Part shown: positions 1 to 38,122 of the stretch, one piece after another
Layout of the letters: each line of letters begins with the position of its first letter
How positions within the stretch are numbered: position 1 is the first letter of the stretch
Virus record (IMG/VR): IMGVR_UViG_2698536574_000031
Strand: one strand, 5' to 3'
Source of the DNA: a virus
Lineage: Duplodnaviria > Heunggongvirae > Uroviricota > Caudoviricetes
DNA: 38,122 nt
The notes under the pieces: model-generated
What the model was told of the DNA's origin: nothing
What the model saw: the letters and a program-made list of their open reading frames with translations, nothing else
Database searches by the model: none
Position numbers and translations under genes: made by a program

Positions 1-1053
1 TTAAACTTCGTTTAACGCTTCCTGTATTCTTCGACCAATCCATTTCATGACCGGTACAGGCATTGAATTTCCAATGGCCTTATAACGATGAGCTGGAGAT
101 GAATTTTTCCATGGAATATCTGTATATCCATCGGGAAAACCTTGTAGCCTCTCGCATTCGGTTGGCGTCAACCTACGAACCCTTGAATATGGTGCTCTTT
201 CAACTATGAGCCCACCAGACATAGTCATGTCCTGGTTAGTTGTTCCGTTATAGCCAGCTATTACTGTGCCTGTTCGTTTTGGCAATGCTTCAAGGCAATA
301 TCGGTGCAATTTTCCTTCAATGCCTTGATCAAGAAGGGATTCGGATTTTTTCTTCTTTCCATAATAGTTTTTATCGCCCTGCGACACAGGCGGGAACTCA
401 AATAATACCTTTCCGGGATCGAGCCTTTTTCCAGCACTTGCCACAACAAACACTCTTCTGCGAGCCTGGGCGACTCCGAAATATTGGGCATCAAGTACTC
501 GCCAGGCGACGATACGCGATGGTCCAGACACAACACCAGCGTTTGCCCATCTTTTCCTTGCTGGCTGTAATGCGCAACCTGCTCCGGCCAGCGCACCAAG
601 AAAATGACCGAATGCATTGTCATGGCTACTTAAAACTCCTGTGACGTTTTCCCATACGATTATTGAGGGGGATTTATTGAGCGATGCCCGAACGGTATCT
701 ATCTGATTCGCCAGTTCAACAAAAGACAGTGTTAACTGCCCCCGTGGATCTGAAAGGCCTTTTCGTTTGCCTGACATACTGAATGCCTGACACGGAGTTC
801 CACCTACAAGAATATCTGGTGCTTCAATAAGCCCATCCCTGATACGAGGCGCAAGCAAAGCCATATCACCAAGATTTGGTATATGGGGCCAGCGATATGA
901 AAGAAGTGTTGACGGGAAGTCCTCTATTTCACTGAACCATCTGGCTTTCCAGCCAAGATTGCTCCAGGCTACTGTCGCAGCTTCAATACCACTGCATACT
1001 GAACCATAGGTTAGTGACTTATCAGACTGAAAGTAATGTTTCTTGTTCCCCAC
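1..1053 (-). CDS. DNA (cytosine-5)-methyltransferase, Dcm-like; complete, GTG start lying inside the 3' end of the upstream com-like ORF
   Basis: Translation carries C5-MTase motifs in canonical order: SVCSGIEA (motif I), GGTPCQAFSMSG (motif IV, PCQ), ENV (motif VI), QARRRVFVV (motif VIII), AIGNSMPVPV (motif X). Stop codon is at window positions 1..3. Confidence 0.85.
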   Translation of the reverse strand: MGNKKHYFQSDKSLTYGSVCSGIEAATVAWSNLGWKARWFSEIEDFPSTLLSYRWPHIPNLGDMALLAPRIRDGLIEAPDILVGGTPCQAFSMSGKRKGLSDPRGQLTLSFVELANQIDTVRASLNKSPSIIVWENVTGVLSSHDNAFGHFLGALAGAGCALQPARKRWANAGVVSGPSRIVAWRVLDAQYFGVAQARRRVFVVASAGKRLDPGKVLFEFPPVSQGDKNYYGKKKKSESLLDQGIEGKLHRYCLEALPKRTGTVIAGYNGTTNQDMTMSGGLIVERAPYSRVRRLTPTECERLQGFPDGYTDIPWKNSSPAHRYKAIGNSMPVPVMKWIGRRIQEALNEV

Positions 1054-1207
1054 GGCAGGATTTCCTTGTGTATGTGGGGTGCTCTGTGGCGCTCTGAGAT
1101 GTGATTTGATTGAGGGTTTTACAGCGCGGACATTTTACTTCCAGATAACTGAAACTGGCCCGTGCCAGTAGCTTATTGCAGTGTCGGCACCGTATGTTTC
1201 GATACAT
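1022..1207 (-). CDS. com: Com-like zinc-finger protein (putative translational activator of the downstream methyltransferase)
   Basis: 61-aa product MYRNIRCRHCNKLLARASFSYLEVKCPRCKTLNQ... has the CxxC...CPRC arrangement and size of phage Mu Com. Start taken at the internal ATG (1205..1207) preceded by GGAGG; ORF track extends to 1252. Its 3' end overlaps the MTase start by about 10 codons. Confidence 0.6.
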   Translation of the reverse strand: MYRNIRCRHCNKLLARASFSYLEVKCPRCKTLNQITSQSATEHPTYTRKSCRGEQETLLSV

Positions 1208-1407
1208 GGCCGCATAACCTCCTGCTTTGTTGTTGATGCCTTTCTCATGCAATCGATCGACAAAAACGATCGATTCGATTTGTTTAATTGATACAACAAA
1301 TAGATTTAAAAGTCATCAACAATGATTCAGGACGGTGATTATTTACTTAAAGAAAACGAAGAGTTAGGTGGTGAAAACGATCATAAAATGATCATTTTAT
1401 TGACTTT

Positions 1408-1578
1408 TTATCCAGTGAATCTTGGGGTACACAGGATCTGCATCGCTATCCACATTGCAGTGGTGAAGTTTCGATCCTGTAATGTATTTTCATCAAGTCC
1501 TGAACGTAGCGCATTGATAATTTCTGCGCTTAATATTTCCAGACCTTTGGTATCGGGCTGTTTTTTGTTCTTGTCCAT
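1408..1578 (-). CDS. small hypothetical protein (56 aa, below ORF-track cutoff)
   Basis: Hand-translated: MDKNKKQPDTKGLEILSAEIINALRSGLDENTLQDRNFTTAMWIAMQILCTPRFTG*. ATG preceded by GAGGAAATAATC; sits just downstream of a hairpin terminator. Confidence 0.3.
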   Translation of the reverse strand: MDKNKKQPDTKGLEILSAEIINALRSGLDENTLQDRNFTTAMWIAMQILCTPRFTG

Positions 1579-1611
1579 GATTATTTCCTCTGACTGGTAT
1601 ATACATCGCCC

Positions 1612-1646
1612 ATGAAAATCAAACCGACAGGAGAAGCTGTCGGTTT
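1612..1646 (-). terminator. rho-independent terminator-like hairpin after ORF 1653..1898
   Basis: 10-bp perfect stem AAACCGACAG / CTGTCGGTTT (1621..1646) with 6-nt loop, followed on the minus strand by GATTTTCAT. Confidence 0.45.
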
Positions 1647-1652
1647 GTATTG

Positions 1653-1898
1653 TTACATCATGGCACTGTCAGTTCCGGGCTGAACCGGCTCTGGTTGCTC
1701 TACTGGTTGAGGCTCATTTTCCGTGCTGTTTTCAGCCGGAGAACGACCAACCATTCGGGCCAGCACTTCATCAACATATGCGTCGATTTGTGCCTCAAAA
1801 TCCTTGCGAACCTGCGCCTTCAGCACGCGGTTCACTTCTTCAGAATAAAGTGCCTGTTTGACAAGCTCTTCAGTAACCGTGCCTTTAATCTCTGGCAT
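1653..1898 (-). CDS. hypothetical protein (81 aa, charged/helical)
   Basis: ORF with strong RBS (AAAGGAGAATATT before ATG); the antisense + ORF 1650..2027 has a TTG start, no RBS and a low-complexity product. Confidence 0.5.
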   Translation of the reverse strand: MPEIKGTVTEELVKQALYSEEVNRVLKAQVRKDFEAQIDAYVDEVLARMVGRSPAENSTENEPQPVEQPEPVQPGTDSAMM

Positions 1899-1933
1899 GA
1901 ATATTCTCCTTTTGCAGGTATATTGCCCCGTTA

Positions 1934-2116
1934 TCAGAGCGGGGTCGGGTCGTTTGGGGATGACGGTGCCTGTGCTGTTTTACTGAGTTTTTCAGCTGCC
2001 GCATCATCAATTTTACGGCGAATATAATTTCTGATGACCTTATAACCGCCGCTCACCAGATATAACGCACTGACCACAGCGCAGAAATAAAGCAGCATTG
2101 TATGAACGAATGTCAT
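1934..2116 (-). CDS. small membrane protein (60 aa, one N-terminal TM helix)
   Basis: Hydrophobic N-terminus MLLYFCAVVSALYLVSGG followed by a basic stretch; RBS-like AAAGGTAAGG upstream. Confidence 0.4.
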   Translation of the reverse strand: MTFVHTMLLYFCAVVSALYLVSGGYKVIRNYIRRKIDDAAAEKLSKTAQAPSSPNDPTPL

Positions 2117-2228
2117 ATAACCTTACCTTTGATATTGACTACATAATTCGTTATCGGGTAAAAACATCGAAGCGACTGATAACCACTCCTTCGGGAGTAT
2201 TTTTATTTTCCTTTATGGGTTAGGTAGC

Positions 2229-2264
2229 TCCCGCCAGCCATATCATGACCGGCGGGATTTTTTT
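2229..2264 (+). terminator. hairpin plus T7 tract oriented for the + strand, abutting the esterase stop codon
   Basis: Stem TCCCGCC / GGCGGGA with 15-nt loop followed by TTTTTTT on the + strand; an A-tract precedes it on the minus strand, so it may work bidirectionally. Confidence 0.35.
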
Positions 2265-4302
2265 ATTCTGTTACCGCTTTTTTCACTTCCACCACAATGC
2301 TGTCAATCAGCACCGGGTAAGTTGCATTTTTGGTGATATCCGTTACGCGGAGTTTGTCCACCGGGAAAGTTCCTACTGGTGACTGCGTCAGGGTAAACGC
2401 GGCACCATCCTGACCATCAATAACCGGAATAACCTGAAGGCTGTTATTTCCTGCAAAACGGAAGGCCAGCGTATGCCATTCATTATCAAATGCACCAAAG
2501 GTTCCCAGTTTCTGGTTATTTGTTGCCACTTTTGCATTGTGGTACATCACATTCAGGTCTTTTGCGTCTGTCTGGATGTAGAACGATGCCAGCAGATTAT
2601 TCCCTGCATCCCCTGTCAGGGTGACACCCTGCGGCAGAGAGGAAACCGGCCAGTAAAGCGCCATGACATACTGGTTTGCCACCAGGTCGCCAGGTACTTT
2701 AAAACGACAACTGATTAAACCACCATTTTTCAGCAGTTCAGCACCAGTACCGGCATCATGATCCAGATACCAGGATGATTTACCTGTTTCCTTGGTCAGT
2801 TTCATTGCCTTACCACCTGTGCCTCCTGCATCACTGATAATTTCAGCTTTACCGCCAGCCGGCTCCCAGCCCTGGGCTTTCAGATTTCCTTCTGACTCAC
2901 TGACACGGTAAGACAGCAGTGTTGTGGTTACTGCTTCAGTTTCTGAAGGTGATGGCACTGGTGCTTCAGTTTCAGAAGATGGAACATCGGCTTTTACTGT
3001 GGTTCGCCCTGCATGAGTCAGAACAGCCGTGGCCAGACGGTCAGAAATAATACCCCGGCGCGCCCAGGCACTGAAATGGCTGGCCCGGTCCGCAGATGTC
3101 CAGGTAGCGGCACTGTTACGCCACGTTGAGCCGTAATAACCAATGGATTCAATATCCGGGTCTTCTGCCGGATTGTTGGTGGGTACATTCACGCCATTTT
3201 CATCTGTCATTAATGGAACGAAATGAATGTTTTTATCTGTTTTGTTTTTGTAGCCGCCATAGATTGCCTGGTATGCTGGTTCATTTTTCTGTTTCCAGAA
3301 ATACGTGGTATCGCCACAAATCCACGGAACGCCAGCAGCACTGCCACCGGTACACTGTTCCGCCTGTTCAGCCAGGTCTGCGCGGAATTTTTCCACCATC
3401 GCCAGAAACAGCGCAGAATGCTCCGTCGGCTTCGCATCAATATCAAACTCGCCCTGCATCCACACCACAGCAAGCAGGCGGTTTTTCGGGTTCTTCGCCA
3501 GTGCCGCTTTTGTCCGGCTGATTAAGTCCTTATACAGCGGCTTATCCACACCCCAGCGGGCTGAGTCCTCTGAAGCACCCGTGCTGTCACTGTACGTGCC
3601 GTCAGCACCCACCGTGAATGCAGAACCACCACGGCAGCAGGGAACCAGCAGAATCCCCGCATCTGCCGGAATAAACGGCAGCAGTTTTTTGGCAATGTGA
3701 AGCCCCTGACCCACGGTGCCATATTGCCCTTTAGCCACATCCGCTTTCGGGTGATTTTTTCCACTCATATCCTGCACATCATGCAGACAGTGGTCGGCCA
3801 GAATGATGTCGTTATACTGACAGGCTTTACCTCCCGGCGTGACTGTACTGCGACGGGCTAACTGCATAATACGCGGTTCGGGGCGGTCATATGTCTCCGG
3901 CAGTGGCAGACCTTCACCGTAAGCCATACCGTTTGACTGACCAGCAAGAACCACCACGTAATACCAGGAAGGGGAGCCGGAAGCAGTTTCATTTCCTGAC
4001 GGACGGGTATGTGTTTCAGCATTATCCCAGTCTGACGGTTCAGCAGTACCGGCAACATCAGCACTTAACGGAATGACCGCACCAATACCCGCTCCGGTAA
4101 TTTCCACACTCGGATCACCGGATACTGGCCTTACCCACAGGCAATCCCGGGTATTAAAACTGATGAGACAGTCAGCAAATGTCATTCCTCCTTTTGTTTC
4201 GGCCGGAGGAAAGGGAGCCTCAAGAAATGCCGCTGTACCACCGGAAACTTTAACAGTAAAGTTTCCGGGCATTGATGATAGTTGAACCCATTTGGACGTC
4301 AT
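2263..4302 (-). CDS. SGNH-hydrolase esterase, sialate O-acetylesterase (NanS/SASA)-like, with N-terminal extension and C-terminal lectin-like domain (679 aa)
   Basis: VVLAGQSNGMAYGEG matches the GQSN block of SASA/DUF303 carbohydrate esterases; about 100-aa N-terminal region and about 200-aa C-terminal Gly/Thr-rich beta-type region; co-directional with the late genes. Confidence 0.65.
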   Translation of the reverse strand: MTSKWVQLSSMPGNFTVKVSGGTAAFLEAPFPPAETKGGMTFADCLISFNTRDCLWVRPVSGDPSVEITGAGIGAVIPLSADVAGTAEPSDWDNAETHTRPSGNETASGSPSWYYVVVLAGQSNGMAYGEGLPLPETYDRPEPRIMQLARRSTVTPGGKACQYNDIILADHCLHDVQDMSGKNHPKADVAKGQYGTVGQGLHIAKKLLPFIPADAGILLVPCCRGGSAFTVGADGTYSDSTGASEDSARWGVDKPLYKDLISRTKAALAKNPKNRLLAVVWMQGEFDIDAKPTEHSALFLAMVEKFRADLAEQAEQCTGGSAAGVPWICGDTTYFWKQKNEPAYQAIYGGYKNKTDKNIHFVPLMTDENGVNVPTNNPAEDPDIESIGYYGSTWRNSAATWTSADRASHFSAWARRGIISDRLATAVLTHAGRTTVKADVPSSETEAPVPSPSETEAVTTTLLSYRVSESEGNLKAQGWEPAGGKAEIISDAGGTGGKAMKLTKETGKSSWYLDHDAGTGAELLKNGGLISCRFKVPGDLVANQYVMALYWPVSSLPQGVTLTGDAGNNLLASFYIQTDAKDLNVMYHNAKVATNNQKLGTFGAFDNEWHTLAFRFAGNNSLQVIPVIDGQDGAAFTLTQSPVGTFPVDKLRVTDITKNATYPVLIDSIVVEVKKAVTE

Positions 4303-4401
4303 AATAATCAGCCTGTTCCTGAATAAACTGAATTATCATATCCACAGACCGATAAACGCCATTTTGCGTTAATTCAGTAAAGGCCCAACAAAGAGAGCGT
4401 C

Positions 4402-4962
4402 TTATTTTTCCGAAACGCTCGCAGGATAATAACGATAAAGGGTTGAAAGACCGATATCAAAAATAAGTGCCACCTGTCTTCGACTGACACCCCCGGCCAG
4501 TAAACGCCCGACCTGCTCGTATTGTTCCTGCGTGAGACGGCGGGGTCTGCCGCCGGTTCGTCCCCTTTCACGGGCAGCTGCAAGACCAGCCCGTGTCCGT
4601 TCGACAATTAATTCACGCTCCATTTCTGCCAGCGCACCCATTATGTGAAAAAAGAAGCGCCCCATGGGGGTTGACGTATCAATGTTGTCAGTAAGACTAC
4701 GAAAATTTATCCCCTGTTGCTGTAATTCATCTGTCAGCGCAACAAGGTGGCGCATACTGCGCCCCAGCCTGTCCAGTTTCCAGACCATCAGCGTGTCACC
4801 GGGTTTTAGTTTCTTCAGTGCCCGCTTCAGTCCCGGCCGCTGTGTCGTTTTACCACTCATTTTGTCTTCAAAAATCTGCTCACATCCTGCACATTCCAGC
4901 GCATTTCTTTGTAAACCGGTGTTCTGGTCATTTGTTGATACGCGTATATAGCCAATCAGCAT
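4402..4962 (-). CDS. gin: Gin/Hin/Cin/Pin-family serine DNA invertase
   Basis: MLIGYIRVSTNDQNTGLQ... has the catalytic Ser at position 9-10 and a C-terminal HTH (GLSTLYRY), 186 aa; lies immediately outside a gix-like site. Confidence 0.9.
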   Translation of the reverse strand: MLIGYIRVSTNDQNTGLQRNALECAGCEQIFEDKMSGKTTQRPGLKRALKKLKPGDTLMVWKLDRLGRSMRHLVALTDELQQQGINFRSLTDNIDTSTPMGRFFFHIMGALAEMERELIVERTRAGLAAARERGRTGGRPRRLTQEQYEQVGRLLAGGVSRRQVALIFDIGLSTLYRYYPASVSEK

Positions 4963-5016
4963 GTATTTACCTTCCTTAAAAAGAGGTGGAAAAGCCTTTT
5001 AAAGCAGATATACGGC

Positions 5017-5042
5017 ATCCCTGAAACCTCGGTTTACGGGAT
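5017..5042. repeat. gix-like 26-bp invertase crossover site (gin-proximal)
   Basis: ATCCCTGAAACC TC GGTTTACGGGAT; its reverse complement shares a 17-bp core TCCCGTAAACCGAGGTT and central GA dinucleotide with the site at 6443..6468. Confidence 0.7.
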
Positions 5043-5396
5043 ACGGTAAACAGGGCCGCGAATGCCCTGCCATCAAACGGTACTGCTGTTGCAGCAAGCA
5101 GGCTGGCAAATGCCCGCAGAATCAATGGTGTCGCCTTTGACGGCACGCAGGATATAGACATTACGTCAGGAATGCCGGAATCAACGGCCAATCAGCGTTA
5201 TGTTACAGGGGTAAGACTGGGAGCGCAGGCATTAAGCGGCGGACTGGAATATAATTACTCCCTGTCATCAGGAAATGTGATTACCGGTTTTAAGACTGAC
5301 GGAGACTGGGAAATGCGTGGTGGTGATGACCGTGTTTATTACAGACAGATACAATATTGTATTAATGGGCATTGGGTATCCGCTGCAAGTATTTAA
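5025..5396 (+). CDS. alternative tail-fibre C-terminal cassette (S'v-like; no own start, would fuse to the constant S N-terminus after inversion)
   Basis: Open frame from the gix site: NLGLRDTVNRAANALPSNGTAVAASRLANARRINGVAFDGTQDIDITSGMPESTANQRYVTGVRLGAQ...YYRQIQYCINGHWVSAASI, homologous to the C-terminal 126 aa of the expressed fibre. Confidence 0.6.
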   Translation, partial: NLGLRDTVNRAANALPSNGTAVAASRLANARRINGVAFDGTQDIDITSGMPESTANQRYVTGVRLGAQALSGGLEYNYSLSSGNVITGFKTDGDWEMRGGDDRVYYRQIQYCINGHWVSAASI

Positions 5397-6456
5397 TTAA
5401 CGGGGGCATAGCACACAGCAGCCAGCATCTGAAATATGCGTTATTTCAGACAAGCATTGCCTGTATATGGCGATAGTATTATTCCTGTTTTTATCATTGA
5501 TTTACATGGTGATGTTTATGCAACTGATTAATGTCAAACGATATTACCCGAAAGACAAACCCTATGGTGAGGATGTTCAGTATTTCCAGAGTGAGGACGG
5601 AAGGGATTTTTATGAATCTATCCCGCTTTTTACAAAGAAATACAAACTCTGTATTTCGCCTGTAACGGGTATTATCTGCTCTGTTGCTGAAGATGTCTCT
5701 GCTTTATATCCGGCAGGTTTTACTGTTGTTGAAGTGGACGAACTGCCGGAAGGTGTGAATATTGACGGTAACTGGCAGTTTTCTGATGGCCTGATATCAA
5801 AGGTGCCGGTAAACTGGAAGACGGTTGCTGAAAAGCGTCGCTCATCGCTGCTCCAGGAAGCCAACGAAACCGTGGATGACTGGAAAACAGAATTAAAACT
5901 GGACATGATTAGCGATGAAAATAAATTACAGCTGACGCGCTGGATGGCGTATATCCGACAGCTTAAAGAAATGCACTTTAATGATATTGCCAGTGAGGGG
6001 CATTACCAGGCGATTCCCTGGCCGGAAAAACCGGAATAATTCAGAGGGTGCATTCAGCACCCTTTTCTGTGGTTTACACTGAACTTACCGTTCTCCAGGC
6101 ATTATTAATATAAATCTGAACCGGGCGATAATAGACCCCACCGATATTGTCCGCAGACCGGGAGCCGGTTTCCTGCACGTTAATACCGGAAAGCATACAA
6201 CCGGAAGGTGCGCTGTAATTCCATGACATTTCATTGCCTCCGGGTGAATGATAGCTCTGTGCTCCAAGCTGAACATTCTGTACATACCGGCCATCTGCGG
6301 TTGACTGCGTCATTCCTGACGTGATGTTGATATCCAGCGTTCCGTCAAAAGGAACACCATTAATATTTCTTGGGGTGGCGAGTCTGTTTGCTGCCACGGC
6401 GGTTCCAGCCGATGGCAGGGCATCAGCAGCCTTATTTACCGTTTCCCGTAAACCGA
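5029..6456. other. Gin-invertible tail-fibre segment (G-segment analogue, about 1.43 kb)
   Basis: Bounded by the two inverted gix-like sites; carries two opposed tail-fibre C-terminal cassettes and one tail-fibre assembly gene; the crossover dinucleotide lies in the same codon phase (CTC, Leu) in both cassettes. Confidence 0.65.
5467..6039 (+). CDS. tail-fibre assembly chaperone (Tfa/U-like)
   Basis: 190-aa ORF inside the invertible segment, downstream of and co-directional with the silent cassette; C-terminus ...QAIPWPEKPE is typical of Tfa proteins. True start uncertain (ATGs at 5467, 5506, 5512, 5518; none with a clear SD). Confidence 0.6.
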   Translation: MAIVLFLFLSLIYMVMFMQLINVKRYYPKDKPYGEDVQYFQSEDGRDFYESIPLFTKKYKLCISPVTGIICSVAEDVSALYPAGFTVVEVDELPEGVNIDGNWQFSDGLISKVPVNWKTVAEKRRSSLLQEANETVDDWKTELKLDMISDENKLQLTRWMAYIRQLKEMHFNDIASEGHYQAIPWPEKPE

Positions 6457-6985
6457 GGTTATCGATAAAGGTTCCTTTGTCCTGGATATCCGCGCCATTC
6501 TGGTCCCTGCGCAGGTAACGGTTATCACCTTCGCTCCTGCTGTAAACATCCAGATTATTACGGGCGGTTTCCGCATTCTCCAGGTCGGCAAGGTTCTGAT
6601 CCTTCGCCAGGGCATTAACGTCAGCGGGACCAAGACTGTTTTTTGTGGCAAGCGTCCCCAGACCAAGATAACCACGGGCCAGACGCTGGGCTTCCGCACC
6701 GGCATCAGCAATTTCTTTCAGGTTGTTTTTCCGGGAAAAGGCATTCGCAGCGATAATGGCTTTAATGGACAGCGTAAGCTGGTTTAACTGCGCCTTATCC
6801 GGCTGAATACTGGCTTCAGCCAGAATATTCAGCAGTTCGGCCTGGAGAATATTCAGCCAGTCCTGACCAATCCAGCTGATACCTTTTTGTCCGTCACCTT
6901 CGGTAAACCAGGTGGTGGTATTACTCTGCGCCGGAGCCAGTTCAGGCATATTCGCCACGCCGGAATTATTATCAACATGGAACAT
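6074..6985 (-). CDS. tail fibre protein S (constant N-terminal part plus currently expressed variable C-terminal cassette)
   Basis: Start MFHVDNNSG... at an ATG overlapping the upstream stop (TAATG) with AGGAG upstream; the gix-like site lies at codon 177. Confidence 0.8.
   Translation of the reverse strand: MFHVDNNSGVANMPELAPAQSNTTTWFTEGDGQKGISWIGQDWLNILQAELLNILAEASIQPDKAQLNQLTLSIKAIIAANAFSRKNNLKEIADAGAEAQRLARGYLGLGTLATKNSLGPADVNALAKDQNLADLENAETARNNLDVYSRSEGDNRYLRRDQNGADIQDKGTFIDNLGLRETVNKAADALPSAGTAVAANRLATPRNINGVPFDGTLDINITSGMTQSTADGRYVQNVQLGAQSYHSPGGNEMSWNYSAPSGCMLSGINVQETGSRSADNIGGVYYRPVQIYINNAWRTVSSV
6443..6468. repeat. gix-like 26-bp invertase crossover site (inside the tail-fibre gene)
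   Basis: TTCCCGTAAACC GA GGTTATCGATAA, inverted relative to 5017..5042 and close to the Mu gix / Salmonella hix type. Confidence 0.7.
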
Positions 6986-7545
6986 TAAATATTCTCCTCT
7001 TTGTGACTGTTTGCATACACGTAAATAAACGTCTGCCATGCAGGCTTATAACGGTTCAGAATACATTCCAGCGCACCACCCTCATAAATACGCAGCGGGG
7101 TGAGAATATCATCCAGCACATTCATATTCCGGTAGCCGGTTTCACTGTTTATCGTGACAATACTGACCCACTGTGAATCCGGTGATGGCTGAATATCTAT
7201 TTCATAACCAAACTCTGCCGCAAACCGGATATAAAATTCACGGTTAAGAGAGGGTTTCATCCGGTATTTATTCCCTGCATAACGCTGACGTTCCTGAATG
7301 GTTGCGCCGGTCATATCACATTCCGGTAACCCCAGATAACGCTCCCAGTCTTCCAGCAGCAGACGGGATGAATCAGGAAAACGTTCTGCCAGCATCTGGT
7401 TACCGGTCCAGGAAACACGCTCCGTGGAATGACTGAGGCCCAGGCACAAAGCCGCAAGAACGGATGACGGCCGCTTATCCCATGCCAGCCCGTCAGGCAG
7501 CAACTGCAACAGGGCGCGCTGATGCGGGGTCAGGGTTACAGCCAT
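6985..7545 (-). CDS. tail/baseplate protein (Mu gp48/R-like)
   Basis: 186 aa; position and size match Mu R; translationally coupled to S. Confidence 0.55.
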   Translation of the reverse strand: MAVTLTPHQRALLQLLPDGLAWDKRPSSVLAALCLGLSHSTERVSWTGNQMLAERFPDSSRLLLEDWERYLGLPECDMTGATIQERQRYAGNKYRMKPSLNREFYIRFAAEFGYEIDIQPSPDSQWVSIVTINSETGYRNMNVLDDILTPLRIYEGGALECILNRYKPAWQTFIYVYANSHKEENI

Positions 7546-8621
7546 GTGATTTCCCCCACGGTCAGCAACTCTGTATCTCCGGCCATCACGGACTTCAGCG
7601 GACTGCGAACTTCAAAATCCTCCAGTCCTTTCACCCCTGCAACAGCCCGCCAGAATGATGAAGGCAATACAAGTCCACCCGGCCGCGATTCGTTATAAAG
7701 CAGGTCCGTTAATGCCTGTTTTACGGCAGCCTGATTTTCCGGCGTTTTGGGTACAATCCTGATCTCAAACGCCACCGGCTTATTGGTCAGCTTAAACACG
7801 CTGATTGTCGGCCCAAGTGGCTGACCAACGGGCTGGCCCGTCGCCGGATCATCATGACTGCGGATATAATCCGCCACCCGCTTCACATCACCTTCTCCGG
7901 GGAAAATGTCAGGGTTATTATCCTGAACAAAAGTCACACCAACACTACCCGCCTCAGGCCATTCAGGCTTACACCATGCCCGCGTCACGCCCGGTACTTC
8001 CCGTGCCCAGCGTTCAAAATCATACTGTGTTCCCCCTGATGGCGGGTTCTGTACCCGGAATACCAGCCTGGACAGCAACTCCGGCACCGTTTCCACATCC
8101 GCACCACCGGTGAGTCCCGTGCCGGTGACCGTGGCTGTCTGGTTGATGCCCGCCTGTGGCGTGATAAAGGACAGGCGGGTTCCGGTCGGGGTATTTCCAG
8201 CGCGCCCCGCACTTTCCGCCTCCACATTAACATTCAGTGTTCCGGCTTTTCCGGTCGCAGAGCCGGTGATGCGGTACACAACACCATCGCTTCGCTGAAG
8301 GAGTACGCCTTCCGTGATCCCTGCATCCGTGGTCAGCATCAGTTGTACCGGTCCGTCAGCGCGGGAAGCCGGTTTACGGATGACACCCCAGAATGCGCAG
8401 TGTTTCAGGAGTTCGGCTTCATCAGCTTCTGTCGGAATTATCTGCCGGGAGATCCAGGCCAGATGTTCATGCTCCTGTGCTGACAGACCCGCGAGTGCAT
8501 ACGCAATGGCATTCAGGGTGGTTTCATTCACGCCCGGCTGCGAACCGGGCAGGCGCTGGCTGATATCCTGTTGTGTCTGTGTGATCAGTTGCGCCAGTGG
8601 TAAGGGCTGATAAGGCATCAT
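7536..8621 (-). CDS. baseplate J-like protein (Mu gp47/W-like)
   Basis: 361 aa; synteny and size. Confidence 0.65.
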   Translation of the reverse strand: MMPYQPLPLAQLITQTQQDISQRLPGSQPGVNETTLNAIAYALAGLSAQEHEHLAWISRQIIPTEADEAELLKHCAFWGVIRKPASRADGPVQLMLTTDAGITEGVLLQRSDGVVYRITGSATGKAGTLNVNVEAESAGRAGNTPTGTRLSFITPQAGINQTATVTGTGLTGGADVETVPELLSRLVFRVQNPPSGGTQYDFERWAREVPGVTRAWCKPEWPEAGSVGVTFVQDNNPDIFPGEGDVKRVADYIRSHDDPATGQPVGQPLGPTISVFKLTNKPVAFEIRIVPKTPENQAAVKQALTDLLYNESRPGGLVLPSSFWRAVAGVKGLEDFEVRSPLKSVMAGDTELLTVGEITWL

Positions 8622-9055
8622 TCCCCCTTCATATCAGCATAAAAAATCATCGGATGTCTGCTTCCGTCCGGCAGGGTGATTTTCACGGAAAGCGAAAGGC
8701 GAGCATGCCCCACACGCATGGCATGACATACCACGGATGTGGCAGCACCGCTTTTATGCAGCCACGCCAGCGCTTCATCAGCATAGGCCTGTGCACGGCT
8801 GACCACGGAGGACAGCGTCTTTTCACGGCTTAACAGCCAGAGACGGGAGCCAACGGGGCGCTCCCGGAAACTGTCTCCCCACCATCCCCGACGGTCACGG
8901 GTGCCGTCAGGGATTTCATCGGAATCCAGCGCCCGCCTGTCCGTAAACAGTGAAATAATGACCGCAGTCAGCAGGCTGTTATCCGTCAGAAGATCTGCGC
9001 CGTTCAGTTGCAGGGAACCGCAACCCTGATCCCAGACGACAGCAATATCAGCCAT
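8618..9055 (-). CDS. baseplate protein (Mu gp46-like)
   Basis: Start taken at internal MADIAVVWDQG... with GGGAGGA upstream (ORF track extends to 9268, overlapping gp45); 145 aa. Confidence 0.55.
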   Translation of the reverse strand: MADIAVVWDQGCGSLQLNGADLLTDNSLLTAVIISLFTDRRALDSDEIPDGTRDRRGWWGDSFRERPVGSRLWLLSREKTLSSVVSRAQAYADEALAWLHKSGAATSVVCHAMRVGHARLSLSVKITLPDGSRHPMIFYADMKGE

Positions 9056-9662
9056 TCTCTGGTCCTCCCGTTTTGCTGCCTTCACCGTTATCGTGATGCA
9101 CATGACCTGAATAGGTGATCCCGGCAATAACCGCTTCGGACATCGTGAACGTCCCCTGTGATCTTCCGGTGCCGTCAATGGACACATTGCCTTTGACATG
9201 CAGGTTCTTATCCACTGTGACATTACCGGTAAAGTGAGCCTCCGGTGTATCCACCTGAACACCTTCATCGGCGTAAATCTCCAGCGTCTTACAGGTCACA
9301 ATGATCCGGCCGTTCTTTGTCAGACGTATACGGTGCCCCTCATGGTGATACACGCCGGTATCTCCGGCGGTAAGTCCGGTCGGGCGACTGCGGCGGTCTT
9401 CCACCACAAGCACCACGGCCTGATCCCGTTGTCCGCCAGCACAGGCCAGAAAAACTTCCGCACCAGGCAGGGGGACGCTGATTTGCCCGTACTGCTGGGG
9501 GCGTTCAACGTCATCAAAGGTTTCACCATCCATACCGGTTATTTGCACATTCTGGATTTTCAGCGTGTCCGTTGTGCCGGTCAGTACACCACGCCCGAAC
9601 AGCAGACGAACACCCCGCATTACGGGGGCCAGAAGGCGGCTGATGACTTCGTCATTCATCAT
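9048..9662 (-). CDS. baseplate assembly/central spike protein (Mu gp45/Q-like)
   Basis: 204 aa; synteny. Confidence 0.6.
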   Translation of the reverse strand: MMNDEVISRLLAPVMRGVRLLFGRGVLTGTTDTLKIQNVQITGMDGETFDDVERPQQYGQISVPLPGAEVFLACAGGQRDQAVVLVVEDRRSRPTGLTAGDTGVYHHEGHRIRLTKNGRIIVTCKTLEIYADEGVQVDTPEAHFTGNVTVDKNLHVKGNVSIDGTGRSQGTFTMSEAVIAGITYSGHVHHDNGEGSKTGGPENG

Positions 9663-10776
9663 TGAATTTAATCCCCTGTTTTTTCATCTGTGCCCGCACG
9701 AAGGCGTCCACGTCACCCGCATTTCCGCTTCCGCTGTTTCCCGGCTCTGCCGGAACAATAAAGCCGTCACGGGGTGCCAGAATCAGACGGGTGGTTTCGC
9801 CGTGATTTGCATCCAGCGAAAACTCCACCTGACAGACAAGAAGATCACGCTCTTCCACTCCGGTGCGGGGAGCCGTGACAGCCGTCAGCAGGTTGATATC
9901 CCACAACTGGCCGTTCTCCCGAAACCAGTGCCGCACGGTGGCTGTCAGGCGCACAGAGCGGGCAACCGCCCGGCGCATTTCCCGGACAGCCCTCTGGCGT
10001 GCACCGTCTGCATCAACAGCATGATCCGCCAGCACAATTTTCGGTCTGTAACGGTGGATGGCACTGTCTGTCACCGTACCAACTGGTGCGGCCAGCGTTC
10101 CGGCTGTCAGTGCATCCCCGGCATGACCACCACCACGCCCGTGCCCCCGTACACGGTATTCACTGTGGCGCAGACGGTGATCCACGTTGTGATCCAAATC
10201 CAGCAGATTTTCGCCCAGCGTCAGCGTGTCGCCACGCTGACTGCCGGCCTGAGTGAAAACCAGTTCACCGGCGGCATTACTGGTTACCAGGACGCCTCTG
10301 TGTCTCGCGGCCCGTGTCAGCGCATCTGCCACGGTTTCTGAATTTTCCAGTGTGAAGGTGGAAAAGGGCCGGGCTGCCGTTGCATCATTTACCTGCCAGC
10401 GCACCGTGACCCCGAACGGAGCACACAAATCTGAAGCAATGTGCTCCAGCGTGCGGTTCCTCCACTGGCTGCCCGGATGAATGGCTGAACAGTCCACCAG
10501 GTCACCGGTTTTATCCCGTCCGCTGAGCGTGATCTGAAAACGCGTGGCGCTGATGCGCTGCCGGACCTGATCCAGCCAGCCAGTGATCACAGGCTGACCG
10601 TCAATGCGCAATTCCAGAGACTGACCGGCACGGACGGATGACGGAAGGCGTACACCGGGCATCATTACCCCCAGTTCAAAGGAGCCCGCCAGATGTTCAA
10701 GAGAGCGACGAACACTCACCGTCAGCCAGCCGGAAAAAATCTCACCGCCCAGATACAGTTCAACCCTGCTGCTCAC
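9652..10776 (-). CDS. tail protein P (Mu gp44-like)
   Basis: 374 aa; synteny and size. Confidence 0.65.
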   Translation of the reverse strand: MSSRVELYLGGEIFSGWLTVSVRRSLEHLAGSFELGVMMPGVRLPSSVRAGQSLELRIDGQPVITGWLDQVRQRISATRFQITLSGRDKTGDLVDCSAIHPGSQWRNRTLEHIASDLCAPFGVTVRWQVNDATAARPFSTFTLENSETVADALTRAARHRGVLVTSNAAGELVFTQAGSQRGDTLTLGENLLDLDHNVDHRLRHSEYRVRGHGRGGGHAGDALTAGTLAAPVGTVTDSAIHRYRPKIVLADHAVDADGARQRAVREMRRAVARSVRLTATVRHWFRENGQLWDINLLTAVTAPRTGVEERDLLVCQVEFSLDANHGETTRLILAPRDGFIVPAEPGNSGSGNAGDVDAFVRAQMKKQGIKFNDE

Positions 10777-12130
10777 TAATCACCTCCACTGAATGGCCTC
10801 CGGGAATGAACAGCGGATCAACAATACCGTTACGGCGCACAAAACGTTGCCAGCCGGTACTGTTCCCGGTGGCACGGTACAGGGTCACCAGTGCAGGCTC
10901 GGTGGTACGTACAGTCACTACTGTTGCACCGGGTAGCTGAACTCCCCGTGTATTCAGATCCTCTGTCAGTGCCAGTCTGGCATCACGAAGCGTCAGCGCC
11001 GTGGCGGTATACCCCTGCCCGGACAGTGTCATCACCTGCCGTTCGAGCGCTTCGCTTAAGTCACGGTTAATGCGCTGAAGATCAACTGAACTTTCCAGCC
11101 AGACAGGCCAGGTACGGTGGGCTGCGTCACTGTCCGGCAGGGTTTCCTGACTGAGAACCTGATCCAGCAGTTTTCCCACGGTCTGTGCCTGGGCCACCAC
11201 GGCAGCACTCTGCATTACCGCCCGTATCAGACGAATATTCTTTTGTGCTGCCGGTGTCAGACCGATGAGAGTCTGCGGATTATCCTGCTCATCCAGCACG
11301 TAACGCAGGGAAGATAATGTCCTGTACAGTTGTGGCATTCCCTGAGCGACGGCGGATGTCGTCCGGCCGATACTGCCACCGGGCCGGGTATTCAGGCCTC
11401 CTGAAGACAGTGACGGCAGCGATGGCAGGGTGATCAGGGCACTGAAAAGCCCCGCAAAAGATGAGGCCATGCGGGAAGGTGCTGTCAGTAATGCCGTGGC
11501 ATTCCCTTTCAGCGCCGTGAACGTGGCAGTAAAGGCACTGATATCCTGTACAATCCCCATGCCGGAAACGGCATTTTCCAGGGCGGACACCTTATCACTG
11601 ATGGTTTCGGTCATTGCCTGGACATCGTGCATTCCGTCAGAGATCACCGTCCAGCCCGCTTCCAGGGTTTCAAAAACCTGCCCGAGCGCGGTGGTACTCT
11701 TCTGCTCCAGAATGGCGGCCGTGTCCTGTGTGACAGCAGGTGCGGTATCATCACTTACCGGCGTGACATTAATGGTGAACTCAACCACGCCCTGTTCAGC
11801 GGCGTTATAACGACTTTCAAAGCTGTTTATCAGCACATTTAACGTGCCGTAATCCGGGTGAAGCAGCTCCCCGGCACCGGGAGCACGAAGGGCATCACGC
11901 AGACGATTTCGCTGTGTCTGAACATCATCCCCCATCACAAGTACACTGAACGTAAATTCAGTCAGTTTAGGTCCCAGATCGTCTGCCCCACCGGTTTCCC
12001 GTAACGGATATTCCCGACGGACAATGTTTCGCCCACCACGTTCGCGCTGCTCACGCCAGACGAGGAACGGCACACCACGGAACGCACCACGACCGTCACC
12101 AGAGGCCATAATTCCCTCCGTTCCAGACAT
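10760..12130 (-). CDS. DNA circularisation protein N-like tail protein (Mu gp43-like)
   Basis: 456 aa; synteny. Confidence 0.6.
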   Translation of the reverse strand: MSGTEGIMASGDGRGAFRGVPFLVWREQRERGGRNIVRREYPLRETGGADDLGPKLTEFTFSVLVMGDDVQTQRNRLRDALRAPGAGELLHPDYGTLNVLINSFESRYNAAEQGVVEFTINVTPVSDDTAPAVTQDTAAILEQKSTTALGQVFETLEAGWTVISDGMHDVQAMTETISDKVSALENAVSGMGIVQDISAFTATFTALKGNATALLTAPSRMASSFAGLFSALITLPSLPSLSSGGLNTRPGGSIGRTTSAVAQGMPQLYRTLSSLRYVLDEQDNPQTLIGLTPAAQKNIRLIRAVMQSAAVVAQAQTVGKLLDQVLSQETLPDSDAAHRTWPVWLESSVDLQRINRDLSEALERQVMTLSGQGYTATALTLRDARLALTEDLNTRGVQLPGATVVTVRTTEPALVTLYRATGNSTGWQRFVRRNGIVDPLFIPGGHSVEVISEQQG

Positions 12131-14171
12131 TCACATCCAGTCCGTGACCGGACGTGTCATCAATATCAATACTGCGAGCCTGCCACCCTTCCGGGGCAAC
12201 CAGCTCCACACGGGCAGAGGCTTTTTGTACCGCCTGTCCACTGCTTTCATCATCACTGCCCCGTAATTTCTGCCAGGCTTCAGTCAGCCATCCCCCCAGA
12301 TAGTTACCGAGATAGCTGCCCACCGTAGAACCAATGGCAATCCCCACAGGTCCGGCTGCCGCCCCCAGCGCACCACCGGCAATACTGCCTGCAAGAGAGC
12401 CGACCGCTTCTCCCTTGTCTGTGGCACTGGCGCTGCCATCCAGCAGAACCGGGGCTGCCATCGCGCCAGCCCACAGGGCACCTCCACCCAGCCGGCCGGC
12501 CAGTCCACCGGCACTGCGGAAAAAGCCGGAGAAACGCCCCAGCCCCATGCGGCTACCGACAGACGAAAGTAACCCACCGGCGCGCCCCATCATGCGCCCC
12601 CAGAACCCTGCCCCACCAGAAGAGGGAGACGGTGGCACTGGGGACGGTGGCAGGGGAGGCGTGACCGGTCTTCCGCGCCCCGGTCCGCGTTTCCTGCGGC
12701 CCCGCCCCTGACGTCCGCCTGAGGATGTATCGGTCGCGCCGGTGCCGGACAGTCCTCCTGTGGGCCAGTTTGTTACAAGTACTGGCTGAACGGCTGCCGG
12801 ATTTACCCCGGTAAGAAAGTTTATAAAACGTTGCCCTCGTCCCTGAGATGTGCCTGGTGGTGTTCCGGCCGGAGGAGAGCGCCGGAAAGGTGAGGTAAGG
12901 AAGGCCGCCGCTGATAATCCGTATCCCAGCAATGCAGCACCCGGACGTATAATCCCCGTTCCGACAGCCCGCGCCATTTTCAGGGCACGGGTGGCGAGAT
13001 ACATGTACAGCAGGTATTTCGCGGCGGTCTGTGCCCCCTGACCAATGCGATCCAGCGCATCACCATAGCCCGCATCCCGCAGAGCCTGAAGCGTGTCGCG
13101 TACCTTTCTGATCGCCCGATAAAACCCTGTCACTGCATCACGGGCATACTCAAAGCCCTGGTTCATGGCTGATGCCGTACTTTCCGCCAGGGAATGGTAA
13201 CTGCCATCAGATTTGGCACTGTCAACCCATGAAAGAAATCCCCTGAGATTACCCTTCAGTTTTTCAAATGGCCCACTGTCCATCACATCCCGGGCAAACT
13301 GATCCCAGACGTCACCCATCATGGCCGTCAGGCCACTCCAGGAATTCATTGCGTCCTTTTGTGCTCCCCTGGCCTGTTCCGCCAGCGTCTGAAATAACAG
13401 GCGAATACTGTCCGGCCCAAGCAGCCCTTTTTCACCAAGTTTTCTGACCACTTTCTGGTCCACACCCAGACGATCAGCCAGCACGCGGTAGGCATTAATG
13501 CCGTAGGTGGCAAGAATATTTGCATCCGCTGCCTGAATACTGCCTCTTGCATACATCTGTTTCAGTTGCAGGGATGCCCCCTGTGCATCGGACAGTGACC
13601 AGCCGCCCACGGCACCCTGATCCTGAAGCATGGTGACAAAATTTCGGGCCTCCCTGTCACTCATACCAAAGCCCAGACTGGACGTATATTCCTGCATGAC
13701 GCCAGCCAGCCCCCAGGTGGTTTCCTTCGCATTCTGTATTGCCCACCTGCGGACATCATCAGTTTTCGCCCGATCCCCTTTGTAAAGGGAGTTCAGGCGA
13801 ATCATATAGGTTTCCATCTCCGCTGCCGGGCGAATAAATCCCCGGTTAAAGCCATATACAGCTGCACCACCGGCCAGCATTCCGTAAAGATTGCTGATCC
13901 GCCCGATGGTGCCGGTAATACTGCCCTGAAGACGGTCAAAATCAGAAGTGACATGGCGGATACTGCCCCGCACCCCGGCCAGCGTGCGCTGCATCCTGCT
14001 TCCGAGTACATCTGTTTCCTGCCCGGCACGGCGGGCCGCATTTCCCAGACCACCCAGCCCCGCCTGGCCGGAGCGTGAGAATGCCCCCAGCTCCTGAGAC
14101 CACTGGCGGGATTTGGCTGAGATATTGCCGAGCAAATCAACTATCAGAGATGCTCTGAGATTTCGGGCCAT
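12096..14171 (-). CDS. tail tape measure protein
   Basis: 691 aa; long helical N-terminal part and Gly/Pro-rich C-terminal third (GRGRRKRGPGRGRPVTPPLPPSPVPPSPSSGG...). Confidence 0.8.
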   Translation of the reverse strand: MARNLRASLIVDLLGNISAKSRQWSQELGAFSRSGQAGLGGLGNAARRAGQETDVLGSRMQRTLAGVRGSIRHVTSDFDRLQGSITGTIGRISNLYGMLAGGAAVYGFNRGFIRPAAEMETYMIRLNSLYKGDRAKTDDVRRWAIQNAKETTWGLAGVMQEYTSSLGFGMSDREARNFVTMLQDQGAVGGWSLSDAQGASLQLKQMYARGSIQAADANILATYGINAYRVLADRLGVDQKVVRKLGEKGLLGPDSIRLLFQTLAEQARGAQKDAMNSWSGLTAMMGDVWDQFARDVMDSGPFEKLKGNLRGFLSWVDSAKSDGSYHSLAESTASAMNQGFEYARDAVTGFYRAIRKVRDTLQALRDAGYGDALDRIGQGAQTAAKYLLYMYLATRALKMARAVGTGIIRPGAALLGYGLSAAAFLTSPFRRSPPAGTPPGTSQGRGQRFINFLTGVNPAAVQPVLVTNWPTGGLSGTGATDTSSGGRQGRGRRKRGPGRGRPVTPPLPPSPVPPSPSSGGAGFWGRMMGRAGGLLSSVGSRMGLGRFSGFFRSAGGLAGRLGGGALWAGAMAAPVLLDGSASATDKGEAVGSLAGSIAGGALGAAAGPVGIAIGSTVGSYLGNYLGGWLTEAWQKLRGSDDESSGQAVQKASARVELVAPEGWQARSIDIDDTSGHGLDVNVWNGGNYGLW

Positions 14172-14173
14172 AC

Positions 14174-14356
14174 TTACTGCTTCGTTCTGATGATTTTTTC
14201 TGTCTGTCGGCAGTGCCGGTAAAGTTGCGACAGGGGGAGGTTAAGCGCCCATTCCGGGCCACTTTTTGTCACCATCCCCAGGATAATTGCCGCTTCTTCA
14301 ATCTGATCCCGACACTGCGCCTGATCGCCCCCGGTCAGCTGCCAGCTTTCCGGCAA
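14174..14356 (-). CDS. possible -1 frame extension of the tail assembly chaperone
   Basis: -1 frame open across the last 20 codons of the chaperone ORF and running to the tape-measure start; apparent TTG start; no canonical slippery heptamer seen. Confidence 0.2.
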   Translation of the reverse strand: MPESWQLTGGDQAQCRDQIEEAAIILGMVTKSGPEWALNLPLSQLYRHCRQTEKIIRTKQ

Positions 14357-14792
14357 GCGCGGTATCCAGCAGGCTGACCGCTGCCATCAGGCGGGAGAGA
14401 TCGCGCTCGCTTAACTGTCCAATCTGACGGGGTGACAACGGACCTTCAATGTCTCCCACTGCGGCAATCTGACGGCGCAGCAGTGCAACACCGCGTAACG
14501 ACGGAGACGCTATCAGCATCGGGCCATTGTTTGTCTCCACCACGCGCTCGGCTTCTGCTTCTGCGTCAATACTGTCTTTCGCTGTCAGTTCCCGGAACGT
14601 GACACGATATTCACGGGTCTCACCAAACGGCAGACCATCAAGCAGATCCACATATCCCTTTGCCAGTTGCTCTGTCAGCCCGGCAGTGCGTGGATCAGCC
14701 CCCTCAAGTGCTTCCCGGATTGCCTCCATCACGGCTGCCTCGGAAACTGCCGTTTTTTTCTTACGTGTGGTCATTTTATTTTTCCTGATCAC
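14298..14792 (-). CDS. tail assembly chaperone (Mu gp41-like)
   Basis: 164 aa between tube and tape-measure genes; ATGA overlap with the tube stop. Confidence 0.55.
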   Translation of the reverse strand: MIRKNKMTTRKKKTAVSEAAVMEAIREALEGADPRTAGLTEQLAKGYVDLLDGLPFGETREYRVTFRELTAKDSIDAEAEAERVVETNNGPMLIASPSLRGVALLRRQIAAVGDIEGPLSPRQIGQLSERDLSRLMAAVSLLDTALAGKLAADRGRSGAVSGSD

Positions 14793-15154
14793 TGAACACG
14801 GGTACTGGTGGCGCTGGCGAACTTCACGGAGATCTCCCCGCCACCGTCAAGCGAGGCCGGTTCACTGCTCCAGGCCTTCGTCATCATGTGGACTTCGCCG
14901 GTATCCGCCACAAACTCGATAGTGACAGCAGTCCAGTTGTTGATTTCATCGGCGGCTGGTGAACCTTCTCCGCCTGCCGGAAATTTGCAGTCCAGTGTCG
15001 CTTCACGTGGTTTCTGGCGGTAACCATAGACTTTCGCGCCTTTCACCACTTCACGTTCAAAACCTGACGGAGAAAATGTAGCCCCCTCAAGCGTCTCGTA
15101 TTCCTGACCGTTCACACGGATAGTGGCCGTGCCCTGATACTGTTTTCCGCTCAT
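14789..15154 (-). CDS. tail tube protein (Mu M-like)
   Basis: 121 aa directly downstream of the sheath gene. Confidence 0.7.
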   Translation of the reverse strand: MSGKQYQGTATIRVNGQEYETLEGATFSPSGFEREVVKGAKVYGYRQKPREATLDCKFPAGGEGSPAADEINNWTAVTIEFVADTGEVHMMTKAWSSEPASLDGGGEISVKFASATSTRVQ

Positions 15155-15162
15155 GCCTTACC

Positions 15163-16662
15163 TCACAAAATGAAACGGATCTGTGCTGCCAGGAAGCGGA
15201 ACTGGTTAACCAGATCCGGCGTGCATAACACGTCAAGACGGTTTCGATCTGACGCATTACGCTCCACAAGCAGATTCTTTTTAAAGGTGTCCAGATTTTC
15301 GACCAGCCCGAGTTCCACCCACTCTTCACCCAGCGAAATTAACTGAAGCTTCATGATCTCCGGCGTCACGATATTCTGACCGGCACGAACGGGCGTCCCG
15401 TCATCAGCCAGTTTATGGCGCGGAAAACGTTGTGTGATAAAAGTACGCAGGGAATAACGCAGCCAGGAGAGGGTGTAGATGGTTTCCACATCCAGATAGC
15501 TGGGATCACTTTCGCCGTACACGTTCTGGCGATACATGGTCACCTGACGTTCGATCTGAACCACATCACCGGCAGCCACACTGACCGTGGCAATCCCTCC
15601 CCACAGCAGACTGTTACGCTCTTCACGCGTCAGACGATCGGCCGGGGCCGGGGCCATGCGTGACGGAAGCGCCAGCGTCTGAAGCGGACGCGCAGGATCT
15701 GCCCCCAGAGACGGCGCACAGGTGGCGCAGACCGCCGCTGCCCAGAGGTAATCCGGTTCAGGGGCTTTGGGAATGAATGTGCAGGTCGCCAGAAAATCAT
15801 TGCGTTTTGCCCCGAATGCCTGCACCTCACCAAACGTGCCGGTATGTGCCAGCCACAGCACGCCGTCAGACATTTTGGCCGGTCCCCAGCGTTTCAGAAG
15901 CTCATCACTGATGATTTTCAGGTTTGCATCATCCTTATAGGGCATGACGACATAGTTGTACTGGCGATCGCCCATACCCGCCACGCTTCGGGTGATATCC
16001 GGGTTAGTGGCTTTTGTTTTGGGATACCCAAGTTCAATGGTCAGTCCACCCGGTGTGGTTTCTCCGTCATGATAATTAACACGGATATCATGTACGGAAC
16101 ATTCACCGGTAAAACGGGCATTAATTCCCATACTTCCCTTGAGTCCGCTGGCGTTATCTGCTACCTGACCTGCATAAGCACTGAAGGGCGCATCAGCATC
16201 GGCATTAATAACAGAGACCAGAGCGTCAATAAGCTCCTTACCTTTCTGCCCCTTCGTGACAGCCAGCAGATAACGCCGACCGCCGATATAAATGTGCAGA
16301 ACACCATCCTGAGAGGCGGTGCCAATTATATTCATGAGACATGCCTGAGCCTGACCGGTGCCGCTCCCCTGAGCAATGGCATACAGTTCAGCATCAGGAT
16401 TGATGGCGATAAATTCCGCCACCATCAGGGCAATCATGGAGCCGCGCCCCCAGAATTCTGTTGCCTGAGACGCACGGGTGATCCTGAGCGGAACATCCAG
16501 AACACCGGTACCGTCCACGGCATTCTCTTTCATTCTCGCCTGACCAAACAGCAGTACACACTGACGCTGTGCCGGGGTGCCGGTGACAGCCATGGAGTTA
16601 TTAAACTCAACCTCAATCAGCGGTATACGGCGGTCATTACCGATCCCGTCAAAATTAATCAT
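15163..16662 (-). CDS. contractile tail sheath protein (Mu L-like)
   Basis: 499 aa; size and synteny. Confidence 0.85.
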   Translation of the reverse strand: MINFDGIGNDRRIPLIEVEFNNSMAVTGTPAQRQCVLLFGQARMKENAVDGTGVLDVPLRITRASQATEFWGRGSMIALMVAEFIAINPDAELYAIAQGSGTGQAQACLMNIIGTASQDGVLHIYIGGRRYLLAVTKGQKGKELIDALVSVINADADAPFSAYAGQVADNASGLKGSMGINARFTGECSVHDIRVNYHDGETTPGGLTIELGYPKTKATNPDITRSVAGMGDRQYNYVVMPYKDDANLKIISDELLKRWGPAKMSDGVLWLAHTGTFGEVQAFGAKRNDFLATCTFIPKAPEPDYLWAAAVCATCAPSLGADPARPLQTLALPSRMAPAPADRLTREERNSLLWGGIATVSVAAGDVVQIERQVTMYRQNVYGESDPSYLDVETIYTLSWLRYSLRTFITQRFPRHKLADDGTPVRAGQNIVTPEIMKLQLISLGEEWVELGLVENLDTFKKNLLVERNASDRNRLDVLCTPDLVNQFRFLAAQIRFIL

Positions 16663-16904
16663 TGCGGTTTCTCCTTATCGGATGCCGGTTGGGCGACCGG
16701 TTTTTCTGTCGCAGTCGTTGCATCCGCAGATACAGCCGGAGCCTCTTCAGCGGCTTTTTCAGCCTGAATGACATCGCCGTCATCAAGACGCCGACACCAG
16801 AACGGCGTGAAGGGCTTTTCCTCCCCCTCCTGTGCCAGCGGGCGCATTGTGTCGGGATCACGAATCAGGCGTCCCGGCGCGGGTTTGATAAAGATGGTTT
16901 TCAT
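16659..16904 (-). CDS. hypothetical head-tail region protein (Mu gp38-like)
   Basis: 81 aa, overlapping neighbours. Confidence 0.45.
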   Translation of the reverse strand: MKTIFIKPAPGRLIRDPDTMRPLAQEGEEKPFTPFWCRRLDDGDVIQAEKAAEEAPAVSADATTATEKPVAQPASDKEKPQ

Positions 16905-17465
16905 TTACAGTTCCTCCGGCGGTTCGACCGCCGTTGTCGTGTTCCCCGGCAAATCAATATGTGCCTCAAACGGCGGCGTACCGGGCGGCTCCACAAAGGT
17001 TTCGTAATGACGCAGGAAGTCGTCCAGCGAGCTGATATCGGTCAGCGGTGCGATCATTTCCTCGCAGGAGAAATAAAGCGCATACATCACCGCACCACTG
17101 TCCGCCTGGGTTTCGGTGTAACCGTTGACCGCCTTTTCAAAGTAAAGCGGTGAGGTTTTTTCTGTTCTGAAGCCGTTAAGCACGGCAATCAGCCGGGCCA
17201 CAATCTGATACAGTCCGGGGCGGCTGGCCTCACGCCCGTTGAGCATGTCGCCAATGACGTAGAACACCCAGTGACTGACCAGGCGACCACGGGTACGGCC
17301 TTCACCGGCACCCAGCCAGGCAACGTAGATCGCCGGGGCGTTAATCAGCATGGTGCGCAGTACGCTGTCGCTCCAGTCGCCGGGATGCGTGTCAACAGAC
17401 ACCAGTTCATTCCCGAAATACTCACGGATGCGGGCGATGTATGCCTGTTCGGTTTCCGTAATCAT
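16905..17465 (-). CDS. head-tail joining protein (Mu gp37-like)
   Basis: 186 aa; synteny. Confidence 0.5.
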   Translation of the reverse strand: MITETEQAYIARIREYFGNELVSVDTHPGDWSDSVLRTMLINAPAIYVAWLGAGEGRTRGRLVSHWVFYVIGDMLNGREASRPGLYQIVARLIAVLNGFRTEKTSPLYFEKAVNGYTETQADSGAVMYALYFSCEEMIAPLTDISSLDDFLRHYETFVEPPGTPPFEAHIDLPGNTTTAVEPPEEL

Positions 17466-17881
17466 ACGAAGCCCTTCTGGTTGCGCCCGAATACCGCTGC
17501 ATCAGACTGAACCTGCGGTAAATCCCCGGATTCAGGGGCTGCACCGTTCGTATCCACACCGACCGGCACATTGCCGTTCATGACATCTTTCAGCCAGGCC
17601 AGCGCTTCACGGTAACGGTCACGCGCCTGATCGGAGGCTCGCTGATCGCACAGGTAATAAAAGGCAATCGCGCAACAGTGCTGAACAAGAACAGCCGGGA
17701 TAACCTCCAGCGGCAGCGTGTAACGGGCGGACAGATAGCTGTCGATAAGGGCTGACGCATCTGTCAGCGCCCGGTTCAGCTTGCGCGTGTCCGGCTCATC
17801 CGAACGGGGCACAGCCAGTAACGGCCTGAGCAAATCCTCGCGGTAACGCGCCCGCATATCGGTTTCAGTGGCGTAATTCAT
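17462..17881 (-). CDS. head-tail connector protein (Mu gp36-like)
   Basis: 139 aa; synteny. Confidence 0.5.
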   Translation of the reverse strand: MNYATETDMRARYREDLLRPLLAVPRSDEPDTRKLNRALTDASALIDSYLSARYTLPLEVIPAVLVQHCCAIAFYYLCDQRASDQARDRYREALAWLKDVMNGNVPVGVDTNGAAPESGDLPQVQSDAAVFGRNQKGFV

Positions 17882-18288
17882 GCACGGGCCTGTTTCGCTT
17901 TGTTACCGGTCTTTTTCCGGGGAGCATCCTGTCCGGCTTCGGCTTCGGCTTCGGCTTCGGCTTCGGCTTCGGCTTCGGCTTCGGCTTCGGCTTCGGCTTC
18001 GGCTCCGGCTAAATCTGTACCGGCCACTGCATGAACCACACCCGCCACGCTCCCCGCATCATCAGCAGACGTCTGTAGTATTCGCACAGTGAGGCATGGC
18101 TCCGCCTCCAGTCGGGCAAGCTGCTCCGGGGTGACCTCAACCTGCTGACGTCCACGCGTGAACAGAAACCCCGCACGACGAAACGCCGAACGACTGCAAC
18201 GCACTTCTGCCAGCACCGTGACAGAATTGTCACCACTGACCTGAAGACCTGAATCATCTGTTGCTGCCACAGTGTGATGTTCATTCAT
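17878..18288 (-). CDS. hypothetical head-region protein with C-terminal (EA)11 tract and basic tail
   Basis: 136 aa; ...LAGA(EA)11GQDAPRKKTGNKAKQARA. Confidence 0.5.
   Translation of the reverse strand: MNEHHTVAATDDSGLQVSGDNSVTVLAEVRCSRSAFRRAGFLFTRGRQQVEVTPEQLARLEAEPCLTVRILQTSADDAGSVAGVVHAVAGTDLAGAEAEAEAEAEAEAEAEAEAEAEAGQDAPRKKTGNKAKQARA
17935..18006. repeat. perfect hexanucleotide tandem repeat (GGCTTC)x11 plus one degenerate unit GGCTCC
   Basis: Read directly: 66 bp of uninterrupted GGCTTC followed by GGCTCC; in frame with ORF 17878..18288. Confidence 0.95.
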
Positions 18289-18331
18289 ATTTGCCCTCCG
18301 CAGGGGCCGGGCCGTAAACCCGGCTCACCGT

Positions 18332-19279
18332 TTACAGATAATCCGCGACAACCAGCTCCAGCTTGCCCTTCATCTCGTTAGAGACGGTTGCGTTTCCGTC
18401 TGCGAACAGTTCACGCTCCAGCAGCTGCACCGCCTGTTTTTCCAGCGAGGTGGGGACAACAATATGGGTGGGTTTGATGCCGAGTTTGCGGCCACCGTCA
18501 GCGGTAAATTCGCGCATGGCTGACCAGCCGTGCCACAGTGCATCCAGCGTCAGCGGTGACTGCATCATGTAGGCCATCTGCCAGAAGCCGTAGCCCACAT
18601 TGCGACGGGCGGAAGCACCGAACACAAATTCGTTATCGGTGAATGCGCGACCTTCATCGACTTTGGTCTGGGCAACCAGTTCAGCCTTACGGCGATCCTG
18701 ATAAATCAGCGGTTTGATTGCGCGTGAACAGTCGAGCAGATACCAGGCAGGACCGCTGTAATCCGCCTGTGCACCGACAGAGCCGGTTTTTGCCACAAAC
18801 ATATTGCTGACCATCTGCGCATCCCCGGAGCCATCCACTTTGGGGTAAACCGGATGTTCGGTATCAAAGAAGTTCTGACCGTCATAGCAGGCCGCACTGA
18901 TCCCGTCACGCAGGGCAGCAAAGACCAGCTCATCCGGTTGTACCGCCGCAGCGCGCCCCATCTCCTGGAACAACGGGGAATAAATACCGAGGTTGTCGTC
19001 TTCGAAGTCATCGCGGCTAATGGCGACAGTGCCTTCAAAAGTTTTGTTCACGATGGCATAGCCATAGGCTTTCATCTTCTCGATGACGCGGGAGCCGATC
19101 CACTCACGGAACTGCGGGAACTGCCCCAGCCAGCCGTAGGTGTTGGATTTCGATGTGGAGGGCACGGTCATCGCAATTTTTTTGTACTGCGACGGGGCCA
19201 TGGACATCCCGGCCTGAAAATCAGAACGGTAGCCCGTCATCAGGGCGGTGATCATCGCCGGTGTAATCGGGGTAGGCAT
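18332..19279 (-). CDS. major capsid protein (Mu T-like)
   Basis: 315 aa immediately after the protease/scaffold gene. Confidence 0.8.
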   Translation of the reverse strand: MPTPITPAMITALMTGYRSDFQAGMSMAPSQYKKIAMTVPSTSKSNTYGWLGQFPQFREWIGSRVIEKMKAYGYAIVNKTFEGTVAISRDDFEDDNLGIYSPLFQEMGRAAAVQPDELVFAALRDGISAACYDGQNFFDTEHPVYPKVDGSGDAQMVSNMFVAKTGSVGAQADYSGPAWYLLDCSRAIKPLIYQDRRKAELVAQTKVDEGRAFTDNEFVFGASARRNVGYGFWQMAYMMQSPLTLDALWHGWSAMREFTADGGRKLGIKPTHIVVPTSLEKQAVQLLERELFADGNATVSNEMKGKLELVVADYL

Positions 19280-20403
19280 TATTGCATTTCCTCTTTCATT
19301 TTCAGGAACTCGGCTTCGGTTTTACCCAGCAGTTTGGCGGCCGCGATATCTTCAGCCGACAGCACAGCGGTGGCAGTCTTTTTATCCGGCACGGTCACGG
19401 TGTCGGTCTGAAGGCCGGTCAGGGCCGCAACCGGCTGGCGGGCGTCAAGCTGTGCAGAAAGTGCCGCCACGCCAATCTGCCCGCCCAGTTGTTCCAGATA
19501 GCCGCGTTCACTTTTGAAGATGCGTCCTTCGGACTCGGCCTTGTCCAGCAACTGCTCCAGCGTGGTGCTGCCGTGCTGCGCCGACAGCGCAACGTATTCG
19601 GTACGCAGGGCGTTATACGTTTCAACGGGCACGTATTTCGTCAGGTCAATACTGCCGCCAGCCGGTGTGCCTTTTGCAGTTTCCAGCTCTGCCGACAGAC
19701 TGGCGACCTGTGTTTTCAGGTTGTCGTGTGCATCCGCACGGGTTTTGATCCCGGTGAGGGCAGACAGCGCTGCCGTGCCCAGCTCCGGCGTAAATTCGTC
19801 ACCGTCAGCCACGGTCAGACCGAGCGCCGTCAGCAACTGGCGTAATTGCTCATTCATGGAGGTATCCTTTAAAGGAGGGTTTAAGGCGTTATAAAGGTCA
19901 TCCGCCGACAGTGCGGCGACAGGATTCATGCCGGTCAGACCGGGGTCACCGGTAATAGCCAGCATCCGAAGTTCGACAGGTTCGCCGGTGCTCTCGTCAT
20001 AGCCAATCACCGGTGAAAACCAGGGGAATTCGTTATTACGCAGATGTTCAAGGGCCGGAGGGTTCCACTTCGGGCGCACCTCGAAACCTCGCTCTTCACT
20101 GAAGCGAAAATTCTCCGGTGAGGCCATCACAAAACCGGCAGCCGGTGCCGGATGTCCCTCAATCAGGGTCTGGTGGTTGTAGTCAATTTTCACCGGCTGA
20201 TTGAGCGCCACAACCCGGGAGACCATGCGCTCAACGGCTGCATGGTTGATCAGCCAGCCCTCGGCCGGTTTTTCCGGGCGACCGTCACGGGCCTTTACCC
20301 GACCGGCTGGCATGATCTGACACCAGTCACCGTCCCCGTCTGCGGACAGGCTGATGGCATTCAGAATGGCATAAGCAAGTTTGGGCGTGTTTTTCGTCTT
20401 CAT
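19279..20403 (-). CDS. head maturation protease/scaffold protein (Mu I-like)
   Basis: 374 aa with Ala/Glu-rich helical C-terminal half. Confidence 0.75.
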   Translation of the reverse strand: MKTKNTPKLAYAILNAISLSADGDGDWCQIMPAGRVKARDGRPEKPAEGWLINHAAVERMVSRVVALNQPVKIDYNHQTLIEGHPAPAAGFVMASPENFRFSEERGFEVRPKWNPPALEHLRNNEFPWFSPVIGYDESTGEPVELRMLAITGDPGLTGMNPVAALSADDLYNALNPPLKDTSMNEQLRQLLTALGLTVADGDEFTPELGTAALSALTGIKTRADAHDNLKTQVASLSAELETAKGTPAGGSIDLTKYVPVETYNALRTEYVALSAQHGSTTLEQLLDKAESEGRIFKSERGYLEQLGGQIGVAALSAQLDARQPVAALTGLQTDTVTVPDKKTATAVLSAEDIAAAKLLGKTEAEFLKMKEEMQ

Positions 20404-20579
20404 TCCGGCAGCATAGGCCGGGAATTTTCAGGGCGGGTTTTGCGGGATTTCAGGAAGTGCTTTCAGGGGAAAAATACAAAGGCGCTTCACGCAGATTTTA
20501 AAGCCCGTTAAATTCAGGTTAGAAAATCACGACACGCGCCTGAAGGGGGTAAGGTAATGCATTTGCATACCTTAAACAA
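20404..20579 (-). promoter_or_regulatory. 176-bp intergenic region upstream of the protease/scaffold gene; candidate activator-dependent late promoter
   Basis: Three direct TTTCAGG repeats (20426, 20448, 20461), a near-palindrome ATGCATTTGCAT and a CCCCC run; in Mu the I gene has its own C-dependent promoter. Confidence 0.3.
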
Positions 20580-21053
20580 TTAAGGCGTTTCTGTGGCCTT
20601 TTTAAAGCGTTTTCTGATTTCGTCCATGATCTCCTGCTCTGCCACCTGATCAAAGCCCATATACGGACGTGCACCAATGGCCGCCGGTCCAGGCGGCATA
20701 CCTGGCAGGCCCCCCCACTGATGAATGGCCGCATAAGGCTCATTTGATCCAATCAGCGCCCAGGTATCGCCATAATCCGTGGTCAGGCGTCGGGCCAGAT
20801 CGCCGTTCAGCGTCAGGATTTTGCCGGGCATGTATCCCTTACGGGTACGCCACTTGCGGTAAGGATCTGACCAGTCATGCCAGCGTTCGCCGTCCGGCTC
20901 TTTTTCCTGTTCAAACGCCATTTCTGACGATGACAGAAGGCTGGACGCCACACTGCGGGTCAGGTCTTTTCCACCACCCACAAACTGAAGCCGGGCAAAG
21001 ACCCGCTGGAGACGCGTAACGTCAACAACGACAGCGGCATCAATGGATGACAT
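20580..21053 (-). CDS. virion morphogenesis protein (Mu G-like)
   Basis: 157 aa; GGAGG 5 nt upstream of ATG. Confidence 0.65.
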   Translation of the reverse strand: MSSIDAAVVVDVTRLQRVFARLQFVGGGKDLTRSVASSLLSSSEMAFEQEKEPDGERWHDWSDPYRKWRTRKGYMPGKILTLNGDLARRLTTDYGDTWALIGSNEPYAAIHQWGGLPGMPPGPAAIGARPYMGFDQVAEQEIMDEIRKRFKKATETP

Positions 21054-21174
21054 ATTGCCTCCGCATAAAGGATGAATATAAAATAAACAGGCGGTCAGTG
21101 TACGCTTAACTGGTAAAGTCGGTGCCTGCCTCCGGGTGGATCATGTATGCGGGTTCGACCCCCGCCACTGACCG

Positions 21175-22506
21175 TTAATCAATATATCCTTCCAGTACCT
21201 CAAGCATTCCGCCCCGGATATCCGATTTCAGCTTATCCATATTGATAACCCGGTAAGCATTAACAATCACATCCAGTTTATCCGGCTGACGCTTCAGGCT
21301 GTACGGTGCATTAACGGCAATCTGCACACTGCCATCCTGATTTTCCACGATATACATCAGATTGTTGTGCCGTTTGTCCCACAGTACCGCTTTTGGCCTT
21401 GCCAGCATTGCCGGTAAGCGCCCGAAATCCTCCGGCGTCAGGGCGATACCGTCATTCTGATGTTTCATGCTGTCCGCATGGAGCACATTTTTACCGCTCA
21501 TCGCCAGCAGGCGGGCCGGTGGCGTTCCCGTCCGGCTTTCCACCGCCTGCGCAATGCTTTCGGTCATAAAGCCCAGCGTGCGGATATCGTTACCGCCTCG
21601 CCGGGTTTTCATGATGTTTTTTGCCCAGATGCGGAACGCCAGCTGCCGCTCCGGGCTGTTGTTCATCTCCTGAACCACCATTTCCCGCAGCGCCGGGCTT
21701 TTCACCTCGATCAGTTTACGGATCAGCGCCTGGTCTGTGCCGAACGCCGCCGAACCGGGGTTATATGACCAGCCCACATCCGGTGTCATGGTTCTGGTGC
21801 CATCTGAATATGTGGTCACCGGCATTTCTCTGACTTCCCCGGTCTGCTTATCCACGCCAACCTCAACATTGCGGGTGGAGAGATGATCCTGACCGGATGA
21901 AACGGATAACCCCATTGCATCCAGACGGGCCTGAGACAATGGCCGGACACGGCAGCGGCAGTTCCAGCCATTGGGTGGGTAGTGTGTATTCCAGAACGGA
22001 TCGTCATAGCGGAATACCAGCCCGTTAAGGGCGGAATGCGCCGGGCGGGTGCGGCTGTCCATCACCGCCACATACTGCCAGAACGGATGCGTGTCCGTGT
22101 TGTTCATCATCTGCGTGTAACGCCCGGCATTGTAAGCCACGCGGGTGTTCACGTTGTAAATCAGCGCCAGACGGCGGGGATTACCCAGCTGCACTTCTTC
22201 CGCGTTACCGGCGCTGTCCACCACAATCTGCTTTCCCCACCATCCCAGCTTTTGCAGGCGGGGGGTCAGTGTGCGGATAAATGCTTTCTGTGAAATCCCC
22301 TCATCAACAGCACGCTGCACTTCCGCCTGTAGTGTGGTCAGTACGTCCAGGCGTGCCACTTTTGCCGCCGTGAATGAACGGGCATGAACATCTGCGTTTG
22401 TTTCGAACCAGTTCCAGCTGATATGCGCCCCTTTGGCGCGGAAGTATGCCACCGCCTCTTTTGAGGGAAGGGTGGCGGCATAACCTAAATCAATCCCCTG
22501 TGCCAT
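21175..22506 (-). CDS. head morphogenesis protein (Mu F-like)
   Basis: 443 aa directly downstream of portal. Confidence 0.75.
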   Translation of the reverse strand: MAQGIDLGYAATLPSKEAVAYFRAKGAHISWNWFETNADVHARSFTAAKVARLDVLTTLQAEVQRAVDEGISQKAFIRTLTPRLQKLGWWGKQIVVDSAGNAEEVQLGNPRRLALIYNVNTRVAYNAGRYTQMMNNTDTHPFWQYVAVMDSRTRPAHSALNGLVFRYDDPFWNTHYPPNGWNCRCRVRPLSQARLDAMGLSVSSGQDHLSTRNVEVGVDKQTGEVREMPVTTYSDGTRTMTPDVGWSYNPGSAAFGTDQALIRKLIEVKSPALREMVVQEMNNSPERQLAFRIWAKNIMKTRRGGNDIRTLGFMTESIAQAVESRTGTPPARLLAMSGKNVLHADSMKHQNDGIALTPEDFGRLPAMLARPKAVLWDKRHNNLMYIVENQDGSVQIAVNAPYSLKRQPDKLDVIVNAYRVINMDKLKSDIRGGMLEVLEGYID

Positions 22507-24088
22507 CCAGCATCCCCTTCATCTCCGCAGCAAACATGGCATCACTGAGCAGCGTCATCAGGCGGGAATCATCCATTTCACGGTAAAGGGCAGGCAGGTC
22601 TGCCAGTGCCTCCGCCAGCCCCCGCGTTCTGATGGCATCAATGACCGGCTCCAGTACCGGGTCGATGGCCTCCTGTAACCGGCGGGCAGGCACCGCATCC
22701 CCCATGTCGTCCAGTTCATCTCGGGGGCTGCTTTTCGCTTCCGGCAGTCTGGCAGCCAGCGCTGTCTGCTCTGTCTTCTCCTGTTTTTCCGGTGGCATCT
22801 CTTTGTCTGTCTGAGCAGGTTCATTGCCACTCTGACGGACACGGAAGATGGCTTCACCGGGGGCAGGCTGTGGAATACCGGTCTGCTCCCGTACCCAGGG
22901 ATCAGGAATATCCATCCCCGTACTGAGCTGCATCACCGCACTGGTGATTTTGGTGATATCCCCCGGCTCTTTTGTCTGGAAACAGATACGCGGCAGGCGA
23001 CGGATATCAATGGCGTGGGCGGTGTTCAGGGCATACAGCGGATACACCAGATCGCGGTTCAGCGTGGCGGCCAGCTGACGTAAATCAGAATCCCTGATTT
23101 CCCGGCGCACCTCGTTATGTACTTCACCCAGCGAACGTGCGCCCTTGTCTCCGGCTTCCGTGGTCAGCGTGCCGCCGAGGATAGCTTTGGAGATGGAACG
23201 CTCCCCCCACGAAATCATGGTTTCAAACGGATCGGCCTGACCGTTCGCTGCCGCCTGAAACTCCAGCGACATCCCGGCCGGGATGATCCCGCCTGTACGT
23301 CGACCGATATCCATCACCGCCCGCATCAGGGCGCTTTTCTGCTCCGGTGTTGCCCCGGAGGGGTATTTACCGACCTTCATCGGCAGGCCGTACACCTCCA
23401 GAAATTCAGCCAGATCGCGCACGGAATAGTTTTTGAAAATGAACGGCCAGATAAGCGTTCTGACAAGCCCCGTCGCACCACCGTAGCCGGTGCGTGAACG
23501 TGACTGATGCACTATCCAGCCAAAGGGCTGAAACGCCACCCCGGCATGGCTGCCGTCACGCAGCCGCAGTTCGCTCAAATCATCCGGGTTAAGGCAGAAA
23601 TGCCCGCTGTCACGCCAGCGGATGGCGCGGATGATGTGCATTTTACCGAGCATCCCGTGCTCAATCTCCATGCAGGAATAGCCTTTCAGGATGGCATCGG
23701 TGGCATCAAACAGCATGGCATCAAACCAGTCGGCGGAATGCAGGTATTCGTCGAGCATTTCCGCGTCCTTTTTCTCATTCGCGCTGGCGTTCGGTGGCGG
23801 CTCAATACTCCAGGGCACCCCCTGAATGGCAAGGCGTCGCTTGCCCAGCTCTGCAAAAAGGTGGGTATCCTTTTCTTCAATGTCAGCCGCCAGATCGGAC
23901 TGGGCAATCAGATCGCCACGTTCAGCCCCGCGAAGGCACTGCGCCGCCCGGTTCGGGGTGATACCCGAGGCCGGATGTTCAATATAACGGCTGGCAATCT
24001 GCGGAATATCCAGCACGGCACTCTGCATCTCCGGAGCAAAGGAGAAAGGTTTTCCGTCAAGATCAATTATGCGTCCCACTACCAGCAC
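22490..24088 (-). CDS. portal protein (Mu gp29/H-like)
   Basis: 532 aa directly downstream of large terminase. Confidence 0.8.
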   Translation of the reverse strand: MLVVGRIIDLDGKPFSFAPEMQSAVLDIPQIASRYIEHPASGITPNRAAQCLRGAERGDLIAQSDLAADIEEKDTHLFAELGKRRLAIQGVPWSIEPPPNASANEKKDAEMLDEYLHSADWFDAMLFDATDAILKGYSCMEIEHGMLGKMHIIRAIRWRDSGHFCLNPDDLSELRLRDGSHAGVAFQPFGWIVHQSRSRTGYGGATGLVRTLIWPFIFKNYSVRDLAEFLEVYGLPMKVGKYPSGATPEQKSALMRAVMDIGRRTGGIIPAGMSLEFQAAANGQADPFETMISWGERSISKAILGGTLTTEAGDKGARSLGEVHNEVRREIRDSDLRQLAATLNRDLVYPLYALNTAHAIDIRRLPRICFQTKEPGDITKITSAVMQLSTGMDIPDPWVREQTGIPQPAPGEAIFRVRQSGNEPAQTDKEMPPEKQEKTEQTALAARLPEAKSSPRDELDDMGDAVPARRLQEAIDPVLEPVIDAIRTRGLAEALADLPALYREMDDSRLMTLLSDAMFAAEMKGMLDGTGD

Positions 24089-25743
24089 CCCCGATCAAAT
24101 TCATGATATGCCTCATCGTCATCACGATAACCGCCCTCCATTGCCCGCGACCGTTCCGGCAGCGCCTGACAGGCTGATTCATCCAGGATGAAGCCCTCCA
24201 TGTATGACGCCCGGTTTGCCATACAGAGCGCCACGGCAAAATCACCATGGCGGCGGGCGTTCACAGCTGTTGCGTTCTGGTCCTTCGTACGCCCCTTGTC
24301 GATTTGCGGGATACCGTTCACCACCTTCACATGGCGCAAATCATCAAGCGTGGTCTGATGGCGGGCGACGAGGATATTCTGATCCTCAAACTCGGCCTTC
24401 AGTTTTGGCATCCACTCGCCGTACCACTTCGGCGATAACATCACGCAGTCGATGATGTCCGGGCCAAAGGCCAGCAGCGCGGCTTCGGCCAGATAGCCGC
24501 CGTTACCGGTGGCGTCGAACGCCGCACCGACCAGCGCCGGAACGCGGGTCAGGATGTACATCATCACCTGCTCCTGCTGGGCATACGGCAGGTTGCGCAG
24601 CTCCACGCGAAACACCTCGCGTTTTGCCAGGGATTCAGTGATTTCCAGCAGCACAAAGCAGGACAGGTCTCCGGTGCGGGCAAAGTCTTCCCCGAAGCTG
24701 AATCGGGAACGGGGATTTAACGCCTCTAAAAGCGGTTTTAAATGTTCTTCACACCAGGTTAAAACCTCCGATTCACGCAGCCATGCGGCACGGCTGATGA
24801 AGTCGTCCGGGGCTTCAAACGTCAGAATCGGGATGTCGCGGATCATCGCCATTTCAATAAGCGCGTGAGGAATATAGGCACCGCCGGATTTTTTCGGGAT
24901 ACAGCCGTATTCCTCGTCGGCATCCTCACGGGTCGGGGCGTTTTTGTAGAGATCATCACGCCACTTCTGCTCGCTTTCCGGTGACCATTCGCGGCCGGTG
25001 ACATAACAGATACGACGGTACAGCCCGTCCGCAATGGCATCATCCAGGGTAATGCGGTGGACGCTGTAATCCTTGCGCCCCTCGCGGGCTTCCTGAATGT
25101 ACTGATTAAACAGATTATCGACGCCGTTATGCGTGGAGATAATACGCACGCGCGCGCCCCACATGGTGAGCGCCATTGCCGCCTTGAGAAGCTCATCCAG
25201 TGACTCGTGGAACGCGGCTTCATCAATCACCACATCCCCCTGAAGGCCGCGCAGGTTTGACGGACGGGAAGACAGTGCCTGAATTTTGAATCCACTGTTC
25301 GGAAAGCGGATCATGTAGGTCAGAATTTCTTCTTTTTTATCCCGATCCCAGAAGGTCTGCTCATACACATCAGCATCGGCCAGCTGGTTAAAGGCACGGG
25401 AGAACAGTGCGCAGGCAGAAATATATTCCAGCGCCATCTCCTGCTTTGACCCCACATAAAACACATTACGGCCACCACGCCGCTTCGGTTTTGCAGCGGT
25501 AATGACGTTACGCCCGGCTTCCGCCCAGGTAAGCCCGGTGCGGCGGGATTTTTCCGCGATGCAGACCTCACTTTCATCCTCAAACCAGCGGGCCTGATAA
25601 TCCAGAAATACCGGCATATCACCGGGCAAATCAAGGCTGTCCGGCACATCCACGCCCAGCAGGGCTTTTTCACCGGCCAGATCAATTTTGCGGGTGGAGA
25701 CGGTATTCGTCAGTAAGGGGGAGAGTTCTTCGGCGTTATTCAT
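24079..25743 (-). CDS. terminase large subunit (Mu gp28-like)
   Basis: 554 aa; position before portal. Confidence 0.8.
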   Translation of the reverse strand: MNNAEELSPLLTNTVSTRKIDLAGEKALLGVDVPDSLDLPGDMPVFLDYQARWFEDESEVCIAEKSRRTGLTWAEAGRNVITAAKPKRRGGRNVFYVGSKQEMALEYISACALFSRAFNQLADADVYEQTFWDRDKKEEILTYMIRFPNSGFKIQALSSRPSNLRGLQGDVVIDEAAFHESLDELLKAAMALTMWGARVRIISTHNGVDNLFNQYIQEAREGRKDYSVHRITLDDAIADGLYRRICYVTGREWSPESEQKWRDDLYKNAPTREDADEEYGCIPKKSGGAYIPHALIEMAMIRDIPILTFEAPDDFISRAAWLRESEVLTWCEEHLKPLLEALNPRSRFSFGEDFARTGDLSCFVLLEITESLAKREVFRVELRNLPYAQQEQVMMYILTRVPALVGAAFDATGNGGYLAEAALLAFGPDIIDCVMLSPKWYGEWMPKLKAEFEDQNILVARHQTTLDDLRHVKVVNGIPQIDKGRTKDQNATAVNARRHGDFAVALCMANRASYMEGFILDESACQALPERSRAMEGGYRDDDEAYHEFDRGCW

Positions 25744-26324
25744 CAGGCTTTACCCAACAGAATCCCCTTAATACGGGACTCAAGCTGTTCACTCATCCCG
25801 TCCACGCCGCGCAGCTCGTCGGTGACGGCGTTTGCCATCTCTTCAGCAAATGCGGCCCGGATTTCTTTTTCACGCTTAATGCTGCGCTCGGCGGCACTTT
25901 CCGCACGCTGTGCTGACAGGAGGATGTCCTTAATAAGACGCATATCCACGTCGCTGTCACTGTTCAGGGATTCGGTCGCGGCACGCAGACGGCGGTACAT
26001 CAGGGCGCGGGACATCTCCAGAATCAGCGCTGTGGTTTCACCGGTTGGCTTGTCTCCCAGTTCGGCCATCATGGCTTTTGTCTGCTCGCGTAAATCACGC
26101 AGGTTACGGGCAATCAGCTCATTACGGGAGGCTTCCCGGCTGATGGCCGCCGGTGAAAGCTGCTGCTCTTCCGGCAGGCCCGCCTCACGGATCAGACGGT
26201 TGATTTCCTCGCGGATCTGGACCTGCGTCAGACGTTTTTCACGCAGCATTTCCAGCAGTGGCTTACGGATGCTGTCGGGGAGCAAATCCACCTTGCGCAC
26301 GCGTCCACGCGTCGGCTTGTCCAT
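25743..26324 (-). CDS. putative terminase small subunit (Mu gp27-like)
   Basis: 193 aa, helical and charged, immediately upstream of the large terminase. Confidence 0.55.
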   Translation of the reverse strand: MDKPTRGRVRKVDLLPDSIRKPLLEMLREKRLTQVQIREEINRLIREAGLPEEQQLSPAAISREASRNELIARNLRDLREQTKAMMAELGDKPTGETTALILEMSRALMYRRLRAATESLNSDSDVDMRLIKDILLSAQRAESAAERSIKREKEIRAAFAEEMANAVTDELRGVDGMSEQLESRIKGILLGKA

Positions 26325-26326
26325 CG

Positions 26327-26617
26327 TTACCCCCTTGCGCGTGGTTTCTTCACACCCGGAACGCTGGCGCGACCTTCCGCCACATCCTGACCCCGGCCGG
26401 TCAGTTCGGCGATGAAATAACCGTTAACGAGCGTGCGCTTACGCACCAGTCCCTGCTCGGCAAGCCAGGCAATGTGGGTGTGAACGGTGTCGCGGGACAC
26501 GCGGTGGCCGTAATCATCCAGACAGTCCTGGAGCACGGATTCACCCAGTTCACCGTTGTAATCTGCCAGCGACCGCAGAATGACCAGACGCTGATCTTCA
26601 GTAATGAAATCACTCAT
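26327..26617 (-). CDS. hypothetical protein (Mu gp26-like)
   Basis: 96 aa; synteny. Confidence 0.45.
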   Translation of the reverse strand: MSDFITEDQRLVILRSLADYNGELGESVLQDCLDDYGHRVSRDTVHTHIAWLAEQGLVRKRTLVNGYFIAELTGRGQDVAEGRASVPGVKKPRARG

Positions 26618-26922
26618 TGCGTTTTTTTCCTTACAGCCTGCTCCAGCAGCAGTTCGTTCTGATAGGAGACAGAGCGGAGCGTGGCGTTCGTGGTTTTCAG
26701 TTCACCCCGCAGGGTCACGATTTCCACATTCAGACGGTTGACCTCGGCTTCTGTCGGCAGTGACGACAGGCGGGTTTCCACCTTCTCAACGCGGTCGGAG
26801 AGTTTTTCAAAGGCCTCGCGGGGGACAAACGTTTTGCGCATCAGCGCCATGAATATCCCGCCAGCGGTTGCCGTCGCCGAAAGGATCGGCACAACATAAT
26901 CTTTAACGATGCTGACCCACAT
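26614..26922 (-). CDS. membrane protein with N-terminal TM helix and coiled coil (candidate holin-like)
   Basis: VPILSATATAGGIFMALM hydrophobic segment followed by a helical tract; located in the lysis cluster. Confidence 0.45.
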   Translation of the reverse strand: MWVSIVKDYVVPILSATATAGGIFMALMRKTFVPREAFEKLSDRVEKVETRLSSLPTEAEVNRLNVEIVTLRGELKTTNATLRSVSYQNELLLEQAVRKKTQ

Positions 26923-27130
26923 GACGGGCCTCCATGATGTTCTGGCAGTTCACACAACGGATGGCATCCGGCACAGCAACAAGACGTGCGGCGGGGATCT
27001 CTCCGCCACAGTCCGCGCAGACACGTCTGCCCGGAGCATCCATTGCCCGGCGCTTACGTGTCAGCCGGTTACAAAGGGCGCGTTCTGATCCCCGCTCCAT
27101 CACAGCCTGAGCACGATCTGAATCATCCAT
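26903..27130 (-). CDS. TraR/DksA-family C4 zinc-finger protein
   Basis: CADCGGEIPAARL...CVNCQ; start taken at internal MDDSDR with AAGGAAAAAGG upstream. Confidence 0.6.
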   Translation of the reverse strand: MDDSDRAQAVMERGSERALCNRLTRKRRAMDAPGRRVCADCGGEIPAARLVAVPDAIRCVNCQNIMEARHVGQHR

Positions 27131-27140
27131 ACCTTTTTCC

Positions 27141-27512
27141 TTACTTCGTCTTTCCTGCCGGAACAGCAGGCGTTCCGGCCATATCAGTAAATTCATGTTG
27201 TCGCCGCGCCTCCAGACGACGAATACTGGCCTTGTCCACGTTGCAGTTCTTGATCACCGCCAGCAGTTGCAGGTTGTAAGTGACCGATGCCCCAAACGTG
27301 AACGGCTCCGGCGCAGGAGGGACCAGGCAGTCAGCCAGCCATTCAGCGGGGATCGGCACCGGCTTCACAGGCACGTATTTCACAGACGGCCCGGCGCACC
27401 CGATCAGCCACATCATCAGGAACAGGGGCAGAGGCCGCAGGCACTGCCGCCAGCGACCGGCGGACAACGCTCTGCTGCCCCTCGCTGTGCTGAATGTTCT
27501 GTTGTTTTTCAT
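27141..27512 (-). CDS. o-spanin (outer-membrane lipoprotein, Rz1-like), overlapping the i-spanin in another frame
   Basis: Lipobox LIGC after a hydrophobic stretch; Pro-rich mature part PVKPVPIPAEW...PPAPEP; start codon choice uncertain. Confidence 0.5.
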   Translation of the reverse strand: MKNNRTFSTARGSRALSAGRWRQCLRPLPLFLMMWLIGCAGPSVKYVPVKPVPIPAEWLADCLVPPAPEPFTFGASVTYNLQLLAVIKNCNVDKASIRRLEARRQHEFTDMAGTPAVPAGKTK

Positions 27513-27843
27513 TCGTGGCCGCCTCACTGATTTGTGAAATGAGTTGCAGGGTGTGCTGCTGATTTGCCAGCACCTGACGCGCCTCATCCCGCTCACGCAC
27601 AAGCACCTGATTATTGTCTTCAAGGCGCTGCGTCTTCTGGTGCATTCCCCATATAGCGGCAACCAGTACAGCGATAATCCCCAGCGCCGCCATGCACGCC
27701 CCGGCAATCAGGGCCGGTAAGGCATTATTCACCGCAGCCACAGGACACCCCGTAACAGCAGTACCGCACACAGCAGCGCTATCATGAGCGGTCGCCAGAA
27801 GCGGTTCAGACTTTCGGCAAGTCGTAGCGACATAACCATTCAT
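27343..27843 (-). CDS. i-spanin (inner-membrane, Rz-like)
   Basis: N-terminal TM ALPALIAGACMAALGIIAVLVAAIW followed by a coiled-coil periplasmic region; overlaps the o-spanin frame. Confidence 0.5.
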   Translation of the reverse strand: MNGYVATTCRKSEPLLATAHDSAAVCGTAVTGCPVAAVNNALPALIAGACMAALGIIAVLVAAIWGMHQKTQRLEDNNQVLVRERDEARQVLANQQHTLQLISQISEAATNEKQQNIQHSEGQQSVVRRSLAAVPAASAPVPDDVADRVRRAVCEIRACEAGADPR

Positions 27844-28306
27844 CCGCCGAACGGCGGGCCTCAAGGCCGGGGAGTTTCACCCCCTTTGAATAAATCCAGC
27901 GGATATACTGCTTACAGGACGCGGGCATCTGTCCGGCATTAATAAGGCGCAGAAGCGTGGAGTTGCGGAAGTTCGTTTCACCGGCCCAGAAGATCCACGA
28001 AGCCAGCGCCACCGTCTGACCACGGGTAAGCGGCACCTGAACACGCCGATCAATGGCCGCAAAGGCCCATTTCATGTCCTTTTCCAGTAGTTCCAGGCAT
28101 TCTTCATCCGTCAGGGTCATACCCGGTTTCACATCCGGGCCGGTATGGCCGTAACAGATGGTGGGTGTACCGGTGGGATCGATATACGTGGAGTTTTCTT
28201 TCCCTTCCCAGTAACCGGTGTAATGCGTGGCAATCGTGAACGTCCCGGCACCGGCCAGAACAAGGGCAATCAGCTTTTTACGCAGTGGTGCGGGGAGTTT
28301 TGGCAT
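27806..28306 (-). CDS. SAR endolysin (T4-lysozyme-like)
   Basis: N-terminal weakly hydrophobic Gly/Ala-rich signal-anchor KLIALVLAGAGTFTIA, then catalytic-region blocks EGKEN...TICYGHTG...FRNSTLLRLIN...RRSADEWLC. Confidence 0.8.
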   Translation of the reverse strand: MPKLPAPLRKKLIALVLAGAGTFTIATHYTGYWEGKENSTYIDPTGTPTICYGHTGPDVKPGMTLTDEECLELLEKDMKWAFAAIDRRVQVPLTRGQTVALASWIFWAGETNFRNSTLLRLINAGQMPASCKQYIRWIYSKGVKLPGLEARRSADEWLCRYDLPKV

Positions 28307-28377
28307 TGTTACGCTGTCTCATGATGTTCTCTGAGTCAGCGTAACGGTGAAGGAAAGGCGGCAGGCTTTGCGGAATA

Positions 28378-28803
28378 TCAGAAAAGTGGCGGTTGCGTTC
28401 TTGCCAGATGCAGACGGCGCTGTTCGCGTATGACGGTATAAATCTGGGTTTCTGACATCCGGTAATGGCGGCGAAGGGATTCAATTTTCTCGCCCCGGTC
28501 CCAGCGCGAAAATATCTCATTGTTTCGCAGCTCGGCAAAGAGAGATTCCCCGACAGGCAGGTAATAACCCCGTCCGCCCATATAGGCTGCCTGAGCCGCA
28601 GCCACCTTGCGTGCCAGTTTACCGGCCAGTACCGGCTCAATCCCCTGACGCTGAAGTTCTGCGCCGGTGACTTCAACCAGTTCTGACAGGGTCCGCGGCC
28701 AGTTCTTTTTGAGAACATCATCAGGGATGTCATCAAGGCGGTCGATAAGGGCGTGCAGTTGCTCACTGTCACCACCAAACATGCTCATCTGAGTTTCTGC
28801 CAT
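28378..28803 (-). CDS. Mor/C-family transcriptional activator (single copy; sits at the C position before lys)
   Basis: 141 aa; C-terminal HTH ...LRRHYRMSETQIYTVIREQRR and central YYLPVG block; preceded by a terminator. Confidence 0.7.
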   Translation of the reverse strand: MAETQMSMFGGDSEQLHALIDRLDDIPDDVLKKNWPRTLSELVEVTGAELQRQGIEPVLAGKLARKVAAAQAAYMGGRGYYLPVGESLFAELRNNEIFSRWDRGEKIESLRRHYRMSETQIYTVIREQRRLHLARTQPPLF

Positions 28804-28835
28804 ATCAGCCTCCGGTTCTCGCGTTCCCGGTAAGT

Positions 28836-28868
28836 TTAAAATAAAAATCCCGCGTTGTGGCGGGATTT
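28836..28868 (-). terminator. rho-independent terminator after the GemA-like gene
   Basis: Stem AAATCCCGC / GCGGGATTT with 6-nt loop, followed on the minus strand by TTATTTTAAA. Confidence 0.5.
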
Positions 28869-28872
28869 GGGG

Positions 28873-29382
28873 TTAACGGGGAAGTGATTTTTCATACTGC
28901 CTGCAAACGGCGTCATACCCCATCAGCGTGCGTTCGGGCATTCCCATCGCGGCCAGCATTTTGCGGCGGTGCCATCGCTTGAGACGCTCCAGCACATCTG
29001 AGGCCAGGGCGGGGTGTTGCTCCAGCCACTGCCAGTTTGCCACACCTTCGCCGCCGTTCTGCGCGGCCGTCTGCGATTTCACCCAGCGGTTAAGGGCGGT
29101 TTCCGCACCATCAGAGATAAAGCCCTGCCGGTGCATTACCTTCCAGATGGCACGAATTCTGGCGGTCACCGTACCCGGTTTTAAGGCCCGGTTAACCGGC
29201 TTCTGGCGCACTTTAAAACCGCGTTTTTTGAAAACATCCAGCACGCGGGATAACTCATCCGCTGACATATCCCGGCAGCTGGTTTTGCCGGTGGCTGCCA
29301 GCAGCGCGGATGTATAAGTCTCATCATCCAGGGCAAGCTCGCGCTTTGCCACATGAATGGCGGATATCAGTTTTCCTCTCAT
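28873..29382 (-). CDS. GemA-like early regulatory protein (Mu gp16 family)
   Basis: 169 aa; N-terminus MRGKLISAIHVAKRELALDDETYTSALLAATGKTSCRDMSADELSRVL; position before Mor/C. Confidence 0.55.
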   Translation of the reverse strand: MRGKLISAIHVAKRELALDDETYTSALLAATGKTSCRDMSADELSRVLDVFKKRGFKVRQKPVNRALKPGTVTARIRAIWKVMHRQGFISDGAETALNRWVKSQTAAQNGGEGVANWQWLEQHPALASDVLERLKRWHRRKMLAAMGMPERTLMGYDAVCRQYEKSLPR

Positions 29383-29675
29383 ACCGTATTTACCTTTTTA
29401 CGGACATGGAAAGCCTTTTCTGCCTCATCCCACCGGGCATGGTGTGTTGGTGGAATAATCATTATGTGCCAGCCATCTCTGGTTGTTATTCGGCAGAAAA
29501 ATTCACCGCTATATAACACAATGGCCTGCTGAATGAGCGCATCAGCCGCCCGTTCAACCGGATGTCTTTTATCAAAAAAGAAGATGATTTTTCGACATAA
29601 CCACCGGGTAATAACAAATGCGCCGAAAAAGGATGTGATATATAAGCACCAGAACAACAGAGAACTATTGTCCAT
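29379..29675 (-). CDS. hypothetical membrane protein (98 aa)
   Basis: N-terminal TM LLFWCLYITSFFGAFVITRWL; AT-rich codon usage. Confidence 0.4.
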   Translation of the reverse strand: MDNSSLLFWCLYITSFFGAFVITRWLCRKIIFFFDKRHPVERAADALIQQAIVLYSGEFFCRITTRDGWHIMIIPPTHHARWDEAEKAFHVRKKVNTV

Positions 29676-29862
29676 TATCTTTCTCCTTATTCACTCTTCT
29701 GCGGCATTCGGCACAGTCATCAGGGCTTTCAAATGTATCCGGCTCGCGATTATGAGCCAGATATAACCACCGTCCACATATACTGATATTTTCGCCTGTT
29801 TTAAAAAAATGATGCTTCCTGGCCATTAGTGGCCTCGCCCATCCAGCGGGTAGACTATTCAT
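29665..29862 (-). CDS. hypothetical small Cys-containing protein (65 aa)
   Basis: ICGRW ... CAEC spacing suggests a zinc ribbon. Confidence 0.35.
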   Translation of the reverse strand: MNSLPAGWARPLMARKHHFFKTGENISICGRWLYLAHNREPDTFESPDDCAECRRRVNKEKDNGQ

Positions 29863-30190
29863 TTGCTTTATCCTCCATGCTGGACAGAATCATATGTATT
29901 AATGTCGGGCGTGGAGATATACGCATTTCATTAAGCGTCTGAAGGGCAGCAACAGCTGCCTGTTTATCGGTGCCTTTGGCTATCTCTGCAAGAGAATGCA
30001 CAATCCATAACGGACTTAACGCCACGGCTGAATCCAGAATCATGTCATCCATAATAATTTCTGGCATATCCCGCTTGTCACATTCTTTATCCATAAAAGA
30101 AACGATTTTTTCTGCATCTTCCGGTTTCATGCCTCCGGCGATGAGAATTTTACGATATTCATAAGACGATCTTAATTCAATACTCATCAT
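29855..30190 (-). CDS. hypothetical protein (111 aa)
   Basis: Tightly packed early-operon ORF; no recognisable motif. Confidence 0.4.
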   Translation of the reverse strand: MMSIELRSSYEYRKILIAGGMKPEDAEKIVSFMDKECDKRDMPEIIMDDMILDSAVALSPLWIVHSLAEIAKGTDKQAAVAALQTLNEMRISPRPTLIHMILSSMEDKANE

Positions 30191-30202
30191 TCACCTGCCT
30201 GT

Positions 30203-30571
30203 TTAATCAGTTTCCAGTGCTTTGCTACGGGCAACAGCCTCACACTCAAAAAATACCGACTCCGGCACACGTTCTTTTAATTCACGAACAAGGAAGTTAT
30301 TAACGCGCTCGTGACATCTTATATTTCTTTCCTTTTCCTCCTGGCGTAATACAGCAAGGCGGTATTCAACAGTCCGGCGTTGTTTCTGAAAGACAGCCAG
30401 TGCTTTTCTGGCAGAGTTACGCCATGTATCATCACCACAGGGTGCGTATTCAAGCTGAAATTTAATCTCTTCAATGGTTTCTTTTATTTTTGCCAGCAAG
30501 CTAAGACAGTCGCTGATTGTCTTCAGTTTTTCATTATCAATATAACTTCTCACGCATTCACCTCCCGTCAT
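30203..30571 (-). CDS. hypothetical protein (122 aa)
   Basis: Start taken at internal MTGGECVRSY... giving an ATGA junction with the upstream gene. Confidence 0.4.
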   Translation of the reverse strand: MTGGECVRSYIDNEKLKTISDCLSLLAKIKETIEEIKFQLEYAPCGDDTWRNSARKALAVFQKQRRTVEYRLAVLRQEEKERNIRCHERVNNFLVRELKERVPESVFFECEAVARSKALETD

Positions 30572-30879
30572 TCCGGTAAAGCTGAAATATGGCACCAGTG
30601 CGTCACCTGTCCGTCCTCATCTTCAAGGCAGTCTCCGGTTTCTTCATCAATAAAAAAGCCTTCATACCCCATATGGCCGATGCGCAGTTCCTGTTGGTCA
30701 CCATACTGAACAATCAGCACGACAGCCTCCATATCAGGCGGAAATGCGTCATCCAGTGAATGCCAGGGATAACCGCGCAAATCCCCGAAATAAACACCGG
30801 TCAGCGTTCCGCCACAAACCGACATTCCGGCGGCACATACCAGAGGCTCGTCTGATTCAACAAATAATGTCGTTATCAT
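30568..30879 (-). CDS. hypothetical acidic protein (103 aa)
   Basis: DEETGDCLEDEDGQ acidic patch; overlapping start/stop with neighbours. Confidence 0.4.
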   Translation of the reverse strand: MITTLFVESDEPLVCAAGMSVCGGTLTGVYFGDLRGYPWHSLDDAFPPDMEAVVLIVQYGDQQELRIGHMGYEGFFIDEETGDCLEDEDGQVTHWCHISALPE

Positions 30880-31427
30880 GGCATTAACTCCCGTAATACA
30901 ACATCTTCGGCAGTCCGGCGATGGTGATAAATAAAATTTACCGTACTCTCGGATAATTCAAATTTCTCGCCTATTTCCCGGAAGGTAAGACGTCGTGGTG
31001 ATTCAGCATCCCGTAATTCACGAATAAGACGAACATCATCATCAGATATACGGGTGAAGGGCAGCAATTCTCCGTATTTTTTCATGCTTACGCCAATATA
31101 TCGCGCCCGATTGTGGACAGAATCCCGGTCTCGCCCCAGATATTCTCCTATTTGCTTACCGGTCATCGTTCTGGCATTTTTTCGGATAAATTTATCTTCA
31201 TCATGTTTAAATCTTGGACGTTTGCATTTGAGCAACTCCGGGTAAGTGCCGCGTAATAAAACAATCCGGTGATGTACACCCCAGAAACTTCTTTTTACCC
31301 TGACAGCAATATCCTTAACCGGGGTGGATGGATAAAGCGCAATCAGCAGTGCATCTTCTTCAGGTGTCCACGCACGGACATGAGCGGGTGCACGGCCTTT
31401 TCTCCCCATGGGTTGTAATTTCATCAT
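30876..31427 (-). CDS. putative DNA-binding protein with three HTH-like repeats
   Basis: WTPEEDALLIALY (Myb/SANT-like), MTGKQIGEYLGRDRDSVHNRARYIG, and C-terminal LTFREIGEKFELSESTVNFIYHHRR resembling the Mor/C HTH. Confidence 0.45.
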   Translation of the reverse strand: MMKLQPMGRKGRAPAHVRAWTPEEDALLIALYPSTPVKDIAVRVKRSFWGVHHRIVLLRGTYPELLKCKRPRFKHDEDKFIRKNARTMTGKQIGEYLGRDRDSVHNRARYIGVSMKKYGELLPFTRISDDDVRLIRELRDAESPRRLTFREIGEKFELSESTVNFIYHHRRTAEDVVLRELMP

Positions 31428-31430
31428 GCA

Positions 31431-31946
31431 TCACCCCCTGACTCGCTTTTCGGCAGCATAAAACTCATCAGGCAGAATTTCGGTCATTCTCTGTTTTGCG
31501 GGTTTTACGCCGCACTGGAGATAAATCACATCGTCAACGCAGAACCACTTCACGGGACCATGCAATATTGCTGAGAAGTCAATGCCCAGCCAGAACAACA
31601 GCGCATCGGTTCTGGCATACGTGACGGGCGAATATTCAAACCACAGAATATTCAGTTCATCAGAGGCAACACGCAGGGCTTTAGGGATACGTGACGTGCG
31701 CGGTGTGCAGCTCCAGCCATTCGACGCAGTTGGTTTTCGCCATAAATCACGATGAAAAGGATATTTGTCATCCGTAAAACTCAGCCCCTTAAAACAAAAG
31801 CCACTGATATCGGATACAAATACCGACCGGCAATCAACATTCAGCACAGCCTCAAGGCGCTTTGCCTCATCCTTAACTTTCTGGCAGTCCTGCTGATATT
31901 TTTGCCACGCGGCCAGCGCGGCAGGGTTCGATGTTTTAAAGAACAT
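31431..31946 (-). CDS. hypothetical protein (171 aa)
   Basis: Early-operon ORF; no recognisable motif. Confidence 0.4.
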   Translation of the reverse strand: MFFKTSNPAALAAWQKYQQDCQKVKDEAKRLEAVLNVDCRSVFVSDISGFCFKGLSFTDDKYPFHRDLWRKPTASNGWSCTPRTSRIPKALRVASDELNILWFEYSPVTYARTDALLFWLGIDFSAILHGPVKWFCVDDVIYLQCGVKPAKQRMTEILPDEFYAAEKRVRG

Positions 31947-32479
31947 TACGCCACCTCCGCAGAAATCGCGGCCGGTGCCGCTGTCCGGTCAACAATCAGG
32001 TAACGCAGAACATGTCCGGTGATATTCCAGCCGCTTAAACCGCAGATAATGACACCCAGGCGTATGTCGATATACGCCATCACAAACTGGGGTACACCTT
32101 CTTTCATGGCCTGCTCATCAACTTCAGCCACCACATAAACGGTTTCACAGGTCAGTACGCCCTGAGCAAATTCCCACGCCATCGACGGAATATCATGCCC
32201 CTCAATCCACGGCAGGGATTTTCTGAAGCTGCACCACTGAACATCATCAGCCGCAGATTCCTGGCTGCATTTGCGACGAACCGGCTGCACCGGGCGGGGA
32301 CGCGGAATATCATAAAAACCGTTACATTCCGTCAGCACGCCTGCATCAACCGCATCACGCAGAAAATAAACCATGGAGGATGGCGGCATATTCATTTTTT
32401 CAGCCAGAACACCGCAGGTCAGACGTCCGTAAATACGCAGCCAGTTTTTAACCCCTTCAAGCACTTTTGCATCAATCAT
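31946..32479 (-). CDS. hypothetical protein with N-terminal winged-helix-like segment (177 aa)
   Basis: LTCGVLAEKMNMPPSSMVYFLRDAVDAGVL. Confidence 0.4.
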   Translation of the reverse strand: MIDAKVLEGVKNWLRIYGRLTCGVLAEKMNMPPSSMVYFLRDAVDAGVLTECNGFYDIPRPRPVQPVRRKCSQESAADDVQWCSFRKSLPWIEGHDIPSMAWEFAQGVLTCETVYVVAEVDEQAMKEGVPQFVMAYIDIRLGVIICGLSGWNITGHVLRYLIVDRTAAPAAISAEVA

Positions 32480-32482
32480 GAA

Positions 32483-33073
32483 TTATTCCTCCGTTATTGC
32501 GATGAATTCGGAATGCTTGATTGCCATCAATGACGGATGCAGCTTTTCAGGGGAAAAGGCATTATCTGATTCACCGACAGGAATACGAACCACAACAGCC
32601 CCTTTGTCGCCATAGAACCCGGCAGAAGAGCACGCCATAACTGTGCGGCCGTTGCTGACACCAAAAACCTCAAAATAGCAGTCCAGTTTATTAACCATCC
32701 AGGTACTGAATGACGGAAGCTGTTTTAACTTCTCGTTTAAGATATTCAGTGCTTTGTTCAGTTTTTTTCCCTCTCTGAATCTGCGGTCGGGCTTAACTGA
32801 AAATAAAACGCGGCCATCTTCATCAAATTTATCAGACAGCACCCGCTTATTTCTTCCGACATCAACATCCTCATGAACCAGTATTGATGTGACAAAAATA
32901 TGCCCACAACACCAGAAGTAAAGGTATCCTTTAGCTCTATGATTACTGAGAAAATCATCAATCAATTTCTTGCGCTCCCTGCCAGCGCAATCAAGCCATT
33001 CCCTGTGATAATGACGGGAATCGCGCTCATTCATTTTAAAATAACGATATTTTATACTCATGATATGCCTCAT
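32483..33073 (-). CDS. hypothetical protein, lower-GC accessory gene (196 aa)
   Basis: Visibly AT-rich relative to the structural genes; no recognisable motif. Confidence 0.45.
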   Translation of the reverse strand: MRHIMSIKYRYFKMNERDSRHYHREWLDCAGRERKKLIDDFLSNHRAKGYLYFWCCGHIFVTSILVHEDVDVGRNKRVLSDKFDEDGRVLFSVKPDRRFREGKKLNKALNILNEKLKQLPSFSTWMVNKLDCYFEVFGVSNGRTVMACSSAGFYGDKGAVVVRIPVGESDNAFSPEKLHPSLMAIKHSEFIAITEE

Positions 33074-33145
33074 TCAGGCGCGAGCAGTCCCCTGACGCAA
33101 GCGCCATAATTAAAACGATGTGATATTTAAAGATTTAATGCGGTG

Positions 33146-33676
33146 TTATTTATTCAGTCCGGCGTCCTGTTCAAAAGGCTCGACATGAAAACTTTCAGCG
33201 CCTTTATTCACCTTAATACCGGCAATCCCTTTCACCGCATCCGGCTCTGCCAGGACAGCTTGCTTATTCACTTCCTCTTTCGTGCGGATGAAGCGCTCAA
33301 GCCCCATACGACGCAGCATTTCAATCACACCTTCCACATCACGACTGACGCTGCATGATGGATTTCCCAGCCGCCATGACACCGTTCCGGTGGTCAGATT
33401 GGCAGTTTTGGTTTCGCCGCCGTTCGTCAGCTCATTGCGGTTGGTTTTACACCAGTCATGAATCCCTTTAAAAAGCACTTTGATTTCTTTTTTAAGGTTT
33501 TCAATCTGCGGCGTATAACGGGCGGTGATTTCTGCCACTTCATCATTCATTGCCGTTTCCAGGCGCAGCGCCTCTCGCTGAATATCGCCCAGGGTGCGGA
33601 TATCGCGGCTGACTTCTTCGCGGGTCTGCGGTGCAGCCTCGGCTGCGGCCTTTAATTTTGTAACACGTTTAACCAT
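33146..33676 (-). CDS. gam: Gam-like host-nuclease inhibitor (DNA-end binding)
   Basis: 176 aa from internal MVKRVTKLK (AAGGAAA upstream); blocks GDIQREALRLETAMNDEVAEIT, ELTNGGETKTANLTTGTVSWR and FIRTKEEVNKQAVL recalled as matching Mu Gam. Confidence 0.8.
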   Translation of the reverse strand: MVKRVTKLKAAAEAAPQTREEVSRDIRTLGDIQREALRLETAMNDEVAEITARYTPQIENLKKEIKVLFKGIHDWCKTNRNELTNGGETKTANLTTGTVSWRLGNPSCSVSRDVEGVIEMLRRMGLERFIRTKEEVNKQAVLAEPDAVKGIAGIKVNKGAESFHVEPFEQDAGLNK

Positions 33677-33686
33677 TTTGTTTTCC

Positions 33687-33980
33687 TTATTGCAGTGTGC
33701 CTGATGCTTTATGCACACGGTGGCGTTTAATGATGGCATCCGCCCCAAAAGCCTGTACAGATACCTGAAATTCCGCTGAGAGAAACTGAATAATTACAGG
33801 ACTGTGATACTGGAGAATGCTTGCATAAACGTCACAGAGTGACGTCGGCCTGTTATCCGTATCACGTTCTGTTTTCACATCCACTCCAATCTTTTCATGC
33901 ACTTCAACACTGTCATTGCCTGCCGGTTTTTCGTCATGCGAAACATGCTCAAATTCAAAAATAACGCGTACTTTGCTCAT
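33687..33980 (-). CDS. hypothetical protein, tandem paralogue B
   Basis: N-terminus MSKVRVIFEFEHV... parallels MSKVVRIIFEYKEHV of the upstream gene. Confidence 0.45.
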   Translation of the reverse strand: MSKVRVIFEFEHVSHDEKPAGNDSVEVHEKIGVDVKTERDTDNRPTSLCDVYASILQYHSPVIIQFLSAEFQVSVQAFGADAIIKRHRVHKASGTLQ

Positions 33981-33984
33981 GGAA

Positions 33985-34257
33985 TTACCCCTGCTGATTA
34001 AATTCATTACCTTTAATAACCCCGGAACTCATGTTCATATCTTTCATGAGCGCTCTGGCTTTCATTGCCACAAGTTCAGCAAAGCCTCTGCTTTCCGCGA
34101 GCATAACCACCCCAAAAATCATGGCGGGTCCATCACCTTTCTGCTTTATCCCGGTTGAACGTATGTCCAGACTTACCCCCATGCGCACTGTTCCATCAGC
34201 GTTTTTATGGATAACGTGCTCCTTGTATTCGAAAATAATGCGTACGACTTTACTCAT
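33985..34257 (-). CDS. hypothetical protein, tandem paralogue A
   Basis: 90 aa; paralogous N-terminus with the downstream gene. Confidence 0.45.
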   Translation of the reverse strand: MSKVVRIIFEYKEHVIHKNADGTVRMGVSLDIRSTGIKQKGDGPAMIFGVVMLAESRGFAELVAMKARALMKDMNMSSGVIKGNEFNQQG

Positions 34258-34535
34258 CCTCTGGTCCTCGTTCTGTTTGGATAACTGACCCGGCGTCTGA
34301 CCTCACGGCAGAACCGAATCATGGCATTAAAGGCTTCTTCCTCCGTCACCGCTTCCGGTATCCCCGGAACCAGTAACTGCTCCTGTTCATCACGTCCATG
34401 ACGCGCCATAACCTCAATCACATGCCGTACCGTGGCAGGCTTTCCGGCAACTATCGGCAATGCACCTTCCGGCAGGACGTAACCAAACTCAATAAGACCA
34501 CTCGACCACGCCCATGCAATGAGATTTTTTTTCAC
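34254..34535 (-). CDS. hypothetical early protein (93 aa)
   Basis: Overlapping start/stop within early operon. Confidence 0.4.
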   Translation of the reverse strand: MKKNLIAWAWSSGLIEFGYVLPEGALPIVAGKPATVRHVIEVMARHGRDEQEQLLVPGIPEAVTEEEAFNAMIRFCREVRRRVSYPNRTRTRG

Positions 34536-34536
34536 C

Positions 34537-34803
34537 TCACACCTCCCAGTAAACTGTGCAGCCGCTGATGCGGGTGGCCTTCACACGGCGGCGCAGGCCG
34601 TTGGTCTGTATGGTGATTTCAATTTCACCGGTTCCCTGCACGTTGCCTACCGGCGGCGTGGTTTTCAGTGCAAAACGTTGTGGGTAGCGCTTACTGCGTT
34701 CCAGTACCGCACCGGCAAGTTCGGTCAGACGGCGCGCGCTGTTCAGGGAGTCGAATAAATTCATTTTGTTACCGCAGGATTGCATATTCATATAACACCT
34801 CAT
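34537..34803 (-). CDS. hypothetical early protein (88 aa; at the kil position)
   Basis: Position immediately after B as in Mu; no motif recognised. Confidence 0.4.
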   Translation of the reverse strand: MRCYMNMQSCGNKMNLFDSLNSARRLTELAGAVLERSKRYPQRFALKTTPPVGNVQGTGEIEITIQTNGLRRRVKATRISGCTVYWEV

Positions 34804-35031
34804 TTAGCTGACTTGTTTCGCACCAACAGAACGGCATATTCCGCTGTAAACTTCTGTCGCACCTTCGCGATCAAGTCCGGCAGATATCACCATTCGTGTG
34901 CGGTCATTAAATTCAAAAAGTAAATCGCCACATTCTTTATTTTCGGCCAGTGAAATCACCTTCACGTTATCGAAATTAACCAGGTAAAAGCGTCCGTAAA
35001 TATCAGGAATATAAAATACCGCCATAATCAC
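34804..35031 (-). CDS. hypothetical early protein (75 aa)
   Basis: ATGA overlap with the B stop. Confidence 0.4.
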   Translation of the reverse strand: MIMAVFYIPDIYGRFYLVNFDNVKVISLAENKECGDLLFEFNDRTRMVISAGLDREGATEVYSGICRSVGAKQVS

Positions 35032-35960
35032 ACCTGTGAGAGTAATTCAGGGTTGGTATAAACCTCTTTAAAGGCCGCATTAATATGTTTTTCTGTCAGC
35101 GCCGCACCTTCACCGCTGGCGGTGAGCCACGCCTGGTTAAGCGTATGTGTCAGAACGCGTAACGCTCCCGGCTTTTCAGCGATAGCCTGCATGACGGCCA
35201 GCTCGGCCTCACCACTGATACCCCATGCCCTGGCAATGGCCAGCACATCCGCCTTTTTGGCCTTGCGAAGTTGTTTTGTACGGGCAAGACGGCTGAACAG
35301 GCGCGATAAATCATCAAAGGCGCGGCGTCCACCTTTAAACAATCCGCGCGGGTTACCAATAAGCACCATCCCGATCCCCGTGGCGTCCTGAATTGCCCGG
35401 AGTTGCTCCAGACCGTCAATACCAAGATGATCCGCCTCATCCACAATCACCAGTCCACGCGTTCCCATCAGGCGACGGCGGATGGCGCGGGATAATGCCC
35501 CTTTGTTCGCGCGGGTGTAATCAATCCCCAGCGCATCGGCCAGCTCCAGCAGACACTCCGTGACGCTGGAGTGCGCGGGTGACAGGGTGATCATCCAGGT
35601 GTTTGGTTGCTCCTGGCAGTAATTACGGGCGGTGGCCGTTTTACCTACCCCCGGCACGCCCACAATGACGTTAATACAGCCCATCAGGCGAACCGCCTGA
35701 AACAGTGCGCGCAGCTCCTGAACTGTCTGCGTTTCCACAAACTGCGGCGGTTCCGGCAGTGCGCTTTGTTTATTCCAGTTCTCATACCAGGAACGCAGGG
35801 AAGCAGCCACAGCGGCGTTATCGCCTTTATATTTCCCCTTGCGGAAAGCCGATAATGTGCCGTCGGAAATTCCCGCCTCTCTGGCGATGGCATACTGCGT
35901 CAGTACGCCGCCATCAATAAGTTCATCAATGGTCTTGATTACATCGTTAATATCAGTCAT
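35028..35960 (-). CDS. B: MuB-like AAA+ ATPase, transposition target DNA activator
   Basis: 310 aa; N-terminal HTH region then Walker A GVPGVGKT and Walker B LVIVDEADHL; directly downstream of the transposase. Confidence 0.85.
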   Translation of the reverse strand: MTDINDVIKTIDELIDGGVLTQYAIAREAGISDGTLSAFRKGKYKGDNAAVAASLRSWYENWNKQSALPEPPQFVETQTVQELRALFQAVRLMGCINVIVGVPGVGKTATARNYCQEQPNTWMITLSPAHSSVTECLLELADALGIDYTRANKGALSRAIRRRLMGTRGLVIVDEADHLGIDGLEQLRAIQDATGIGMVLIGNPRGLFKGGRRAFDDLSRLFSRLARTKQLRKAKKADVLAIARAWGISGEAELAVMQAIAEKPGALRVLTHTLNQAWLTASGEGAALTEKHINAAFKEVYTNPELLSQV

Positions 35961-35984
35961 ATTATTAACCTCTCATTTGATACC

Positions 35985-36019
35985 TTGTTTAATCAAATAA
36001 CCTGAGTCGCCGCTCGGGT
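35985..36019. promoter_or_regulatory. intergenic hairpin between transposase and B genes
   Basis: AAATAACCTGAG / CTCGGGTTATTT 12-bp stem (one G-U) with 6-nt loop, T-run on the + strand and A-run on the other side. Confidence 0.3.
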
Positions 36020-36031
36020 TATTTTTTTATT

Positions 36032-38122
36032 TCAGGCCAGCGGGTCATTTTCTTTTAATTTCGCTTCCAGCAACTGCAATCCCCGCTGGAAATTACGCTC
36101 GTATTCTTCATCAGGTTCATCGTCAGCGACCGGTTGCTGAACGGTCACCGTATTACCCACAGGGCGGTATATGTTTTCCAGCCAGGGCTCCTGCGGCTTG
36201 TGCTCCAGCACGTTGACAACCTCATCCTCGGCATCACGGATTTTTTCCTCTGCGCGTTTACGCATGCCTTTAAGGCGTTGCTGCTGTTTGTAGTATTCCG
36301 CGCTAACCGGGAAGGCTTCGCGTTTATTACCGTCCCATACCGCCTCGCAAATCACGCTGCCATCCAGGCGACGTACGGTAATTCGTTCGGCATCATGAAT
36401 GTCATAGCTGATAAGCACCTTACGACCATGCTCGTCACGCAGCTCGGGCGCGTAGTAAATATTATTCAGCCAGCGTATTTCACAGCGTCTTACAGGGCGT
36501 TCCACCATCGGCCGGAACATATCCCGCAGCTCAACATCGGACAGCCATTCAATTTCCGTGTCCTCTTCCGCCAGGCGTTTTTTTCTGAACTCCGCCGGGC
36601 TGTAATGCTTGCCGTTCGGCTTCACCGGTAATTCATCGTGCGGCCGGTTGTTGTACCACTCAACACCGTCACGAATGGCATCAATCAGTTCAGACCAGGA
36701 CGGTAAATCACGCATCGCTGACTGCTGCCGGGCGTTCAGCCGTTTGCCCTGTTGCAGGGCAGTAAATGCCGAGCGTAAATCGCGGTTGGTTTTGCGTAAC
36801 GTCTCGCGATCTGCACCTTTCCCGAAATAGGTGCGGTATTTACGGGCTATGCGCATCGGTAATGTGCGGTTAAGCCGTTCGATAATGCCTCGTCCCTGCG
36901 GATTACCGGCAATCCCGGTCGGGTGATTAATCCCCAGTCGCGGCAGTATCCCCACAACCTCCTTATCCAGGATGTCGGCGGTTTCCCCGGAGCCGTTATC
37001 CGAGTAATACAGAAACGGTTTGCCGTGATGGCGAATGCCGTGCTGTATGGCACCGGCTACGGCGAAAACATTTTCAGCCAGGTCAAGGCTCCAGCCCACC
37101 ACAAAGCGCGTGCCACCGTCGATAACAAAGGTCACTTCCGGTGCAAATGGCCGACCGTGAACCGGGTGTGCGCATTTCATCTTCATGCCGTGACCGTCAC
37201 CAATCCAGACATAATTCACCGGCATTCTGGACCAGTCGCGGCGCGTGAATCCCTCAAGCTGACGGTATTCACTGCCTGTCACCCGGCCTTTTTGTTTCAC
37301 CACTTCCGGCAGTTTCTTCATTGCGCGGCGAATGGTGTCATAAGAGGGCATGATATCGAGCATATAAGGCTCATCAGCGTGCCGGAGCCGCCATTCAGCA
37401 ACAAAATCCTCGTAAGCCTCGGTCATTGGTCGGCCGTTTGACTGGCGATACTGCGCCAGAAATTCGGGCAGCCAGTTAATATCTTCGGCTTTTATTTCCT
37501 GGCGTTTACCCGGTGCCAGTAAAAGCAGGCGTTCAGCGGCGTTCTGTGCCTTGTTAAAGGCCGCAATCCATCGCTTCAGCGTGATTTCACTCAACGCACG
37601 GCTGTTTCCCTTTTTGGCGTTCGCCGTCTCAACCATTGCCACAATGCGCTCGTCCAGCTGTGAACGTGCCAGGTTGTCAACGATAAACCGGATAGCCTTC
37701 GCGCAGCTGAAACCGGGTTGTTGCGCGACTTTCATCACTTCGCTGACGATCGCGATTCGTGCATCAGCCACCTGGCGCTGGTTTTCAGTCAGGGCATTGA
37801 GGCGTTCGACCATCAGTTGTGGTGATCCGCGATATGCCTCCACCGCATCAACCACGTCAGATGAGCGTCTGGCCTTTGTCACCACCGGAGCCGGTGATTC
37901 ATCGGCTTTTTGCGTCATCAGTTGCAGGGCATAACGTTCACGTAATGCCTGCTGCGTCACTTCAGGTAAACAGTCGATGCTGTATTCAGTTGCTTTAGAG
38001 CCTGAGCGACGACGGGAACAACAGCTTTTCCCTTGTACGTAACGTTGTAATGCCTGGCGAATACCTTTTGTTGTAGCAGGCATTCCGGGCGCGCCAATCA
38101 GTTCTTTTGCAATGACATACAT
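36032..38122 (-). CDS. A: MuA-like DDE transposase; start codon at the window edge
   Basis: 696 aa; N-terminal end-binding region MYVIAKELIGAPGMPATTKGIRQALQ aligns with the recalled start of MuA; central retroviral-integrase-like catalytic core. Confidence 0.9.
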   Translation of the reverse strand: MYVIAKELIGAPGMPATTKGIRQALQRYVQGKSCCSRRRSGSKATEYSIDCLPEVTQQALRERYALQLMTQKADESPAPVVTKARRSSDVVDAVEAYRGSPQLMVERLNALTENQRQVADARIAIVSEVMKVAQQPGFSCAKAIRFIVDNLARSQLDERIVAMVETANAKKGNSRALSEITLKRWIAAFNKAQNAAERLLLLAPGKRQEIKAEDINWLPEFLAQYRQSNGRPMTEAYEDFVAEWRLRHADEPYMLDIMPSYDTIRRAMKKLPEVVKQKGRVTGSEYRQLEGFTRRDWSRMPVNYVWIGDGHGMKMKCAHPVHGRPFAPEVTFVIDGGTRFVVGWSLDLAENVFAVAGAIQHGIRHHGKPFLYYSDNGSGETADILDKEVVGILPRLGINHPTGIAGNPQGRGIIERLNRTLPMRIARKYRTYFGKGADRETLRKTNRDLRSAFTALQQGKRLNARQQSAMRDLPSWSELIDAIRDGVEWYNNRPHDELPVKPNGKHYSPAEFRKKRLAEEDTEIEWLSDVELRDMFRPMVERPVRRCEIRWLNNIYYAPELRDEHGRKVLISYDIHDAERITVRRLDGSVICEAVWDGNKREAFPVSAEYYKQQQRLKGMRKRAEEKIRDAEDEVVNVLEHKPQEPWLENIYRPVGNTVTVQQPVADDEPDEEYERNFQRGLQLLEAKLKENDPLA

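Follow-up and report, generated by a model that had tools for sequence, protein, structure and literature searches.

Probable replacement of mom by a C5 cytosine methyltransferase behind the com leader of a Mu-like prophage

The right-end modification operon of a Mu-like (Sp18-type) prophage has probably exchanged the body of mom for a C5 methyltransferase, joined in frame to the mom translation-initiation region. This cassette-swap reading of the com–methylase locus is strongly supported by sequence comparison with near-isogenic prophages. By alignment, the promoter-proximal region through the GUG and the first four to five codons (MGNK) is that of the com–mom operon. Homology with Mu suggests in addition that translation of the methylase would depend on Com and that the enzyme may have an anti-restriction role.

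The com–methylase pair and its setting

The window, i.e. the whole stretch of DNA analysed (38,122 nt; record IMGVR_UViG_2698536574_000031), is a Mu-like (Sp18-type) prophage by gene content. Genes for MuA, MuB, GemA, a Mor-family protein (Mor/C family, 28378-28803), a lysozyme and a Gin-like invertase are all present in the Mu order. The com–methylase pair forms the last operon before the right end, with the methylase stop codon 164 bp from the prophage end in the full-length copies LC727881 and NZ_CP045712, which bears out the com–mom position assigned to the pair in the initial annotation. The prophage differs from Mu in carrying ~2.9 kb of lambdoid-type genes between gin and com. The features of the operon and of the region upstream of it are as follows.

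1..1053, minus strand: C5 cytosine DNA methyltransferase, 350 aa (PF00145), GTG 1053-1051, TAA 3-1
1022..1053, minus strand: overlap of 32 nt between the com 3' end and the methylase 5' end, with the GTG inside com
1022..1207, minus strand: com, 61 aa, Com-family zinc ribbon (PF10122), ATG 1207-1205, TGA 1024-1022
1218..1223, minus strand: com Shine–Dalgarno sequence AGGAGG, 10 nt 5' of the ATG at 1207, read from the sequence
1251..1275, no strand assigned: palindrome AATCGATCGACAAAAACGATCGATT containing a pair of GATC (Dam) sites, at a distance of 45-70 nt 5' of com
1255..1476, no strand assigned: GATC-rich region, presumed operon regulatory region
1620..1647, no strand assigned: strong bidirectional terminator-like hairpin of 11 bp, between the com operon region and the upstream DUF826 gene

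The com product matched PF10122 (Zn_ribbon_Com) in a Pfam profile search with 47.7 bits (cut-off 22.9, E = 1e-12). Both the com-like zinc finger and the overlap with a GTG start inside com had been recognized correctly from the outset. The span of 1-1252 first given to the two genes holds for the gene pair, but 1252 is the TTG of the longest ORF (76 aa) and the 61-aa com, which is the form annotated by RefSeq, begins at 1207. Four cysteines (7, 10, 27 and 30; CxxC-16-CPRC) make up a ribbon common to this protein and Mu Com (Cys6, 9, 26 and 29), the two being 52% identical over residues 3-45 (43 residues). Alignment columns C7, C10, C26, P27, R28 and C29 are invariant among 12 diverse Coms.

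GATC sites are concentrated upstream of com, with six in 222 bp compared with one per 318 bp over the window. This region (1255..1476) is 98% identical in com–mom relatives. The double-GATC palindrome is kept in the Citrobacter and P2-like versions of the leader and resembles the GATC cluster upstream of Mu Pmom. The mom promoter of Mu is weak, depends on the activator C and is repressed by OxyR at unmethylated GATC sites; the Mu com–mom operon is reportedly the subject of work by Hattman and by Wulczyn and Kahmann. A scan of positions 1-2300 gave no sigma-70 consensus promoter, and C and OxyR sites were not identified upstream of com. Two Pmom-like promoter placements made manually, one overlapping the GATC palindrome and one at ~1310-1345, were indistinguishable.

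The methylase covers positions 5-323 of the 324 of the PF00145 profile (146.6 bits, E = 1.6e-42) and scores 137 bits against TIGR00675 (cut-off 100.65). Alignment to M.HhaI located motifs IV (PCQ), VI (ENV), VIII (QxRxR), IX and X (GNS), the motif sequences being GGTPCQAFS, WENV, AQARRRVF, RRLTPTECERLQGFP and AIGNSMPV. Motif I reads VCSGIE, a variant found in all members of the subfamily, free-standing ones included; the canonical AdoMet motif I of C5 methyltransferases is FxGxG. No member of this CSGIE-motif subfamily is known to us to have been proved active biochemically. Against NF007772, which describes the E. coli Dcm (CCWGG) subfamily, the score was 40.5 bits with a cut-off of 710. The 'complete Dcm-type C5 methyltransferase' of the initial annotation is therefore a complete C5 enzyme but not a Dcm orthologue, and on sequence grounds the label 'Dcm-type' holds only at the superfamily level.

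From residue 13/14 onward the enzyme is 64-75% identical to ZF40-like free-standing C5 methylases (the 'YGSVCSGIEAA' subfamily; Pectobacterium phage ZF40) and ~47% identical to the C-terminal half of P1 Dmt, its nearest named E. coli relative. The literature searched contained nothing usable on the target specificity of the C5 half of P1 Dmt or of any close relative, and a characterised close relative was not found. The free-standing relatives (66-75% identical) differ in beginning 'MTSKLTPLTYGSVCSG' (MTSKLTP...) with an ATG of their own, in having neither com upstream nor a sequestering hairpin and in being located mid-genome. Between the GUG of the window methylase and motif I there is no in-frame ATG, GTG or TTG, the next being codon 64, so that the methylase must use the regulated GUG of mom.

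Exchange of mom and methylase in near-isogenic prophages

Window positions 1039-1400 were matched by megablast at ~98% identity in 233 of 5426 complete E. coli genomes. Among the 30 matches listed, Mom was annotated downstream in 24 and hypothetical proteins in the others. The Sp18-type com–mom prophages of STEC (Sp18 of O157 Sakai and its relatives) have essentially the same phage background as the window: com and ~280 bp upstream of it are 98% identical, the genes further upstream come in the same order and the right end is 93% identical over its final ~100 bp. The cargo, in contrast, is Mom (PF25680) in these relatives, as in Mu, and a PF00145 enzyme in the window, where ~1.1 kb of methylase and spacer stand in place of the ~0.75 kb mom body. 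The swap that had been postulated from a single sequence is thus seen directly in near-isogenic prophages.

1037..1043, minus strand: left recombination junction, codons 4-6 of the cargo ORF, 11-17 nt inside it

The left junction was placed by base-by-base comparison with two com–mom prophage loci (L005 and L010). Megablast homology to the com–mom prophages ends at 1039. In the base-by-base comparison the match is lost within 'GTGGGGAACAAgAAaCA' and is picked up again over the final ~101 bp of the prophage, which puts the right breakpoint ~100 bp from the prophage end. Comparison of the junctions agrees with the swap as first proposed in that the com leader is kept: with the left break lying 11-17 nt inside the cargo, the Com site, the hairpin, the Shine–Dalgarno sequence, the GUG and codons 1-4/5 (MGNK) are all retained. 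New material is limited to the body of the enzyme, a 3' spacer of 64 nt and the six final codons of com. Residues 1-55 of Com are those of the com of Sp18-type com–mom prophages with one residue different, while the protein is 61 rather than 66 aa long and its tail reads ETLLSV instead of KASHIPYHQHA, the last residues having been replaced by the swap.

The methylase was found in only ten of the 233 com-bearing E. coli genomes; carriers include FHI_NMBU_11, 2013C-4081 and JNE082796. This rarity, together with the non-canonical motif I, is what might be expected of an inactive hitch-hiker or a decaying, functionless remnant of illegitimate recombination, but we consider such an origin very improbable. 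The gene is intact and full length in all ten carrier genomes, and every copy has all of the catalytic motifs. A related Citrobacter lineage, 68% identical to the window methylase, is likewise intact and is fused at the same place. Within the ten genomes the methylase occupies 11 different chromosomal sites, each time behind com, and the elements are therefore still transposing.

The leader RNA and control of the methylase start

The elements of the leader that were retained on the cargo side of com are as follows.

1076..1094, minus strand: predicted Com RNA target GAGCGCCACAGAGCACCCC, with a CC(N3)GAG motif, counterpart of the Mu 19-mer GAAUGCCUGCGAGCAUCCC
1048..1079, minus strand: predicted translation-inhibition hairpin, CCCCAC 1079-1074, 20-nt loop, GUGGGG 1053-1048
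1063..1067, minus strand: methylase Shine–Dalgarno sequence AAGGA, within the loop of the hairpin, where an inner stem pairs part of it

The Com target in Mu is CC(N)2-3GAG, and the mom GUG is held in the stem of a structure (PMC6483171). The window leader reads GCC-ACA-GAGC followed by CCCCAC-(20 nt)-GUGGGG, and in the predicted fold the stem pairs the GUG start codon and codon 2 of the methylase. A start-codon-sequestering stem-loop of the kind envisaged in the initial annotation is thus predicted, as both the minimum-free-energy and the centroid structure in each context folded. Mu and the window share the CC(N3)GAG site directly 5' of a GUG-pairing hairpin, the Shine–Dalgarno sequence inside that hairpin and a cargo that begins M-G. 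They differ in that the Mu hairpin (CCCAC...GUGGG) has 5 bp and an 11-nt loop, compared with 6 bp and a 20-nt loop in the window. The Com-site hairpin of the window is the weaker of the two, with a C.A mismatch at pair 4-15 and only 2 bp predicted by RNAfold. Hairpin pair 3-16 is A-U in Mu, G-C in the window and G-U in one further locus (L199).

Folding energy alone was dropped as evidence for the start-codon hairpin, since its -13.7 kcal/mol (z = -1.39) is not unusual and 22 of 200 shuffled sequences fold as well. Homology and the pattern of conservation were relied upon instead. A perfect 6-bp stem containing the start codon occurs at 20 of the 3532 start-like triplets in the window (0.57%), and the one found here is located at the position homologous to the experimentally defined structure of Mu. 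Over 23 sequence variants the hairpin arms and the GCC and GAGC bases are invariant, while NNN and the hairpin loop vary freely; GCC-NNN-GAGC is also invariant in a leader alignment (A1). The arrangement of com, leader and cargo recurs in dozens of independent loci.

A real swap would also be compatible with expression of the methylase in the absence of RNA binding by Com, through translational coupling or leaky initiation, Com being a retained passenger. The hairpin lies wholly within the com frame, which ends 29 nt beyond the GUG. Ribosomes finishing com pass through the hairpin and could melt it, so that expression may owe something to simple translational coupling. The modest stability of the hairpin and the mismatch in the Com-site hairpin point the same way, as does the tail of Com altered by the swap; RNA binding does not require the tail, although remodelling of the RNA might (PMC6483171). 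We nevertheless regard this alternative as unlikely. An intact com, nearly unchanged, is present in every carrier, and PMC6483171 describes the Com of Mu as a protein that binds the mRNA of mom and activates translation from it. In addition, the CC(N3)GAG bases are invariant across lineages with 45-65% Com identity while the neighbouring bases vary, which argues for continued selection on the protein–RNA contact.

The preferred reading, Com-dependent control of the swapped-in methylase, can be set out by reference to the genetics and biochemistry of Mu. The operon would be silent in the lysogen and transcribed late. Com would bind the CC-ACA-GAG hairpin, which lies immediately 5' of the CCCCAC/GUGGGG stem, and would open this stem, allowing ribosomes to start at the methylase GUG. 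The enzyme would then place 5-methylcytosine on replicated phage DNA before packaging, and the modified DNA would be protected from those restriction enzymes that are blocked by m5C at the methylase target. Ectopic m5C being harmful in hosts with McrBC or McrA, tight control of the methylase would be an advantage. Since m5C would also expose the phage to McrBC in some hosts, the net benefit would depend on the host.

Other cargos of the leader and biological role

Combinations of Com with an adenine methylase that replaces mom are reportedly also described by Braid (2004) and Morgan (2002). Published modules comprise FluMu HI1522.1/Hin1523, Pnm1 Nma1821, Haemophilus aegyptius ComHia/Hia5 and ORF47/ORF48 of Pseudomonas phage B3 (PMC3299994). 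The idea of Com plus a methylase in place of mom is therefore already known for adenine enzymes and is less new than the initial annotation assumed; a pairing of Com with a C5 methylase was not found described in the literature searched. These published modules resemble the window in that a DNA methyltransferase takes the place of mom behind a Com homologue and that putative Com sites lie 5' of the methylase (in B3, GCGC-CAUCGA-GCGC ~20 nt before the ATG), and the logic proposed for them, late and Com-gated protective methylation, is the same. Their enzymes are D12-class N6-adenine methyltransferases, some almost without sequence specificity, whereas that of the window is a C5-cytosine enzyme. 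Unlike these modules, the window has its donor and recipient states visible in near-isogenic phages, with the junction located to within a few nucleotides.

Other versions of the leader were sought by two scans. A leader-pattern scan of genome contigs gave three loci only, in Salmonella, in Citrobacter braakii and on a 'Vagococcus' contig that is probably contamination, enough to name a host for the second C5 lineage though too few for a census. In an alignment-based scan of IMG/VR aimed at distant Coms, matches were ranked against the first sequence, so that most were the close relatives already known; ~10 new loci were informative. The cargos of the leader are Mom (PF25680), C5 methylases of at least two lineages (the second including Citrobacter braakii ATCC 51113) and a beta-class N6/N4 methylase (PF01555) in P2-like phages and Salmonella. 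Homologues of Com at a greater distance stand in front of D12 Dam-type methylases and, at one locus (L198), of an unrelated C5 methylase. In the P2-like Escherichia phage Chuche (PP925824) the leader is nearly the same, GAGAGCC-ATC-GAGCAC-CCCAC...GUGGGG. One P2-like variant begins MGNNK, like the MGNK start of the window; the P2-like version differs in its PF01555 enzyme and its integrase-bearing P2-like phage, and in most of its copies a further ATG stands 6 nt ahead of the GUG.

Independent double capture of a C5 methylase was considered because the com-linked Citrobacter enzymes are closer to the free-standing ones (75%) than to the window methylase (68%). The linker codons of the two com-linked C5 lineages look homologous by eye, with a shared CAT..GATAA spacing. 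Judged from the sequences, double capture and a single fusion followed by gene conversion are equally possible.

With the same Com/hairpin leader preceding at least four enzyme families in different phages, the leader behaves as a portable translational lock. We propose tentatively, at a little short of even confidence, that a ~50-nt Com-site/hairpin leader with its 'MGN' start has been fused repeatedly and in frame, each time within the same few codons, to unrelated modifiers (Mom, the C5 methylases, the N6/N4 enzyme and Dam-type methylases) in Mu-like and P2-like phages. In a bolder form of this proposal the C5 enzyme would, like Hia5, be of relaxed specificity and hypermethylate the phage genome.

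The methylase could also be controlled by Com and serve a purpose other than protection from restriction, such as a packaging or replication-timing mark, epigenetic regulation or counter-defence. Orphan phage methylases can have such roles, e.g. P1 Dmt at pac sites (PMC12707154), and it is the C5 half of Dmt that is the closest named E. coli relative here. This is, in our estimate, quite unlikely: the methylase sits in precisely the slot of Mom, which is an anti-restriction modifier, and behind the same regulatory leader, and it alternates with Mom in near-isogenic prophages. The other cargos of the leader are DNA modifiers too, and enzymes of the Hia5/Hin1523 class block many restriction enzymes (PMC3299994).

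The locus amounts to a natural swap experiment: phage, promoter, Com and RNA switch stay constant, and what they would drive is either Mom or a C5 methylase. It would delimit the nucleotides needed by the Com switch to everything up to GUG-GGG-AAC, and the near-isogenic pair is a ready test of whether Com/hairpin control is independent of the cargo. Com-gated phage modification would be extended from adenine chemistry (momylation and m6A) to m5C. Taken together with the N6/N4 and Dam-type versions, the C5 version suggests the Com leader as a handle in searches for prophage DNA-modification genes that are silent, expressed late and probably toxic. If the leader is indeed a portable lock, the occurrence of both mom and C5 forms in a single E. 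coli prophage lineage would be maintained by the varying restriction of its hosts, including McrBC, which would penalize m5C. Lysogens of STEC and other E. coli that carry the methylase could release virions with an unexpected methylation pattern, with consequences for host range and for the results of methylation typing, whether based on restriction or on nanopore reads.

Gene content of the com–methylase end

By gene content, the window represents a Mu-like prophage in reverse orientation. The features referred to below are as follows.

Features of the window (coordinates, strand, description)
1053 to 1-3, minus: C5 methylase, GTG to TAA, 350 aa
1094-1048, minus: predicted Com site and hairpin (GAGCGCC-ACA-GAGCAC, CCCCAC, 20-nt loop, GUGGGG)
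1207 to 1024-1022, minus: com, ATG to TGA, 61 aa
1223-1218, minus: com Shine–Dalgarno sequence, AGGAGG
1251-1275: double-GATC palindrome, kept in Citrobacter and P2-like versions
1620-1647, both: terminator-like hairpin, 11-bp, GC-rich, bidirectional, directly after the DUF826 gene
1653-1898, minus: DUF826 gene
1934-2116, minus: DUF1378 gene
2263-4302, minus: 679-aa SASA-esterase/DUF6645 protein, NanS-p-like
4402-4962: Gin-like resolvase/invertase
5025-5203 and 6282-6460: inverted repeats, 179 nt, 75% complementary
5467-6039, plus: tail-fibre assembly gene, facing minus-strand tail-fibre ORFs
38122..36032, minus: MuA

The com product (MYRNIRCRHCNKLL...VKCPRCKTLN; cysteines 7, 10, 27 and 30) was matched by Pfam Zn_ribbon_Com (PF10122) in a profile search (47.7 bits, cut-off 22.9) and shares 52% identity with Mu Com across residues 3-45, in agreement with the com-like zinc-finger gene of the initial annotation. 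The gene end placed there at 1252 corresponds to a TTG further upstream, at which the longest ORF begins; the 61-aa form is the one annotated by RefSeq in identical copies. In two of these (L005 and L006) the PGAP/RefSeq name is 'Com family DNA-binding transcriptional regulator', a systematic naming error, Mu Com being an RNA-binding translational activator.

The methylase aligns with almost the full length of PF00145 (E=1.6e-42) and scores above threshold for TIGR00675. Alignment to M.HhaI shows the catalytic PCQ, ENV, QxRxR, the RxLTPxECxRLQGFP block and GNS. RefSeq labels it 'DNA cytosine methyltransferase' in identical copies. Its earlier description as a Dcm-type C5 enzyme holds for the C5 class but not for orthology to E. 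coli Dcm (NF007772, 40.5 bits, cut-off 710). As originally read, its GTG lies inside com; the overlap of the two frames measures 32 nt.

The position of Mu com-mom was also correctly recognized: the window carries, besides MuA, MuB, GemA, a Mor/C-family activator, lysozyme and morphogenesis genes, and in full-length copies 164 bp separate the methylase stop from the end of the prophage. The Gin-like invertase is followed by three genes of lambdoid/Stx-prophage type (1653-4302, minus), where Mu is empty, and then by com and the methylase. These lambdoid-type genes have been inserted into the Mu backbone as a mosaic segment that the com-mom siblings also carry. A probable invertible G-like segment (4402-7039) comprises the Gin-like gene, the opposed tail-fibre genes and the inverted repeats. 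Stx phages of STEC CC119 carry the element of the window, annotated there as an inserted 'Mu-like phage'; the elements in these strains have been likened to Sp18 of O157 Sakai (PMC10132054). Like many IMG/VR provirus contigs (ends of L007-L043), the window stops exactly at gene boundaries (the methylase stop and the MuA start); the true phage ends (attR ~164 bp past base 1; the repressor and ner side) are therefore absent from the window.

The terminator-like hairpin closes the upstream DUF826 gene, so that the com operon needs its own promoter. No σ70 consensus promoter was found in window 1-2300, which fits an activator-dependent promoter like Pmom; the promoter, C and OxyR sites were not placed in the region upstream of com. 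Six GATC sites fall in 1255-1476, compared with one per 318 bp overall, and the double-GATC palindrome recalls the GATC cluster upstream of Pmom in Mu. A candidate 56-aa ORF (1408-1578, minus) with a good Shine–Dalgarno sequence (GAGGAAAT) lies between the terminator and com; it has no Pfam match, and in identical copies RefSeq instead has a hypothetical gene, frameshifted, on the other strand.

Leader of the methylase

Mu Com binds a small hairpin with 5'-CC(N)2-3GAG-3' (native 19-mer GAAUGCCUGCGAGCAUCCC), which adjoins a translation-inhibition structure whose stem holds the mom GUG (PMC6483171). A sequestering stem-loop at the GTG start, proposed for checking in the initial annotation, was predicted by RNAfold: in every context tried, the CCCCAC/GUGGGG stem, with the methylase Shine–Dalgarno sequence AAGGA of the 20-nt loop in a small inner stem, was both the MFE and the centroid structure. 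RNAfold gave the same structure for Mu, for the sibling with com-mom and for the Citrobacter leader. The folding energy alone is unexceptional (z = -1.39). Among start-like triplets of the window, only 0.57% take part in a perfect 6-bp stem.

The stem arms and GCC/GAGC bases are constant in 23 distinct leaders of related loci, while the three bases between GCC and GAGC take eight forms (ACA, ATC, ATT, AGC, GCA, TCA, CGG and TGC) and the loop varies widely, the pattern predicted by the SELEX motif. In the Com-site hairpin, the outer pair is A-U in Mu, G-C in the window and G-U in L199, a further compared locus; the pair after it is mismatched (C.A) in the window lineage, making this hairpin weaker than that of Mu. 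The Com C-terminal motif EHPT (window 1074-1084) is encoded by GAGCAYCCCAC, a sequence that also belongs to the Com RNA site and to the hairpin 5' arm. All lineages use CCC for the proline, with no synonymous codon, and an RNA constraint thus appears to fix this protein sequence.

Exchange of mom for the methylase

The swap was searched for among 5426 complete E. coli genomes. Window 1039-1400 (com and ~190 bp upstream) was matched in 233 genomes at ~98% identity, with Mom annotated after com in 24 of 30 among the matches listed. The methylase body was present in 10 genomes at 11 chromosomal sites (99.6-99.8% identity), always directly behind com. Base by base, identity runs through com and the RNA elements up to 'GTGGGGAACA', and for one mom allele to 'GTGGGGAACAAgAAaCA', so that the left junction falls at window 1043-1037, in codons 4-6. 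Homology to com-mom prophages returns over the last ~101 bp of the prophage (93% identity), where the transposase end sites should lie. Some 0.75 kb of mom has thus given way to ~1.1 kb, comprising the methylase and a spacer of 64 nt. The com 3' end was changed by the exchange as well: the Com tail is ETLLSV against KASHIPYHQHA in the com-mom version, residues 1-55 being the same save one substitution. The proposed cassette swap is borne out by these two states in near-isogenic prophages, and from the sequence the translational switch of com-mom was retained.

Free-standing relatives of the methylase (66-75% identical) lie mid-genome in other phages and start MTSKLTPLTYGSVCSG with their own ATG; no com was found upstream of them. 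The window enzyme starts MGNKKHYFQSDKSLTYGSVCSG and is thus grafted in frame onto the first codons of mom. After the GUG, the first ATG, GTG or TTG in its frame is at codon 64, none occurring before the AdoMet motif, so the methylase must use the GUG of mom.

Other cargos and proposed function

Cargos were surveyed in IMG/VR loci found with Com, by Pfam typing, and in annotated phages.

Cargo genes following the Com leader or a homologue of Com
Mom, PF25680: Sp18-type and Mu-type phages
Window C5 methylase, PF00145: E. coli Mu-like prophages
Second C5 lineage (68% identical; com ~75%), PF00145: includes Citrobacter braakii ATCC 51113
N6/N4 methylase, one variant starting MGNNK, PF01555: P2-like phages such as Escherichia phage Chuche; Salmonella
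D12 Dam-type methylases, PF02086: B3, L077, L193, L194; more distant Coms
Unrelated C5 methylase (29% identical to that of the window), PF00145: metagenomic L198; Mu-type AUGC-CGGCGA-GCAU site

In L198 (IMGVR_UViG_3300007638_000182) a Com homologue with the Mu-type site AUGCCGGCGAGCAU overlaps a C5 methylase with a canonical FAGIGG motif I; the low identity points to an independent pairing of Com and C5 enzyme. Phage B3 has a perfect GCGC-CAUCGA-GCGC hairpin ~20 nt before the methylase ATG. In a neighbour-joining tree the Citrobacter com-linked enzymes are nearer the free-standing ones than that of the window, which may reflect two captures or later gene conversion. A contig with a Gram-positive label (NZ_JBQPOM010000071.1, 'Vagococcus sp. 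WN89Y', L088) also has an enterobacterial leader of the P2-like com and N6/N4 methylase type, differing little from those of Salmonella and E. coli; the contig probably reflects contamination or mislabelling of the assembly.

Methylases that take the place of mom behind a com homologue have been described in FluMu (Hin1523), Pnm1 (Nma1821), H. aegyptius (Hia5) and phage B3 (ORF47/48), with Com sites noted 5' of hin1523; all four enzymes are adenine methylases (PMC3299994). In contrast, the window module has C5-cytosine chemistry, for which no published account behind com was found in literature searches. Also new here are the availability of both states (mom and C5 methylase) in near-isogenic phages, the mapping of the fusion point within a few nucleotides and the use of one leader on three to four enzyme families.

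By analogy with Mu, transcription of the operon would be late, C-dependent and Dam-sensitive; Com would bind the CC-ACA-GAG hairpin, and the CCCCAC/GUGGGG stem would then open, permitting initiation at the GUG. Judging from its family and slot, the methylase would put m5C on progeny DNA before packaging and so guard it from m5C-sensitive restriction. More speculatively, tight control might spare the lysogen McrBC/McrA damage, and the mom/C5 polymorphism might be upheld by the restriction repertoire of the hosts.

Follow-up and report, generated by a model that had tools for sequence, protein, structure and literature searches.

The 38,122-nucleotide stretch of viral DNA analyzed here (below, the window) was read in a preliminary description as a near-complete Mu-like transposable prophage with swapped accessory ends, which raises the question of what kind of element it is and what has been exchanged. 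The results presented below (coordinates in Table 1) make it highly probable that this is the coding body of an E. coli transposable prophage, Mu-like and of Sp18 type, with the life cycle and the three non-Mu modules proposed here. Sp18 is known as an apparently intact Mu-like prophage whose invertible host-specificity region is distinct from that of Mu (PMC2669165); its family, already described, is separate from Mu/D108 and common in Shiga-toxin E. coli. Prophages in STEC genomes share 89–99% nucleotide identity with the window, as does a GenBank "inserted Bacteriophage Mu-like phage", and in Sp18 (E. coli O157:H7 Sakai), Phi804-3 and "Mu_JNE082796" (inserted in the Stx phages LC727881 and LC727895), all of the same family, this similarity extends over almost the whole window. 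The Sp18 group shares with the window the type of transposase and the ends, as well as a short invertible fibre segment, gin, com and the esterase cassette. The family is carried by 248 of 5426 complete E. coli genomes, and the window is a mosaic, different stretches of which are best matched by different genomes.

All coding is on the minus strand, save the plus-strand entries of Table 1. The window was cut at gene borders (the ATG of transposase A at position 38122, the stop of the last right-end gene at position 1), and the repressor, ner and attL (about 1.3 kb) as well as attR (about 165 bp) lie outside it; the copy looks intact, and the term "near-complete" reflects the cut rather than any degradation. 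Since the ends, repressor and target duplication of this copy lie beyond the window, we read its integrity and mobility from relatives, a point that counts against our preferred explanation.

Table 1. Features of the window (positions in nucleotides; percentages are identities to the named or corresponding Mu proteins)
Feature	Position	Strand	Evidence
Transposase A, 696 aa, divergent MuA family	36032–38122	−	Pfam Mu-transpos_C 1.5e-17, HTH_Tnp_Mu_1 1.9e-6
Transposition ATPase B, 310 aa	35028–35960	−	48% MuB; Pfam Phage-MuB_C 2.5e-25, AAA_22
Five small early genes (34804–35025; 34537–34791, Kil-like; 34254–34535; 33985–34257; 33687–33980)	33687–35025	−	PHROG matches 1e-38 to 2e-59; Kil-like gene, phrog_2679, annotated Kil
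Gam, host-nuclease inhibitor	33146–33676	−	54% Mu Gam over 174 aa
DUF5420 early protein, without Mu counterpart	32483–33073	−	Pfam DUF5420 1.3e-13; phrog_2260
gp11 homologue; gp12 homologue	31946–32479; 31431–31946	−	69%; 54%
Six early accessory genes without Mu match	29379–31427	−	PHROGs of unknown function except HTH gene
HTH protein	30876–31427	−	phrog_323 "transcriptional regulator, D5-like" 6.8e-59
GemA homologue	28873–29382	−	43%
Terminator-like hairpin, gemA to Mor/C gap	28845–28868	−	9-bp stem then T-run
Mor/C-family transcription activator, 141 aa	28378–28803	−	39% Mu C, 26% Mor
Lysis cassette (endolysin 27806–28306, i-spanin 27343–27771, o-spanin 27141–27383)	27141–28306	−	39% Mu Lys, 39% Mu o-spanin; Rz-like spanin PHROGs
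TraR/DksA-type zinc-finger gene, in Mu gp24 position	26903–27130	−	phrog_54 1e-19; RefSeq name in relatives
gp25 (DUF2730 releasin), gp26, gp27 (small terminase)	25743–26922	−	34%, 63%, 57%
Large terminase; portal; head protein F	24079–25743; 22490–24079; 21175–22506	−	73%, 57%, 59% (gp28, gp29, gp30)
tRNA-like element, antisense to phage genes, between F and G	21094–21173	+	Rfam tRNA model
G; protease/scaffold I; major head T	20580–21053; 19279–20403; 18332–19279	−	54%, 47%, 67%
Connector and tail: gp35, gp36, gp37, gp38, sheath L (15163–16662), tube M (14789–15154), chaperone gp41 (14298–14774)	14298–18288	−	39–61%, same order
Tape measure, 691 aa	12096–14171	−	38% Mu gp42 (690 aa)
Baseplate N, P, gp45, gp46, gp47, gp48	6985–12109	−	35–53%, collinear
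Tail fibre S, present orientation, 303 aa	6074–6985	−	phrog_1833 1.4e-164
gix-like crossover site within fibre gene, 26 bp	6443–6468		23/26 positions match Mu gix (26-bp query); 0/100 shuffles match
Second gix-like site, 26 bp, adjoining gin, inverted	5017–5042		read directly
Invertible segment, about 1.43 kb	5031–6454		in-silico flip
Alternative fibre tip Sv', silent in present orientation	5031–5396	+	57% Mu S residues 429–503
tfa, sole tail-fibre assembly gene	5467–6039	+	29–30% Mu U and U'; phrog_136 1.1e-57
Gin-type serine invertase, 186 aa	4402–4962	−	75% Mu Gin; Pfam Resolvase 1.4e-51, HTH_7
NanS-p-like sialate O-acetylesterase, 679 aa	2263–4302	−	Pfam SASA 1.2e-11, DUF6645 4.1e-70
Small genes DUF1378 (1934–2116), DUF826 (1653–1898)	1653–2116	−	Pfam 1.2e-38, 3.1e-15
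Plus-strand ORF remnant, broken in window	1322–1615	+	phrog_26524, residues 1–41 only
Com, zinc-ribbon translational activator, 61 aa	1022–1207	−	Pfam Zn_ribbon_Com 5.8e-13; 52% Mu Com
Hairpin CCCCAC...GUGGGG enclosing methyltransferase GUG start	1045–1081	−	RNA folds
Orphan C5 DNA cytosine methyltransferase, 350 aa, where mom sits	1–1053	−	Pfam DNA_methylase 1.6e-42

Of 55 Mu proteins used as tblastn queries, 36 had collinear matches of similar size, from A (38122) to Com (1073); no match in the window was found for Mu kil, gp6-9, gp13-14, gp18-20, gp24 and mom. Protein sizes in the window and in Mu are, respectively, 696 vs 663 aa for A, 310 vs 312 for B, 554 vs 551 for TerL, 315 vs 305 for T, 499 vs 495 for L, 691 vs 690 for the tape measure and 361 vs 360 for gp47. 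The claim of a nearly gene-for-gene agreement with Mu between A and S is therefore correct as regards collinearity and size, but it overlooks a transposase only 22% identical to MuA, the Mu genes without a match and the presence of a single Mor/C gene. An ORF in another frame (14174–14356) fits the frameshift extension of Mu gp41. The tRNA-like element scored 31 bits (Rfam gathering score 29) and has an oversized anticodon arm; it is labelled tRNA-OTHER by PGAP in relatives, and ARAGORN finds nothing.

The identity of A to MuA is 22% by tblastn and 25% by mafft. In the alignment the counterparts of MuA D269 and D336 are D309 and D375, and the motif GIIERLN (E415), left unplaced by the global alignment, probably corresponds to MuA E392. 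The Mu C and Mor queries both matched one and the same locus, with no second Mor/C gene in the window, in contrast to Mu, which has two; the regulatory cascade thus cannot be the three-step one of Mu. The hairpin preceding this gene occupies the same place as the terminator/Pm region of Mu. PADLOC gave no match for the early proteins at 32483–33073, 30876–31427, 30203–30595, 29855–30190, 33687–34007 and 33985–34257.

Seven relatives with both junctions are inserted at seven different loci, in each case between perfect 4-bp duplications, and not the 5-bp ones that had been predicted. All seven have termini TG...TA. Each end carries three copies of the repeat TTTGATAC(C/T), at positions 19/114/166 (left) and 19/41/76 (right); these end repeats (TTTGATACC) differ from those of Mu. 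The right terminus, TA in place of the CA usual in DDE elements, is an observation that we count against our preferred explanation, as are the lack of a second Mor/C gene, the lack of a recognisable C-type late promoter upstream of com and the failure of mitomycin C to induce Sp18 (PMC2669165).

The fibre gene consists of a constant part, extending to about position 6469, and a variable tip (6454 to 6074); residues 1–191 of Mu S match the protein at 48%. The two gix-like sites lie within an inverted repeat of 179 nt (5025–5203/6282–6460; 75% complementary), the gin-proximal one at its outer edge. A shorter fibre and a half-size invertible segment had been noted in the preliminary description, and both were confirmed: the fibre has 303 aa (504 aa in Mu S) and the segment about 1426 bp, i.e. 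47% of Mu G (3059 bp), with one tfa in place of U and U'. In-silico inversion, which brings Sv' into frame with the constant part, yields an intact 298-aa fibre followed by tfa. The flipped 3.5-kb sequence exists naturally as one piece, at up to 99.9% identity; 184 genomes have the orientation of the window and 27 the flipped one, and a second lineage likewise includes copies of either orientation (L010 vs L011). The tfa gene (probable start 5518, 173 aa) is antisense to late transcription in the orientation of the window. This commoner orientation leaves the only tfa antisense, and the folding of the fibre in it is unexplained, which likewise counts against the explanation that we prefer.

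The block of about 3.2 kb between gin and com contains the SASA/DUF6645 esterase gene, DUF1378, DUF826 and the broken plus-strand ORF. The esterase has the GQSN motif, and DNA of Stx phages matches positions 2274–3957 (its C-terminal 560 codons) at 78–81% identity; the first ~115 aa are outside this match and gave no Pfam match. The NanS-p proteins of Stx-converting lambdoid phages are also SASA esterases with a C-terminal DUF6645 domain, and their genes are followed by DUF1378 and DUF826, presumably in the same order as in the window; here, however, the carrier is a Mu-like phage, and no link between nanS-p and Mu-like phages was found in the literature searched. In relatives the plus-strand ORF has about 171 extra bases; it is intact in one of them (154 aa) and frameshifted in the others examined.

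At the right end, the enzyme encoded in the place of mom scores 137 bits with TIGR00675 (cut-off 100.65) and has intact PCQ, ENV and GNS motifs. Through com and the start GTG-GGG-AAC, the window and O157 differ by two substitutions in about 215 aligned bases. Past this point the window continues into the methyltransferase gene, whereas O157 continues into a gene whose 245-aa product is homologous to Mom (79% identity to that of Mu); this gene follows com in the Sp18-type copies examined in O157:H7 and other STEC genomes. The hairpin around the start codon recurs, with that codon in its 3′ arm, at mom of Mu and of O157 and at the methyltransferase variants of Salmonella and E. coli; it has been kept across five com-cargo junctions. 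The enzymes of LC727881 and LC727895 share 99.4% amino-acid identity with that of the window; more distant relatives are found in Pectobacterium phage ZF40 (64%) and in the C5 domain of P1 Dmt (48%). A com homologue followed by a non-Mom methyltransferase gene in the mom position has been reported for B3 (ORF47/48), FluMu (HI1522.1/HI1523), Pnm1 and Hia5, and Com-type control has been proposed for these com-linked enzymes (PMC3299994). They are, however, N6-adenine methyltransferases, the tested ones non-specific, in contrast to the C5-cytosine enzyme (PCQ/ENV) of the window, and no description of a Com-C5 methyltransferase pairing was found in the literature searched.

How far these features could be accommodated by other readings varies. 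An identification with Mu or D108 themselves (genus Muvirus), differing in the accessory ends alone, is scarcely credible: gene order, the very similar protein sizes, the MuA/MuB transposition machinery, the three-plus-three terminal repeats, the Gin/gix fibre switch, Com, the hairpin covering the start of the gene that follows com, and the identity of Gin (75%) and TerL (73%) all recall Mu/D108, but only 28.7% of the window aligns with Mu DNA (69.4% identity), and the figure for D108 and SfMu is likewise 69%, over about 55% of the head region. Whole-genome nucleotide identity to Mu of at least 70% over most of the length was not observed. The transposase (22–25% identical), the single Mor/C gene, the end sequences and binding repeats, the TG...TA termini, the 4-bp duplication, the inserted esterase cassette and the replacement of Mom also set the element apart, so that the proposed whole-element alignment bore out collinearity at the protein level and not a Mu/D108 variant. 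A decaying, immobile remnant that superficially resembles a complete phage is very unlikely. Such a reading could draw on the absence of the repressor, ner and both ends from the window, on the broken ORF at 1322–1615, on frameshifts in the tape measure or gin genes of some relatives, and on the lack of induction of Sp18 by mitomycin C (PMC2669165). Against this, every Mu-homologous gene is an uninterrupted ORF of expected length, and what is missing is exactly what the gene-to-gene cut leaves out and what close relatives possess; moreover, recent activity of the family is indicated by its many different insertion loci, its clean duplications and the existence of both orientations of the fibre segment. 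To our knowledge, Mu itself is not SOS-inducible, which also speaks against a remnant.

It is quite unlikely that the inverted repeats at ~5.0–6.5 kb are the fossil of a deleted Mu-type G segment that has lost switching, although only one tfa is left, the segment is half as long as Mu G, one orientation accounts for 87% of the genomes (184/211) and gin is frameshifted in one relative; 27 genomes contain the exact sequence expected if the two sites recombine at their central dinucleotides, both orientations recur in the second lineage, and gin and both fibre reading frames of the window are intact. Finally, the methyltransferase could be ordinary lysogen cargo (one half of a restriction-modification or defence system, or a constitutive orphan) and not a Com-gated late anti-restriction function. 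This we regard as unlikely, although the best PADLOC matches were type II and orphan methyltransferase models, no C-type late promoter was recognisable upstream of com, and Com dependence is predicted from sequence features. No restriction gene was found near the methyltransferase in the window or in the neighbourhood of its relatives (PADLOC included), where nothing but about 165 bp of attR separates the gene from host DNA; the gene shares with mom the exact GTG start, the first three codons and the enclosing hairpin; and in all 10 of the 5426 complete E. coli genomes that carry this variant it lies directly after com, just as the Salmonella and E. coli homologues directly follow a Zn_ribbon_Com gene.

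The picture of a conserved morphogenesis core with exchanged accessory modules thus holds, as do its three particulars: a fibre that is short, an invertible segment of half size and different cargo at the right end. The swap of the accessory ends can be judged for the right end and the early region, and at the right end it was partial: mom has given way to the C5 methyltransferase gene, but gin, com and the Com-responsive start were kept.

In the life cycle that we propose for the Sp18-type prophage, the divergent MuA-family DDE transposase and the MuB-like ATPase would insert the element almost anywhere, leaving a 4-bp duplication, and the single Mor/C-type activator would probably turn on the lysis, head and tail genes in a programme like that of Mu. 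The Gin-type invertase would flip the 1.43-kb segment between the gix-like sites and join the constant stem to either of two related tips (303-aa or 298-aa fibre); the sole tfa follows the fibre in sense orientation only after the flip. The Stx-phage-type sialate O-acetylesterase cassette between gin and com may serve as lysogen cargo. Replacement of mom by an orphan C5 methyltransferase gene, with the junction three codons past the shared GTG start, would leave the com gene and the start-hiding hairpin unchanged, so that translation of the methyltransferase most likely has to await Com synthesis in late lytic growth, when the enzyme would methylate progeny DNA against restriction.

The window was searched with 55 phage Mu proteins (tblastn), which gave 36 collinear matches from the transposase gene A to com; the minus strand carries nearly all long ORFs of the window, and the encoded proteins are close in length to those of Mu. 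The gene order from A to the fibre gene S and the similar protein sizes noted in the preliminary description are therefore borne out. The Mu-type order of head and contractile-tail genes is complete and collinear from gp25 to gp48 (34–73% identity). Identity to the Mu proteins is 22% for A, 48% for B, 54% for Gam, 69% for gp11, 54% for gp12 and 43% for GemA in the early set; 39% for Lys, 63% for gp26, 57% for gp27, 73% for TerL, 57% for the portal, 59% for F, 54% for G, 47% for I and 67% for T; and 50% for L, 49% for M, 38% for the tape measure, 35% for N, 47% for P, 49–53% for gp45–48, 48% for the N-terminus of S, 75% for Gin and 52% for Com.

The kil, gp6–9, gp13–14, gp18–20, gp24 and mom genes of Mu had no tblastn match in the window. 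Its unmatched early ORFs fall into PHROG and Pfam families characteristic of the early regions of Mu-like phages, among them one annotated as Kil, a D5-like HTH regulator and DUF5420. G+C content is 55–63% in the structural genes (8–29 kb) and 44–54% in both the right-end block (1–7 kb) and the early region (29–35 kb). The view of a conserved core with exchanged accessory modules was confirmed as an observation and is supported as an interpretation. The window is cut gene to gene, position 38122 being the start codon of A and position 1 the stop of the last gene, and for this reason the repressor, ner and both ends lie outside it.

Coordinates of features of the window
Feature	Position	Strand
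A, transposase gene	38122→36065 (match to MuA)	−
Part of A matching Yersinia Mu-like phages	36136–37593	
Terminator-like hairpin	28868→28845	
Mor/C-family gene	28378–28803	
17-nt motif upstream of the endolysin gene	28360–28376	−
TraR/DksA-type zinc-finger gene	26903–27130	−
tRNA-like sequence	21094–21173	+
17-nt motif upstream of I	20432–20448	−
60-codon ORF	14174–14356	−
gix-like site inside the fibre gene	6443–6468	
Inverted repeat, second arm	6282–6460	
Hairpin between fibre gene and tfa	6043–6065	
Inverted repeat, first arm	5025–5203	
Partner gix-like site	5017–5042	
Esterase, N-terminal part	3958–4302	−
Esterase, part matching nanS-p	2274–3957	
Plus-strand ORF	1322–2027	+
GATC sites	1255 and 1268	
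com	1201→1073 (match to Mu Com)	−

At the DNA level, 28.7% of the window aligns to Mu with a mean identity of 69.4% (blastn), and D108 and SfMu show 69% identity across approximately 55% of the head region. Membership of the genus Muvirus (Mu, D108 and SfMu) would require about 70% or more nucleotide identity over most of the genome, a level that the window does not reach, and the alignment to Mu and D108 proposed in the preliminary description thus spoke against it. Prophages of many STEC genomes, on the other hand, are matched at 89–99% identity and 84–97% coverage. The window also matches the “region of the inserted Bacteriophage Mu-like phage” (the name given by the GenBank depositors) in two Stx phages, and its left 8 kb (positions 30000–38122) is present in 248 of 5426 complete E. 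coli genomes. The published name of the family is Sp18 of O157 Sakai (PMC2669165), and strain FRIK804 reportedly carries a sibling element at a different locus (PMC7430833). The window is an Sp18-type Mu-like transposable prophage and represents a variant with a methyltransferase gene; its family is known, common in Shiga-toxin E. coli, already named in the literature and annotated in GenBank, so that as a prophage it is ordinary.

Within the Sp18 family the window is a mosaic. Positions 1–8000 are best matched by FHI_NMBU_11 (99.4%) and positions 4000–7500 by an O157:H7 strain (99.9%), while positions 30000–38122 have no match above 97.7%. The same Mu-like element, in its methyltransferase variant, is found inside a Stx-converting prophage in LC727881 (locus L014, 1174–41149) and in LC727895, a nesting of a transposable phage within a toxin phage. 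Identity between the window and LC727881 is 89% over positions 1–25000 and 97.7% over positions 25001–38122.

The transposase A contains the Mu transposase C-terminal domain (PF09299, 1.5e-17) and the Mu DNA-binding N-terminus (PF02316, 1.9e-6). Residues D309 and D375 align with D269 and D336 of MuA, two of the three catalytic residues, and E415 is proposed as the third. Over approximately 1.5 kb the gene shares 81% DNA identity with its counterpart in Yersinia Mu-like phages, and A is adjoined by the MuB-type AAA+ target-capture protein (Pfam Phage-MuB_C, 2.5e-25).

The preliminary description had held that the element would not be Mu-like if Mu-type ends and a target duplication were lacking; both were found in the seven relatives for which the two junctions were available. 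Six of the insertions lie in ttdB (split in FHI_NMBU_11, where the junctions were fixed by comparison with the intact ttdB of K-12), an ICE gene, a glycosyltransferase gene, a sulfatase gene, a Stx phage and a hydrolase gene, and the seventh (FORC_044), for which no disrupted gene is annotated, falls between a glycine-zipper gene and ndh. In all seven the element is bordered by a perfect 4-bp duplication (AGAG, TCTG, GATA, TATA, CATC, AGCT or TTTC), and the depositors of LC727881 likewise annotate 4 bp around a 39,968-bp element. A duplication of 5 bp, as claimed at the outset and as first read from four junction pairs, was rejected, since only three of the seven relatives share a fifth base between their junctions.

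The termini of all seven relatives are 5′-TGTAACCAGGT...CGCCGCGCTATA-3′ (TGTAACC...CGCTATA); in the window's own copy the right end would be expected to read ...ATCGCCGCGCTATA, about 165 bp beyond position 1. In LC727881, TTTGATAC(C/T) repeats occur three times per end, spaced out at 19, 114 and 166 on the left and clustered at 19, 41 and 76 on the right; these terminal repeats, also written as TTTGATACC ends, are putative transposase-binding sites. Their layout is that of L1...L2-L3 and R1-R2-R3 in Mu, and their sequence is unrelated to that of Mu. Whereas Muvirus generates a 5-bp duplication and has TG...CA termini, the Sp18 relatives have 4 bp and TG...TA, and these features, together with a transposase approximately 25% identical to MuA, make the family a second well-populated reference for Mu-type transposition.

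Several smaller features were recorded along the conserved core. A TraR/DksA-type zinc-finger gene is located at the lysis/packaging junction, where Mu has gp24. At its 3′ end the gp41 tail-chaperone gene is overlapped by an ORF of 60 codons in a different frame, which stops just before the tape measure gene; a product of programmed frameshifting is known for Mu, and the ORF fits it. The 121-nt gap between F and G, which has no equivalent in Mu, holds a tRNA-like sequence on the strand opposite to the phage genes. Its acceptor and T arms are good and its anticodon region is oversized; a local Rfam search, the only one in which it appeared, scored it weakly (31 bits; gathering score 29), and PGAP labels it tRNA-OTHER in relatives. 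Searches of the whole window with Rfam at gathering thresholds and with ARAGORN were both empty.

The activator genes also differ from those of Mu. Muvirus uses a two-step cascade of the activators Mor and C, whereas in tblastn both queries matched a single Mor/C-family gene of the window (39% identity to C, 26% to Mor), so the Mor-then-C cascade cannot apply as such. A terminator-like hairpin, resembling the terminator/dyad at the middle promoter of Mu, directly follows gemA and precedes the Mor/C gene, which is followed by the lysis genes. The 17-nt motif AT(C/T)CCGCAAA(A/G)CC(C/T)GCC, which precedes both I and the endolysin gene, is a candidate binding site for the activator at late promoters. 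In the search for a shared late-promoter motif, ATYCCGCAAARCCYGCC matched in front of lys and I, as its construction dictates; neither motif had a copy in front of com or P. The shorter AWATYCCGCMA was found 21 times against 6.5 expected, but this enrichment is uninformative because the copies are scattered through coding sequence. Upstream of com, 48–61 nt from its start, there are two GATC sites 13 bp apart (about 0.5 expected by chance in the 146-nt stretch), which recall the Dam-sensitive GATC cluster upstream of the mom promoter of Mu.

The fibre region contains a 179-nt inverted repeat (75%) and, inside the fibre gene, a gix-like site that agrees at 23 of 26 positions with the Mu gix sequence, and that had no counterpart in any shuffle. 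An inverted partner site, likewise of 26 bp, has the same central dinucleotide (TC/GA). The segment, measured centre to centre, is approximately 1426 bp against 3059 bp for the G segment of Mu, and the fibre in the orientation of the window has 303 aa; the half-size segment and the shorter fibre had both been correctly recognized beforehand. The segment is adjoined by the gene for the Gin-type serine invertase (Resolvase and HTH_7 domains), whose first 201 nt are 75% identical overall to Mu gin.

In silico inversion yields an intact fibre of 298 aa with a related tip, the two tips ending ...VYYRPVQIYINNAWRTVSSV and ...VYYRQIQYCINGHWVSAASI, followed by the tfa gene, which only then is in the sense direction. 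The flipped 3.5-kb sequence occurs in natural genomes as one uninterrupted match at 99.9%, and a second lineage also shows both orientations (loci L010 and L011), which establishes that the switch is real. The flipped orientation was present in 27 genomes and that of the window in 184, counts that are non-independent, many of the genomes being O157 clones, so that the 87:13 ratio is not a rate.

In Mu each orientation has its own tip and its own chaperone (Sv-U and U′-Sv′), whereas the window has a single tfa. In the commoner orientation, that of the window, tfa is antisense to late transcription; the fibre gene and tfa are convergent, with 34 nt between their stops, and this spacer holds a hairpin. 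A sigma-70 scan for a promoter that would serve tfa in the present orientation gave chance-level matches only. A weaker proposal than that of the portable com gate (below) is that the segment might act as a true on/off switch, or as a two-receptor switch with one Tfa for both of the different fibre tips. A half-size switch with one chaperone gene raises the question of how two alternative tips fold.

The claim that the right-end accessory region had been replaced holds in part: a C5 methyltransferase stands in for mom and an esterase cassette has been acquired, but gin and com are retained. The interval between these two genes encodes (Pfam, PHROG) a 679-aa SASA esterase and DUF6645 protein, DUF1378 and DUF826, and it includes a broken plus-strand ORF. 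The 679-aa protein, with a GQSN motif in its SASA domain and a C-terminal DUF6645 domain, is by sequence a probable NanS-p-like prophage sialate esterase, and most of its gene shares 78–81% DNA identity with nanS-p (yjhS) of many Stx phages. DUF1378 and DUF826 follow in what is presumably the order of the Stx phages. The N-terminal part of the esterase, its first approximately 115 codons, lies outside this DNA match and contains no Pfam domain; the cassette therefore appears to be joined to a different N-terminal module. It shows gene flow from lambdoid Stx phages to a Mu-type genome in the same hosts. Literature searches for nanS-p linked with Mu-like phages and for the GenBank strain name JNE082796 returned nothing relevant.

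The plus-strand ORF, divergent from com, lacks in the window approximately 171 bases present in relatives. It is intact (154 aa) in FORC_044, but all five other relatives examined have a frameshift in it, which suggests that the gene is decaying.

The Com protein is a zinc-ribbon protein (PF10122, 5.8e-13), and its gene is directly followed, at the position of mom, by one for a 350-aa C5 cytosine methyltransferase; Mom of the Mu module is, in contrast, an adenine-modifying acyltransferase-like enzyme. The methyltransferase scores 137 bits against TIGR00675 (cut-off 100.65) and has the motifs PCQ (IV) at 87, ENV (VI) at 135 and GNS (X) at 328; an AQARRRVF stretch was assigned to motif VIII by eye, the automated Q[RK]R pattern giving no match. 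Its PDB sequence matches (M.HhaI, M.HaeIII) are limited to conserved catalytic motifs and therefore give no target specificity. No nuclease gene was found nearby, attR alone follows the methyltransferase gene in relatives, and PADLOC detected no defence genes among ten accessory proteins beyond generic methyltransferase models. Among 5426 complete E. coli genomes the gene was present in 10, each time directly after com, and com is likewise the neighbour of its homologues in Salmonella (a cluster of 1584 sequences) and E. coli.

In the O157-type siblings com is nearly identical and is followed by a Mom homologue of 245 aa that shares 79% identity with Mu Mom. Comparison of the DNA revealed two substitutions in approximately 215 aligned bases, a stretch that runs through GTG-GGG-AAC, with which the gene downstream of com opens (start and first codons); divergence is complete thereafter, and the right ends converge again in the last 110 bp or so. 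At this junction a hairpin, CCCCAC...GUGGGG, is predicted, with the GUG start in its 3′ arm and the E-H-P-T codons of com as its 5′ arm. The same arrangement is predicted for five junctions, namely those of the window, of Mu com-mom (CCCAC...GUGGG), of the O157 mom variant and of two methyltransferase variants, one of Salmonella (68% identical) and a second one of E. coli (79% identical). At each of the five, the downstream protein starts with V-G-(N/K).

In Mu, binding of Com reportedly opens such a hairpin and allows mom to be translated (Hattman; Wulczyn and Kahmann; both as cited in PMC3299994). By analogy, we infer that the methyltransferase is gated by Com: opening of the start-codon hairpin would permit its late translation, and the progeny DNA would thereby be protected.

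More generally, com and the start-codon hairpin could form a fixed, portable translational gate for swappable DNA-modification genes, a proposal to which we give an even chance. Its alternative cargoes would be Mom, an N6-adenine methyltransferase or, as in the window, a C5-cytosine methyltransferase. In the mom-type and C5 junctions examined, the joint lies just downstream of the common GUG-GG start. A com gene followed by an adenine methyltransferase has been published for B3, FluMu and Pnm1 (PMC3299994). A literature search for Com paired with a C5 cytosine methyltransferase returned nothing relevant.

The value of the element is that of a clean comparative case, of specialist interest for its start-codon-precise exchange of Mom for a C5 methyltransferase, its one-chaperone fibre switch and its 4-bp duplication with TG...TA ends. 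If the proposed gate is real, a natural swap experiment would be provided by the window together with those siblings that carry Mom, since the two hardly differ as far as the start codon, and Com would recognize the upstream RNA only and could gate an unrelated enzyme. The existence of near-identical siblings with either Mom or the C5 methyltransferase makes the cargo-independence of Com control directly testable.

Follow-up and report, generated by a model that had tools for sequence, protein, structure and literature searches.

Two GATC sites 13 bp apart, upstream of com in a Mu-like prophage of Escherichia coli, are by sequence comparison homologous to the methylation-sensitive OxyR operator of Mu mom, a relationship stronger than analogy. 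The locus is homologous to a switch that is already known; its architecture is shortened and its cargo differs, and its function is predicted from that kinship. With moderate confidence, we propose that the com promoter carries an OxyR operator and that the pair forms its Dam-sensitive half, such that transcription would be off when the sites are unmethylated and permitted when they are methylated, and Com would in turn license translation of a DNA methyltransferase. OxyR binding, Dam sensitivity, the position of the promoter and the direction of the effect are all predicted by homology. The mechanism itself is already known from Mu, agn43 and gtr, and this locus mostly adds a new place to it; a search of the literature gave no report of unmethylated GATC sites at com or mom of Mu-like prophages in E. 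coli, or of OxyR control there.

The com operon and its cytosine methyltransferase

The window, by which we mean the whole stretch of 38,122 nucleotides that was analysed, holds a Mu-like E. coli prophage in inverted orientation; the genes are on the minus strand (Table 1). Positions 1-3 kb match 'inserted Mu-like phage' regions in Stx-phage records at 95.6%, and a near-identical E. coli prophage with gene-by-gene annotation has a layout that agrees with that of the window. The flagged region is intergenic DNA 5' of com at the phage's right end, the same place that Pmom occupies in Mu. Since a strong intrinsic terminator closes the late transcript that precedes it, com needs a promoter of its own. 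A plus-strand ORF at 1322-1615 was judged not to be a real gene and is a frameshifted pseudogene in the annotation of relatives.

Table 1. Features of the prophage and of the com-upstream region, in window coordinates
Feature	Position	Strand	Remarks
C5 DNA cytosine methyltransferase, in mom position	1..1053	-	Pfam PF00145, E = 1.6e-42; GTG start 1053
com, zinc-ribbon translational activator, 61 aa	1022..1207	-	Pfam PF10122, E = 5.8e-13
Predicted RNA stem CCCCAC/GUGGGG over methyltransferase start codon	1048..1079	-	z = -1.5, weak
Shine-Dalgarno AGGAGG of com	1218..1223	-	read from sequence
Best candidate com promoter, TTGTCG (1263-1258), 19-bp spacer, CATCAA (1238-1233)	1233..1263	-	weak in window allele
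Perfect inverted repeat AATCGATCG-N7-CGATCGATT, 9-bp arms	1251..1275	.	includes both proximal GATC sites
Proximal GATC, equivalent to GATC III of Mu Pmom	1255..1258	.	51 nt 5' of com ATG; reads CGATCGAT without change in 10 diverged enterobacterial com loci
Proximal GATC, counterpart of Mu Pmom GATC II	1268..1271	.	64 nt 5' of com ATG; 13 bp from other site; in 35/35 E. coli-type com loci
Predicted 37-bp OxyR-type operator	1256..1292	-	consensus score 13/20
Predicted OxyR half-site B, ATCGTTTTTGTCGAT	1270-1256	-	7/10
Predicted OxyR half-site A, ATCAATTAAACAAAT	1292-1278	-	6/10
Predicted alternative upstream OxyR half-site	1301-1287	-	7/10; 31 bp from B
Alternative candidate promoter ATGACT-17-TATCAA	1288..1316	-	conserved in E. 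coli types A, B and C; weak consensus match
Distal GATC beside palindrome (TTATGATCG)	1379..1382	.	11 bp from 1390 site
Distal 18-bp perfect palindrome ATAAAATGATCATTTTAT, with GATC 1390-1393	1383..1400	.	in E. coli 'type A' com-upstream regions only
Orphan -35 hexamer TTGACT, divergent from com	1400..1405	+	-10 (TAGGAT in relatives) lost at junction 1419/1420
56-aa ORF	1408..1578	-	no Pfam match; joined by deletion to com-upstream module
Strong intrinsic terminator	1620..1647	-	end of upstream late (tail-fibre) transcript
Tail-fibre, tail and head genes	beyond terminator 1647-1620	-	
Single C-like activator	28378-28803		39% identity to Mu C, 27% to Mor
Transposase A	36032-38122		

The com product is 49% identical to Mu Com and is named Com in the near-identical genome. 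Its start is the ATG at 1207, supported by the annotation of a relative and by the alignment to Mu Com; this ATG, with its AGGAGG at 1223-1218, was preferred to a TTG at 1252, which was rejected. The second gene of the operon, which overlaps com by 32 nt, does not encode Mom; its product is a C5 methylase with a distant match to M.HhaI and M.HaeIII. Homology to mom-bearing relatives spans com and a common start, GTG GGG AAC A, and then stops (junction at window 1039-1053), so that the methyltransferase appears to have been slotted directly behind the initiation region of mom. The swap preserved com, the gene overlap and the predicted hairpin at the start codon, and mom and the C5 methyltransferase both circulate in E. 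coli on otherwise near-identical com modules. The sequence of the stem region (1048-1079) is likewise common to the mom-bearing relatives. In Mu, a translation-inhibition hairpin covers the start of mom and is opened by Com; the predicted stem resembles it. Behind closely related com genes of Salmonella and Yersinia, the cargo is Mom, an N6/N4 methyltransferase or a 350-aa C5 methyltransferase (L089, L091, L092, L094). Just 5' of com, the Yersinia locus carries two hok/gef toxin genes as well.

Several other features of the prophage were observed in passing. A 679-aa protein of the tail-fibre region (window 2263-4302) corresponds to DUF6645 in a relative, and its 3' part is about 85% identical to Stx-phage genes annotated as 9-O-acetyl-N-acetylneuraminic acid deacetylase (yjhS/NanS-like). 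A 'tRNA-OTHER' is annotated in a relative in the gap between head-morphogenesis genes; ARAGORN and Rfam gave no match at all for the window equivalent at about 21060-21175. Neither a separate Mor nor a middle operon is present between the gemA-like gene and the activator.

A local cluster of GATC sites

A sequence-only reading of this DNA had drawn attention to GATC sites at 1255, 1268, 1379 and 1390, and all four are confirmed (1255-1258, 1268-1271, 1379-1382 and 1390-1393); further sites lie at 1435 and 1473. That reading set the four sites within about 150 bp against about 0.6 expected by chance. At the density of the window the expectation is about 0.47, and the excess holds locally but is not significant window-wide. 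The sites do exceed the local background, as the reading had allowed they might not: at 33% G+C, 0.38 would be expected per 150 bp (P = 0.0006, about ten-fold), and the six sites within 273 bp compare with 0.92 expected locally. Under a uniform null, some 150-bp stretch of the 38 kb holds four GATC in about 65-70% of trials, and six within 225 bp has a P of about 0.07. Over the window as a whole GATC is mildly depleted (120 observed versus 151 +/- 12 in shuffles). The cluster is real and locally enriched, but the bare count is not compelling window-wide, and what the cluster means follows from homology and not from that count.

The palindromes noticed at the same time needed some correction. 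Around the proximal sites, TCGATCGA (1253-1260) and CGATCG (1266-1271) are present as reported and together make up the perfect inverted repeat at 1251-1275, although not next to the com start, since the ATG at 1207 puts the proximal GATC pair 51 and 64 nt upstream of com. The palindrome at the distal sites, given as 14 bp, is indeed perfect but extends to 18 bp (ATAAAATGATCATTTTAT, 1383-1400) and is the longest perfect palindrome of the window. An 18-bp perfect palindrome arose somewhere in the window in 11 of 60 shuffles (18%).

A predicted OxyR operator at the proximal pair

OxyR sites were scored against a 37-bp consensus, ATAGnTnnnAnCTAT-N7-ATAGnTnnnAnCTAT, with a maximum of 20, in the Toledano form. 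With the register set by the GATC pair, window 1256-1292 scores 13/20, as does the known site of Mu, which is tied-best in the Mu genome; agn43 scores 14/20 and the Salmonella and Yersinia relatives 13-15/20. The consensus is printed with an apparent typographical error in one source (PMC2909390). Four of the five window positions that score at least 13 lie within 1256-1323. In shuffles of the 200-bp intergenic region, a maximum of at least 13 was reached with P = 0.15, and the match is modest given the local A+T richness; the argument rests on homology and not on the score. The 13-bp GATC pair corresponds to one OxyR half-site, ATAGnTnnnAnCTAT, in which the outer ATAG/CTAT appear as ATCG/CGAT. 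The arms of the inverted repeat around the pair reach 5 bp past this half-site, an extension that OxyR does not require.

Conservation across com loci

com loci were sampled at one genome per species, to which Salmonella and Yersinia Com proteins were added. Among 80 loci from many phyla, the 13-bp GATC pair occurs in Enterobacterales only; it was not found in Neisseria, Acinetobacter, Methylophaga, Haemophilus or the other non-enterobacterial loci of this set. Haemophilus, Pasteurella and Rodentibacter loci have at most one GATC within 250 nt 5' of com, and Neisseria has none. Every enterobacterial lineage carries the 13-bp pair 5' of com except L011 and L012. The latter has a GATC pair at 18-bp spacing, and L011 has one GATC before a TATCAT -10, its GATC I and II having been lost by apparent recombination between GATCGAT repeats. 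L011 is labelled Vagococcus sp., a label that probably reflects contamination, since the sequence is clearly enterobacterial and nearly identical to Salmonella L010.

The pair and its 13-bp spacing are kept in E. coli, Salmonella, Yersinia, Citrobacter, Apirhabdus and Mu, and both proximal sites are present in 35/35 E. coli-type loci. When 10 diverged lineages are compared with the pair as anchor, cGATC (II) and cGATCgat (III) are invariant and the spacer and flanks vary. Two layouts can be distinguished. The Mu layout is found in Mu, Apirhabdus and one further Enterobacteriaceae isolate, and a short layout, with GATC III 51-57 nt from the ATG, in Salmonella, Yersinia, Citrobacter and the E. 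coli group; in Mu, GATC III and the ATG are separated by 74 nt, which include the C site, the T-run, the -10 and the leader, and in the short class by 47-53 nt with no C site. Judged from these alignments, a Dam/OxyR-type module 5' of com is conserved over Enterobacterales, with cargo and neighbouring DNA freely exchanged.

Comparison with known methylation-sensitive operators

Mu mom is under Dam and OxyR control (PMC2909390; PMC4461284 reference 10), and the binding site of its activator C lies apart from the established OxyR site (PMC4461284). In the Mu genome, Pmom reads in the order GATC I, 18 bp, GATC II, 13 bp, GATC III, TTATgccccaATAA (the C site), a T-run, TAAGAT and com. The window shares with Mu the AATCGATCG-N8-GATCGATT context and the 13-bp spacing of GATC II and III, the OxyR score of 13/20, a right-end operon that starts with com overlapping a DNA-modification gene, and a start codon of the second gene that is predicted to lie in a hairpin. 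Unlike Mu, it has two of the three GATC sites, with AATT at the place of site I, and its GATC III lies 51 nt from the com ATG as against 78. It also lacks a C-binding site, the operator abuts the presumed core promoter, its cargo is a C5 cytosine methyltransferase and not Mom, and it has a single C-like activator with no separate Mor. The comparison with Mu mom made in the sequence-only reading therefore stands for the proximal pair, on the grounds of the 13-bp spacing of GATC II/III, the fit to the OxyR consensus and the invariance among enterobacterial com loci.

In E. coli, agn43 (flu) is phase-variable and has an OxyR repressor site with three GATC. Its core, TCGATCGTTTnTnTCGATCGAT, is identical to the window at 21/29 positions and to the Salmonella relative L091 at 24/29. 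As in the window, GATC II and III are 13 bp apart and the operator adjoins the core promoter, which for the window is presumed; agn43 differs in its three GATC sites versus two and in a strong promoter, TTGTCC-17-TAGAAT, immediately 5' of the operator. At gtr of P22 and Salmonella, a GATC pair 13 bp apart lies in one OxyR half-site and methylation abolishes OxyR binding (PMC2909390). There, too, the function is a prophage-borne modification, and GATC3/GATC4 stand at -46/-33 (PMC2909390), compared with about -45/-32 in the window if the -10 is at 1238-1233. The gtr region has three half-sites, two GATC pairs and alternative activating and repressing positions, whereas the window has one pair in an OxyR-like site.

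Replacement of mom is itself not new, as FluMu Hin1523, Pnm1 Nme1821, Hia5 and phage B3 carry a DNA methyltransferase in its stead and keep com and a presumed Com-dependent control (PMC3299994). These are adenine methyltransferases with no upstream GATC/OxyR module seen, whereas the window combines a C5 enzyme with a retained operator of the enterobacterial type.

Position of the com promoter

A sigma-70 consensus scan of 1000-2300 returned no promoter, and the window allele has no recognisable one 5' of com. Candidates were ranked with a crude sigma-70 matrix, which recovered the agn43 promoter as a control. In sister alleles, TATCAT or TATCAA replaces the CATCAA of the window, and in the E. 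coli variant L008 the resulting TTGTCG-19-TATCAT is the top-scoring promoter. All four E. coli-group alleles have (C/T)ATCA(A/T) 16 nt past GATC III. In the Salmonella, Yersinia and Citrobacter relatives, TATCAT, TATACT or TATAAT lies 7 nt past GATC III, and this -10 ranks first or tied first in 4/6 relatives (Salmonella L010, L092 and L094 and Yersinia L089) and second in Citrobacter L009 and Salmonella L091. The E. coli group has TGAGAA or TGATAA at that place, TGAGAA in the window. A -10 at 1238-1233 would put the GATC pair at about -45/-32, and ATGACT-17-TATCAA would put the operator just past the start, as in agn43; with both candidates the operator presumably touches the core promoter.

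The late promoters of this phage in front of lys and protease (I) (28306-28378; 20403-20500) have a box, CCGCAAAnCCnGCC, exactly 30 nt 5' of a TAyGCT -10. Presumably it serves the single C-like activator. A scan upstream of com did not find this late box, and a Mu-type C site (TTAT-N6-ATAA / ATAACC) was not found between GATC III and the -10, where there is no room for one. Two further elements were considered and rejected. ATAATCACCGTCC (1341-1329) resembles a Mu C box, but its distance to any -10 is wrong and it falls in the most variable stretch among the alleles. A distal TTATG...ACCAC...T-run TAAGTA, taken as the true Pmom core, is lacking or diverged in types B and C and has a poor promoter score.

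The distal pair, its palindrome and a deletion

The distribution of the distal palindrome was followed in 35 E. coli-type loci, a sample that was anchored on the com coding sequence and is hence unbiased. It is present in 23/35 and absent from 12/35, and is perfectly conserved among type A alleles; it is lacking from type B alleles, which are diverged homologues, and in type C it is deleted. Loci with and without the palindrome alike have the proximal pair, and mom and the C5 methyltransferase are each found as cargo in both classes.

The final base of the palindrome is the first base of the plus-strand TTGACT, and in type A relatives this hexamer belongs to a predicted promoter, TTGACT-16-TAGGAT, that is directed away from com to a small zinc-ribbon ORF. 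Compared with L008, about 450 bp are deleted from the window at junction 1419/1420; this took away the divergent -10 and brought the 56-aa ORF into fusion with the com-upstream module. Salmonella L092 keeps the counterpart of the 1390 GATC with TTGACT-16-TAAGAT and has neither the palindrome nor the second GATC. Given the distribution among loci, the adjoining divergent promoter and the deletion, the distal GATCs more plausibly belong to the control region of the neighbouring module, truncated in the window, than to a conserved part of the switch. The perfect conservation of the palindrome in type A alleles nevertheless hints at some function. No second copy was found in the window, and the 22 matches in viral contigs comprise 18 from the same com-upstream region and 4 from unrelated phages. 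Comparison with Fur, IHF and other regulator motifs, made by eye only, gave nothing convincing.

In the relatives, the divergent promoter has a GATC beside its -35 and another across its -10, read as TAGGATC in L007 (1860-1887) and as TAAGATC in Salmonella L092. L007 also has, at 1939-2044 between com and the zinc-ribbon ORF, a predicted minus-strand promoter with a strong terminator about 50 nt on, an arrangement that suggests a short RNA antisense to the leader of the zinc-ribbon gene.

Proposed mechanism and alternative explanations

In the mechanism that we favour, OxyR would bind the operator when both GATC sites are unmethylated and com transcription would be blocked, since the operator overlaps or abuts the weak candidate com promoter. 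Dam methylation of the pair would exclude OxyR and permit transcription. Translation of the methyltransferase would additionally need Com, because a hairpin kept over from the mom version is predicted to enclose its GTG start.

The inverted repeat at 1251-1275 might instead be the operator of another dimeric protein, such as the C-like late activator or some other phage or host regulator, with the GATC sites incidental or modulating. Its perfect 9-bp arms run 5 bp past the 15-bp OxyR half-site, with the same extension in Mu and Yersinia, a C-type box was not found elsewhere 5' of com although a late modification function is expected to need the late activator, and the candidate -10 at 1238-1233 puts the centre of the repeat near -37. 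Yet the lys and protease boxes (CCGCAAAnCCnGCC) are G+C-rich and unlike the repeat, the Salmonella and Citrobacter relatives lack the arm extension and keep the CGATCG cores alone, and the homologous segment of Mu is an established OxyR site with the C site elsewhere (PMC4461284), all of which makes this reading rather unlikely. A role of the repeat as RNA, folded into a hairpin within an extended com leader and with an effect on stability or translation, seems less probable still. Such a leader could start from ATGACT-17-TATCAA (1316-1288) or from the T-run and TAAGTA at about 1349; the 9-bp stem has a predicted energy of -11.4 kcal/mol, every E. coli variant keeps the upstream block TATTTGTTGTATCAAT, and the window allele has no good promoter downstream of the repeat. 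The stem reaches a z of only -1.5, however, and two palindromic copies of CGATCG pair by construction. Moreover, the spacer varies while the GATC sites are invariant, there is no Rfam match in 900-1700 or in the whole window, and the best -10 of the Salmonella, Yersinia and Citrobacter relatives is located downstream of the repeat, which would leave the repeat untranscribed there.

The earlier reading had suggested that the four sites could be one methylation-sensitive switch, which is not supported for the distal pair. A pap-type Lrp-Dam switch has two GATC about 102 bp apart, each within an Lrp site, and a PapI-like co-regulator; here the distal-to-proximal GATC distances are 108-135 bp, and a PapI-like gene was not noticed. 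A single two-site switch of the pap or gtr type, in which all four (or six) GATC take part and a regulator shifts between distal and proximal positions with methylation, would fit the local excess of sites (6 in 273 bp) and the Salmonella locus L094, which also has four GATC 5' of com together with a C5 methyltransferase. It would also have a precedent in gtr, where two 13-bp GATC pairs occupy two OxyR positions (PMC2909390). But the distal spacing is 11 bp and not 13, no OxyR half-site of at least 7/10 overlaps the distal pair, that pair is missing from 12/35 loci that keep com and either cargo, and the pairs lie about 110 bp apart with no intervening in-register array of half-sites; we give this possibility very little credence. 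Equally slight is the probability that the cluster has no regulatory meaning and reflects chance together with the self-similar ATCG/CGAT composition of a mosaic junction. Four GATC in 150 bp do fall somewhere in 38 kb in about 65% of random placements, an 18-bp palindrome appears in 18% of shuffles, and deletions and swaps of modules concentrate in this region. Against chance, the GATC sites and their 13-bp spacing are invariant across lineages while the surrounding bases diverge, and the sites share homology with an operator that has been proven by experiment.

Implications

The preferred reading, a Dam-sensitive OxyR operator on the com promoter, invites a wider and doubtful conjecture about the short class of com cassettes (E. 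coli Sp18-like, Salmonella, Yersinia and Citrobacter): that these have lost the C site, carry the Dam/OxyR operator on the core promoter, as agn43 and gtr do, and form an activator-independent, lysogen-expressed and possibly phase-variable modification module under the control of host Dam and OxyR. If this were true, a prophage-borne epigenetic switch would drive a second epigenetic mark, with a cassette of Mom, an N6/N4 methyltransferase or a C5 methyltransferase. The C-activator step of the Mu scheme is apparently missing in one clade, which makes phase-variable expression in the lysogen directly testable. Should the operator act as it does in Mu, a prophage cytosine methyltransferase would be gated by Dam and OxyR of the host, and the adenine-methylation state of the host would thereby be linked to a cytosine mark and to the anti-restriction protection of phage DNA.

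Follow-up and report, generated by a model that had tools for sequence, protein, structure and literature searches.

A putative NanS-p-type sialate O-acetylesterase with a distinct N-terminal domain in the gin–com interval of a Mu-like prophage

An enzyme or adhesin can be held on a phage particle through a small N-terminal adaptor, a concept known from the virion-borne SGNH esterase tailspike gp63.1 of phage G7C and from the capsid decoration protein Hoc of phage T4. The known SGNH tailspike esterases de-O-acetylate surface polymers for receptor access. The esterase described here could share only the concept with such tailspikes and decoration proteins, as neither sequence kinship nor specific fold kinship to them was found. 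It is closer to chromosomal NanS (YjhS) of Escherichia coli, a member of the host nan regulon, with which it has the catalytic domain and the Ser/His dyad in common. NanS is a single-domain protein (the chain in the crystal structure, PDB code 3PT5, has 337 residues), without the N-terminal beta domain, the linkers and the lectin-like domain of the phage enzyme. Catalysis by NanS relies on a Ser-His dyad, with no catalytic Asp (PMC9063846).

The nearest described relatives are the NanS-p proteins of lambdoid and Shiga toxin (Stx) phages (933W L0105/z1466; phi24B vb_24B_21, which is gp84; PDB code 6YP6), which share the SASA and DUF6645 domains with our esterase, but whose N-terminus is DUF1737, an alpha helix with three strands. 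Their genes lie after stx/Q and before the holin/lysis genes, presumably under Q antitermination from pR', and are late genes co-induced with stx (PMC8065619, PMC10462455). Every NanS-p allele tested from EDL933 and from the O104:H4 strain C227-11 phi-cu was reported to be an active Neu5,9Ac2 esterase and also de-O-acetylated mucin glycans (PMC8065619). The two roles that the initial annotation had offered for the present esterase, mucin-sugar foraging and a virion-associated enzyme, are also those discussed for NanS-p (PMC8065619; bioRxiv 10.64898/2026.04.10.717836). According to the latter source, an unreviewed preprint, phi24B virions carry gp84, and DUF1737, chiefly found as single-domain proteins, is a hexameric capsid-binding domain. 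In our literature search we found no paper naming both 'NanS-p' and 'Mu-like'.

The esterase gene and its Mu-like carrier

The window, i.e. the whole stretch of viral DNA analysed (38,122 nt; IMG/VR record IMGVR_UViG_2698536574_000031), contains a nanS-p-like gene between homologues of gin and com, the cargo position given by the initial annotation. The slot comprises the following features:

4402..4962, minus strand: gin-type DNA invertase (serine invertase; Resolvase 1e-51 and HTH_7), the left slot boundary
2263..4302, minus strand: nanS-p-like gene of 679 aa, stop codon 2263-2265 (open reading frame; SASA and DUF6645; phrog_143; 3PT5 and 6YP6)
1934..2116, minus strand: DUF1378 small protein (Pfam 1e-38; phrog_494; a single transmembrane helix predicted), second in the module
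1653..1898, minus strand: DUF826 protein (Pfam 3e-15; phrog_311), third gene of the module
1022..1252, minus strand: com homologue (Zn_ribbon_Com 1e-12; phrog 'gpCom control of modification'), the right slot boundary

Order and orientation of gin, com and an overlapping DNA-modification gene agree with those at the right end of phage Mu. However, 94 bp separate the gin stop from the com start in Mu, whereas the spacing here is 3150 bp with three extra genes, and a C5 cytosine methyltransferase stands in the place of mom. The esterase, DUF1378 and DUF826 genes form a module of ~3 kb, and DUF1378 follows the esterase in all related Mu-like loci with a sufficiently long flank. The association extends to lambdoid phages: in Stx2 phage 1717 (locus L006) a hypothetical protein just 3' of nanS-p matches DUF1378 (tblastn, 53%), and some Stx2a phages have a coding region for DUF826 or DUF1378 in the interval from nanS-p to S (PMC10462455).

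The element had been described as Mu-like, and we located genes for MuA, MuB, the Mu portal, F, protease I, gpT (4e-119), sheath, GemA and a Mor/C activator. The carrier is apparently a complete Mu-like prophage, a transposable myovirus rather than a lambdoid phage. The host-range switch reported beside the esterase was likewise found, as 179-nt inverted repeats (5025-5203 and 6282-6460) that enclose an assembly gene and the alternative C-terminal parts of the tail fibre. Where lambdoid nanS-p adjoins the lysis genes, the gene here comes after the tail fibres and gin. A relative of the carrier in the Sakai strain, prophage Sp18, was predicted to be intact; it undergoes spontaneous induction with packaging of its DNA, and phages of this type are not induced by mitomycin (PMC2669165), unlike the setting of Stx-phage NanS-p.

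The open reading frame proved intact over the 679 codons initially reported, with an ATG start. The many 669-aa forms in databases do not stem from an alternative start codon, which was ruled out: one of them (P0006) has the same N-terminus, and the difference lies in linker 2, where 10 residues are present or absent.

Catalytic and C-terminal domains

The initial annotation had called the protein an SGNH/SASA, NanS-like sialate O-acetylesterase with a lectin-like C-terminus, and had suggested searches with SASA and lectin profiles. The Pfam scan returned SASA above its cut-off (PF03629, 45.1 bits versus 24.8) and DUF6645 (4e-70), and the PHROG profile search gave phrog_143 with E=0. In phmmer searches, residues 105-428 aligned to the NanS/YjhS crystal structure 3PT5 (E 1.2e-117) and residues 459-674 to the solved C-terminal domain of NanS-p, 6YP6 (E 2.9e-112), which excludes chance as the source of the esterase identity. 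The body of the protein is laid out as follows:

aa 81-112, 3967..4062, minus strand: linker 1, predicted disordered, recombination breakpoint zone
aa 113-432, 3007..3966, minus strand: predicted SGNH type II (SASA) catalytic domain (3PT5 match; GQSN and RASH motifs; dN/dS), with the Ser123 codon at 3934-3936 and the His409 codon at 3076-3078
aa 433-458, 2929..3006, minus strand: linker 2, P/S/T/E-rich, with the 10-aa indel polymorphism seen in the alignment
aa 459-679, 2266..2928, minus strand: C-terminal lectin-like jelly-roll domain (DUF6645; 6YP6)

The sequence block quoted by the initial annotation, VVLAGQSNGMAYGEG, corresponds to residues 117-131 and contains GQSN at residues 121-124; RASH occupies residues 406-409. 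In the alignment, with an 11-residue offset, Ser123 and His409 are the counterparts of the NanS dyad Ser19/His301, and Gln122 pairs with the oxyanion residue Gln18 (PMC9063846). Both dyad residues are invariant across 11 aligned homologues. A missing Ser-His-Asp triad, earlier proposed as grounds for rejecting the assignment, is not a valid test of a NanS-type enzyme, because the NanS dyad has no catalytic Asp (PMC9063846). The SGNH type II fold is suggested by the close sequence match to 3PT5 and not by our full-length AF2 model, which was poor (mean pLDDT 57.8 with an 11-sequence alignment, the N-terminus being misaligned with DUF1737). Purifying selection was evident, with dN/dS of 0.10-0.17 in the SASA domain and 0.10-0.25 across the SASA and C-terminal domains.

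The C-terminus, left unassigned apart from its lectin-like appearance, is DUF6645 with a jelly-roll match. Residues Y545, Y550, Y575 and F646 align with Y510, Y515, Y540 and F611 of a 645-aa phage NanS-p (P0101), which are the sites listed for vb_24B_21 (PMC10462455), so that the four aromatic residues of the binding site are conserved. GQSN, RASH and the four aromatics are all kept between the esterase and lambdoid NanS-p, and the two are 74-80% identical in protein sequence over 83-90% of the length, the N-terminus excluded. Judged by sequence, we have here a genuine and uninterrupted gene for the sialic-acid de-acetylating enzyme NanS-p familiar from Shiga-toxin phages.

The position of the gene, next to the invertible tail-fibre region, could suggest an aid to adsorption, in which the esterase would de-O-acetylate a bacterial surface polymer (O-acetylated O-antigen or K1 polysialic acid) for receptor access. 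The idea has been raised for NanS-p (PMC8065619), and residues 210-311 weakly match a PHROG 'tail protein' family (phrog_25867, E 5e-5). Nevertheless, the catalytic domain is very near NanS and 74-80% identical to NanS-p enzymes with reported activity towards sialic acids and mucin glycans (PMC8065619), and the same body is found in phages with very different tails and receptors. Domain scans and models revealed no trimeric tailspike-type architecture, and the N-terminal domain recurs neither elsewhere in the window nor in phage Mu. We therefore regard a role in adsorption as improbable.

Candidate transcription signals and probable time of expression

The search for transcription signals yielded the following features:

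4335..4377, minus strand: candidate activator-dependent late promoter, CTGAATTAACGCAAAA, 21 nt, TATGAT, without a -35 hexamer, 33 nt 5' of the esterase ATG
28338..28381, minus strand: same motif, CTGATATTCCGCAAAG, 22 nt, TACGCT, 5' of the putative lys (27806-28306)
20410..20453, minus strand: same motif, CTGAAATCCCGCAAAA, 22 nt, TATGCT, 5' of the head protease/scaffold gene I
28378..28803, minus strand: Mor/C-family activator (Pfam Mor 3e-32), presumed regulator of these candidate promoters
1620..1647, strand-neutral: GC-rich hairpin with an 11-bp stem, 6 nt past the DUF826 stop, from the scan of both strands for terminator-like structures

The gene at 27806-28306 we take to be the endolysin gene lys, because it directly follows the gene of the C-like activator, as lys does in Mu. 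A relaxed pattern of the box occurs exactly three times in the 38 kb, always on the coding strand and directly 5' of lys, I and the esterase. At least three matches were found in 4 of 300 shuffles, a frequency to be read in the light of a pattern that was adjusted in part once the matches were known. The box is also kept upstream of the clade B alleles, which are 60% diverged. It is unlike the Mu C-site at Pmom, as expected, because the activator has only 39% identity to Mu C (27% to Mu Mor). At gene I the -10 element lies only 6 nt ahead of the annotated ATG, and this site is no promoter unless translation begins farther downstream. Taken together, the box common to the three upstream regions suggests a late promoter of the C type, where lambdoid nanS-p would depend on Q. 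The hairpin past DUF826 probably ends the module transcript. Read-through into the esterase from gin or the tail operon may occur, which counts against its having its own promoter. An Rfam scan of positions 1-6200 gave no match.

Cargo slots beside tail-fibre genes often contain lysogenic-conversion genes, and the esterase could be a classical gene of this kind (moron), expressed in the quiescent prophage, e.g. by read-through from the gin promoter, and giving a steady supply of enzyme per lysogen. Consistent with this, the gene lies 99 bp downstream of gin in the same orientation, in a region whose GC content dips to 0.44-0.51, compared with 0.55-0.59 in the structural genes. However, a hairpin with a T-rich stretch after it spans the gin stop codon, the scan for sigma-70-type promoters showed no enrichment (3 sites versus 5.5 expected), the upstream box is one common to lytic genes, and the lambdoid homologues, as noted above, are late genes. 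Moreover, by eye the esterase has no signal peptide, so that in an intact cell a cytoplasmic enzyme could not reach mucin. Constitutive conversion thus seems unlikely.

We consider it probable that the gene encodes a late-expressed, lysis-released sialate 9-O-acetylesterase of the NanS-p type. For its substrate, timing of expression and benefit we infer the following sequence of events. The module would be transcribed late in lytic growth, as is probably the case for lambdoid nanS-p, from its own promoter, with the box presumably bound by the C-like activator of the phage, and transcription would probably stop at the hairpin past DUF826. Given that no signal peptide is evident, the enzyme would not get out before the cell lyses. 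If active as predicted, it would use Ser123 to attack the acetyl ester with His409 as the base, in a NanS-type dyad without a catalytic Asp, while the C-terminal jelly-roll domain would keep it on sialoglycans. The released esterase would strip O-acetyl groups from mucin sialic acids, thereby opening them to sialidases and to use by those sister lysogens that survive. This explanation assigns no role to the conserved N-terminal domain.

The N-terminal domain and exchange of the enzyme body

aa 1-80, 4063..4302, minus strand: N-terminal domain, all-beta, cupin-like, not DUF1737

The N-terminal ~100 residues had been listed as unassigned. They are the truly distinctive part of the protein and include a separate, conserved and so far undescribed beta domain in the place that DUF1737 occupies in the lambdoid relatives. 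DUF1737 (PF08410) gave no match at E<=1 with the whole protein or at E<=10 with residues 1-96. Secondary structure prediction for the 80-aa domain was all-beta, and the fold search returned generic cupin matches only, with no known decoration protein among them. The domain tentatively matched phrog_4772, a 79-position profile of small phage proteins with no assigned function, over nearly its whole length with E 0.0047, and the N-domains of relatives did so with 7e-6 (Salmonella) and 1.8e-4 (L044). Residues 1-80 thus appear to form a beta domain specific to the Mu lineage and distinct from the N-terminus of the lambdoid/Stx-phage proteins, and they would be the novel element of an esterase whose catalytic and C-terminal domains are of the known NanS-p type.

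Extensive searches found the domain on no other kind of protein. A word-indexed search of 5.8 billion proteins retrieved only fragments of the same esterases, and when 1.84 billion representatives were searched exhaustively with phmmer, the 5 matches were all esterase N-termini or a low-complexity repeat protein. By tblastn, only two of 50,697 phage records were matched, both of Stx phages with an inserted Mu-like phage, and the GTDB species representatives contained no match. The only fusion partners found are NanS-type esterases, and every readable context is a Mu-like prophage. The four lineages of the domain are 27-60% identical. The domain is under purifying selection (pN 0.24 versus a pS of 0.78, which is saturated).

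Lambdoid and Stx-phage NanS-p have the same enzyme body (aa ~112-676) as the esterase, with DNA homology over window positions 2274-3968. The start of this homology at 3954-3968 adjoins linker 1, where the pLDDT is <50 (aa 80-105). The identity of three relatives (L016/L017/L019) drops in the same linker: their N-domain is 98-99% identical, while the SASA domain is 67% and the C-terminal domain 40% identical. We take the body to be exchanged by recombination. The source of the foreign body in L016 had no match among phage records.

These observations bear on a further explanation, that the N-domain is a Mu-type particle anchor on capsid or tail, the counterpart of DUF1737, by which the esterase would be displayed on the virion and perhaps later cleaved. 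A tethered esterase would serve the phage itself, in adherence to mucus or passage through it, beyond the lysogen alone, and is compatible with release at lysis. The virion location of phi24B gp84 argues for such tethering, as do the non-homologous small domain and disordered linker in the position of DUF1737, the exclusive pairing of four N-domain lineages with NanS-type esterases, the near-identity of the domain in relatives with diverged bodies, the purifying selection, and the location of the gene, invariably just 3' of the tail-fibre module. In addition, NanS-type esterases have three N-termini unrelated in sequence, namely DUF1737, phrog_4772-like and phrog_895-like, the last in another tail-fibre-adjacent context; DUF1737 is mostly a single-domain protein, and the profiles of the other two have 79 and 70 positions. 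On the other hand, the only fold match is to generic cupins, the phi24B result is from an unreviewed preprint, and a relative (L046) lacks the N-terminal domain almost wholly. The pairing of N-domain and phage type could also reflect the mechanics of recombination, with only the homology-flanked stretch from SASA to DUF826 being swappable. We consider tethering a credible explanation, if somewhat short of an even chance.

That unrelated phages keep one and the same enzyme body, each behind a different N-terminal module, is an argument for its importance to the phage itself, beyond the diet of the lysogen. We tentatively propose that NanS-type esterases are portable glycan-processing cargo, mounted on the particles of unrelated phages through interchangeable N-terminal anchors: DUF1737 on lambdoid capsids, phrog_4772-like domains on Mu-like phages and phrog_895-like domains elsewhere. 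Each anchor could have originated as a small, free-standing protein of the virion. Were the proposal correct, the carrier would be the first transposable phage shown with a virion-displayed enzyme, and the N-domain a new family of particle-binding adaptors, which raises the concrete question of the binding partner of the module.

[quoted passage not shown] Since this copy has no DUF1737, it would probably be overlooked by assays of the DUF1737-SASA junction, for which PMC10462455 gives primers, and copy numbers and expression of nanS-p obtained with them would be underestimates. As Sp18 is induced spontaneously and not by mitomycin (PMC2669165), the conditions of esterase release would differ from those of the Stx-phage copies.

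One protein combining DUF1737 with a Mu-type body (P0068) was considered as a clean reciprocal swap and rejected, as its contig (L048) contains a junction from lambdoid to Mu-like sequence 607 bp from the contig end, which may reflect either a genuine recombination between prophages or a chimera made in assembly. Of 5,426 complete E. coli genomes, 205 contained the clade-A N-domain together with its gin junction, and most of these were STEC from cattle and humans.

The esterase and its N-terminal domain

The 679-aa ORF initially placed between gin and com was found on the minus strand at 2263-4302, with an ATG start. This ATG (Met1) is the translation start, because AGG lies 9 nt upstream of it whereas Met11 has no Shine-Dalgarno sequence, and because residues 1-10 are kept in an alignment of diverged relatives. 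The common 669-aa database alleles have the same start and are set apart by a 10-residue indel, ETEAPVPSPS, in the linker between the SASA and C-terminal domains (residues 433-458, window 2929-3006). The indel is bordered on both sides by SETE.

A Pfam match to SASA (residues 116-312, 45 bits, cut-off 24.8) and a match of residues 105-428 to E. coli NanS/YjhS in a search of solved structures (3PT5, E 1.2e-117) bear out the resemblance to sialate O-acetylesterases proposed in the initial annotation, and the GQSN block quoted there occupies residues 117-131. By the alignment offset, S123 falls on NanS Ser19 and H409 on His301. NanS acts through a Ser-His pair without a catalytic Asp, and its oxyanion hole includes Gln18 (PMC9063846), the counterpart of the conserved Gln122 of the esterase. 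The C-terminal domain, previously listed as unassigned, is in fact covered by DUF6645 (residues 524-642, 4e-70) and by the crystallised C-terminal domain of NanS-p, the prophage-borne sialate O-acetylesterase of lambdoid and Stx phages (6YP6, residues 459-674, E 2.9e-112 in the search of solved structures). Residues Y545, Y550, Y575 and F646 are equivalents of the four aromatics proposed to bind carbohydrate in the phi24B enzyme vb_24B_21 (Y510, Y515, Y540 and F611; PMC10462455). Across the SASA and C-terminal domains dN/dS was 0.10-0.25, indicating purifying selection. Judged from its sequence, the esterase is intact and belongs to the NanS/NanS-p enzyme lineage.

Its distinctive part is the N-terminus, not the enzyme body. 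All lambdoid relatives compared carry DUF1737 at the N-terminus; Pfam searches with the whole protein and with the N-terminus did not find this domain in the window esterase. An AF2 model of the N-terminus alone had six beta strands (mean pLDDT 72.8; block means 76-90 for residues 1-70 and 57 for residues 71-80), and residues 80-105 were predicted to be disordered. In fold searches, matches to the predicted model were limited to small barrels of generic cupin or jelly-roll type and to phage proteins of 85-100 aa that are uncharacterised. The sole profile match was phrog_4772 (79 positions, function not annotated), weak for the window protein (E 0.0047), with E 7e-6 for the Salmonella relative and E 1.8e-4 for a fourth lineage (locus L044). 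In sets of 5.8 billion proteins and 1.84 billion representatives, and in 50,697 phage records, the domain was not found outside the N-termini of NanS-type esterases. All inspectable loci with the domain were Mu-like prophages in which the esterase gene closely follows a tail-fibre assembly gene or gin.

Lineages carrying the N-domain
E. coli clade A: this window
E. coli/Shigella clade B: N-domain about 60% identical
Salmonella: 29% identical
L044: 37% identical

Between clades A and B, pN was 0.24 while pS, which was saturated, stood at 0.78, so the N-domain is under selection as a protein domain. In the related loci L016, L017 and L019, identity to the window was 98-99% in the N-domain, 67-69% in the SASA domain and 39-47% in the C-terminal domain, and returned to 98-99% at DUF826. 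The enzyme body was thus replaced by a double crossover with one breakpoint in the linker after the N-domain (residues 81-112).

Virions of phi24B are reported to contain gp84/NanS-p, with its DUF1737 bound as a hexamer in the capsid hexon centres and the body cleaved off later (2026 preprint, 10.64898/2026.04.10.717836). By analogy, and given its lineage-specific conservation, the Mu-type N-domain could be a particle anchor, an idea that we hold tentatively and at somewhat below even chances. There is also a neutral alternative: recombination exchanges only the homology-flanked part, so the pairing of N-domain and phage type need not reflect function.

Two further Salmonella-type NanS-like esterases lie after tail-fibre genes: one (L047:6714-9074) has a third, phrog_895-like N-terminal type (E 6e-10), and the other (L046:8956-11073) nearly lacks the N-terminus, with only a leader of about 45 aa. 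Both extend about 100 aa past DUF6645. In a draft-genome contig (L048:1-2600), a lambdoid stretch of about 850 nt (stx-downstream region and DUF1737) runs into a Mu-type esterase body, after which come DUF1378, DUF826, com and mom. The contig is a true recombinant between a lambdoid and a Mu-like prophage, or else a chimera that arose in assembly at the repeated gene.

The cargo module and its Mu-like carrier

On the coding strand, the tail fibre with its invertible segment is followed by these genes, with the esterase gene after gin:

4402-4962, minus strand, gin, upstream neighbour of the esterase gene
1934-2116, minus strand, DUF1378, directly after the esterase gene
1653-1898, minus strand, DUF826, after DUF1378
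1022-1252, minus strand, com, after DUF826
1-1053, minus strand, C5 DNA methyltransferase, after com

The remaining window holds the complete set of Mu-like genes (MuA, MuB, GemA, Mor/C-family activator, Mu portal, F, I, gpT and sheath), and the host-range switch lies between 179-nt inverted repeats (5025-5203 and 6282-6460), so the element is Mu-like and the esterase lies beside the switch, as first described.

From gin stop to com start there are 94 bp in phage Mu, whereas the gin-com gap in the window is 3150 bp. DNA similarity to lambdoid/Stx phages (about 300 records) is confined to 2274-3968, i.e. residues ~112-676. In Stx phages the esterase gene comes after stx and ahead of the holin gene. 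Since Stx2 phage 1717 has a DUF1378 match directly downstream of nanS-p, and some Stx2a phages are reported to have DUF826 or DUF1378 coding regions at that place (PMC10462455), the trio of esterase, DUF1378 and DUF826 is common to both phage types. A hairpin with an 11-bp stem lies 6 nt past the DUF826 stop, and GATC clusters (TGATCATTTTATGATCG and CGATCGTTTTTGTCGATCGA) follow upstream of com (window 1253-1400); the module thus looks like a self-contained insert. The clusters resemble those in the promoter region of Mu mom, which is controlled by Dam and OxyR.

Directly after the esterase stop, a GC-rich hairpin (CCCGCCGG...CTGGCGGG, 2227-2262) has a T-run on the plus strand only and therefore looks like a terminator of antisense transcription, not of the esterase gene. 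A 97-aa plus-strand ORF (1322-1615), whose match to phrog_26524 is confined to positions 1-41 of the profile, is probably a remnant; its counterpart in relatives is annotated as a frameshifted pseudogene and overlaps DUF826 and the hairpin.

The 350-aa C5 cytosine DNA methyltransferase (PF00145, 2e-42) takes the position of mom (1-1252), and its gene begins within the 3' end of com, an overlap that mom also has in Mu. Near-identical O157:H7 prophages have a 245-aa protein in place of the methyltransferase, and in L048 a gene of identical length has a Pfam Mom match; the modification gene behind com is thus swappable.

The invertible segment (5025-6460) is asymmetric: in the present orientation the tail-fibre gene (6074-7039) is complete and has no co-oriented assembly gene. 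Both the sole assembly gene (5467-6039) and an alternative fibre C-terminus of 74 aa (5172-5396) are encoded on the opposite strand and would be expressed solely after inversion. In clade B loci L024, L025, L029, L032, L035, L039 and L040 gin was not detected, and the four aligned (L024, L032, L039 and L040) keep just its 3' end upstream of the esterase, so the switch is presumably fixed there.

Expression and likely role

A promoter scan found no good sigma-70 promoter in the 99-bp gin-nanS spacer. The spacer contains CTGAATTAACGCAAAA, 21 nt and TATGAT, an arrangement kept upstream of clade B alleles, and its clade-conserved 15-mer recurs with one mismatch in the spacer that precedes head gene I and with three in the C-like activator/lys spacer. 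A relaxed pattern, CGCAA[AG]-N20-23-TA[TC][GA][ACT]T, has exactly three matches in the window, all on the coding strand and upstream of the esterase, I and lys; shuffling the sequence yielded 0.43 matches on average, with at least three in 4 of 300 shuffles. Because the pattern was partly refined once matches had been seen, a late-promoter box shared by these genes is only suggestive. The activator (28378-28803) shares 39% identity with Mu C and 27% with Mor, so a box unlike that of Mu is expected. We infer that esterase transcription is late and activator-dependent, in parallel with lambdoid nanS-p, which is expressed late and depends on Q (PMC8065619, PMC10462455). A weaker copy of the box (CTGAAATAACGCATAT) lies at 5434-5449 on the minus strand, inside the invertible segment between its two plus-strand genes.

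Lambdoid enzymes 74-80% identical to the window esterase were reported to remove O-acetyl groups from mucin sialic acids (PMC8065619). The window esterase would most likely be synthesised during late lytic growth and, since no signal peptide is visible in it, leave the cell at lysis; once free, it would likewise take O-acetyl groups off mucin sialic acids, directed to its substrate by the lectin-like domain. Compared with this lytic release, constitutive expression in lysogenic conversion seems unlikely, and a role in receptor modification slightly more so.

NanS-p is well described, also from non-Stx prophages (PMC10462455); our literature search found no paper tying it to Mu-like phages or describing an alternative N-terminal domain. 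NCBI annotates near-identical copies from complete E. coli genomes as 'DUF6645 domain-containing protein', and the clade A allele with its gin junction occurs in 205 of 5,426 such genomes, mostly STEC. Sp18, a related prophage of Sakai, is predicted to be intact and packages its DNA (PMC2669165).

Follow-up and report, generated by a model that had tools for sequence, protein, structure and literature searches.

The G region of phage Mu holds S, U, U' and S' and is the model of a tail-fibre inversion switch. Gin, the Mu invertase, belongs to the same Fis-dependent serine invertase family as Cin (P1 C segment), Pin (e14 P segment), Min (p15B) and Hin (Salmonella, hix sites), all of which act at 26-bp sites. 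Recombination in such systems depends on the invertase, on Fis and on negative supercoiling of the DNA. Cin, Pin and Min switch the C-termini of tail fibres; Hin does not, as it flips a promoter and is encoded inside its own segment. In P1 and e14, one chaperone gene is present for each alternative fibre. The recombinational enhancer of the Gin, Hin, Cin and Pin systems consists of two Fis sites 48 bp apart in cis, located in Mu inside the 5' end of gin. In Shigella phage SfMu, orf49-52 are described as homologous to the Mu G region, with repeats of 34 bp on either side, and its authors saw no switch in host range (PMC4406740). For Sp18, a host-specificity region that can invert, with genes that differ from those of Mu, was noted by Asadulghani et al. 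(2009), and prophages of this sort have been likened to Sp18 in the CC119 paper. The literature on Sp18 and its relatives that could be read does not describe the crossover sites, the two fibre forms or a single-tfa layout.

The window, meaning the whole 38,122-nt stretch analysed here (IMG/VR record IMGVR_UViG_2698536574_000031), is an Sp18-like, Mu-like prophage of Shiga toxin-producing E. coli (STEC). Many O157:H7 and other STEC genomes carry Mu-like prophages that match its switch region at 98-99.9% identity; of 5,426 complete E. coli genomes, 797 match the region at least in part, and 183 plus 27 contain it in full. We put the probability at about 0.92 that this transposable prophage carries a working Gin/gix site-specific inversion switch of the Mu G-segment type. 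Such a switch is of a known kind and, with the Sp18 invertible region noted in 2009, essentially already known; it adds nothing new in principle to the Mu G-segment paradigm. The single-chaperone layout within the segment is the one point that merits specialist attention.

Crossover sites and reading frame

Two inverted 26-bp sites bracket the segment (Table 1), sharing a 17-nt core, TCCCGTAAACCGAGGTT, and a central GA, just as the initial annotation had described them. The core occurs exactly twice in the 38 kb, once on each strand; at up to 3 mismatches, 0.13 matches are expected by chance, and two matches were reached in none of 100 shuffles. On the strand shown, the centre of the right site is GA and that of the left site is TC, the reverse complement of GA, which makes the pair truly inverted. 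Inverted 26-bp sites with an identical core dinucleotide are also the arrangement of the Gin, Hin, Cin and Pin systems, in which two imperfect half-sites of 12 bp flank the 2-bp core of each site. The likeness to Mu gix named in the initial annotation holds against the site in the Mu record (TTATCCAAAACCTCGGTTTACAGGAA, the reference for the match counts in Table 1), and the outer half-site of the gin-side site is the more degenerate one. A third gix site, and with it shufflon-like multi-inversion, is ruled out by the presence of just two cores even when 3 mismatches are allowed.

Table 1 Features of the invertible region and its surroundings, in window positions
Feature	Position	Strand	Description
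gin, serine DNA invertase	4402..4962	-	186 aa; outside the segment and transcribed away from it
Putative recombinational enhancer	4867..4929	-	Inside the 5' end of gin; Mu-like distance from the nearest gix
gix-like site beside gin	5017..5042		ATCCCTGAAACC-TC-GGTTTACGGGAT; Mu gix match 19/26; inverted
Invertible segment	5029..6456		1,428 bp, central dinucleotide to central dinucleotide inclusive
Variable cassette S'v	5029..5396	+	Silent now; no start codon or promoter of its own; 121 aa post-inversion
Non-coding spacer S'v-tfa	5397..5517	+	3' ~90 nt unusually conserved
tfa (U-like tail-fibre assembly gene)	5518..6039	+	Only copy in the window; co-oriented with S'v, convergent with the expressed S
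GC-rich hairpin	6043..6065		In the 34-nt gap between the convergent tfa and S stop codons
Variable cassette Sv	6074..6456	-	Fused to Sc, hence expressed; 126 aa after codon 177, plus stop
gix-like site inside fibre gene	6443..6468		TTCCCGTAAACC-GA-GGTTATCGATAA; Mu gix match 23/26
Constant part Sc of tail-fibre gene S	6457..6985	-	Codons 1-176 and the first base of codon 177

The crossover inside the fibre gene is in frame, as in Mu/P1-type segments. The central GA (6455-6456) forms bases 3 and 2 of codon 177 on the minus strand, and the frame is maintained at the second site; translation confirms the proposed codon and its phase, with inversion in silico converting a 303-aa fibre into one of 298 aa. 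The cassette lengths given earlier, 126 aa expressed and 122 aa alternative, stand for the expressed cassette only; the alternative measures 121 aa after codon 177, and the discrepancy arose because two ways of counting had been mixed. The inverted arms (5025-5203 and 6282-6460) are 75% identical over 179 nt and unalignable beyond that; the earlier estimate was about 70% similarity at the junction followed by distal divergence.

Constant part and two tips of the fibre

The fibre start at 6985 on the minus strand, which gives 303 aa, is the RefSeq start in near-identical genomes. Sc is 48% identical to residues 1-191 of Mu S and matches tail fiber protein S (PDB 5yvq, E 5e-49) and PHROG 1833 (tail fiber protein). 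Downstream of the crossover, the tip encoded by Sv is 48-55% identical to the H-fibre tips of P2-like phages and matches the short tail fiber of PDB 9cuy, and the tip encoded by S'v shares 57% identity with that of Mu S G(+) and has a domain match to 5yvq at E 7e-20. As judged from a dN/dS of 0.12 against one variant prophage, Sv is under purifying selection. In flipped genomes, the 298-aa fibre is annotated by RefSeq as an intact gene.

At their ends, both cassettes have the receptor-binding tip fold of Mu S and S', and each matches the solved Mu S/S' tip, in line with the alternative receptor-binding tips first proposed. The tips belong to the receptor-binding tip family of Mu S, S' and P2 H. 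The two cassettes share 53% protein identity and have different nearest relatives, from which an alternation of host range may be inferred.

On the practical side, Mu-like prophages are common in STEC. In routine annotation their silent cassette is wrongly labelled a pseudogene or hypothetical protein, and short-read assemblies appear to break at the crossover site.

gin and the putative enhancer

A small serine recombinase with a resolvase domain and a C-terminal HTH (Pfam Resolvase 1.4e-51, HTH_7 1.7e-14; PHROG 125, DNA invertase) lies beside the segment, as is usual for inversion systems of this type, whose invertases have Ser9/10 as nucleophile in an N-terminal catalytic domain. Over 181 aa it shares 75% identity with Mu Gin, and it contains the motifs GYIRVSTNDQ and WKLDRLGRS. 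In Mu, a consensus scan places two Fis-consensus 15-mers 48 bp apart, their centres 108 and 156 nt away from that of gix; we take these to be the Mu Fis sites. The same scan of the window finds Fis-like 15-mers at +156, with agreement at 6/7 positions, and at +108, with only 5/7. There are no indels between Mu and the window across this stretch, and the geometry equals that of Mu. An enhancer in the 5' end of gin, with activation by bound Fis, is a candidate on homology.

Inversion in natural genomes

Inversion occurs in nature, with exchange at the core. A 2.8-kb query flipped in silico is found contiguous at 99.9% identity in NZ_CP045827 and NZ_AP026099, and 27 complete E. coli genomes contain the flipped query at a coverage of 80% or more; the window orientation is present in 183. 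Over 2,801 nt, NZ_CP045827 differs from the window by 4 mismatches when flipped and by 869 when unflipped. OkiPb01678 and OkiPb01712, near-clonal bovine isolates with the same prophage insertion site, differ over 14.8 kb by 1 SNP and exactly this inversion; the inversion differences are confined to 5042-6443, with 0 extra mismatches after flipping. In both base-level comparisons, NZ_CP045827 and the OkiPb pair, the crossover is bounded to the 17-bp core. One genome carries two prophage copies whose segments are 100% identical and lie in opposite orientations, exactly between the cores.

Of 26 IMG/VR contig ends, 10 lie in the interval from -23 to +148 nt around the crossover, with ~0.8 expected, and this clustering fits mixed orientations in the sequenced cultures. 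The orientation counts are far from 1:1 (183 vs 27; 22 vs 6) and come from non-independent genomes, so neither a rate nor a bias can be read from them. A separate survey of genome contigs with the Sc query yielded a single, uninformative locus, in Pantoea persica, with a gin homologue and no exact core. The initial annotation had made its claim depend on heterogeneity in populations; both orientations are present among complete genomes, in near-clonal isolates and within one double-copy genome. With the adjacent Gin-type gene, the inverted gix-like sites and the kept frame, these flipped genomes bear out its reading of a Gin-invertible tail-fibre switch.

A single tfa and its conserved spacer

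In Mu/P1-type segments, each cassette has its own co-oriented assembly gene (S-U, S'-U'); here the lone tfa accompanies S'v. The gene product matches Pfam Caudo_TAP (E 2e-18) and PHROG 136 and shares 29-30% identity with Mu U and U'. Searching all six frames of the window with a Tfa HMM turns up this copy and no second one. All 28 Sp18-like IMG/VR loci in which tfa is detected have one copy, and complete Mu-proper loci have two. With one tfa in the segment, the two orientations are not equivalent, unlike those of Mu: in the current state tfa is oriented against the late transcript, and in the S'v orientation it follows the fibre gene within the late operon.

Among loci whose tfa coding sequences share 66% identity and whose S'v cassettes cannot be aligned, the spacer between S'v and tfa is 80-85% identical, and its last 60 nt reach 97-100% identity. 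It is long and conserved throughout the single-tfa clade, whereas Mu-clade loci have only 2-4 nt at this place. The sequence is unmatched elsewhere in phages. A sigma-70 consensus scan gives no good match in the spacer and no enrichment of promoter-like sequences in the region (7 found against 4.3 expected). The Mu C-type late-promoter box of Pmom, TTAT-N6-ATAA, occurs nowhere in the window, an absence that carries little weight. Rfam has zero matches anywhere in the window, and a structured RNA was rejected, as the AT-rich hairpin at ~5428-5450 lacks compensatory changes in relatives. A gene antisense to tfa and serving Sv was likewise rejected: the ORF at 5610-5906 on the minus strand is unconserved, shrinking from 130 to 67 open codons in diverged tfa variants.

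The GC-rich hairpin beyond the tfa stop codon is terminator-like on the plus strand in a terminator scan and stable on both strands, with folding energies of -16.5 kcal/mol (+) and -14.7 kcal/mol (-) and z-scores of -3.7 and -3.0.

The preferred reading is that a single Tfa serves both tips and that its gene would be driven by its own signals, located in the conserved spacer upstream. This is suggested by tfa being the sole Caudo_TAP gene, by the conservation of the spacer, by a variant prophage in which the same tfa (96.5% aa identity) stands beside a different S'v tip, and by P2_2H1 G, which is 71% identical to Mu U though the preceding fibre tips differ. Against it stand the lack of a convincing sigma-70 promoter upstream of tfa and the orientation of tfa against the late transcript; with equal likelihood, the spacer may control translation or be a block for recombination. 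A wider and more tentative proposal, which we hold possible but somewhat doubtful, is that the Sp18-like clade has an asymmetric cassette in which one generalist chaperone is expressed in both orientations from its own element, the hairpin acting as a two-way terminator that shields tfa from the convergent late transcript. If so, one Tfa would fold two or more interchangeable tips, and tfa expression would be uncoupled from the late operon. We know of no description of a multi-tip Tfa, or of a tfa expressed independently of the late operon, in Mu, P1 or e14. Interchangeable tips served by one Tfa would bear on the real modularity of fibre tips and chaperones, which matters for engineering the host range of phages and tailocins.

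Alternative explanations

The inversions might be ascribed to RecA-dependent recombination between the 179-nt inverted repeats that flank the segment, or to assembly error, since assemblers can mis-orient repeat-bounded segments, and not to Gin acting at gix. This is highly improbable: arms of just 75% identity are a poor RecA substrate, and in both base-level comparisons the exchange lies inside the perfect core with the gix centre. That core is too short to mislead long-read assembly, the flipped and unflipped states each recur in many complete genomes of different serotypes, and an intact invertase gene adjoins the segment in every complete locus surveyed. We give equally little credence to a frozen relic, in which sites and gin persist but recombination has been lost in this prophage. 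The window shows a single orientation, its gin-side outer half-site and proximal Fis-like site are degenerate, and SfMu was reported to show no host-range change; among possible causes its authors name a 1-bp difference in one of the repeats, which might lower or abolish inversion (PMC4406740). Against this, both orientations are found, even between near-clonal isolates, among prophages that are 98-99.9% identical to the window and have the same sites and the same Gin protein (WP_000904930.1).

The lone tfa admits two further readings. In one, the segment is an ON/OFF switch: only the Sc-S'v orientation with tfa assembles fibres, the fibre of the present state lacks its chaperone and the particles are fibre-less or non-infectious, and Sv is the relic of an Sv-U pair after loss of U. 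The co-orientation of tfa with S'v only, the want of a clear tfa promoter, and the Sv-like tips of the unrelated phages P2_2H1, vB_EcoM_TH18 and POP15, each directly followed by a Caudo_TAP gene, would fit such a switch. It is nevertheless distinctly unlikely, as Sv is intact in all loci seen and shows the purifying selection described above, and the single-tfa layout persists throughout a diverse clade in which several types of tfa and S'v occur, which argues against a recent accident. The Sv orientation is also the commoner one in lysogens, which is hard to explain if all founders had the opposite one, a point that clonal sampling weakens. In the other reading, the Sv tip folds without Tfa or borrows one from other STEC prophages, and tfa is specific to S'v. 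STEC genomes contain many lambdoid prophages, usually tfa-bearing, and Sakai has 18 prophages in all; tfa, moreover, is always beside S'v and enters the late operon only in the S'v orientation. Yet related tips elsewhere are paired with a Tfa, retention of the same tfa when S'v is swapped for a different tip speaks against tight S'v specificity, and reliance on a helper prophage would fail in a naive host, so that we regard this reading, too, as unlikely.

Proposed mechanism

In the mechanism favoured here, Gin made from just outside the segment would bind the two inverted sites, cleave each at its central GA and swap the ends, thereby inverting the 1,428 bp; Fis bound to the enhancer in the 5' end of gin would activate it. 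The constant, baseplate-proximal 176 residues would thus be joined either to Sv (303 aa, the state of the window) or to S'v (298 aa). The swap of tips would alternate the receptor, and thereby the host range, of the released phage, and one Tfa, produced from spacer signals of its own, would chaperone both tips. Catalysis by Gin, dependence on Fis and the consequence for host range are proposed from homology.

Comparison with Mu and related phages

The window belongs with Sp18, which is the Mu-like prophage in E. coli O157:H7 Sakai, and with the STEC relatives of Sp18; its right end has a C5 DNA methyltransferase at the place that Mom occupies in the nearest complete genomes. In SfMu, which is Mu-like with a G segment and gin, one fibre tip shares 60% identity with the C-terminal 73 aa of Sv. 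With Mu itself, the window shares the gene order of baseplate genes, S, invertible segment, gin and com. In addition to the Gin and Sc identities and the likeness of the silent tip to Mu S G(+), the gix sites are nearly the same, central GA included, and the crossover falls at the equivalent point of S, in the motif ...NLGL(Q/R)ETVN. The window differs from Mu in a 679-aa DUF6645/SASA gene between gin and com and in perfect repeats of 17 bp, compared with 34 bp in Mu. Its segment measures 1.43 kb against about 3 kb, and its fibres of 303 and 298 aa, compared with about 500 aa in Mu, are missing a shaft of ~200 aa. The segment has one tfa in place of U plus U' and a conserved 120-nt spacer before it where Mu has a 2-nt S-U junction.

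Layout of the invertible segment

The element is a functional Gin-type tail-fibre switch in an Sp18-like prophage, Sp18 being the Mu-like prophage of E. coli O157:H7 Sakai. The fibre gene S joins a constant part (Sc) to the expressed tip cassette (Sv), which inversion replaces with the silent alternative tip (S'v).

Features of the invertible fibre locus, in window coordinates
Feature	Position	Strand	Description
Tail-fibre gene (S), 303 aa	6074-6985	-	After baseplate genes, also -
Serine recombinase gene (gin), 186 aa	4402-4962		Beyond the inverted repeats
Fibre C-terminal cassette (S'v)	5031-5396	+	Without promoter or start codon
Tail-fibre assembly gene (tfa)	5518-6039	+	Between S and gin, with S'v
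Left site	5017-5042		ATCCCTGAAACC-TC-GGTTTACGGGAT
Right site	6443-6468		TTCCCGTAAACC-GA-GGTTATCGATAA

Both crossover sites lie where the initial annotation had placed them. Each strand of the window carries their common 17-nt core once, with no further exact copy; with up to three mismatches permitted, 0.13 chance matches are expected there. Inward from the sites, the arms are 75% identical for 179 nt before similarity is lost, matching the description of cassettes alike at the junction and divergent distally. Counted from the S start codon at 6985, the central GA forms bases 2-3 of codon 177, as had been proposed, and the other site stands in the same phase. In-silico inversion of 5029-6456 converts the 303-aa fibre into one of 298 aa. 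The former has the predicted 126 residues after the crossover codon; the latter has 121, so the earlier figure of 122 was off by one. In near-identical genomes, RefSeq places a 61-aa "hypothetical protein" at window 4976-5161 (-), antisense to the silent S'v, a call that is almost certainly spurious. Genomes in the flipped orientation have their silent Sv cassette annotated as an incomplete "phage tail protein" pseudogene.

The serine invertase outside the segment and the two inverted 26-bp sites with matching 2-bp cores fit the Gin/Hin scheme. The Mu enhancer is located in the 5' end of gin. A consensus scan of Mu gave two Fis-like 15-mers, centred 108 and 156 nt from the centre of gix (the Gin crossover site) and 48 bp apart; in the window the +156 element has 6/7 consensus positions, the +108 element only 5/7, and this stretch aligns to Mu with zero indels. 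Judged from the sequence, a Fis enhancer in the 5' end of gin is plausible. We infer from homology that Gin would catalyse the exchange, that Fis would be required and that host range would be affected. Apart from the enhancer, which is putative, and a chaperone for each cassette, which the window lacks, the sequence-level features of the family are present.

Natural inversion of the segment

The flipped sequence was made in silico and used as the query in a search of 5,426 complete E. coli genomes. NZ_CP045827 and NZ_AP026099 each contain it as a single contiguous match of 99.9% identity; the flipped orientation is present at ≥80% coverage in 27 genomes of several serotypes, and the window's orientation is present in 183. 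NZ_CP045827 shows 4 mismatches over 2,801 nt to the flipped sequence versus 869 to the unflipped one, and its junction sequences locate the exchange within the 17-bp core. In two Okinawan bovine isolates (OkiPb01678 and OkiPb01712), the prophage occupies the same chromosomal site, with 14.8 kb identical except for one SNP and the inversion. The raw differences between them are confined to 5042-6443, and 0 further mismatches remain after in-silico inversion between the central dinucleotides. Within one IMG/VR genome, two copies have flanks of 99.6-99.9% identity and segments that are 100% identical but inverted, exactly between the cores. NZ_AP045172.1 (JNEC-KY176) contains two different prophages of the clade (hits H22 and H49, 98.8% and 83.7% to the window), one in each orientation.

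Twenty-six Sp18-like IMG/VR loci are truncated, their contigs ending downstream of the fibre gene start. In ten of these 26 (L013, L022, L033, L036-L039, L041, L042 and L045), the contig ends between -23 and +148 nt from the crossover, where <1 is expected. We infer that assembly broke at these points because the sequenced DNA was mixed in orientation; the ends suggest that short-read lysogen assemblies routinely break at the crossover, both orientations being present.

Population heterogeneity at the junctions, on which the initial annotation had made its proposal depend, is thus found among complete genomes, in near-clonal isolates and between copies within one genome. Genome comparison shows the occurrence and position of the inversion, and by this evidence the switch is active in nature. 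With Gin, gix, an in-frame crossover and natural inversion all found, the reading as a Gin-invertible fibre switch is supported.

Element identity and neighbouring genes

Over the 2.8-kb region, many complete genomes of O157:H7 and other STEC carry Mu-like prophages with 98-99.9% identity to the window; in one of these genomes, the annotated surroundings make up an entire Mu-type late region (portal, protease, gpT head, sheath, tube, tape measure, baseplate, fibre, recombinase, Com and Mom). At the gin-com junction, where Mu lacks any gene, the window has a 679-aa gene (2263-4302, -), codirectional with gin and the late genes. Its product, a member of PHROG 143 (of unknown function), has a SASA domain resembling sialate O-acetylesterases at residues 116-312 and DUF6645 at its C-terminus, and might be a virion-associated or LPS/capsule-modifying esterase. 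Window 1-1252 (-) contains a com-like gene (within 1022-1252), then a C5-type DNA methyltransferase running off the window start, with PCQ and ENV motifs and a match to PHROG 116. In the closest relatives with complete genomes, a Mom-family gene occupies this position; an exchange of the anti-restriction module seems to have taken place. In two related loci (L001 36832-36912; L006 32741-32820), RefSeq lists a "tRNA-OTHER" flanked by the head-morphogenesis and virion-morphogenesis genes, corresponding to about 21130-21210 in the window; ARAGORN found no tRNA anywhere in the window, and an Rfam search gave no match.

A single tail-fibre assembly gene

Mu pairs S-U and S'-U', whereas a Tfa HMM search of the whole window returned one Caudo_TAP gene, which points the same way as the silent S'v and converges on the expressed S. 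Each of the 28 Sp18-like IMG/VR loci with a detected tfa has a single copy, its segment measuring about 1.4 kb; tfa runs antisense to S in 22, the arrangement of the window, and is co-oriented in 6. In the Mu-proper clade, complete loci contain two tfa genes within about 3 kb. The single tfa is a property of the clade and no accident of the window copy. Across the Sp18-like clade (L007 2289-2588; L014-L049), at least three spacer types lie upstream of tfa, which itself falls into at least two groups by sequence, sharing about 96-100% and about 60-64% aa identity with the window Tfa; gin has two variants (98-100% and 80-81% identity), and S'v comprises several unrelated tips. In the one Sv pair compared, Sv is seemingly more conserved than S'v, so of the two cassettes S'v seems the more readily exchanged.

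The Sv fibre may be independent of the tfa chaperone; Sv-related tips in three unrelated phages each directly precede a Caudo_TAP gene, so Sv is expected to need one. Alternatively, the inversion may be an ON/OFF switch, giving assembled fibres in the S'v orientation alone. We favour one generalist Tfa, independently expressed. This reading is favoured because a variant prophage has the same tfa (96.5% aa identity) beside a different S'v tip, and P2_2H1 G and Mu U are 71% identical although their preceding tips differ. It is also favoured because Sv is under purifying selection (dN/dS 0.12) and its orientation is commoner than the flipped one among lysogens, in counts that are confounded by clonality.

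The same reading is favoured by the long conserved spacer before tfa and by a hairpin that is stable on either strand and lies in the 34 nt separating the convergent tfa and S stop codons. The spacer is 50-125 nt and AT-rich in single-tfa loci, against 2-4 nt in Mu-clade loci; the window's type is 80-85% identical, and 97-100% over its last 60 nt, in loci whose tfa coding sequences share only 66% identity and whose S'v cannot be aligned. Against a generalist, self-expressed Tfa stands the search for a tfa promoter, which gave no convincing one, and the spacer might instead govern translation or mark a recombination block. The non-coding stretch 5431-5519 (+), just upstream of tfa, is 83-100% conserved, above the flanking genes, across loci with different S'v tips and with tfa variants only 66% identical; it may act as a promoter or in translation control, or be a recombination block.

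Comparison with known systems

The switch was already known, since Asadulghani et al. describe an invertible host-specificity region in Sp18 with genes distinct from Mu, and programmed inversions in Mu-like fibre genes have been systematically surveyed and confirmed by long reads (PMC9881135). None of the literature examined was found to describe the crossover sites of the Sp18-like switch, its two products or its single-tfa layout. That layout is a modest novelty on a known theme, and the point worth experiment is the expression of tfa, and the need for it, in the current orientation.

In direct comparison with the Mu record, Gin is 75% identical and the constant part of S 48% identical, with the crossover at the equivalent point. 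The Mu gix, TTATCCAAAACCTCGGTTTACAGGAA, agrees with the site in S at 23/26 positions and with the gin-side site at 19/26, sharing the GA centre, in keeping with the initial annotation. Each variable cassette finishes in a tip domain of ~70 residues whose structure is known from Mu S and S' (PDB 5yvq, 8ju3). The silent S'v lies near the Mu S G(+) tip, with 57% identity and a domain E of 7e-20, and the expressed Sv is closer to PDB 9cuy, a "short tail fiber", and to the tips of H fibres in P2-like phages, at 48-55% identity to the latter. In conclusion, the switch operates like the Mu G segment.

Follow-up and report, generated by a model that had tools for sequence, protein, structure and literature searches.

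A hypervariable hexanucleotide repeat in a Mu gp35-type gene of Sp18-like Escherichia coli prophages is the typing locus EHC-5

Bacteriophage Mu gp35 and the Haemophilus FluMu protein HI1506 (PDB 2OUT) define a protein family (Pfam FluMu_N, PF17891) to which the gene product described here belongs, and the Bacillus subtilis prophage protein YqbF (PDB 2HJQ) is counted among the closest known systems. In an NMR study, HI1506 was reportedly found to have two domains linked by an unstructured stretch of ~30 residues, and a role in nucleic acid binding is said to have been suggested. In the cryo-EM study of the Mu virion, gp35 was called "probably structural" but was not resolved, and the capsid was described as being without cement proteins (PMC11915804). 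A separate literature concerns repeat-based outbreak typing. A locus named EHC-5 belongs to the MLVA scheme that Izumiya et al. 2010 (Microbiol Immunol 54:569) introduced for EHEC O157, O26, and O111, as cited in PMC10062581. In the strain table of PMC10062581, EHC-5 has the value 0 in most O157 isolates and 2–14 in others, and isolates that share their values at the 16 remaining loci have unequal EHC-5 values (CEC18128 = 5, CEC18136 = 9).

We analyzed a 38 122-nucleotide stretch of viral DNA (IMG/VR record IMGVR_UViG_2698536574_000031), hereafter the window, which comprises nearly an entire Mu-like prophage, including MuA, MuB, a portal, a Gin-type invertase, and a C5 methylase. It contains a perfect (GGCTTC)n array that is identical with EHC-5, lies in a Mu gp35/HI1506-type gene of Sp18-like E. 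coli prophages, and is most probably a largely neutral, slippage-driven VNTR encoding a disordered and length-tolerant linker. The tract region is present at 93–99% identity in prophages of ~230 of 5426 complete E. coli genomes (228–232, depending on the query). Carriers are mostly STEC (O157:H7, O26, O111, O145, and O103), and one of the prophages is Sp18 of strain Sakai. Published work describes Sp18 as intact (PMC2669165) and able to transpose (PMC7430833), and the tract-bearing Mu-like prophage is mobile and probably intact. Sp18-like Mu prophages are also annotated inside Stx1a- and Stx2c-converting phages (LC727895.1, 26379–27776; LC727881.1, 53330–54709), and some E. coli genomes hold up to four copies of the tract region, as NZ_AP042574.1 does, observations consistent with ongoing transposition. 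The GC content of one prophage end is 0.455–0.50, compared with 0.55–0.59 in the structural genes. This end encodes, all on the minus strand, a C5 cytosine DNA methylase (1–1053), a protein with a SASA sialate-O-acetylesterase-type domain and DUF6645 (2263–4302), and the Gin-type invertase (4402–4962), which adjoins tail-fibre genes. In the tape measure protein (12096–14171, minus strand), a long low-complexity segment rich in Gly, Pro, Ser, and Arg (...GRQGRGRRKRGPGRGRPVTPPLPPSPVPPSPSSGGAG...) precedes stretches rich in Gly and Ala.

A Mu gp35-type gene with a divergent C-terminus

The array lies within a minus-strand gene (17878–18288) for a 136-residue protein, identified as Mu gp35/HI1506-related by phrog_3622, by FluMu_N, and by the RefSeq name of its orthologues ("HI1506-related protein"). 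FluMu_N matched residues 36–72 (18073–18183) with 37.2 bits against a Pfam gathering cut-off of 25.8, and 2OUT was the sole sequence match among solved structures (E = 4e-5). Only 19 matches came from a single-sequence search against 1.8 billion representatives, a search of one genome per species gave a single distant locus, a BFVD fold search returned uncharacterised proteins alone, and NCBIfam gave no match for the protein. The RefSeq record of the Sakai orthologue, ECs_4975 (locus L011), carries the name "DNA processing protein", unlike the PGAP name "HI1506-related protein"; we found no support for it.

Upstream of the gene is that of the Mu-like major head subunit gpT (18332–19279, minus strand), preceded by the protease gpI (19279–20403). 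Downstream is the Mu gp36 head-tail adaptor gene (17462–17881, minus strand), whose start codon overlaps the stop codon of the 136-residue ORF in an ATGA; gp37, DUF2635/gp38, and the sheath follow. The order gpT, gp35-type gene, gp36 recurs in Mu, in an Edwardsiella locus (L013), and in E. coli relatives. An earlier sequence-only reading of this DNA had placed the repeat in a gene between the major capsid and connector genes, and the annotation of the window bears this out, with gpT and gp36 in those positions. A search of the literature found no proteomics of Sp18-like phages.

AlphaFold2 modelled residues ~23–75 with pLDDT > 90. This part corresponds to the folded N-domain (residues 23–75; 18064–18222, minus strand), comprising a β-hairpin, a helix, and a strand. 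No structure was predicted beyond residue 78, and pLDDT was < 50 over most of residues 79–136, with averages of 43–49 per block of 10. The region after the N-domain begins with a non-repetitive linker segment (residues 76–94, DDAGSVAGVVHAVAGTDLA; 18007–18063, minus strand) and ends, after the repeat, in the basic C-terminal tail GQDAPRKKTGNKAKQARA (residues 119–136; 17881–17934, minus strand). Net charges are +3 for the folded core, −11 for the tract, and +5 for the tail. The EA tract is therefore predicted to sit in an intrinsically disordered segment joining the FluMu_N domain to the basic tail; the description of an acidic linker ahead of a basic tail in a head-region gene was correct, and the model adds that residues 79–136 are likely disordered. 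As a conjecture, the basic tail would fit a nucleic acid-binding role such as that said to have been proposed for HI1506.

The C-terminal part distinguishes the window protein from its characterized relatives. Mu gp35, HI1506, and the Edwardsiella homologue have a helical C-domain of ~50 residues (...NPEHFTAGGEPKVKAV...) without an EA tract, whereas the window protein has (EA)n and the basic tail. Phage Tongde and other homologues have the same conserved C-domain after the linker and likewise no EA tract. Linker residues 76–94 are common to the Edwardsiella homologue as far as ...GVVH; at the nucleotide level, similarity to the Edwardsiella gene runs to the GVVH codons and returns from the gp36 start, the sequence between being unrelated. 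The lack of similarity between these two points, together with the C-domain in relatives, indicates that in the E. coli Sp18-like lineage the tract and the 18-residue basic tail have replaced the helical C-domain of Mu gp35, a conclusion drawn from the alignments. The two-domain architecture of HI1506 was not found in the window protein, whose alignment lacks the C-domain and whose AlphaFold2 model is unstructured after residue 78; it is a C-terminally divergent member of the FluMu_N N-domain family. The possibility that the tract and tail arose from a frameshifted ancestral C-domain was rejected, as the Edwardsiella 3' region does not yield the tail in any of its three frames. A further candidate, that the Mu gp35 C-domain is HeH/SAP-like, was also rejected: a profile of ten C-domains matched neither a Pfam family of this kind nor any relevant PDB entry, 2OUT included.

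Members of the family have either the linker with the C-domain or unrelated A/E/K/D/P-rich tails. Seven distant FluMu_N proteins (P0086, P0150, P0152, P0153, P0155, P0157, and P0165) carry long A/E/K/D-rich low-complexity tails (e.g. AKAEAEAEAKAKAKAD), usually with basic ends. Two of them, P0152 and P0155, form a close pair with unequal tail lengths, a hint that these tails, too, gain and lose repeats. Three larger proteins (P0172, P0177, and P0180) have two tandem FluMu_N domains at the C-terminus, and P0180 additionally carries a helix-hairpin-helix DNA-binding domain at its N-terminus (Pfam HHH_5, E = 1.4e-8).

The repeat array, its copy number, and EHC-5

The perfect array spans 17935–18000 and reads (GAAGCC)x11 on the coding (minus) strand and (GGCTTC)x11 on the plus strand, encoding (Glu-Ala)11 as residues 97–118. 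Adjacent to it is a degenerate twelfth unit (18001–18006; GGAGCC on the minus strand, GGCTCC on the plus strand) with one mismatch, which encodes Gly95-Ala96; direct counts in related prophages gave GAAGCC at this position in most relatives. The (GGCTTC)x11 array of the sequence-only reading is thus real, and the 72 bp assigned to it comprise eleven perfect copies and one imperfect copy. The minus-strand translation of the 136-residue ORF ends in ...AVAGTDLAGA(EA)11GQDAPRKKTGNKAKQARA and the stop, in agreement with the (EA)11 tract and basic tail that had been described. Tandem Repeats Finder, run on the 38-kb window, reported 17934–18010 with period 6, 12.8 copies, 98% matches, and a score of 147; the runner-up array scored 46. 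A three-unit probe matched 10 times at the array and 0 times in 100 dinucleotide-preserving shuffles.

The primers of EHC-5, listed in S5 Table of PMC10062581, converge around the tract. The forward primer site lies at 18059–18081 (minus strand, 0 mismatches) and the reverse primer site at 17895–17917 (plus strand, 1 mismatch; exact in the flank sequence of relatives), giving an amplicon of 187 bp (17895–18081), where 0 matches are expected by chance. The window tract is the MLVA locus EHC-5. The MLVA locus EHC-6 is absent from the window. The hypervariability that the sequence-only reading had proposed is hence already established and in routine typing use.

Copy number varies widely among relatives. 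Pure (GGCTTC)n alleles counted directly in related prophages had n = 1, 8, 13, 14, 15, 16, 18, and 20. In 55 complete E. coli genomes sampled systematically from 229, with units converted from match lengths and one place taken per genome record, the tract had 1–17 units with a median of 9 and a nearly flat distribution. With a 421-bp query around the tract, match lengths differed in multiples of 6 bp, some together with a separate 9-bp insertion in the tail, and IMG/VR contigs covered 1–16 units across two sublineages of the gene. The clonal cattle isolates 121, 113, and 118 had n = 13, 14, and 15, respectively, as counted in long-read assemblies, which can miscount repeats. These three showed 0 differences in 20 349 flanking bp (10 175 left and 10 174 right of the tract) and had the same WP accession for each of the 25 other annotated proteins, so that the tract alone differs. 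Length variation is therefore active, as had been suspected, with 1–20 units in relatives and single-unit steps between clonal isolates. That the clonal differences are whole units, and that independent MLVA fragment analysis shows the same behaviour, argues against miscounting.

Copy-number change had also been predicted to keep the reading frame, and every full-length allele examined does remain in frame and share the basic tail, a 9-bp indel and point substitutions being the only departures. The 9-bp tail insertion (KKA; ...KQAKKARA instead of ...KQARA) occurred in 17 of the 55 sampled genomes, with short and long tracts alike, and is an independent second polymorphism; point variants of the tail in relatives include KAEQARA and KKAHA.

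The purity of the array, its whole-unit steps, and the unit differences between clonal isolates make slipped-strand mispairing during replication, adding or removing whole 6-bp units, the probable mechanism. Each such event would add or remove one Glu-Ala pair without a frameshift, as can be read directly from the sequence, and the frame would never be broken because 6 is a multiple of 3. On/off switching by frameshift or promoter change, as in a phase-variable gene, was not found here, the unit being 6 bp long and the array lying inside the ORF.

Draft assemblies often break at this locus. Two IMG/VR contigs (L015 and L018) end within the tract, and a collection of 15 billion proteins, from which the exact 136-residue protein is absent, has many "partial" versions ending in the EA run (P0056, P0062, P0067, P0087, and others). 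Long alleles thus tend to interrupt short-read assemblies and are consequently under-represented outside complete genomes. These breaks might suggest that assemblers created the repeat or its length differences, an explanation that we consider scarcely credible: hundreds of independent complete genomes have the tract, always in whole units and between identical flanks, and the PCR fragment sizes determined in MLVA surveillance provide an independent measure of this variation.

The purity of the array, which holds for the nucleotides as well as for the peptide, could also point to a DNA-level element, i.e. a cis site (an array bound by protein, or a signal for packaging, transposition, or regulation) whose coding is incidental. 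Slippage alone predicts the same purity, however, and we regard such a site as very improbable. Otherwise near-identical prophages carry anything from 1 to 20 copies, Mu and the Edwardsiella relative wholly lack the array, the array is in frame within an ORF with translational coupling to gp36, and the known central cis site of Mu, that for gyrase, has its annotated position elsewhere, in the interval from G to I.

Drift of a tolerant linker or a functional spacer

In the reading that we favor, of a largely neutral repeat driven by slippage, the tract would form a disordered spacer whose length is of little consequence, and alleles would drift between 1 and ~20 units. The predicted disorder, the broad allele distribution, and the diverse tails of the family all argue for such tolerance of spacer length, over at least 1–20 units. 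We infer that the (EA)n tract reflects largely neutral drift and is not a switch; the analysis yielded no sign that its length variation serves a function. The near-flat distribution up to ~20 units and the long pure arrays in two sublineages could nevertheless reflect selection for having a tract.

The high mutability of the locus also fits adaptive tuning of the contingency type, in which (EA)n length would modulate the gp35-like protein, through the reach of the tail or through DNA-mimicking auto-inhibition, and slippage would generate functionally different progeny. The tract charge (−11) is opposite to that of the tail (+5), and acidic or alanine-rich tails with basic ends recur in distant FluMu_N proteins (P0150, P0152, P0155, P0165, and P0086), so that an architecture of spacer plus basic end seems to be maintained; P0180, moreover, fuses two FluMu_N domains to HHH_5 (E = 1.4e-8). 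Set against this, values of n from 1 to 20 all occur in prophages whose neighbouring genes are seemingly intact, the distribution is as broad and flat as drift would give, on/off switching is impossible with a 6-bp unit, and tail composition is not conserved in relatives. On balance, adaptive tuning is unlikely. We give somewhat less credence to the idea that (EA)n is a functional, fast-evolving spacer, with the N-domain anchored to a head or neck component and interchangeable C-terminal modules contacting DNA. Those modules would, equally doubtfully, be the helical domain in Mu, the HhH fusion in P0180, and the basic tails here. If so, tract length would determine how far the basic tail reaches or how it is auto-inhibited, and slippage would give Sp18-like phages heritable and quickly reversible variation in packaging or in the particle.

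In practical terms, outbreak typing of EHEC already exploits the repeat as EHC-5. Its location on a mobile prophage explains null alleles and movement or multiplication within the genome, and the position of the tract inside a coding linker explains why every allele is tolerated. What is added here is modest, namely the coding context, the replacement of the C-terminal module as it appears from alignment, and a caution about long EHC-5 alleles, at which short-read assemblies frequently break and which draft genomes under-report. The natural series of 1–20 Glu-Ala pairs also provides a ready-made linker-length series for probing the gp35/HI1506 family.

Comparison with known systems

The EHC-5 tract shows no sign of an unusual mechanism, and its gene is an ordinary Mu-family gene. 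An analogous position is occupied in lambda by gpFI (Packaging_FI; PDB 2LSM), encoded between E (major capsid) and FII (head-tail joining). With 132 residues, gpFI is close in length to the window protein (136), and it too consists of a folded domain and an acidic flexible segment. The window protein had no Pfam match to PF14000 (Packaging_FI), and an hhalign family alignment against gpFI returned a probability of 0.06%. A capsid decoration protein of the JBD30 gp39 or T4 Soc β-tadpole type was considered because JBD30 gp39 is also encoded directly after a Mu-like capsid gene, and was rejected, no structural match being found.

Compared with EHC-5 as described for typing, the window tract has the same 6-bp unit, and the ranges overlap (2–14 repeats in O157, 1–20 in genomes). 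EHC-5 is null where the prophage is absent and variable between strains, and the window locus behaves in the same way. In the typing literature consulted, EHC-5 figures as a size marker alone, and neither the encoded (EA)n linker nor the gp35-type gene was found described there. Contingency loci, such as the phase-variable genes of Haemophilus, Neisseria, and phages, likewise carry a pure short repeat within a gene, at which slippage far exceeds point mutation. These loci switch on and off by frameshift, whereas in the window tract the unit is a multiple of three and the length of the peptide alone changes.

Follow-up and report, generated by a model that had tools for sequence, protein, structure and literature searches.

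[quoted passage not shown] A function supporting replicative transposition, arm, has been mapped genetically to the SEE region and is not tied to a gene; the early operon as a whole is repressed in lysogens. Several small early-region proteins of Mu-like phages, including Kil (paired with FtsZ), Gam (paired with RecBCD), E6/gnarl2 and Aqs1 of Pseudomonas phage DMS3, each act alone on a host target, and these targets span nuclease ends, envelope sugar metabolism and the type IV pilus. E6, which is encoded in the same operon, is the host-modifying factor gnarl2 (bioRxiv 10.1101/2023.04.06.535777). Outside the Mu group, the early accessory genes of the lambda/Stx exo-xis region, such as Ea22, use DUF551 as a portable, acidic domain at the C-terminus (PMC10834534); together with the b-region accessory genes they are small, mosaic, transcribed early and non-essential and shuffle between phages, as do the genes described here.

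The window, a 38,122-nt stretch of viral DNA, contains nine head-to-tail minus-strand ORFs (o1-o9, 29379-33073) flanked by gam and gemA (Table 1). We consider it likely that this block is the ordinary promoter-distal SEE part of a Mu-type early operon, built as a two-layer mosaic and carried by a Sp18/SfMu-like transposable E. coli prophage. The order A, B, kil-like gene, gam, block, gemA, mor is that of Mu, with the block lying on the same strand after A/B, kil and gam and before gemA/mor, in the position and operon context of Mu gp11-gp14 and gp54, and it includes full-length orthologues of gp11 and gp12. Mu packs five genes into 1.9 kb, as against nine in 3.7 kb here, and lacks counterparts of o1 and o5-o9. 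In Shigella phage SfMu and the Yersinia Mu-like phages vB_YpM_5/6 and Tongde, DUF5420 and gp11 (then gp12) directly follow gam and the match reaches o7 (joined tblastn places in SfMu and the Yersinia phages extend to query residue 1058, within o7), but protein identity to the block is only ~25-55%, o4, o5, o6, o8 and o9 are missing, and DUF5420 is of a shorter allele type. The gemA counterpart in a related genome is annotated 'gp16 family protein'. The window does not include Pe, ner or c.

Table 1. Early-region features of the window, listed from A to mor
Feature	Position	Strand	Description	Match
A	36032-38122	-		
B	35028-35960	-		
Kil-like gene	34537-34803	-		
gam	33146..33676	-	upstream boundary gene	54% identity to Mu Gam; phrog_491 'Mu Gam-like end protection' 1e-66
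o1	32483..33073	-	DUF5420-family protein	Pfam DUF5420 51.6 bits (cut-off 26); phrog_2260 1e-36
o2	31946..32479	-	Mu gp11 orthologue, 177 aa; N-terminal winged-helix-like domain and Gp11_C domain	
o3	31431..31946	-	Mu gp12 orthologue, 171 aa	Pfam Phage_Mu_Gp12 (PF26885)
o4	30876..31427	-	basic (pI 10.1), three HTH-like repeats, 183 aa	phrog_323 'transcriptional regulator, D5-like' 7e-59
o5	30568..30879	-	acidic, pI 4.05, 103 aa, variable cassette	phrog_6925
o6	30203..30553	-	116 aa, GTG start, variable cassette	phrog_6158 8e-56, aligned from residue 15 of the longer ORF
o7	29855..30190	-	acidic, pI 4.9, 111 aa, variable cassette	phrog_1988 8e-45
o8	29665..29862	-	65 aa, putative His-Cys3 zinc binding, variable cassette	phrog_2358
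o9	29379..29675	-	98 aa, one N-terminal hydrophobic TM-like segment, variable cassette	phrog_17269
gemA	28873..29382	-	gp16-family gene, downstream boundary	43% identity to Mu GemA; phrog_286
mor	28378-28803	-		

The initial annotation had pointed to an AT-rich, tightly packed nine-gene block between gemA and gam, and this description holds. GC content is 0.461 (46.1%) in the block and 0.571 (57.1%) in the structural genes (7500-29378); of all 3695-nt windows, just 0.4% reach a GC this low and none of them lies outside the block, which makes it the lowest-GC 3.7-kb stretch in the window. Junctions between its genes range from -11 to +14 nt and include four start/stop overlaps of 4-11 nt and one of 1 nt. 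Low GC in the block is not unique in kind, since the right-end accessory region (1-7500) is also GC-poor (0.48). An Rfam scan of the whole window returned no RNA family, repeats in the block are limited to short two-copy matches consistent with chance, and the gam-o1 spacer has an RNA-fold z score of -0.12.

The nine ORFs are genuine genes. Several are very short (65-116 aa) and belong to no Pfam family, as would be expected if some had arisen by chance or were pseudogenes decaying in an AT-rich spacer; we regard this reading as extremely unlikely, given that every one has a Shine-Dalgarno-like motif at its start and falls in an existing PHROG family with E<=1e-32, that every distinct allele examined in relatives is intact, and that pN/pS values of 0.04-0.38 for each gene among the relatives compared indicate purifying selection. 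PGAP, moreover, calls the same nine CDS in an E. coli prophage that is 97.7% identical. Hundreds of E. coli genomes carry the nine under hypothetical annotations; for seven of the proteins exact sequences are on record, each in 11 to at least 1000 E. coli contigs, under no other names than hypothetical, DUF5420 or 'AsnC family'. The genes, initially termed unknown, are therefore uncharacterised rather than undescribed.

Four gam-proximal genes have relations to Mu or to Pfam families that the initial annotation had overlooked. The o2 protein is 69% identical to Mu gp11 over its full length and matches Pfam Gp11_C (PF25754) across the full domain (1-78) with 137.2 bits against a threshold of 27. 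Its N-terminus looks like a winged helix; all sequences in the gp11 alignment are at least 59% identical to the query, which yields a poor model, and we make no structural claim for the C-terminal domain. The o3 protein is 54% identical to Mu gp12 over 169 aa, again full length, its PF26885 assignment being that precomputed for its 95%-identical cluster representative and for all of the matches, rather than a direct score of o3. The structure model of o3 is very confident (pLDDT 96.9) and has no solved relative, a PDB search with the gp12 profile having returned nothing significant.

The o1 protein passes the DUF5420 gathering threshold over its C-terminal 112 residues, and its database homologues carry the name 'DUF5420 family protein'. 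Its start is most likely M5 at 33061, giving 192 aa instead of the 196-aa ORF, because the PHROG alignment and the database homologues correspond to 192 aa. The position is dimorphic in relatives, with 192/196-aa and 180-aa alleles that are only ~23-25% identical. Profile comparison by hhalign aligns o1 with the gp12 family end to end (probability 94.6%, E 6.8e-8); this value was obtained with broad alignments, following 75% at an intermediate step and an inconclusive 7% with thin ones. DUF5420 and gp12 are remote homologues, paralogues within one superfamily, and share a predicted phage-specific fold with no solved relative. A C-terminal E-I-x-x-(S)-E-F motif is almost invariant in the superfamily, which occurs twice in the block and also in lambdoid, P4-like and virulent Klebsiella phages. 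A lambdoid prophage has one gp12 homologue right after its CI-like repressor, in the corresponding early-left operon, and further homologues are found in P4/P2-like and ERF-recombinase surroundings; judged by these sequences, the gp12 family is general among the early genes of temperate phages. Literature searches on WP accessions, DUF5420 and the Mup11-14 names found nothing relevant.

The multi-HTH protein noted initially is o4, with HTH matches at about residues 19-57, 74-116 and 130-167; the Pfam hits (AsnC-type, sigma-70 region 4, Myb) are weak and all below gathering cut-offs. Over residues 66-166, o4 shares 32% identity with Mu gp9/E8, but it is longer, with three repeats, and its gene lies downstream of gp12, whereas that of Mu lies upstream of gam.

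Comparison with 34 related viral contigs, with presence counted over 26 related loci plus Mu (27 loci), separates the block into two parts. The order DUF5420-gp11-gp12-HTH is kept across the contigs, DUF5420 nearly always: gp11 and gp12 are constant over the 27 loci, the HTH gene is found in 26 and DUF5420 is called in 22. Downstream of this quartet, four or more alternative sets of cassettes are seen in relatives, and one set includes the Mu gp13/gp14 homologues that replace o6-o9 in some close relatives. The distal genes have been gained or lost in several separate units: o5 is missing in about a third of relatives and o7 is present in 19 of the 27 loci, o6 is seen only with o5 and o8 only with o7, and there are relatives with o5 and no o6, o7 and no o8, or o9 and neither o7 nor o8. 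Because homologues of o5-o9 also occur in early operons of unrelated temperate phages, the block is mosaic in structure, a set of early accessory genes and probably not one system.

The initial annotation had proposed the block as the likeliest site of an undescribed system in the window. All nine proteins, or the quartet, might form one co-functioning machine, for instance for anti-defence or host takeover, whose parts need joint production; this would account for the tight translational coupling, with junctions overlapping or near-abutting throughout, and would agree with the invariant gp11-gp12-HTH order, with DUF5420 adjoining gp11 in SfMu and the Yersinia Mu-like phages too, and with a paralogous pair, DUF5420 and gp12, flanking gp11. 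Such coupling agrees with neighbouring genes acting together, but phage early operons are tightly packed as a rule, irrespective of function. Independent assortment is seen for o5-o9, with replacement of entire sets; DUF5420 is missing from Mu, which does have gp11-gp12; in Yersinia phage Tongde DUF5420 and gp11 are found and gp12 was not detected; and gp12 homologues in lambdoid, P4-like and other settings are flanked by unrelated genes. A comparison of 20 such neighbouring proteins with all block proteins and profiles revealed no conserved partner, the sole match, of o5 with a DUF551-like protein, being marginal. A single system is therefore improbable. The constancy of the quartet, confined as it is to the lineage, leaves room for these four genes to work as a functional module.

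None of the nine proteins acquires a function from Pfam, NCBIfam, PADLOC, PHROGs or the PDB, in keeping with the initial assessment by eye, nor do the nine, when compared with Mu, all correspond to well-characterised early proteins. NCBIfam gave nothing meaningful and PDB sequence searches with all nine nothing significant; for the small proteins, Pfam at E<=10 gave only a sub-threshold DUF551 match of o5. What remains is position, which by analogy would suggest an anti-defence or host-takeover role.

For the mosaic SEE block that we favour, we posit that all nine genes would be co-transcribed early from the Pe promoter and that the two layers differ in what they act on, a DNA-directed core being set apart from host-interaction cassettes. 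The first layer, the lineage-constant quartet of DUF5420, gp11, gp12 and the triple-HTH protein, includes at least two predicted nucleic-acid binders, gp11 for its winged helix and o4 for the HTH repeats, and may act on DNA in the early lytic programme of the phage itself; its role could be (i) regulation or (ii) support of replicative transposition, like that of arm in the Mu SEE region. The second layer would consist of the five small cassettes o5-o9, exchanged by recombination, each encoding a factor that acts on the host as a single protein (for takeover, anti-defence or exclusion) and is made briefly after induction. The working model for these is the class of Kil, Gam, E6/gnarl2 and Aqs1, an analogy of position and size only, with no similarity of sequence or fold found. 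We think it possible, though on balance doubtful, that the block also founds something novel: the best candidate is the gp12/DUF5420 superfamily as a new class of early effector, for example an inhibitor of a host nuclease or defence, and another is acidic o5 or o7 as a new anti-restriction or anti-defence protein. As it stands, the comparison reveals no new system and should not surprise a phage specialist. It does provide a map of the gam-gemA interval in common E. coli (STEC) Mu-like prophages in which lineage-constant and swappable genes are told apart, and it joins DUF5420 and gp12 in one superfamily of unsolved fold whose gp12 branch is general among temperate phages.

The cassettes themselves are heterogeneous. 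The C-terminal half of o5, the acidic protein of the initial annotation, resembles DUF551 below threshold (13.4 bits against 22, E 0.15, with 60 of 68 profile positions aligned) and recalls the lambda/Stx accessory genes, but o5 lacks the Ea22 coiled-coil signature and its phage is transposable, not lambdoid. A suspected kinship of o5 with Gp11_C was rejected, hhalign finding no relation. By their acidity o5 and o7 are candidates for DNA mimicry of the Ocr/ArdA type, with no Pfam or PDB sequence match to such families. The start of o6 is the GTG at 30553, not 30595, with a strong GGGAGGTGA upstream and the PGAP start and Shine-Dalgarno motif in agreement; o6 has neither a TM segment nor a family of known function, and in the HK97-like Escherichia phage Fraca xis/int is immediately preceded by an o6 homologue. 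In o8, initially described as a putative zinc ribbon, His18, Cys29 and a C-x2-C pair (register adjusted by eye) are conserved in three homologues; these include the one encoded immediately ahead of a DNA methyltransferase in a Klebsiella phage and the one found among the early genes of Shigella phage Sf11.

The predicted membrane protein is o9 (Kyte-Doolittle 19-residue maximum 1.82, residues 5-23), which occurs in relatives as two alleles ~51% identical. Its TM-like segment and divergent alleles, along with the lowest GC in the window and the frequent carriage of exclusion genes by prophages, would fit a defence or moron island that aids the lysogen, for example through superinfection exclusion by o9, and has promoters of its own that are active while the prophage is repressed. 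We hold this to be very unlikely. PADLOC-DB v2 has no defence model for any of the nine, bar a marginal HTH/homing-endonuclease match of o4 (E 0.006); promoter-like and terminator-like sites are not in excess in the block, where scans did no better than on shuffles (5 promoter-like sites against 6.9 expected) and consensus scans are uninformative; and the genes all run in the direction of the early operon, within which they lie between gam and gemA and whose Mu counterpart is repressed in lysogens. At the distal edge of the block, the o9 stop and the gemA start overlap by 4 nt.

The nine open reading frames that fill the gam-to-gemA interval (o1-o9, in transcription order from the gam side) are most economically read as what a Mu-type early operon usually carries in its distal half. 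The window is a Mu-like prophage, here read along the minus strand, and its gene order (A/B, small ORFs, gam, the nine-gene block, gemA, mor, lysozyme) is the same as that of phage Mu; together with the gp11 and gp12 orthologues inside the block, this order upholds the assignment of the block to the semi-essential early region made in the initial annotation. The low-GC, tightly packed character described there is also borne out: block GC is 0.461 vs 0.571 in the structural genes, making this the lowest-GC 3.7-kb stretch of the window, and a scan of the whole window found nothing as low outside it; at their junctions the ORFs overlap by up to 11 nt or stand up to 14 nt apart, and a Shine-Dalgarno-like motif precedes each of the nine starts. 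PGAP calls the identical nine CDS in a 97.7% identical E. coli prophage (eight hypothetical, one “DNA-binding protein”). All distinct alleles of each ORF are intact in relatives, with pN/pS of 0.04-0.38, confirming that the nine genes are real. Two starts need correction: o1 probably begins at 33061 and o6 at a GTG at 30553, giving the lengths in the table. With the phrog_1518 protein upstream of gam, the early region would have another candidate nuclease inhibitor in addition to Gam. At the opposite end, the 69 nt that separate the gemA stop from the mor start contain a GC-rich 9-bp hairpin and, after it, a T-run, and an annotated rho-independent terminator occupies the equivalent spot after gemA in the Mannheimia Mu-like phage 3927AP2; these features suggest that the early transcript may be partly terminated ahead of mor.

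Features of the early region and of the right end, with window coordinates
Feature	Position	Strand	Length	Annotation
Transposase A	36032-38122	minus		
B	35028-35960	minus		
Five small ORFs	between B and gam	minus		include the Kil homologue and the phrog_1518 protein
Kil homologue	34537-34803	minus		phrog_2679; upstream of gam
phrog_1518 protein	34254-34535	minus	93 aa	“host nuclease inhibitor”; upstream of gam
gam	33146-33676	minus		
Block (nine ORFs)	29379-33073	minus		
Slot directly after gam	32483-33073			DUF5420 alleles
o1			192 aa	Pfam DUF5420, phrog_2260
o2			177 aa	Mu gp11 at 69% identity; Pfam Gp11_C
o3			171 aa	Mu gp12 at 54% identity; PF26885 Phage_Mu_Gp12
o4			183 aa	basic; three HTH-like segments; phrog_323 “transcriptional regulator, D5-like”
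o5			103 aa	pI 4.05; phrog_6925
o6			116 aa	phrog_6158
o7			111 aa	phrog_1988
o8			65 aa	phrog_2358; His and three Cys conserved
o9			98 aa	phrog_17269; hydrophobic segment at N-terminus
gemA	28873-29382	minus		
Hairpin and T-run	28845-28868	minus		between gemA and mor
mor	28378-28803	minus		lysozyme gene next after mor
C-5 cytosine DNA methylase	1-1053	minus		cut by window start; Pfam DNA_methylase 1.6e-42
SASA/DUF6645 protein	2263-4302	minus	679 aa	SASA sialate O-acetylesterase-type domain and DUF6645
Invertase/tail-fibre assembly gene pair	4402-4962 and 5467-6039	minus and plus		Gin-like serine invertase: Resolvase and HTH_7

The nine proteins have relatives but few informative names. Every PHROG family among them except phrog_323 is labelled “unknown function”, and PADLOC, NCBIfam and PDB sequence searches with all nine gave no meaningful match. 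Residues 66-166 of o4 share 32% identity with Mu gp9/E8. The C-terminal half of o5 aligns with 60 of the 68 positions of DUF551 at a sub-threshold score (13.4 vs 22 bits). DUF551 is a portable domain of unknown function that occurs in the cryptic-prophage protein YfdS and in an Stx-phage Ea22 variant, where it is found in the acidic C-terminal domain (PMC10834534, PMC4776307). Exact sequences of seven of the nine are already public, each on 11 to at least 1000 E. coli contigs, under no names other than hypothetical, DUF5420 or “AsnC family”. Block-related DNA is found in 232 of 5426 complete E. coli genomes, and the nine genes belong to a very common E. coli prophage.

Comparison with relatives resolves the block into a two-layer mosaic. 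We fetched 34 related viral contigs anchored on gemA; 26 of them reach from gam to gemA, and in these and in Mu we typed the interval, which measures 2.9-3.8 kb in relatives vs 1.9 kb in Mu. The constant layer among the typed loci is the order DUF5420, gp11, gp12, triple-HTH (o1-o4, hereafter the quartet). Its first slot, directly after gam, is dimorphic (contigs L002-L036), with DUF5420 alleles of either 192/196 or 180 aa that are only ~23-25% identical in otherwise >90% identical prophages, a pattern typical of diversifying or frequency-dependent selection. Downstream of the quartet lies the variable layer, in which at least four alternative gene sets occur: o5-o6-o7-o8-o9; a 61-aa gene followed by o7-like, o8 and o9; o5-like followed by Mu gp13-like and gp14-like genes and a 51-aa gene; and o5, o6 and o7 followed by an 86-aa gene. 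Across these sets o5 appears without o6, o7 without o8, and o9 without o7/o8, and no partnership is conserved. Such independent assortment speaks against the block being one multi-protein system, a reading that we disfavor, while the quartet alone may form one. The suggestion that this was the likeliest place for an undescribed system likewise finds no support, since all nine genes are uncharacterized members of catalogued families and o5-o9 assort independently. At no other locus, among 26 from IMG/VR and in 5426 E. coli genomes, was the long o1 allele found together with o5-o9. In the complete genomes the best match at any one place extends over 84% of the block; “the other 68%” is covered by a Stx1a-phage record. 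Two common types seem to have recombined to give the window, and cassette exchange appears to be ongoing.

Within the constant layer, gp12 has few relatives: only 192 (E<=0.001) were returned when 1.84 billion cluster representatives were searched with its profile, and nearly all of the full-length ones measure ~165-200 aa and match the profile over its whole length. We sampled the genomic contexts of five distant members. One follows directly after a CI-like repressor in a lambdoid prophage; the others lie in a P4/P2-like element with Ogr/Delta, primase and integrase, in an ERF-recombinase early region, on a contig with DUF6012, an AAA ATPase and DnaB helicase close by, and on a short contig with a resolvase-family gene upstream. 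No family common to the neighbors of these five, or to those neighbors and the block, was found, which argues that gp12 is self-contained and general to the early and replication regions of phages, rather than a Mu-specific component of a complex. Profile-profile comparison shows DUF5420 to be remotely homologous to gp12: thin alignments gave a probability of 7%, and broadening them raised it first to 75% and then to 94.6% (E 6.8e-8). Every alignment ran end to end and matched the same two motifs, an N-terminal (Y/F)-(Y/F)-K and a C-terminal E-I-x-x-S-E-F. By this homology the block holds two distant paralogues on either side of gp11. Beyond this lineage the quartet breaks up further: Mu has gp11-gp12 but lacks DUF5420, SfMu has all three in the order DUF5420-gp11-gp12, and Yersinia phage Tongde has DUF5420-gp11, with gp12 not detected.

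Individual cassettes (the exchangeable genes o5-o9) have homologues in the early operons of unrelated temperate phages. An o6 homologue adjoins xis/int in the HK97-like phage Fraca, and o8 homologues occur among the early genes of Shigella phage Sf11 and, at 59-63% identity, in Klebsiella phage vB_Ko_K70PH128C1 (L038 2492-3458). The Klebsiella homologue is followed immediately by a DNA methyltransferase gene, whose start it overlaps, a hint that the small, putatively zinc-binding o8 family may be linked with methyltransferases in some phages.

We posit that the constant quartet, in which two proteins are predicted to bind DNA and the other two are paralogues with a phage-specific fold, would serve the phage itself in early DNA transactions or regulation, and that the cassettes would act as single-protein host-interaction factors. 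The latter role is proposed by analogy with Kil, Gam, gnarl2 and Aqs1: the small Mu early gene E6 encodes the host-modifying factor gnarl2 (bioRxiv 10.1101/2023.04.06.535777), and Aqs1, a protein of a Pseudomonas Mu-like phage, is invoked as a model of host interaction by a single protein. The block could instead be a defence island expressed in the lysogen, but neither PADLOC nor promoter scans give this any support. The novelty left lies in the acidic o5 and o7 and in the gp12/DUF5420 superfamily, which has an unsolved fold, occurs twice in the block and is widespread among temperate phages; that any of these is a new anti-defence or takeover factor strikes us as rather unlikely.

Other genes of interest lie at the right end, outside the block. 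The C-5 cytosine DNA methylase is located at about the position of mom in Mu, and likely has a self-protection or anti-restriction role. The SASA/DUF6645 protein sits in a low-GC right-end region, adjoining the tail-fibre genes. A Gin-like serine invertase gene adjoins a tail-fibre assembly gene in the opposite orientation, an arrangement that implies an invertible host-range switch like the Mu G segment.
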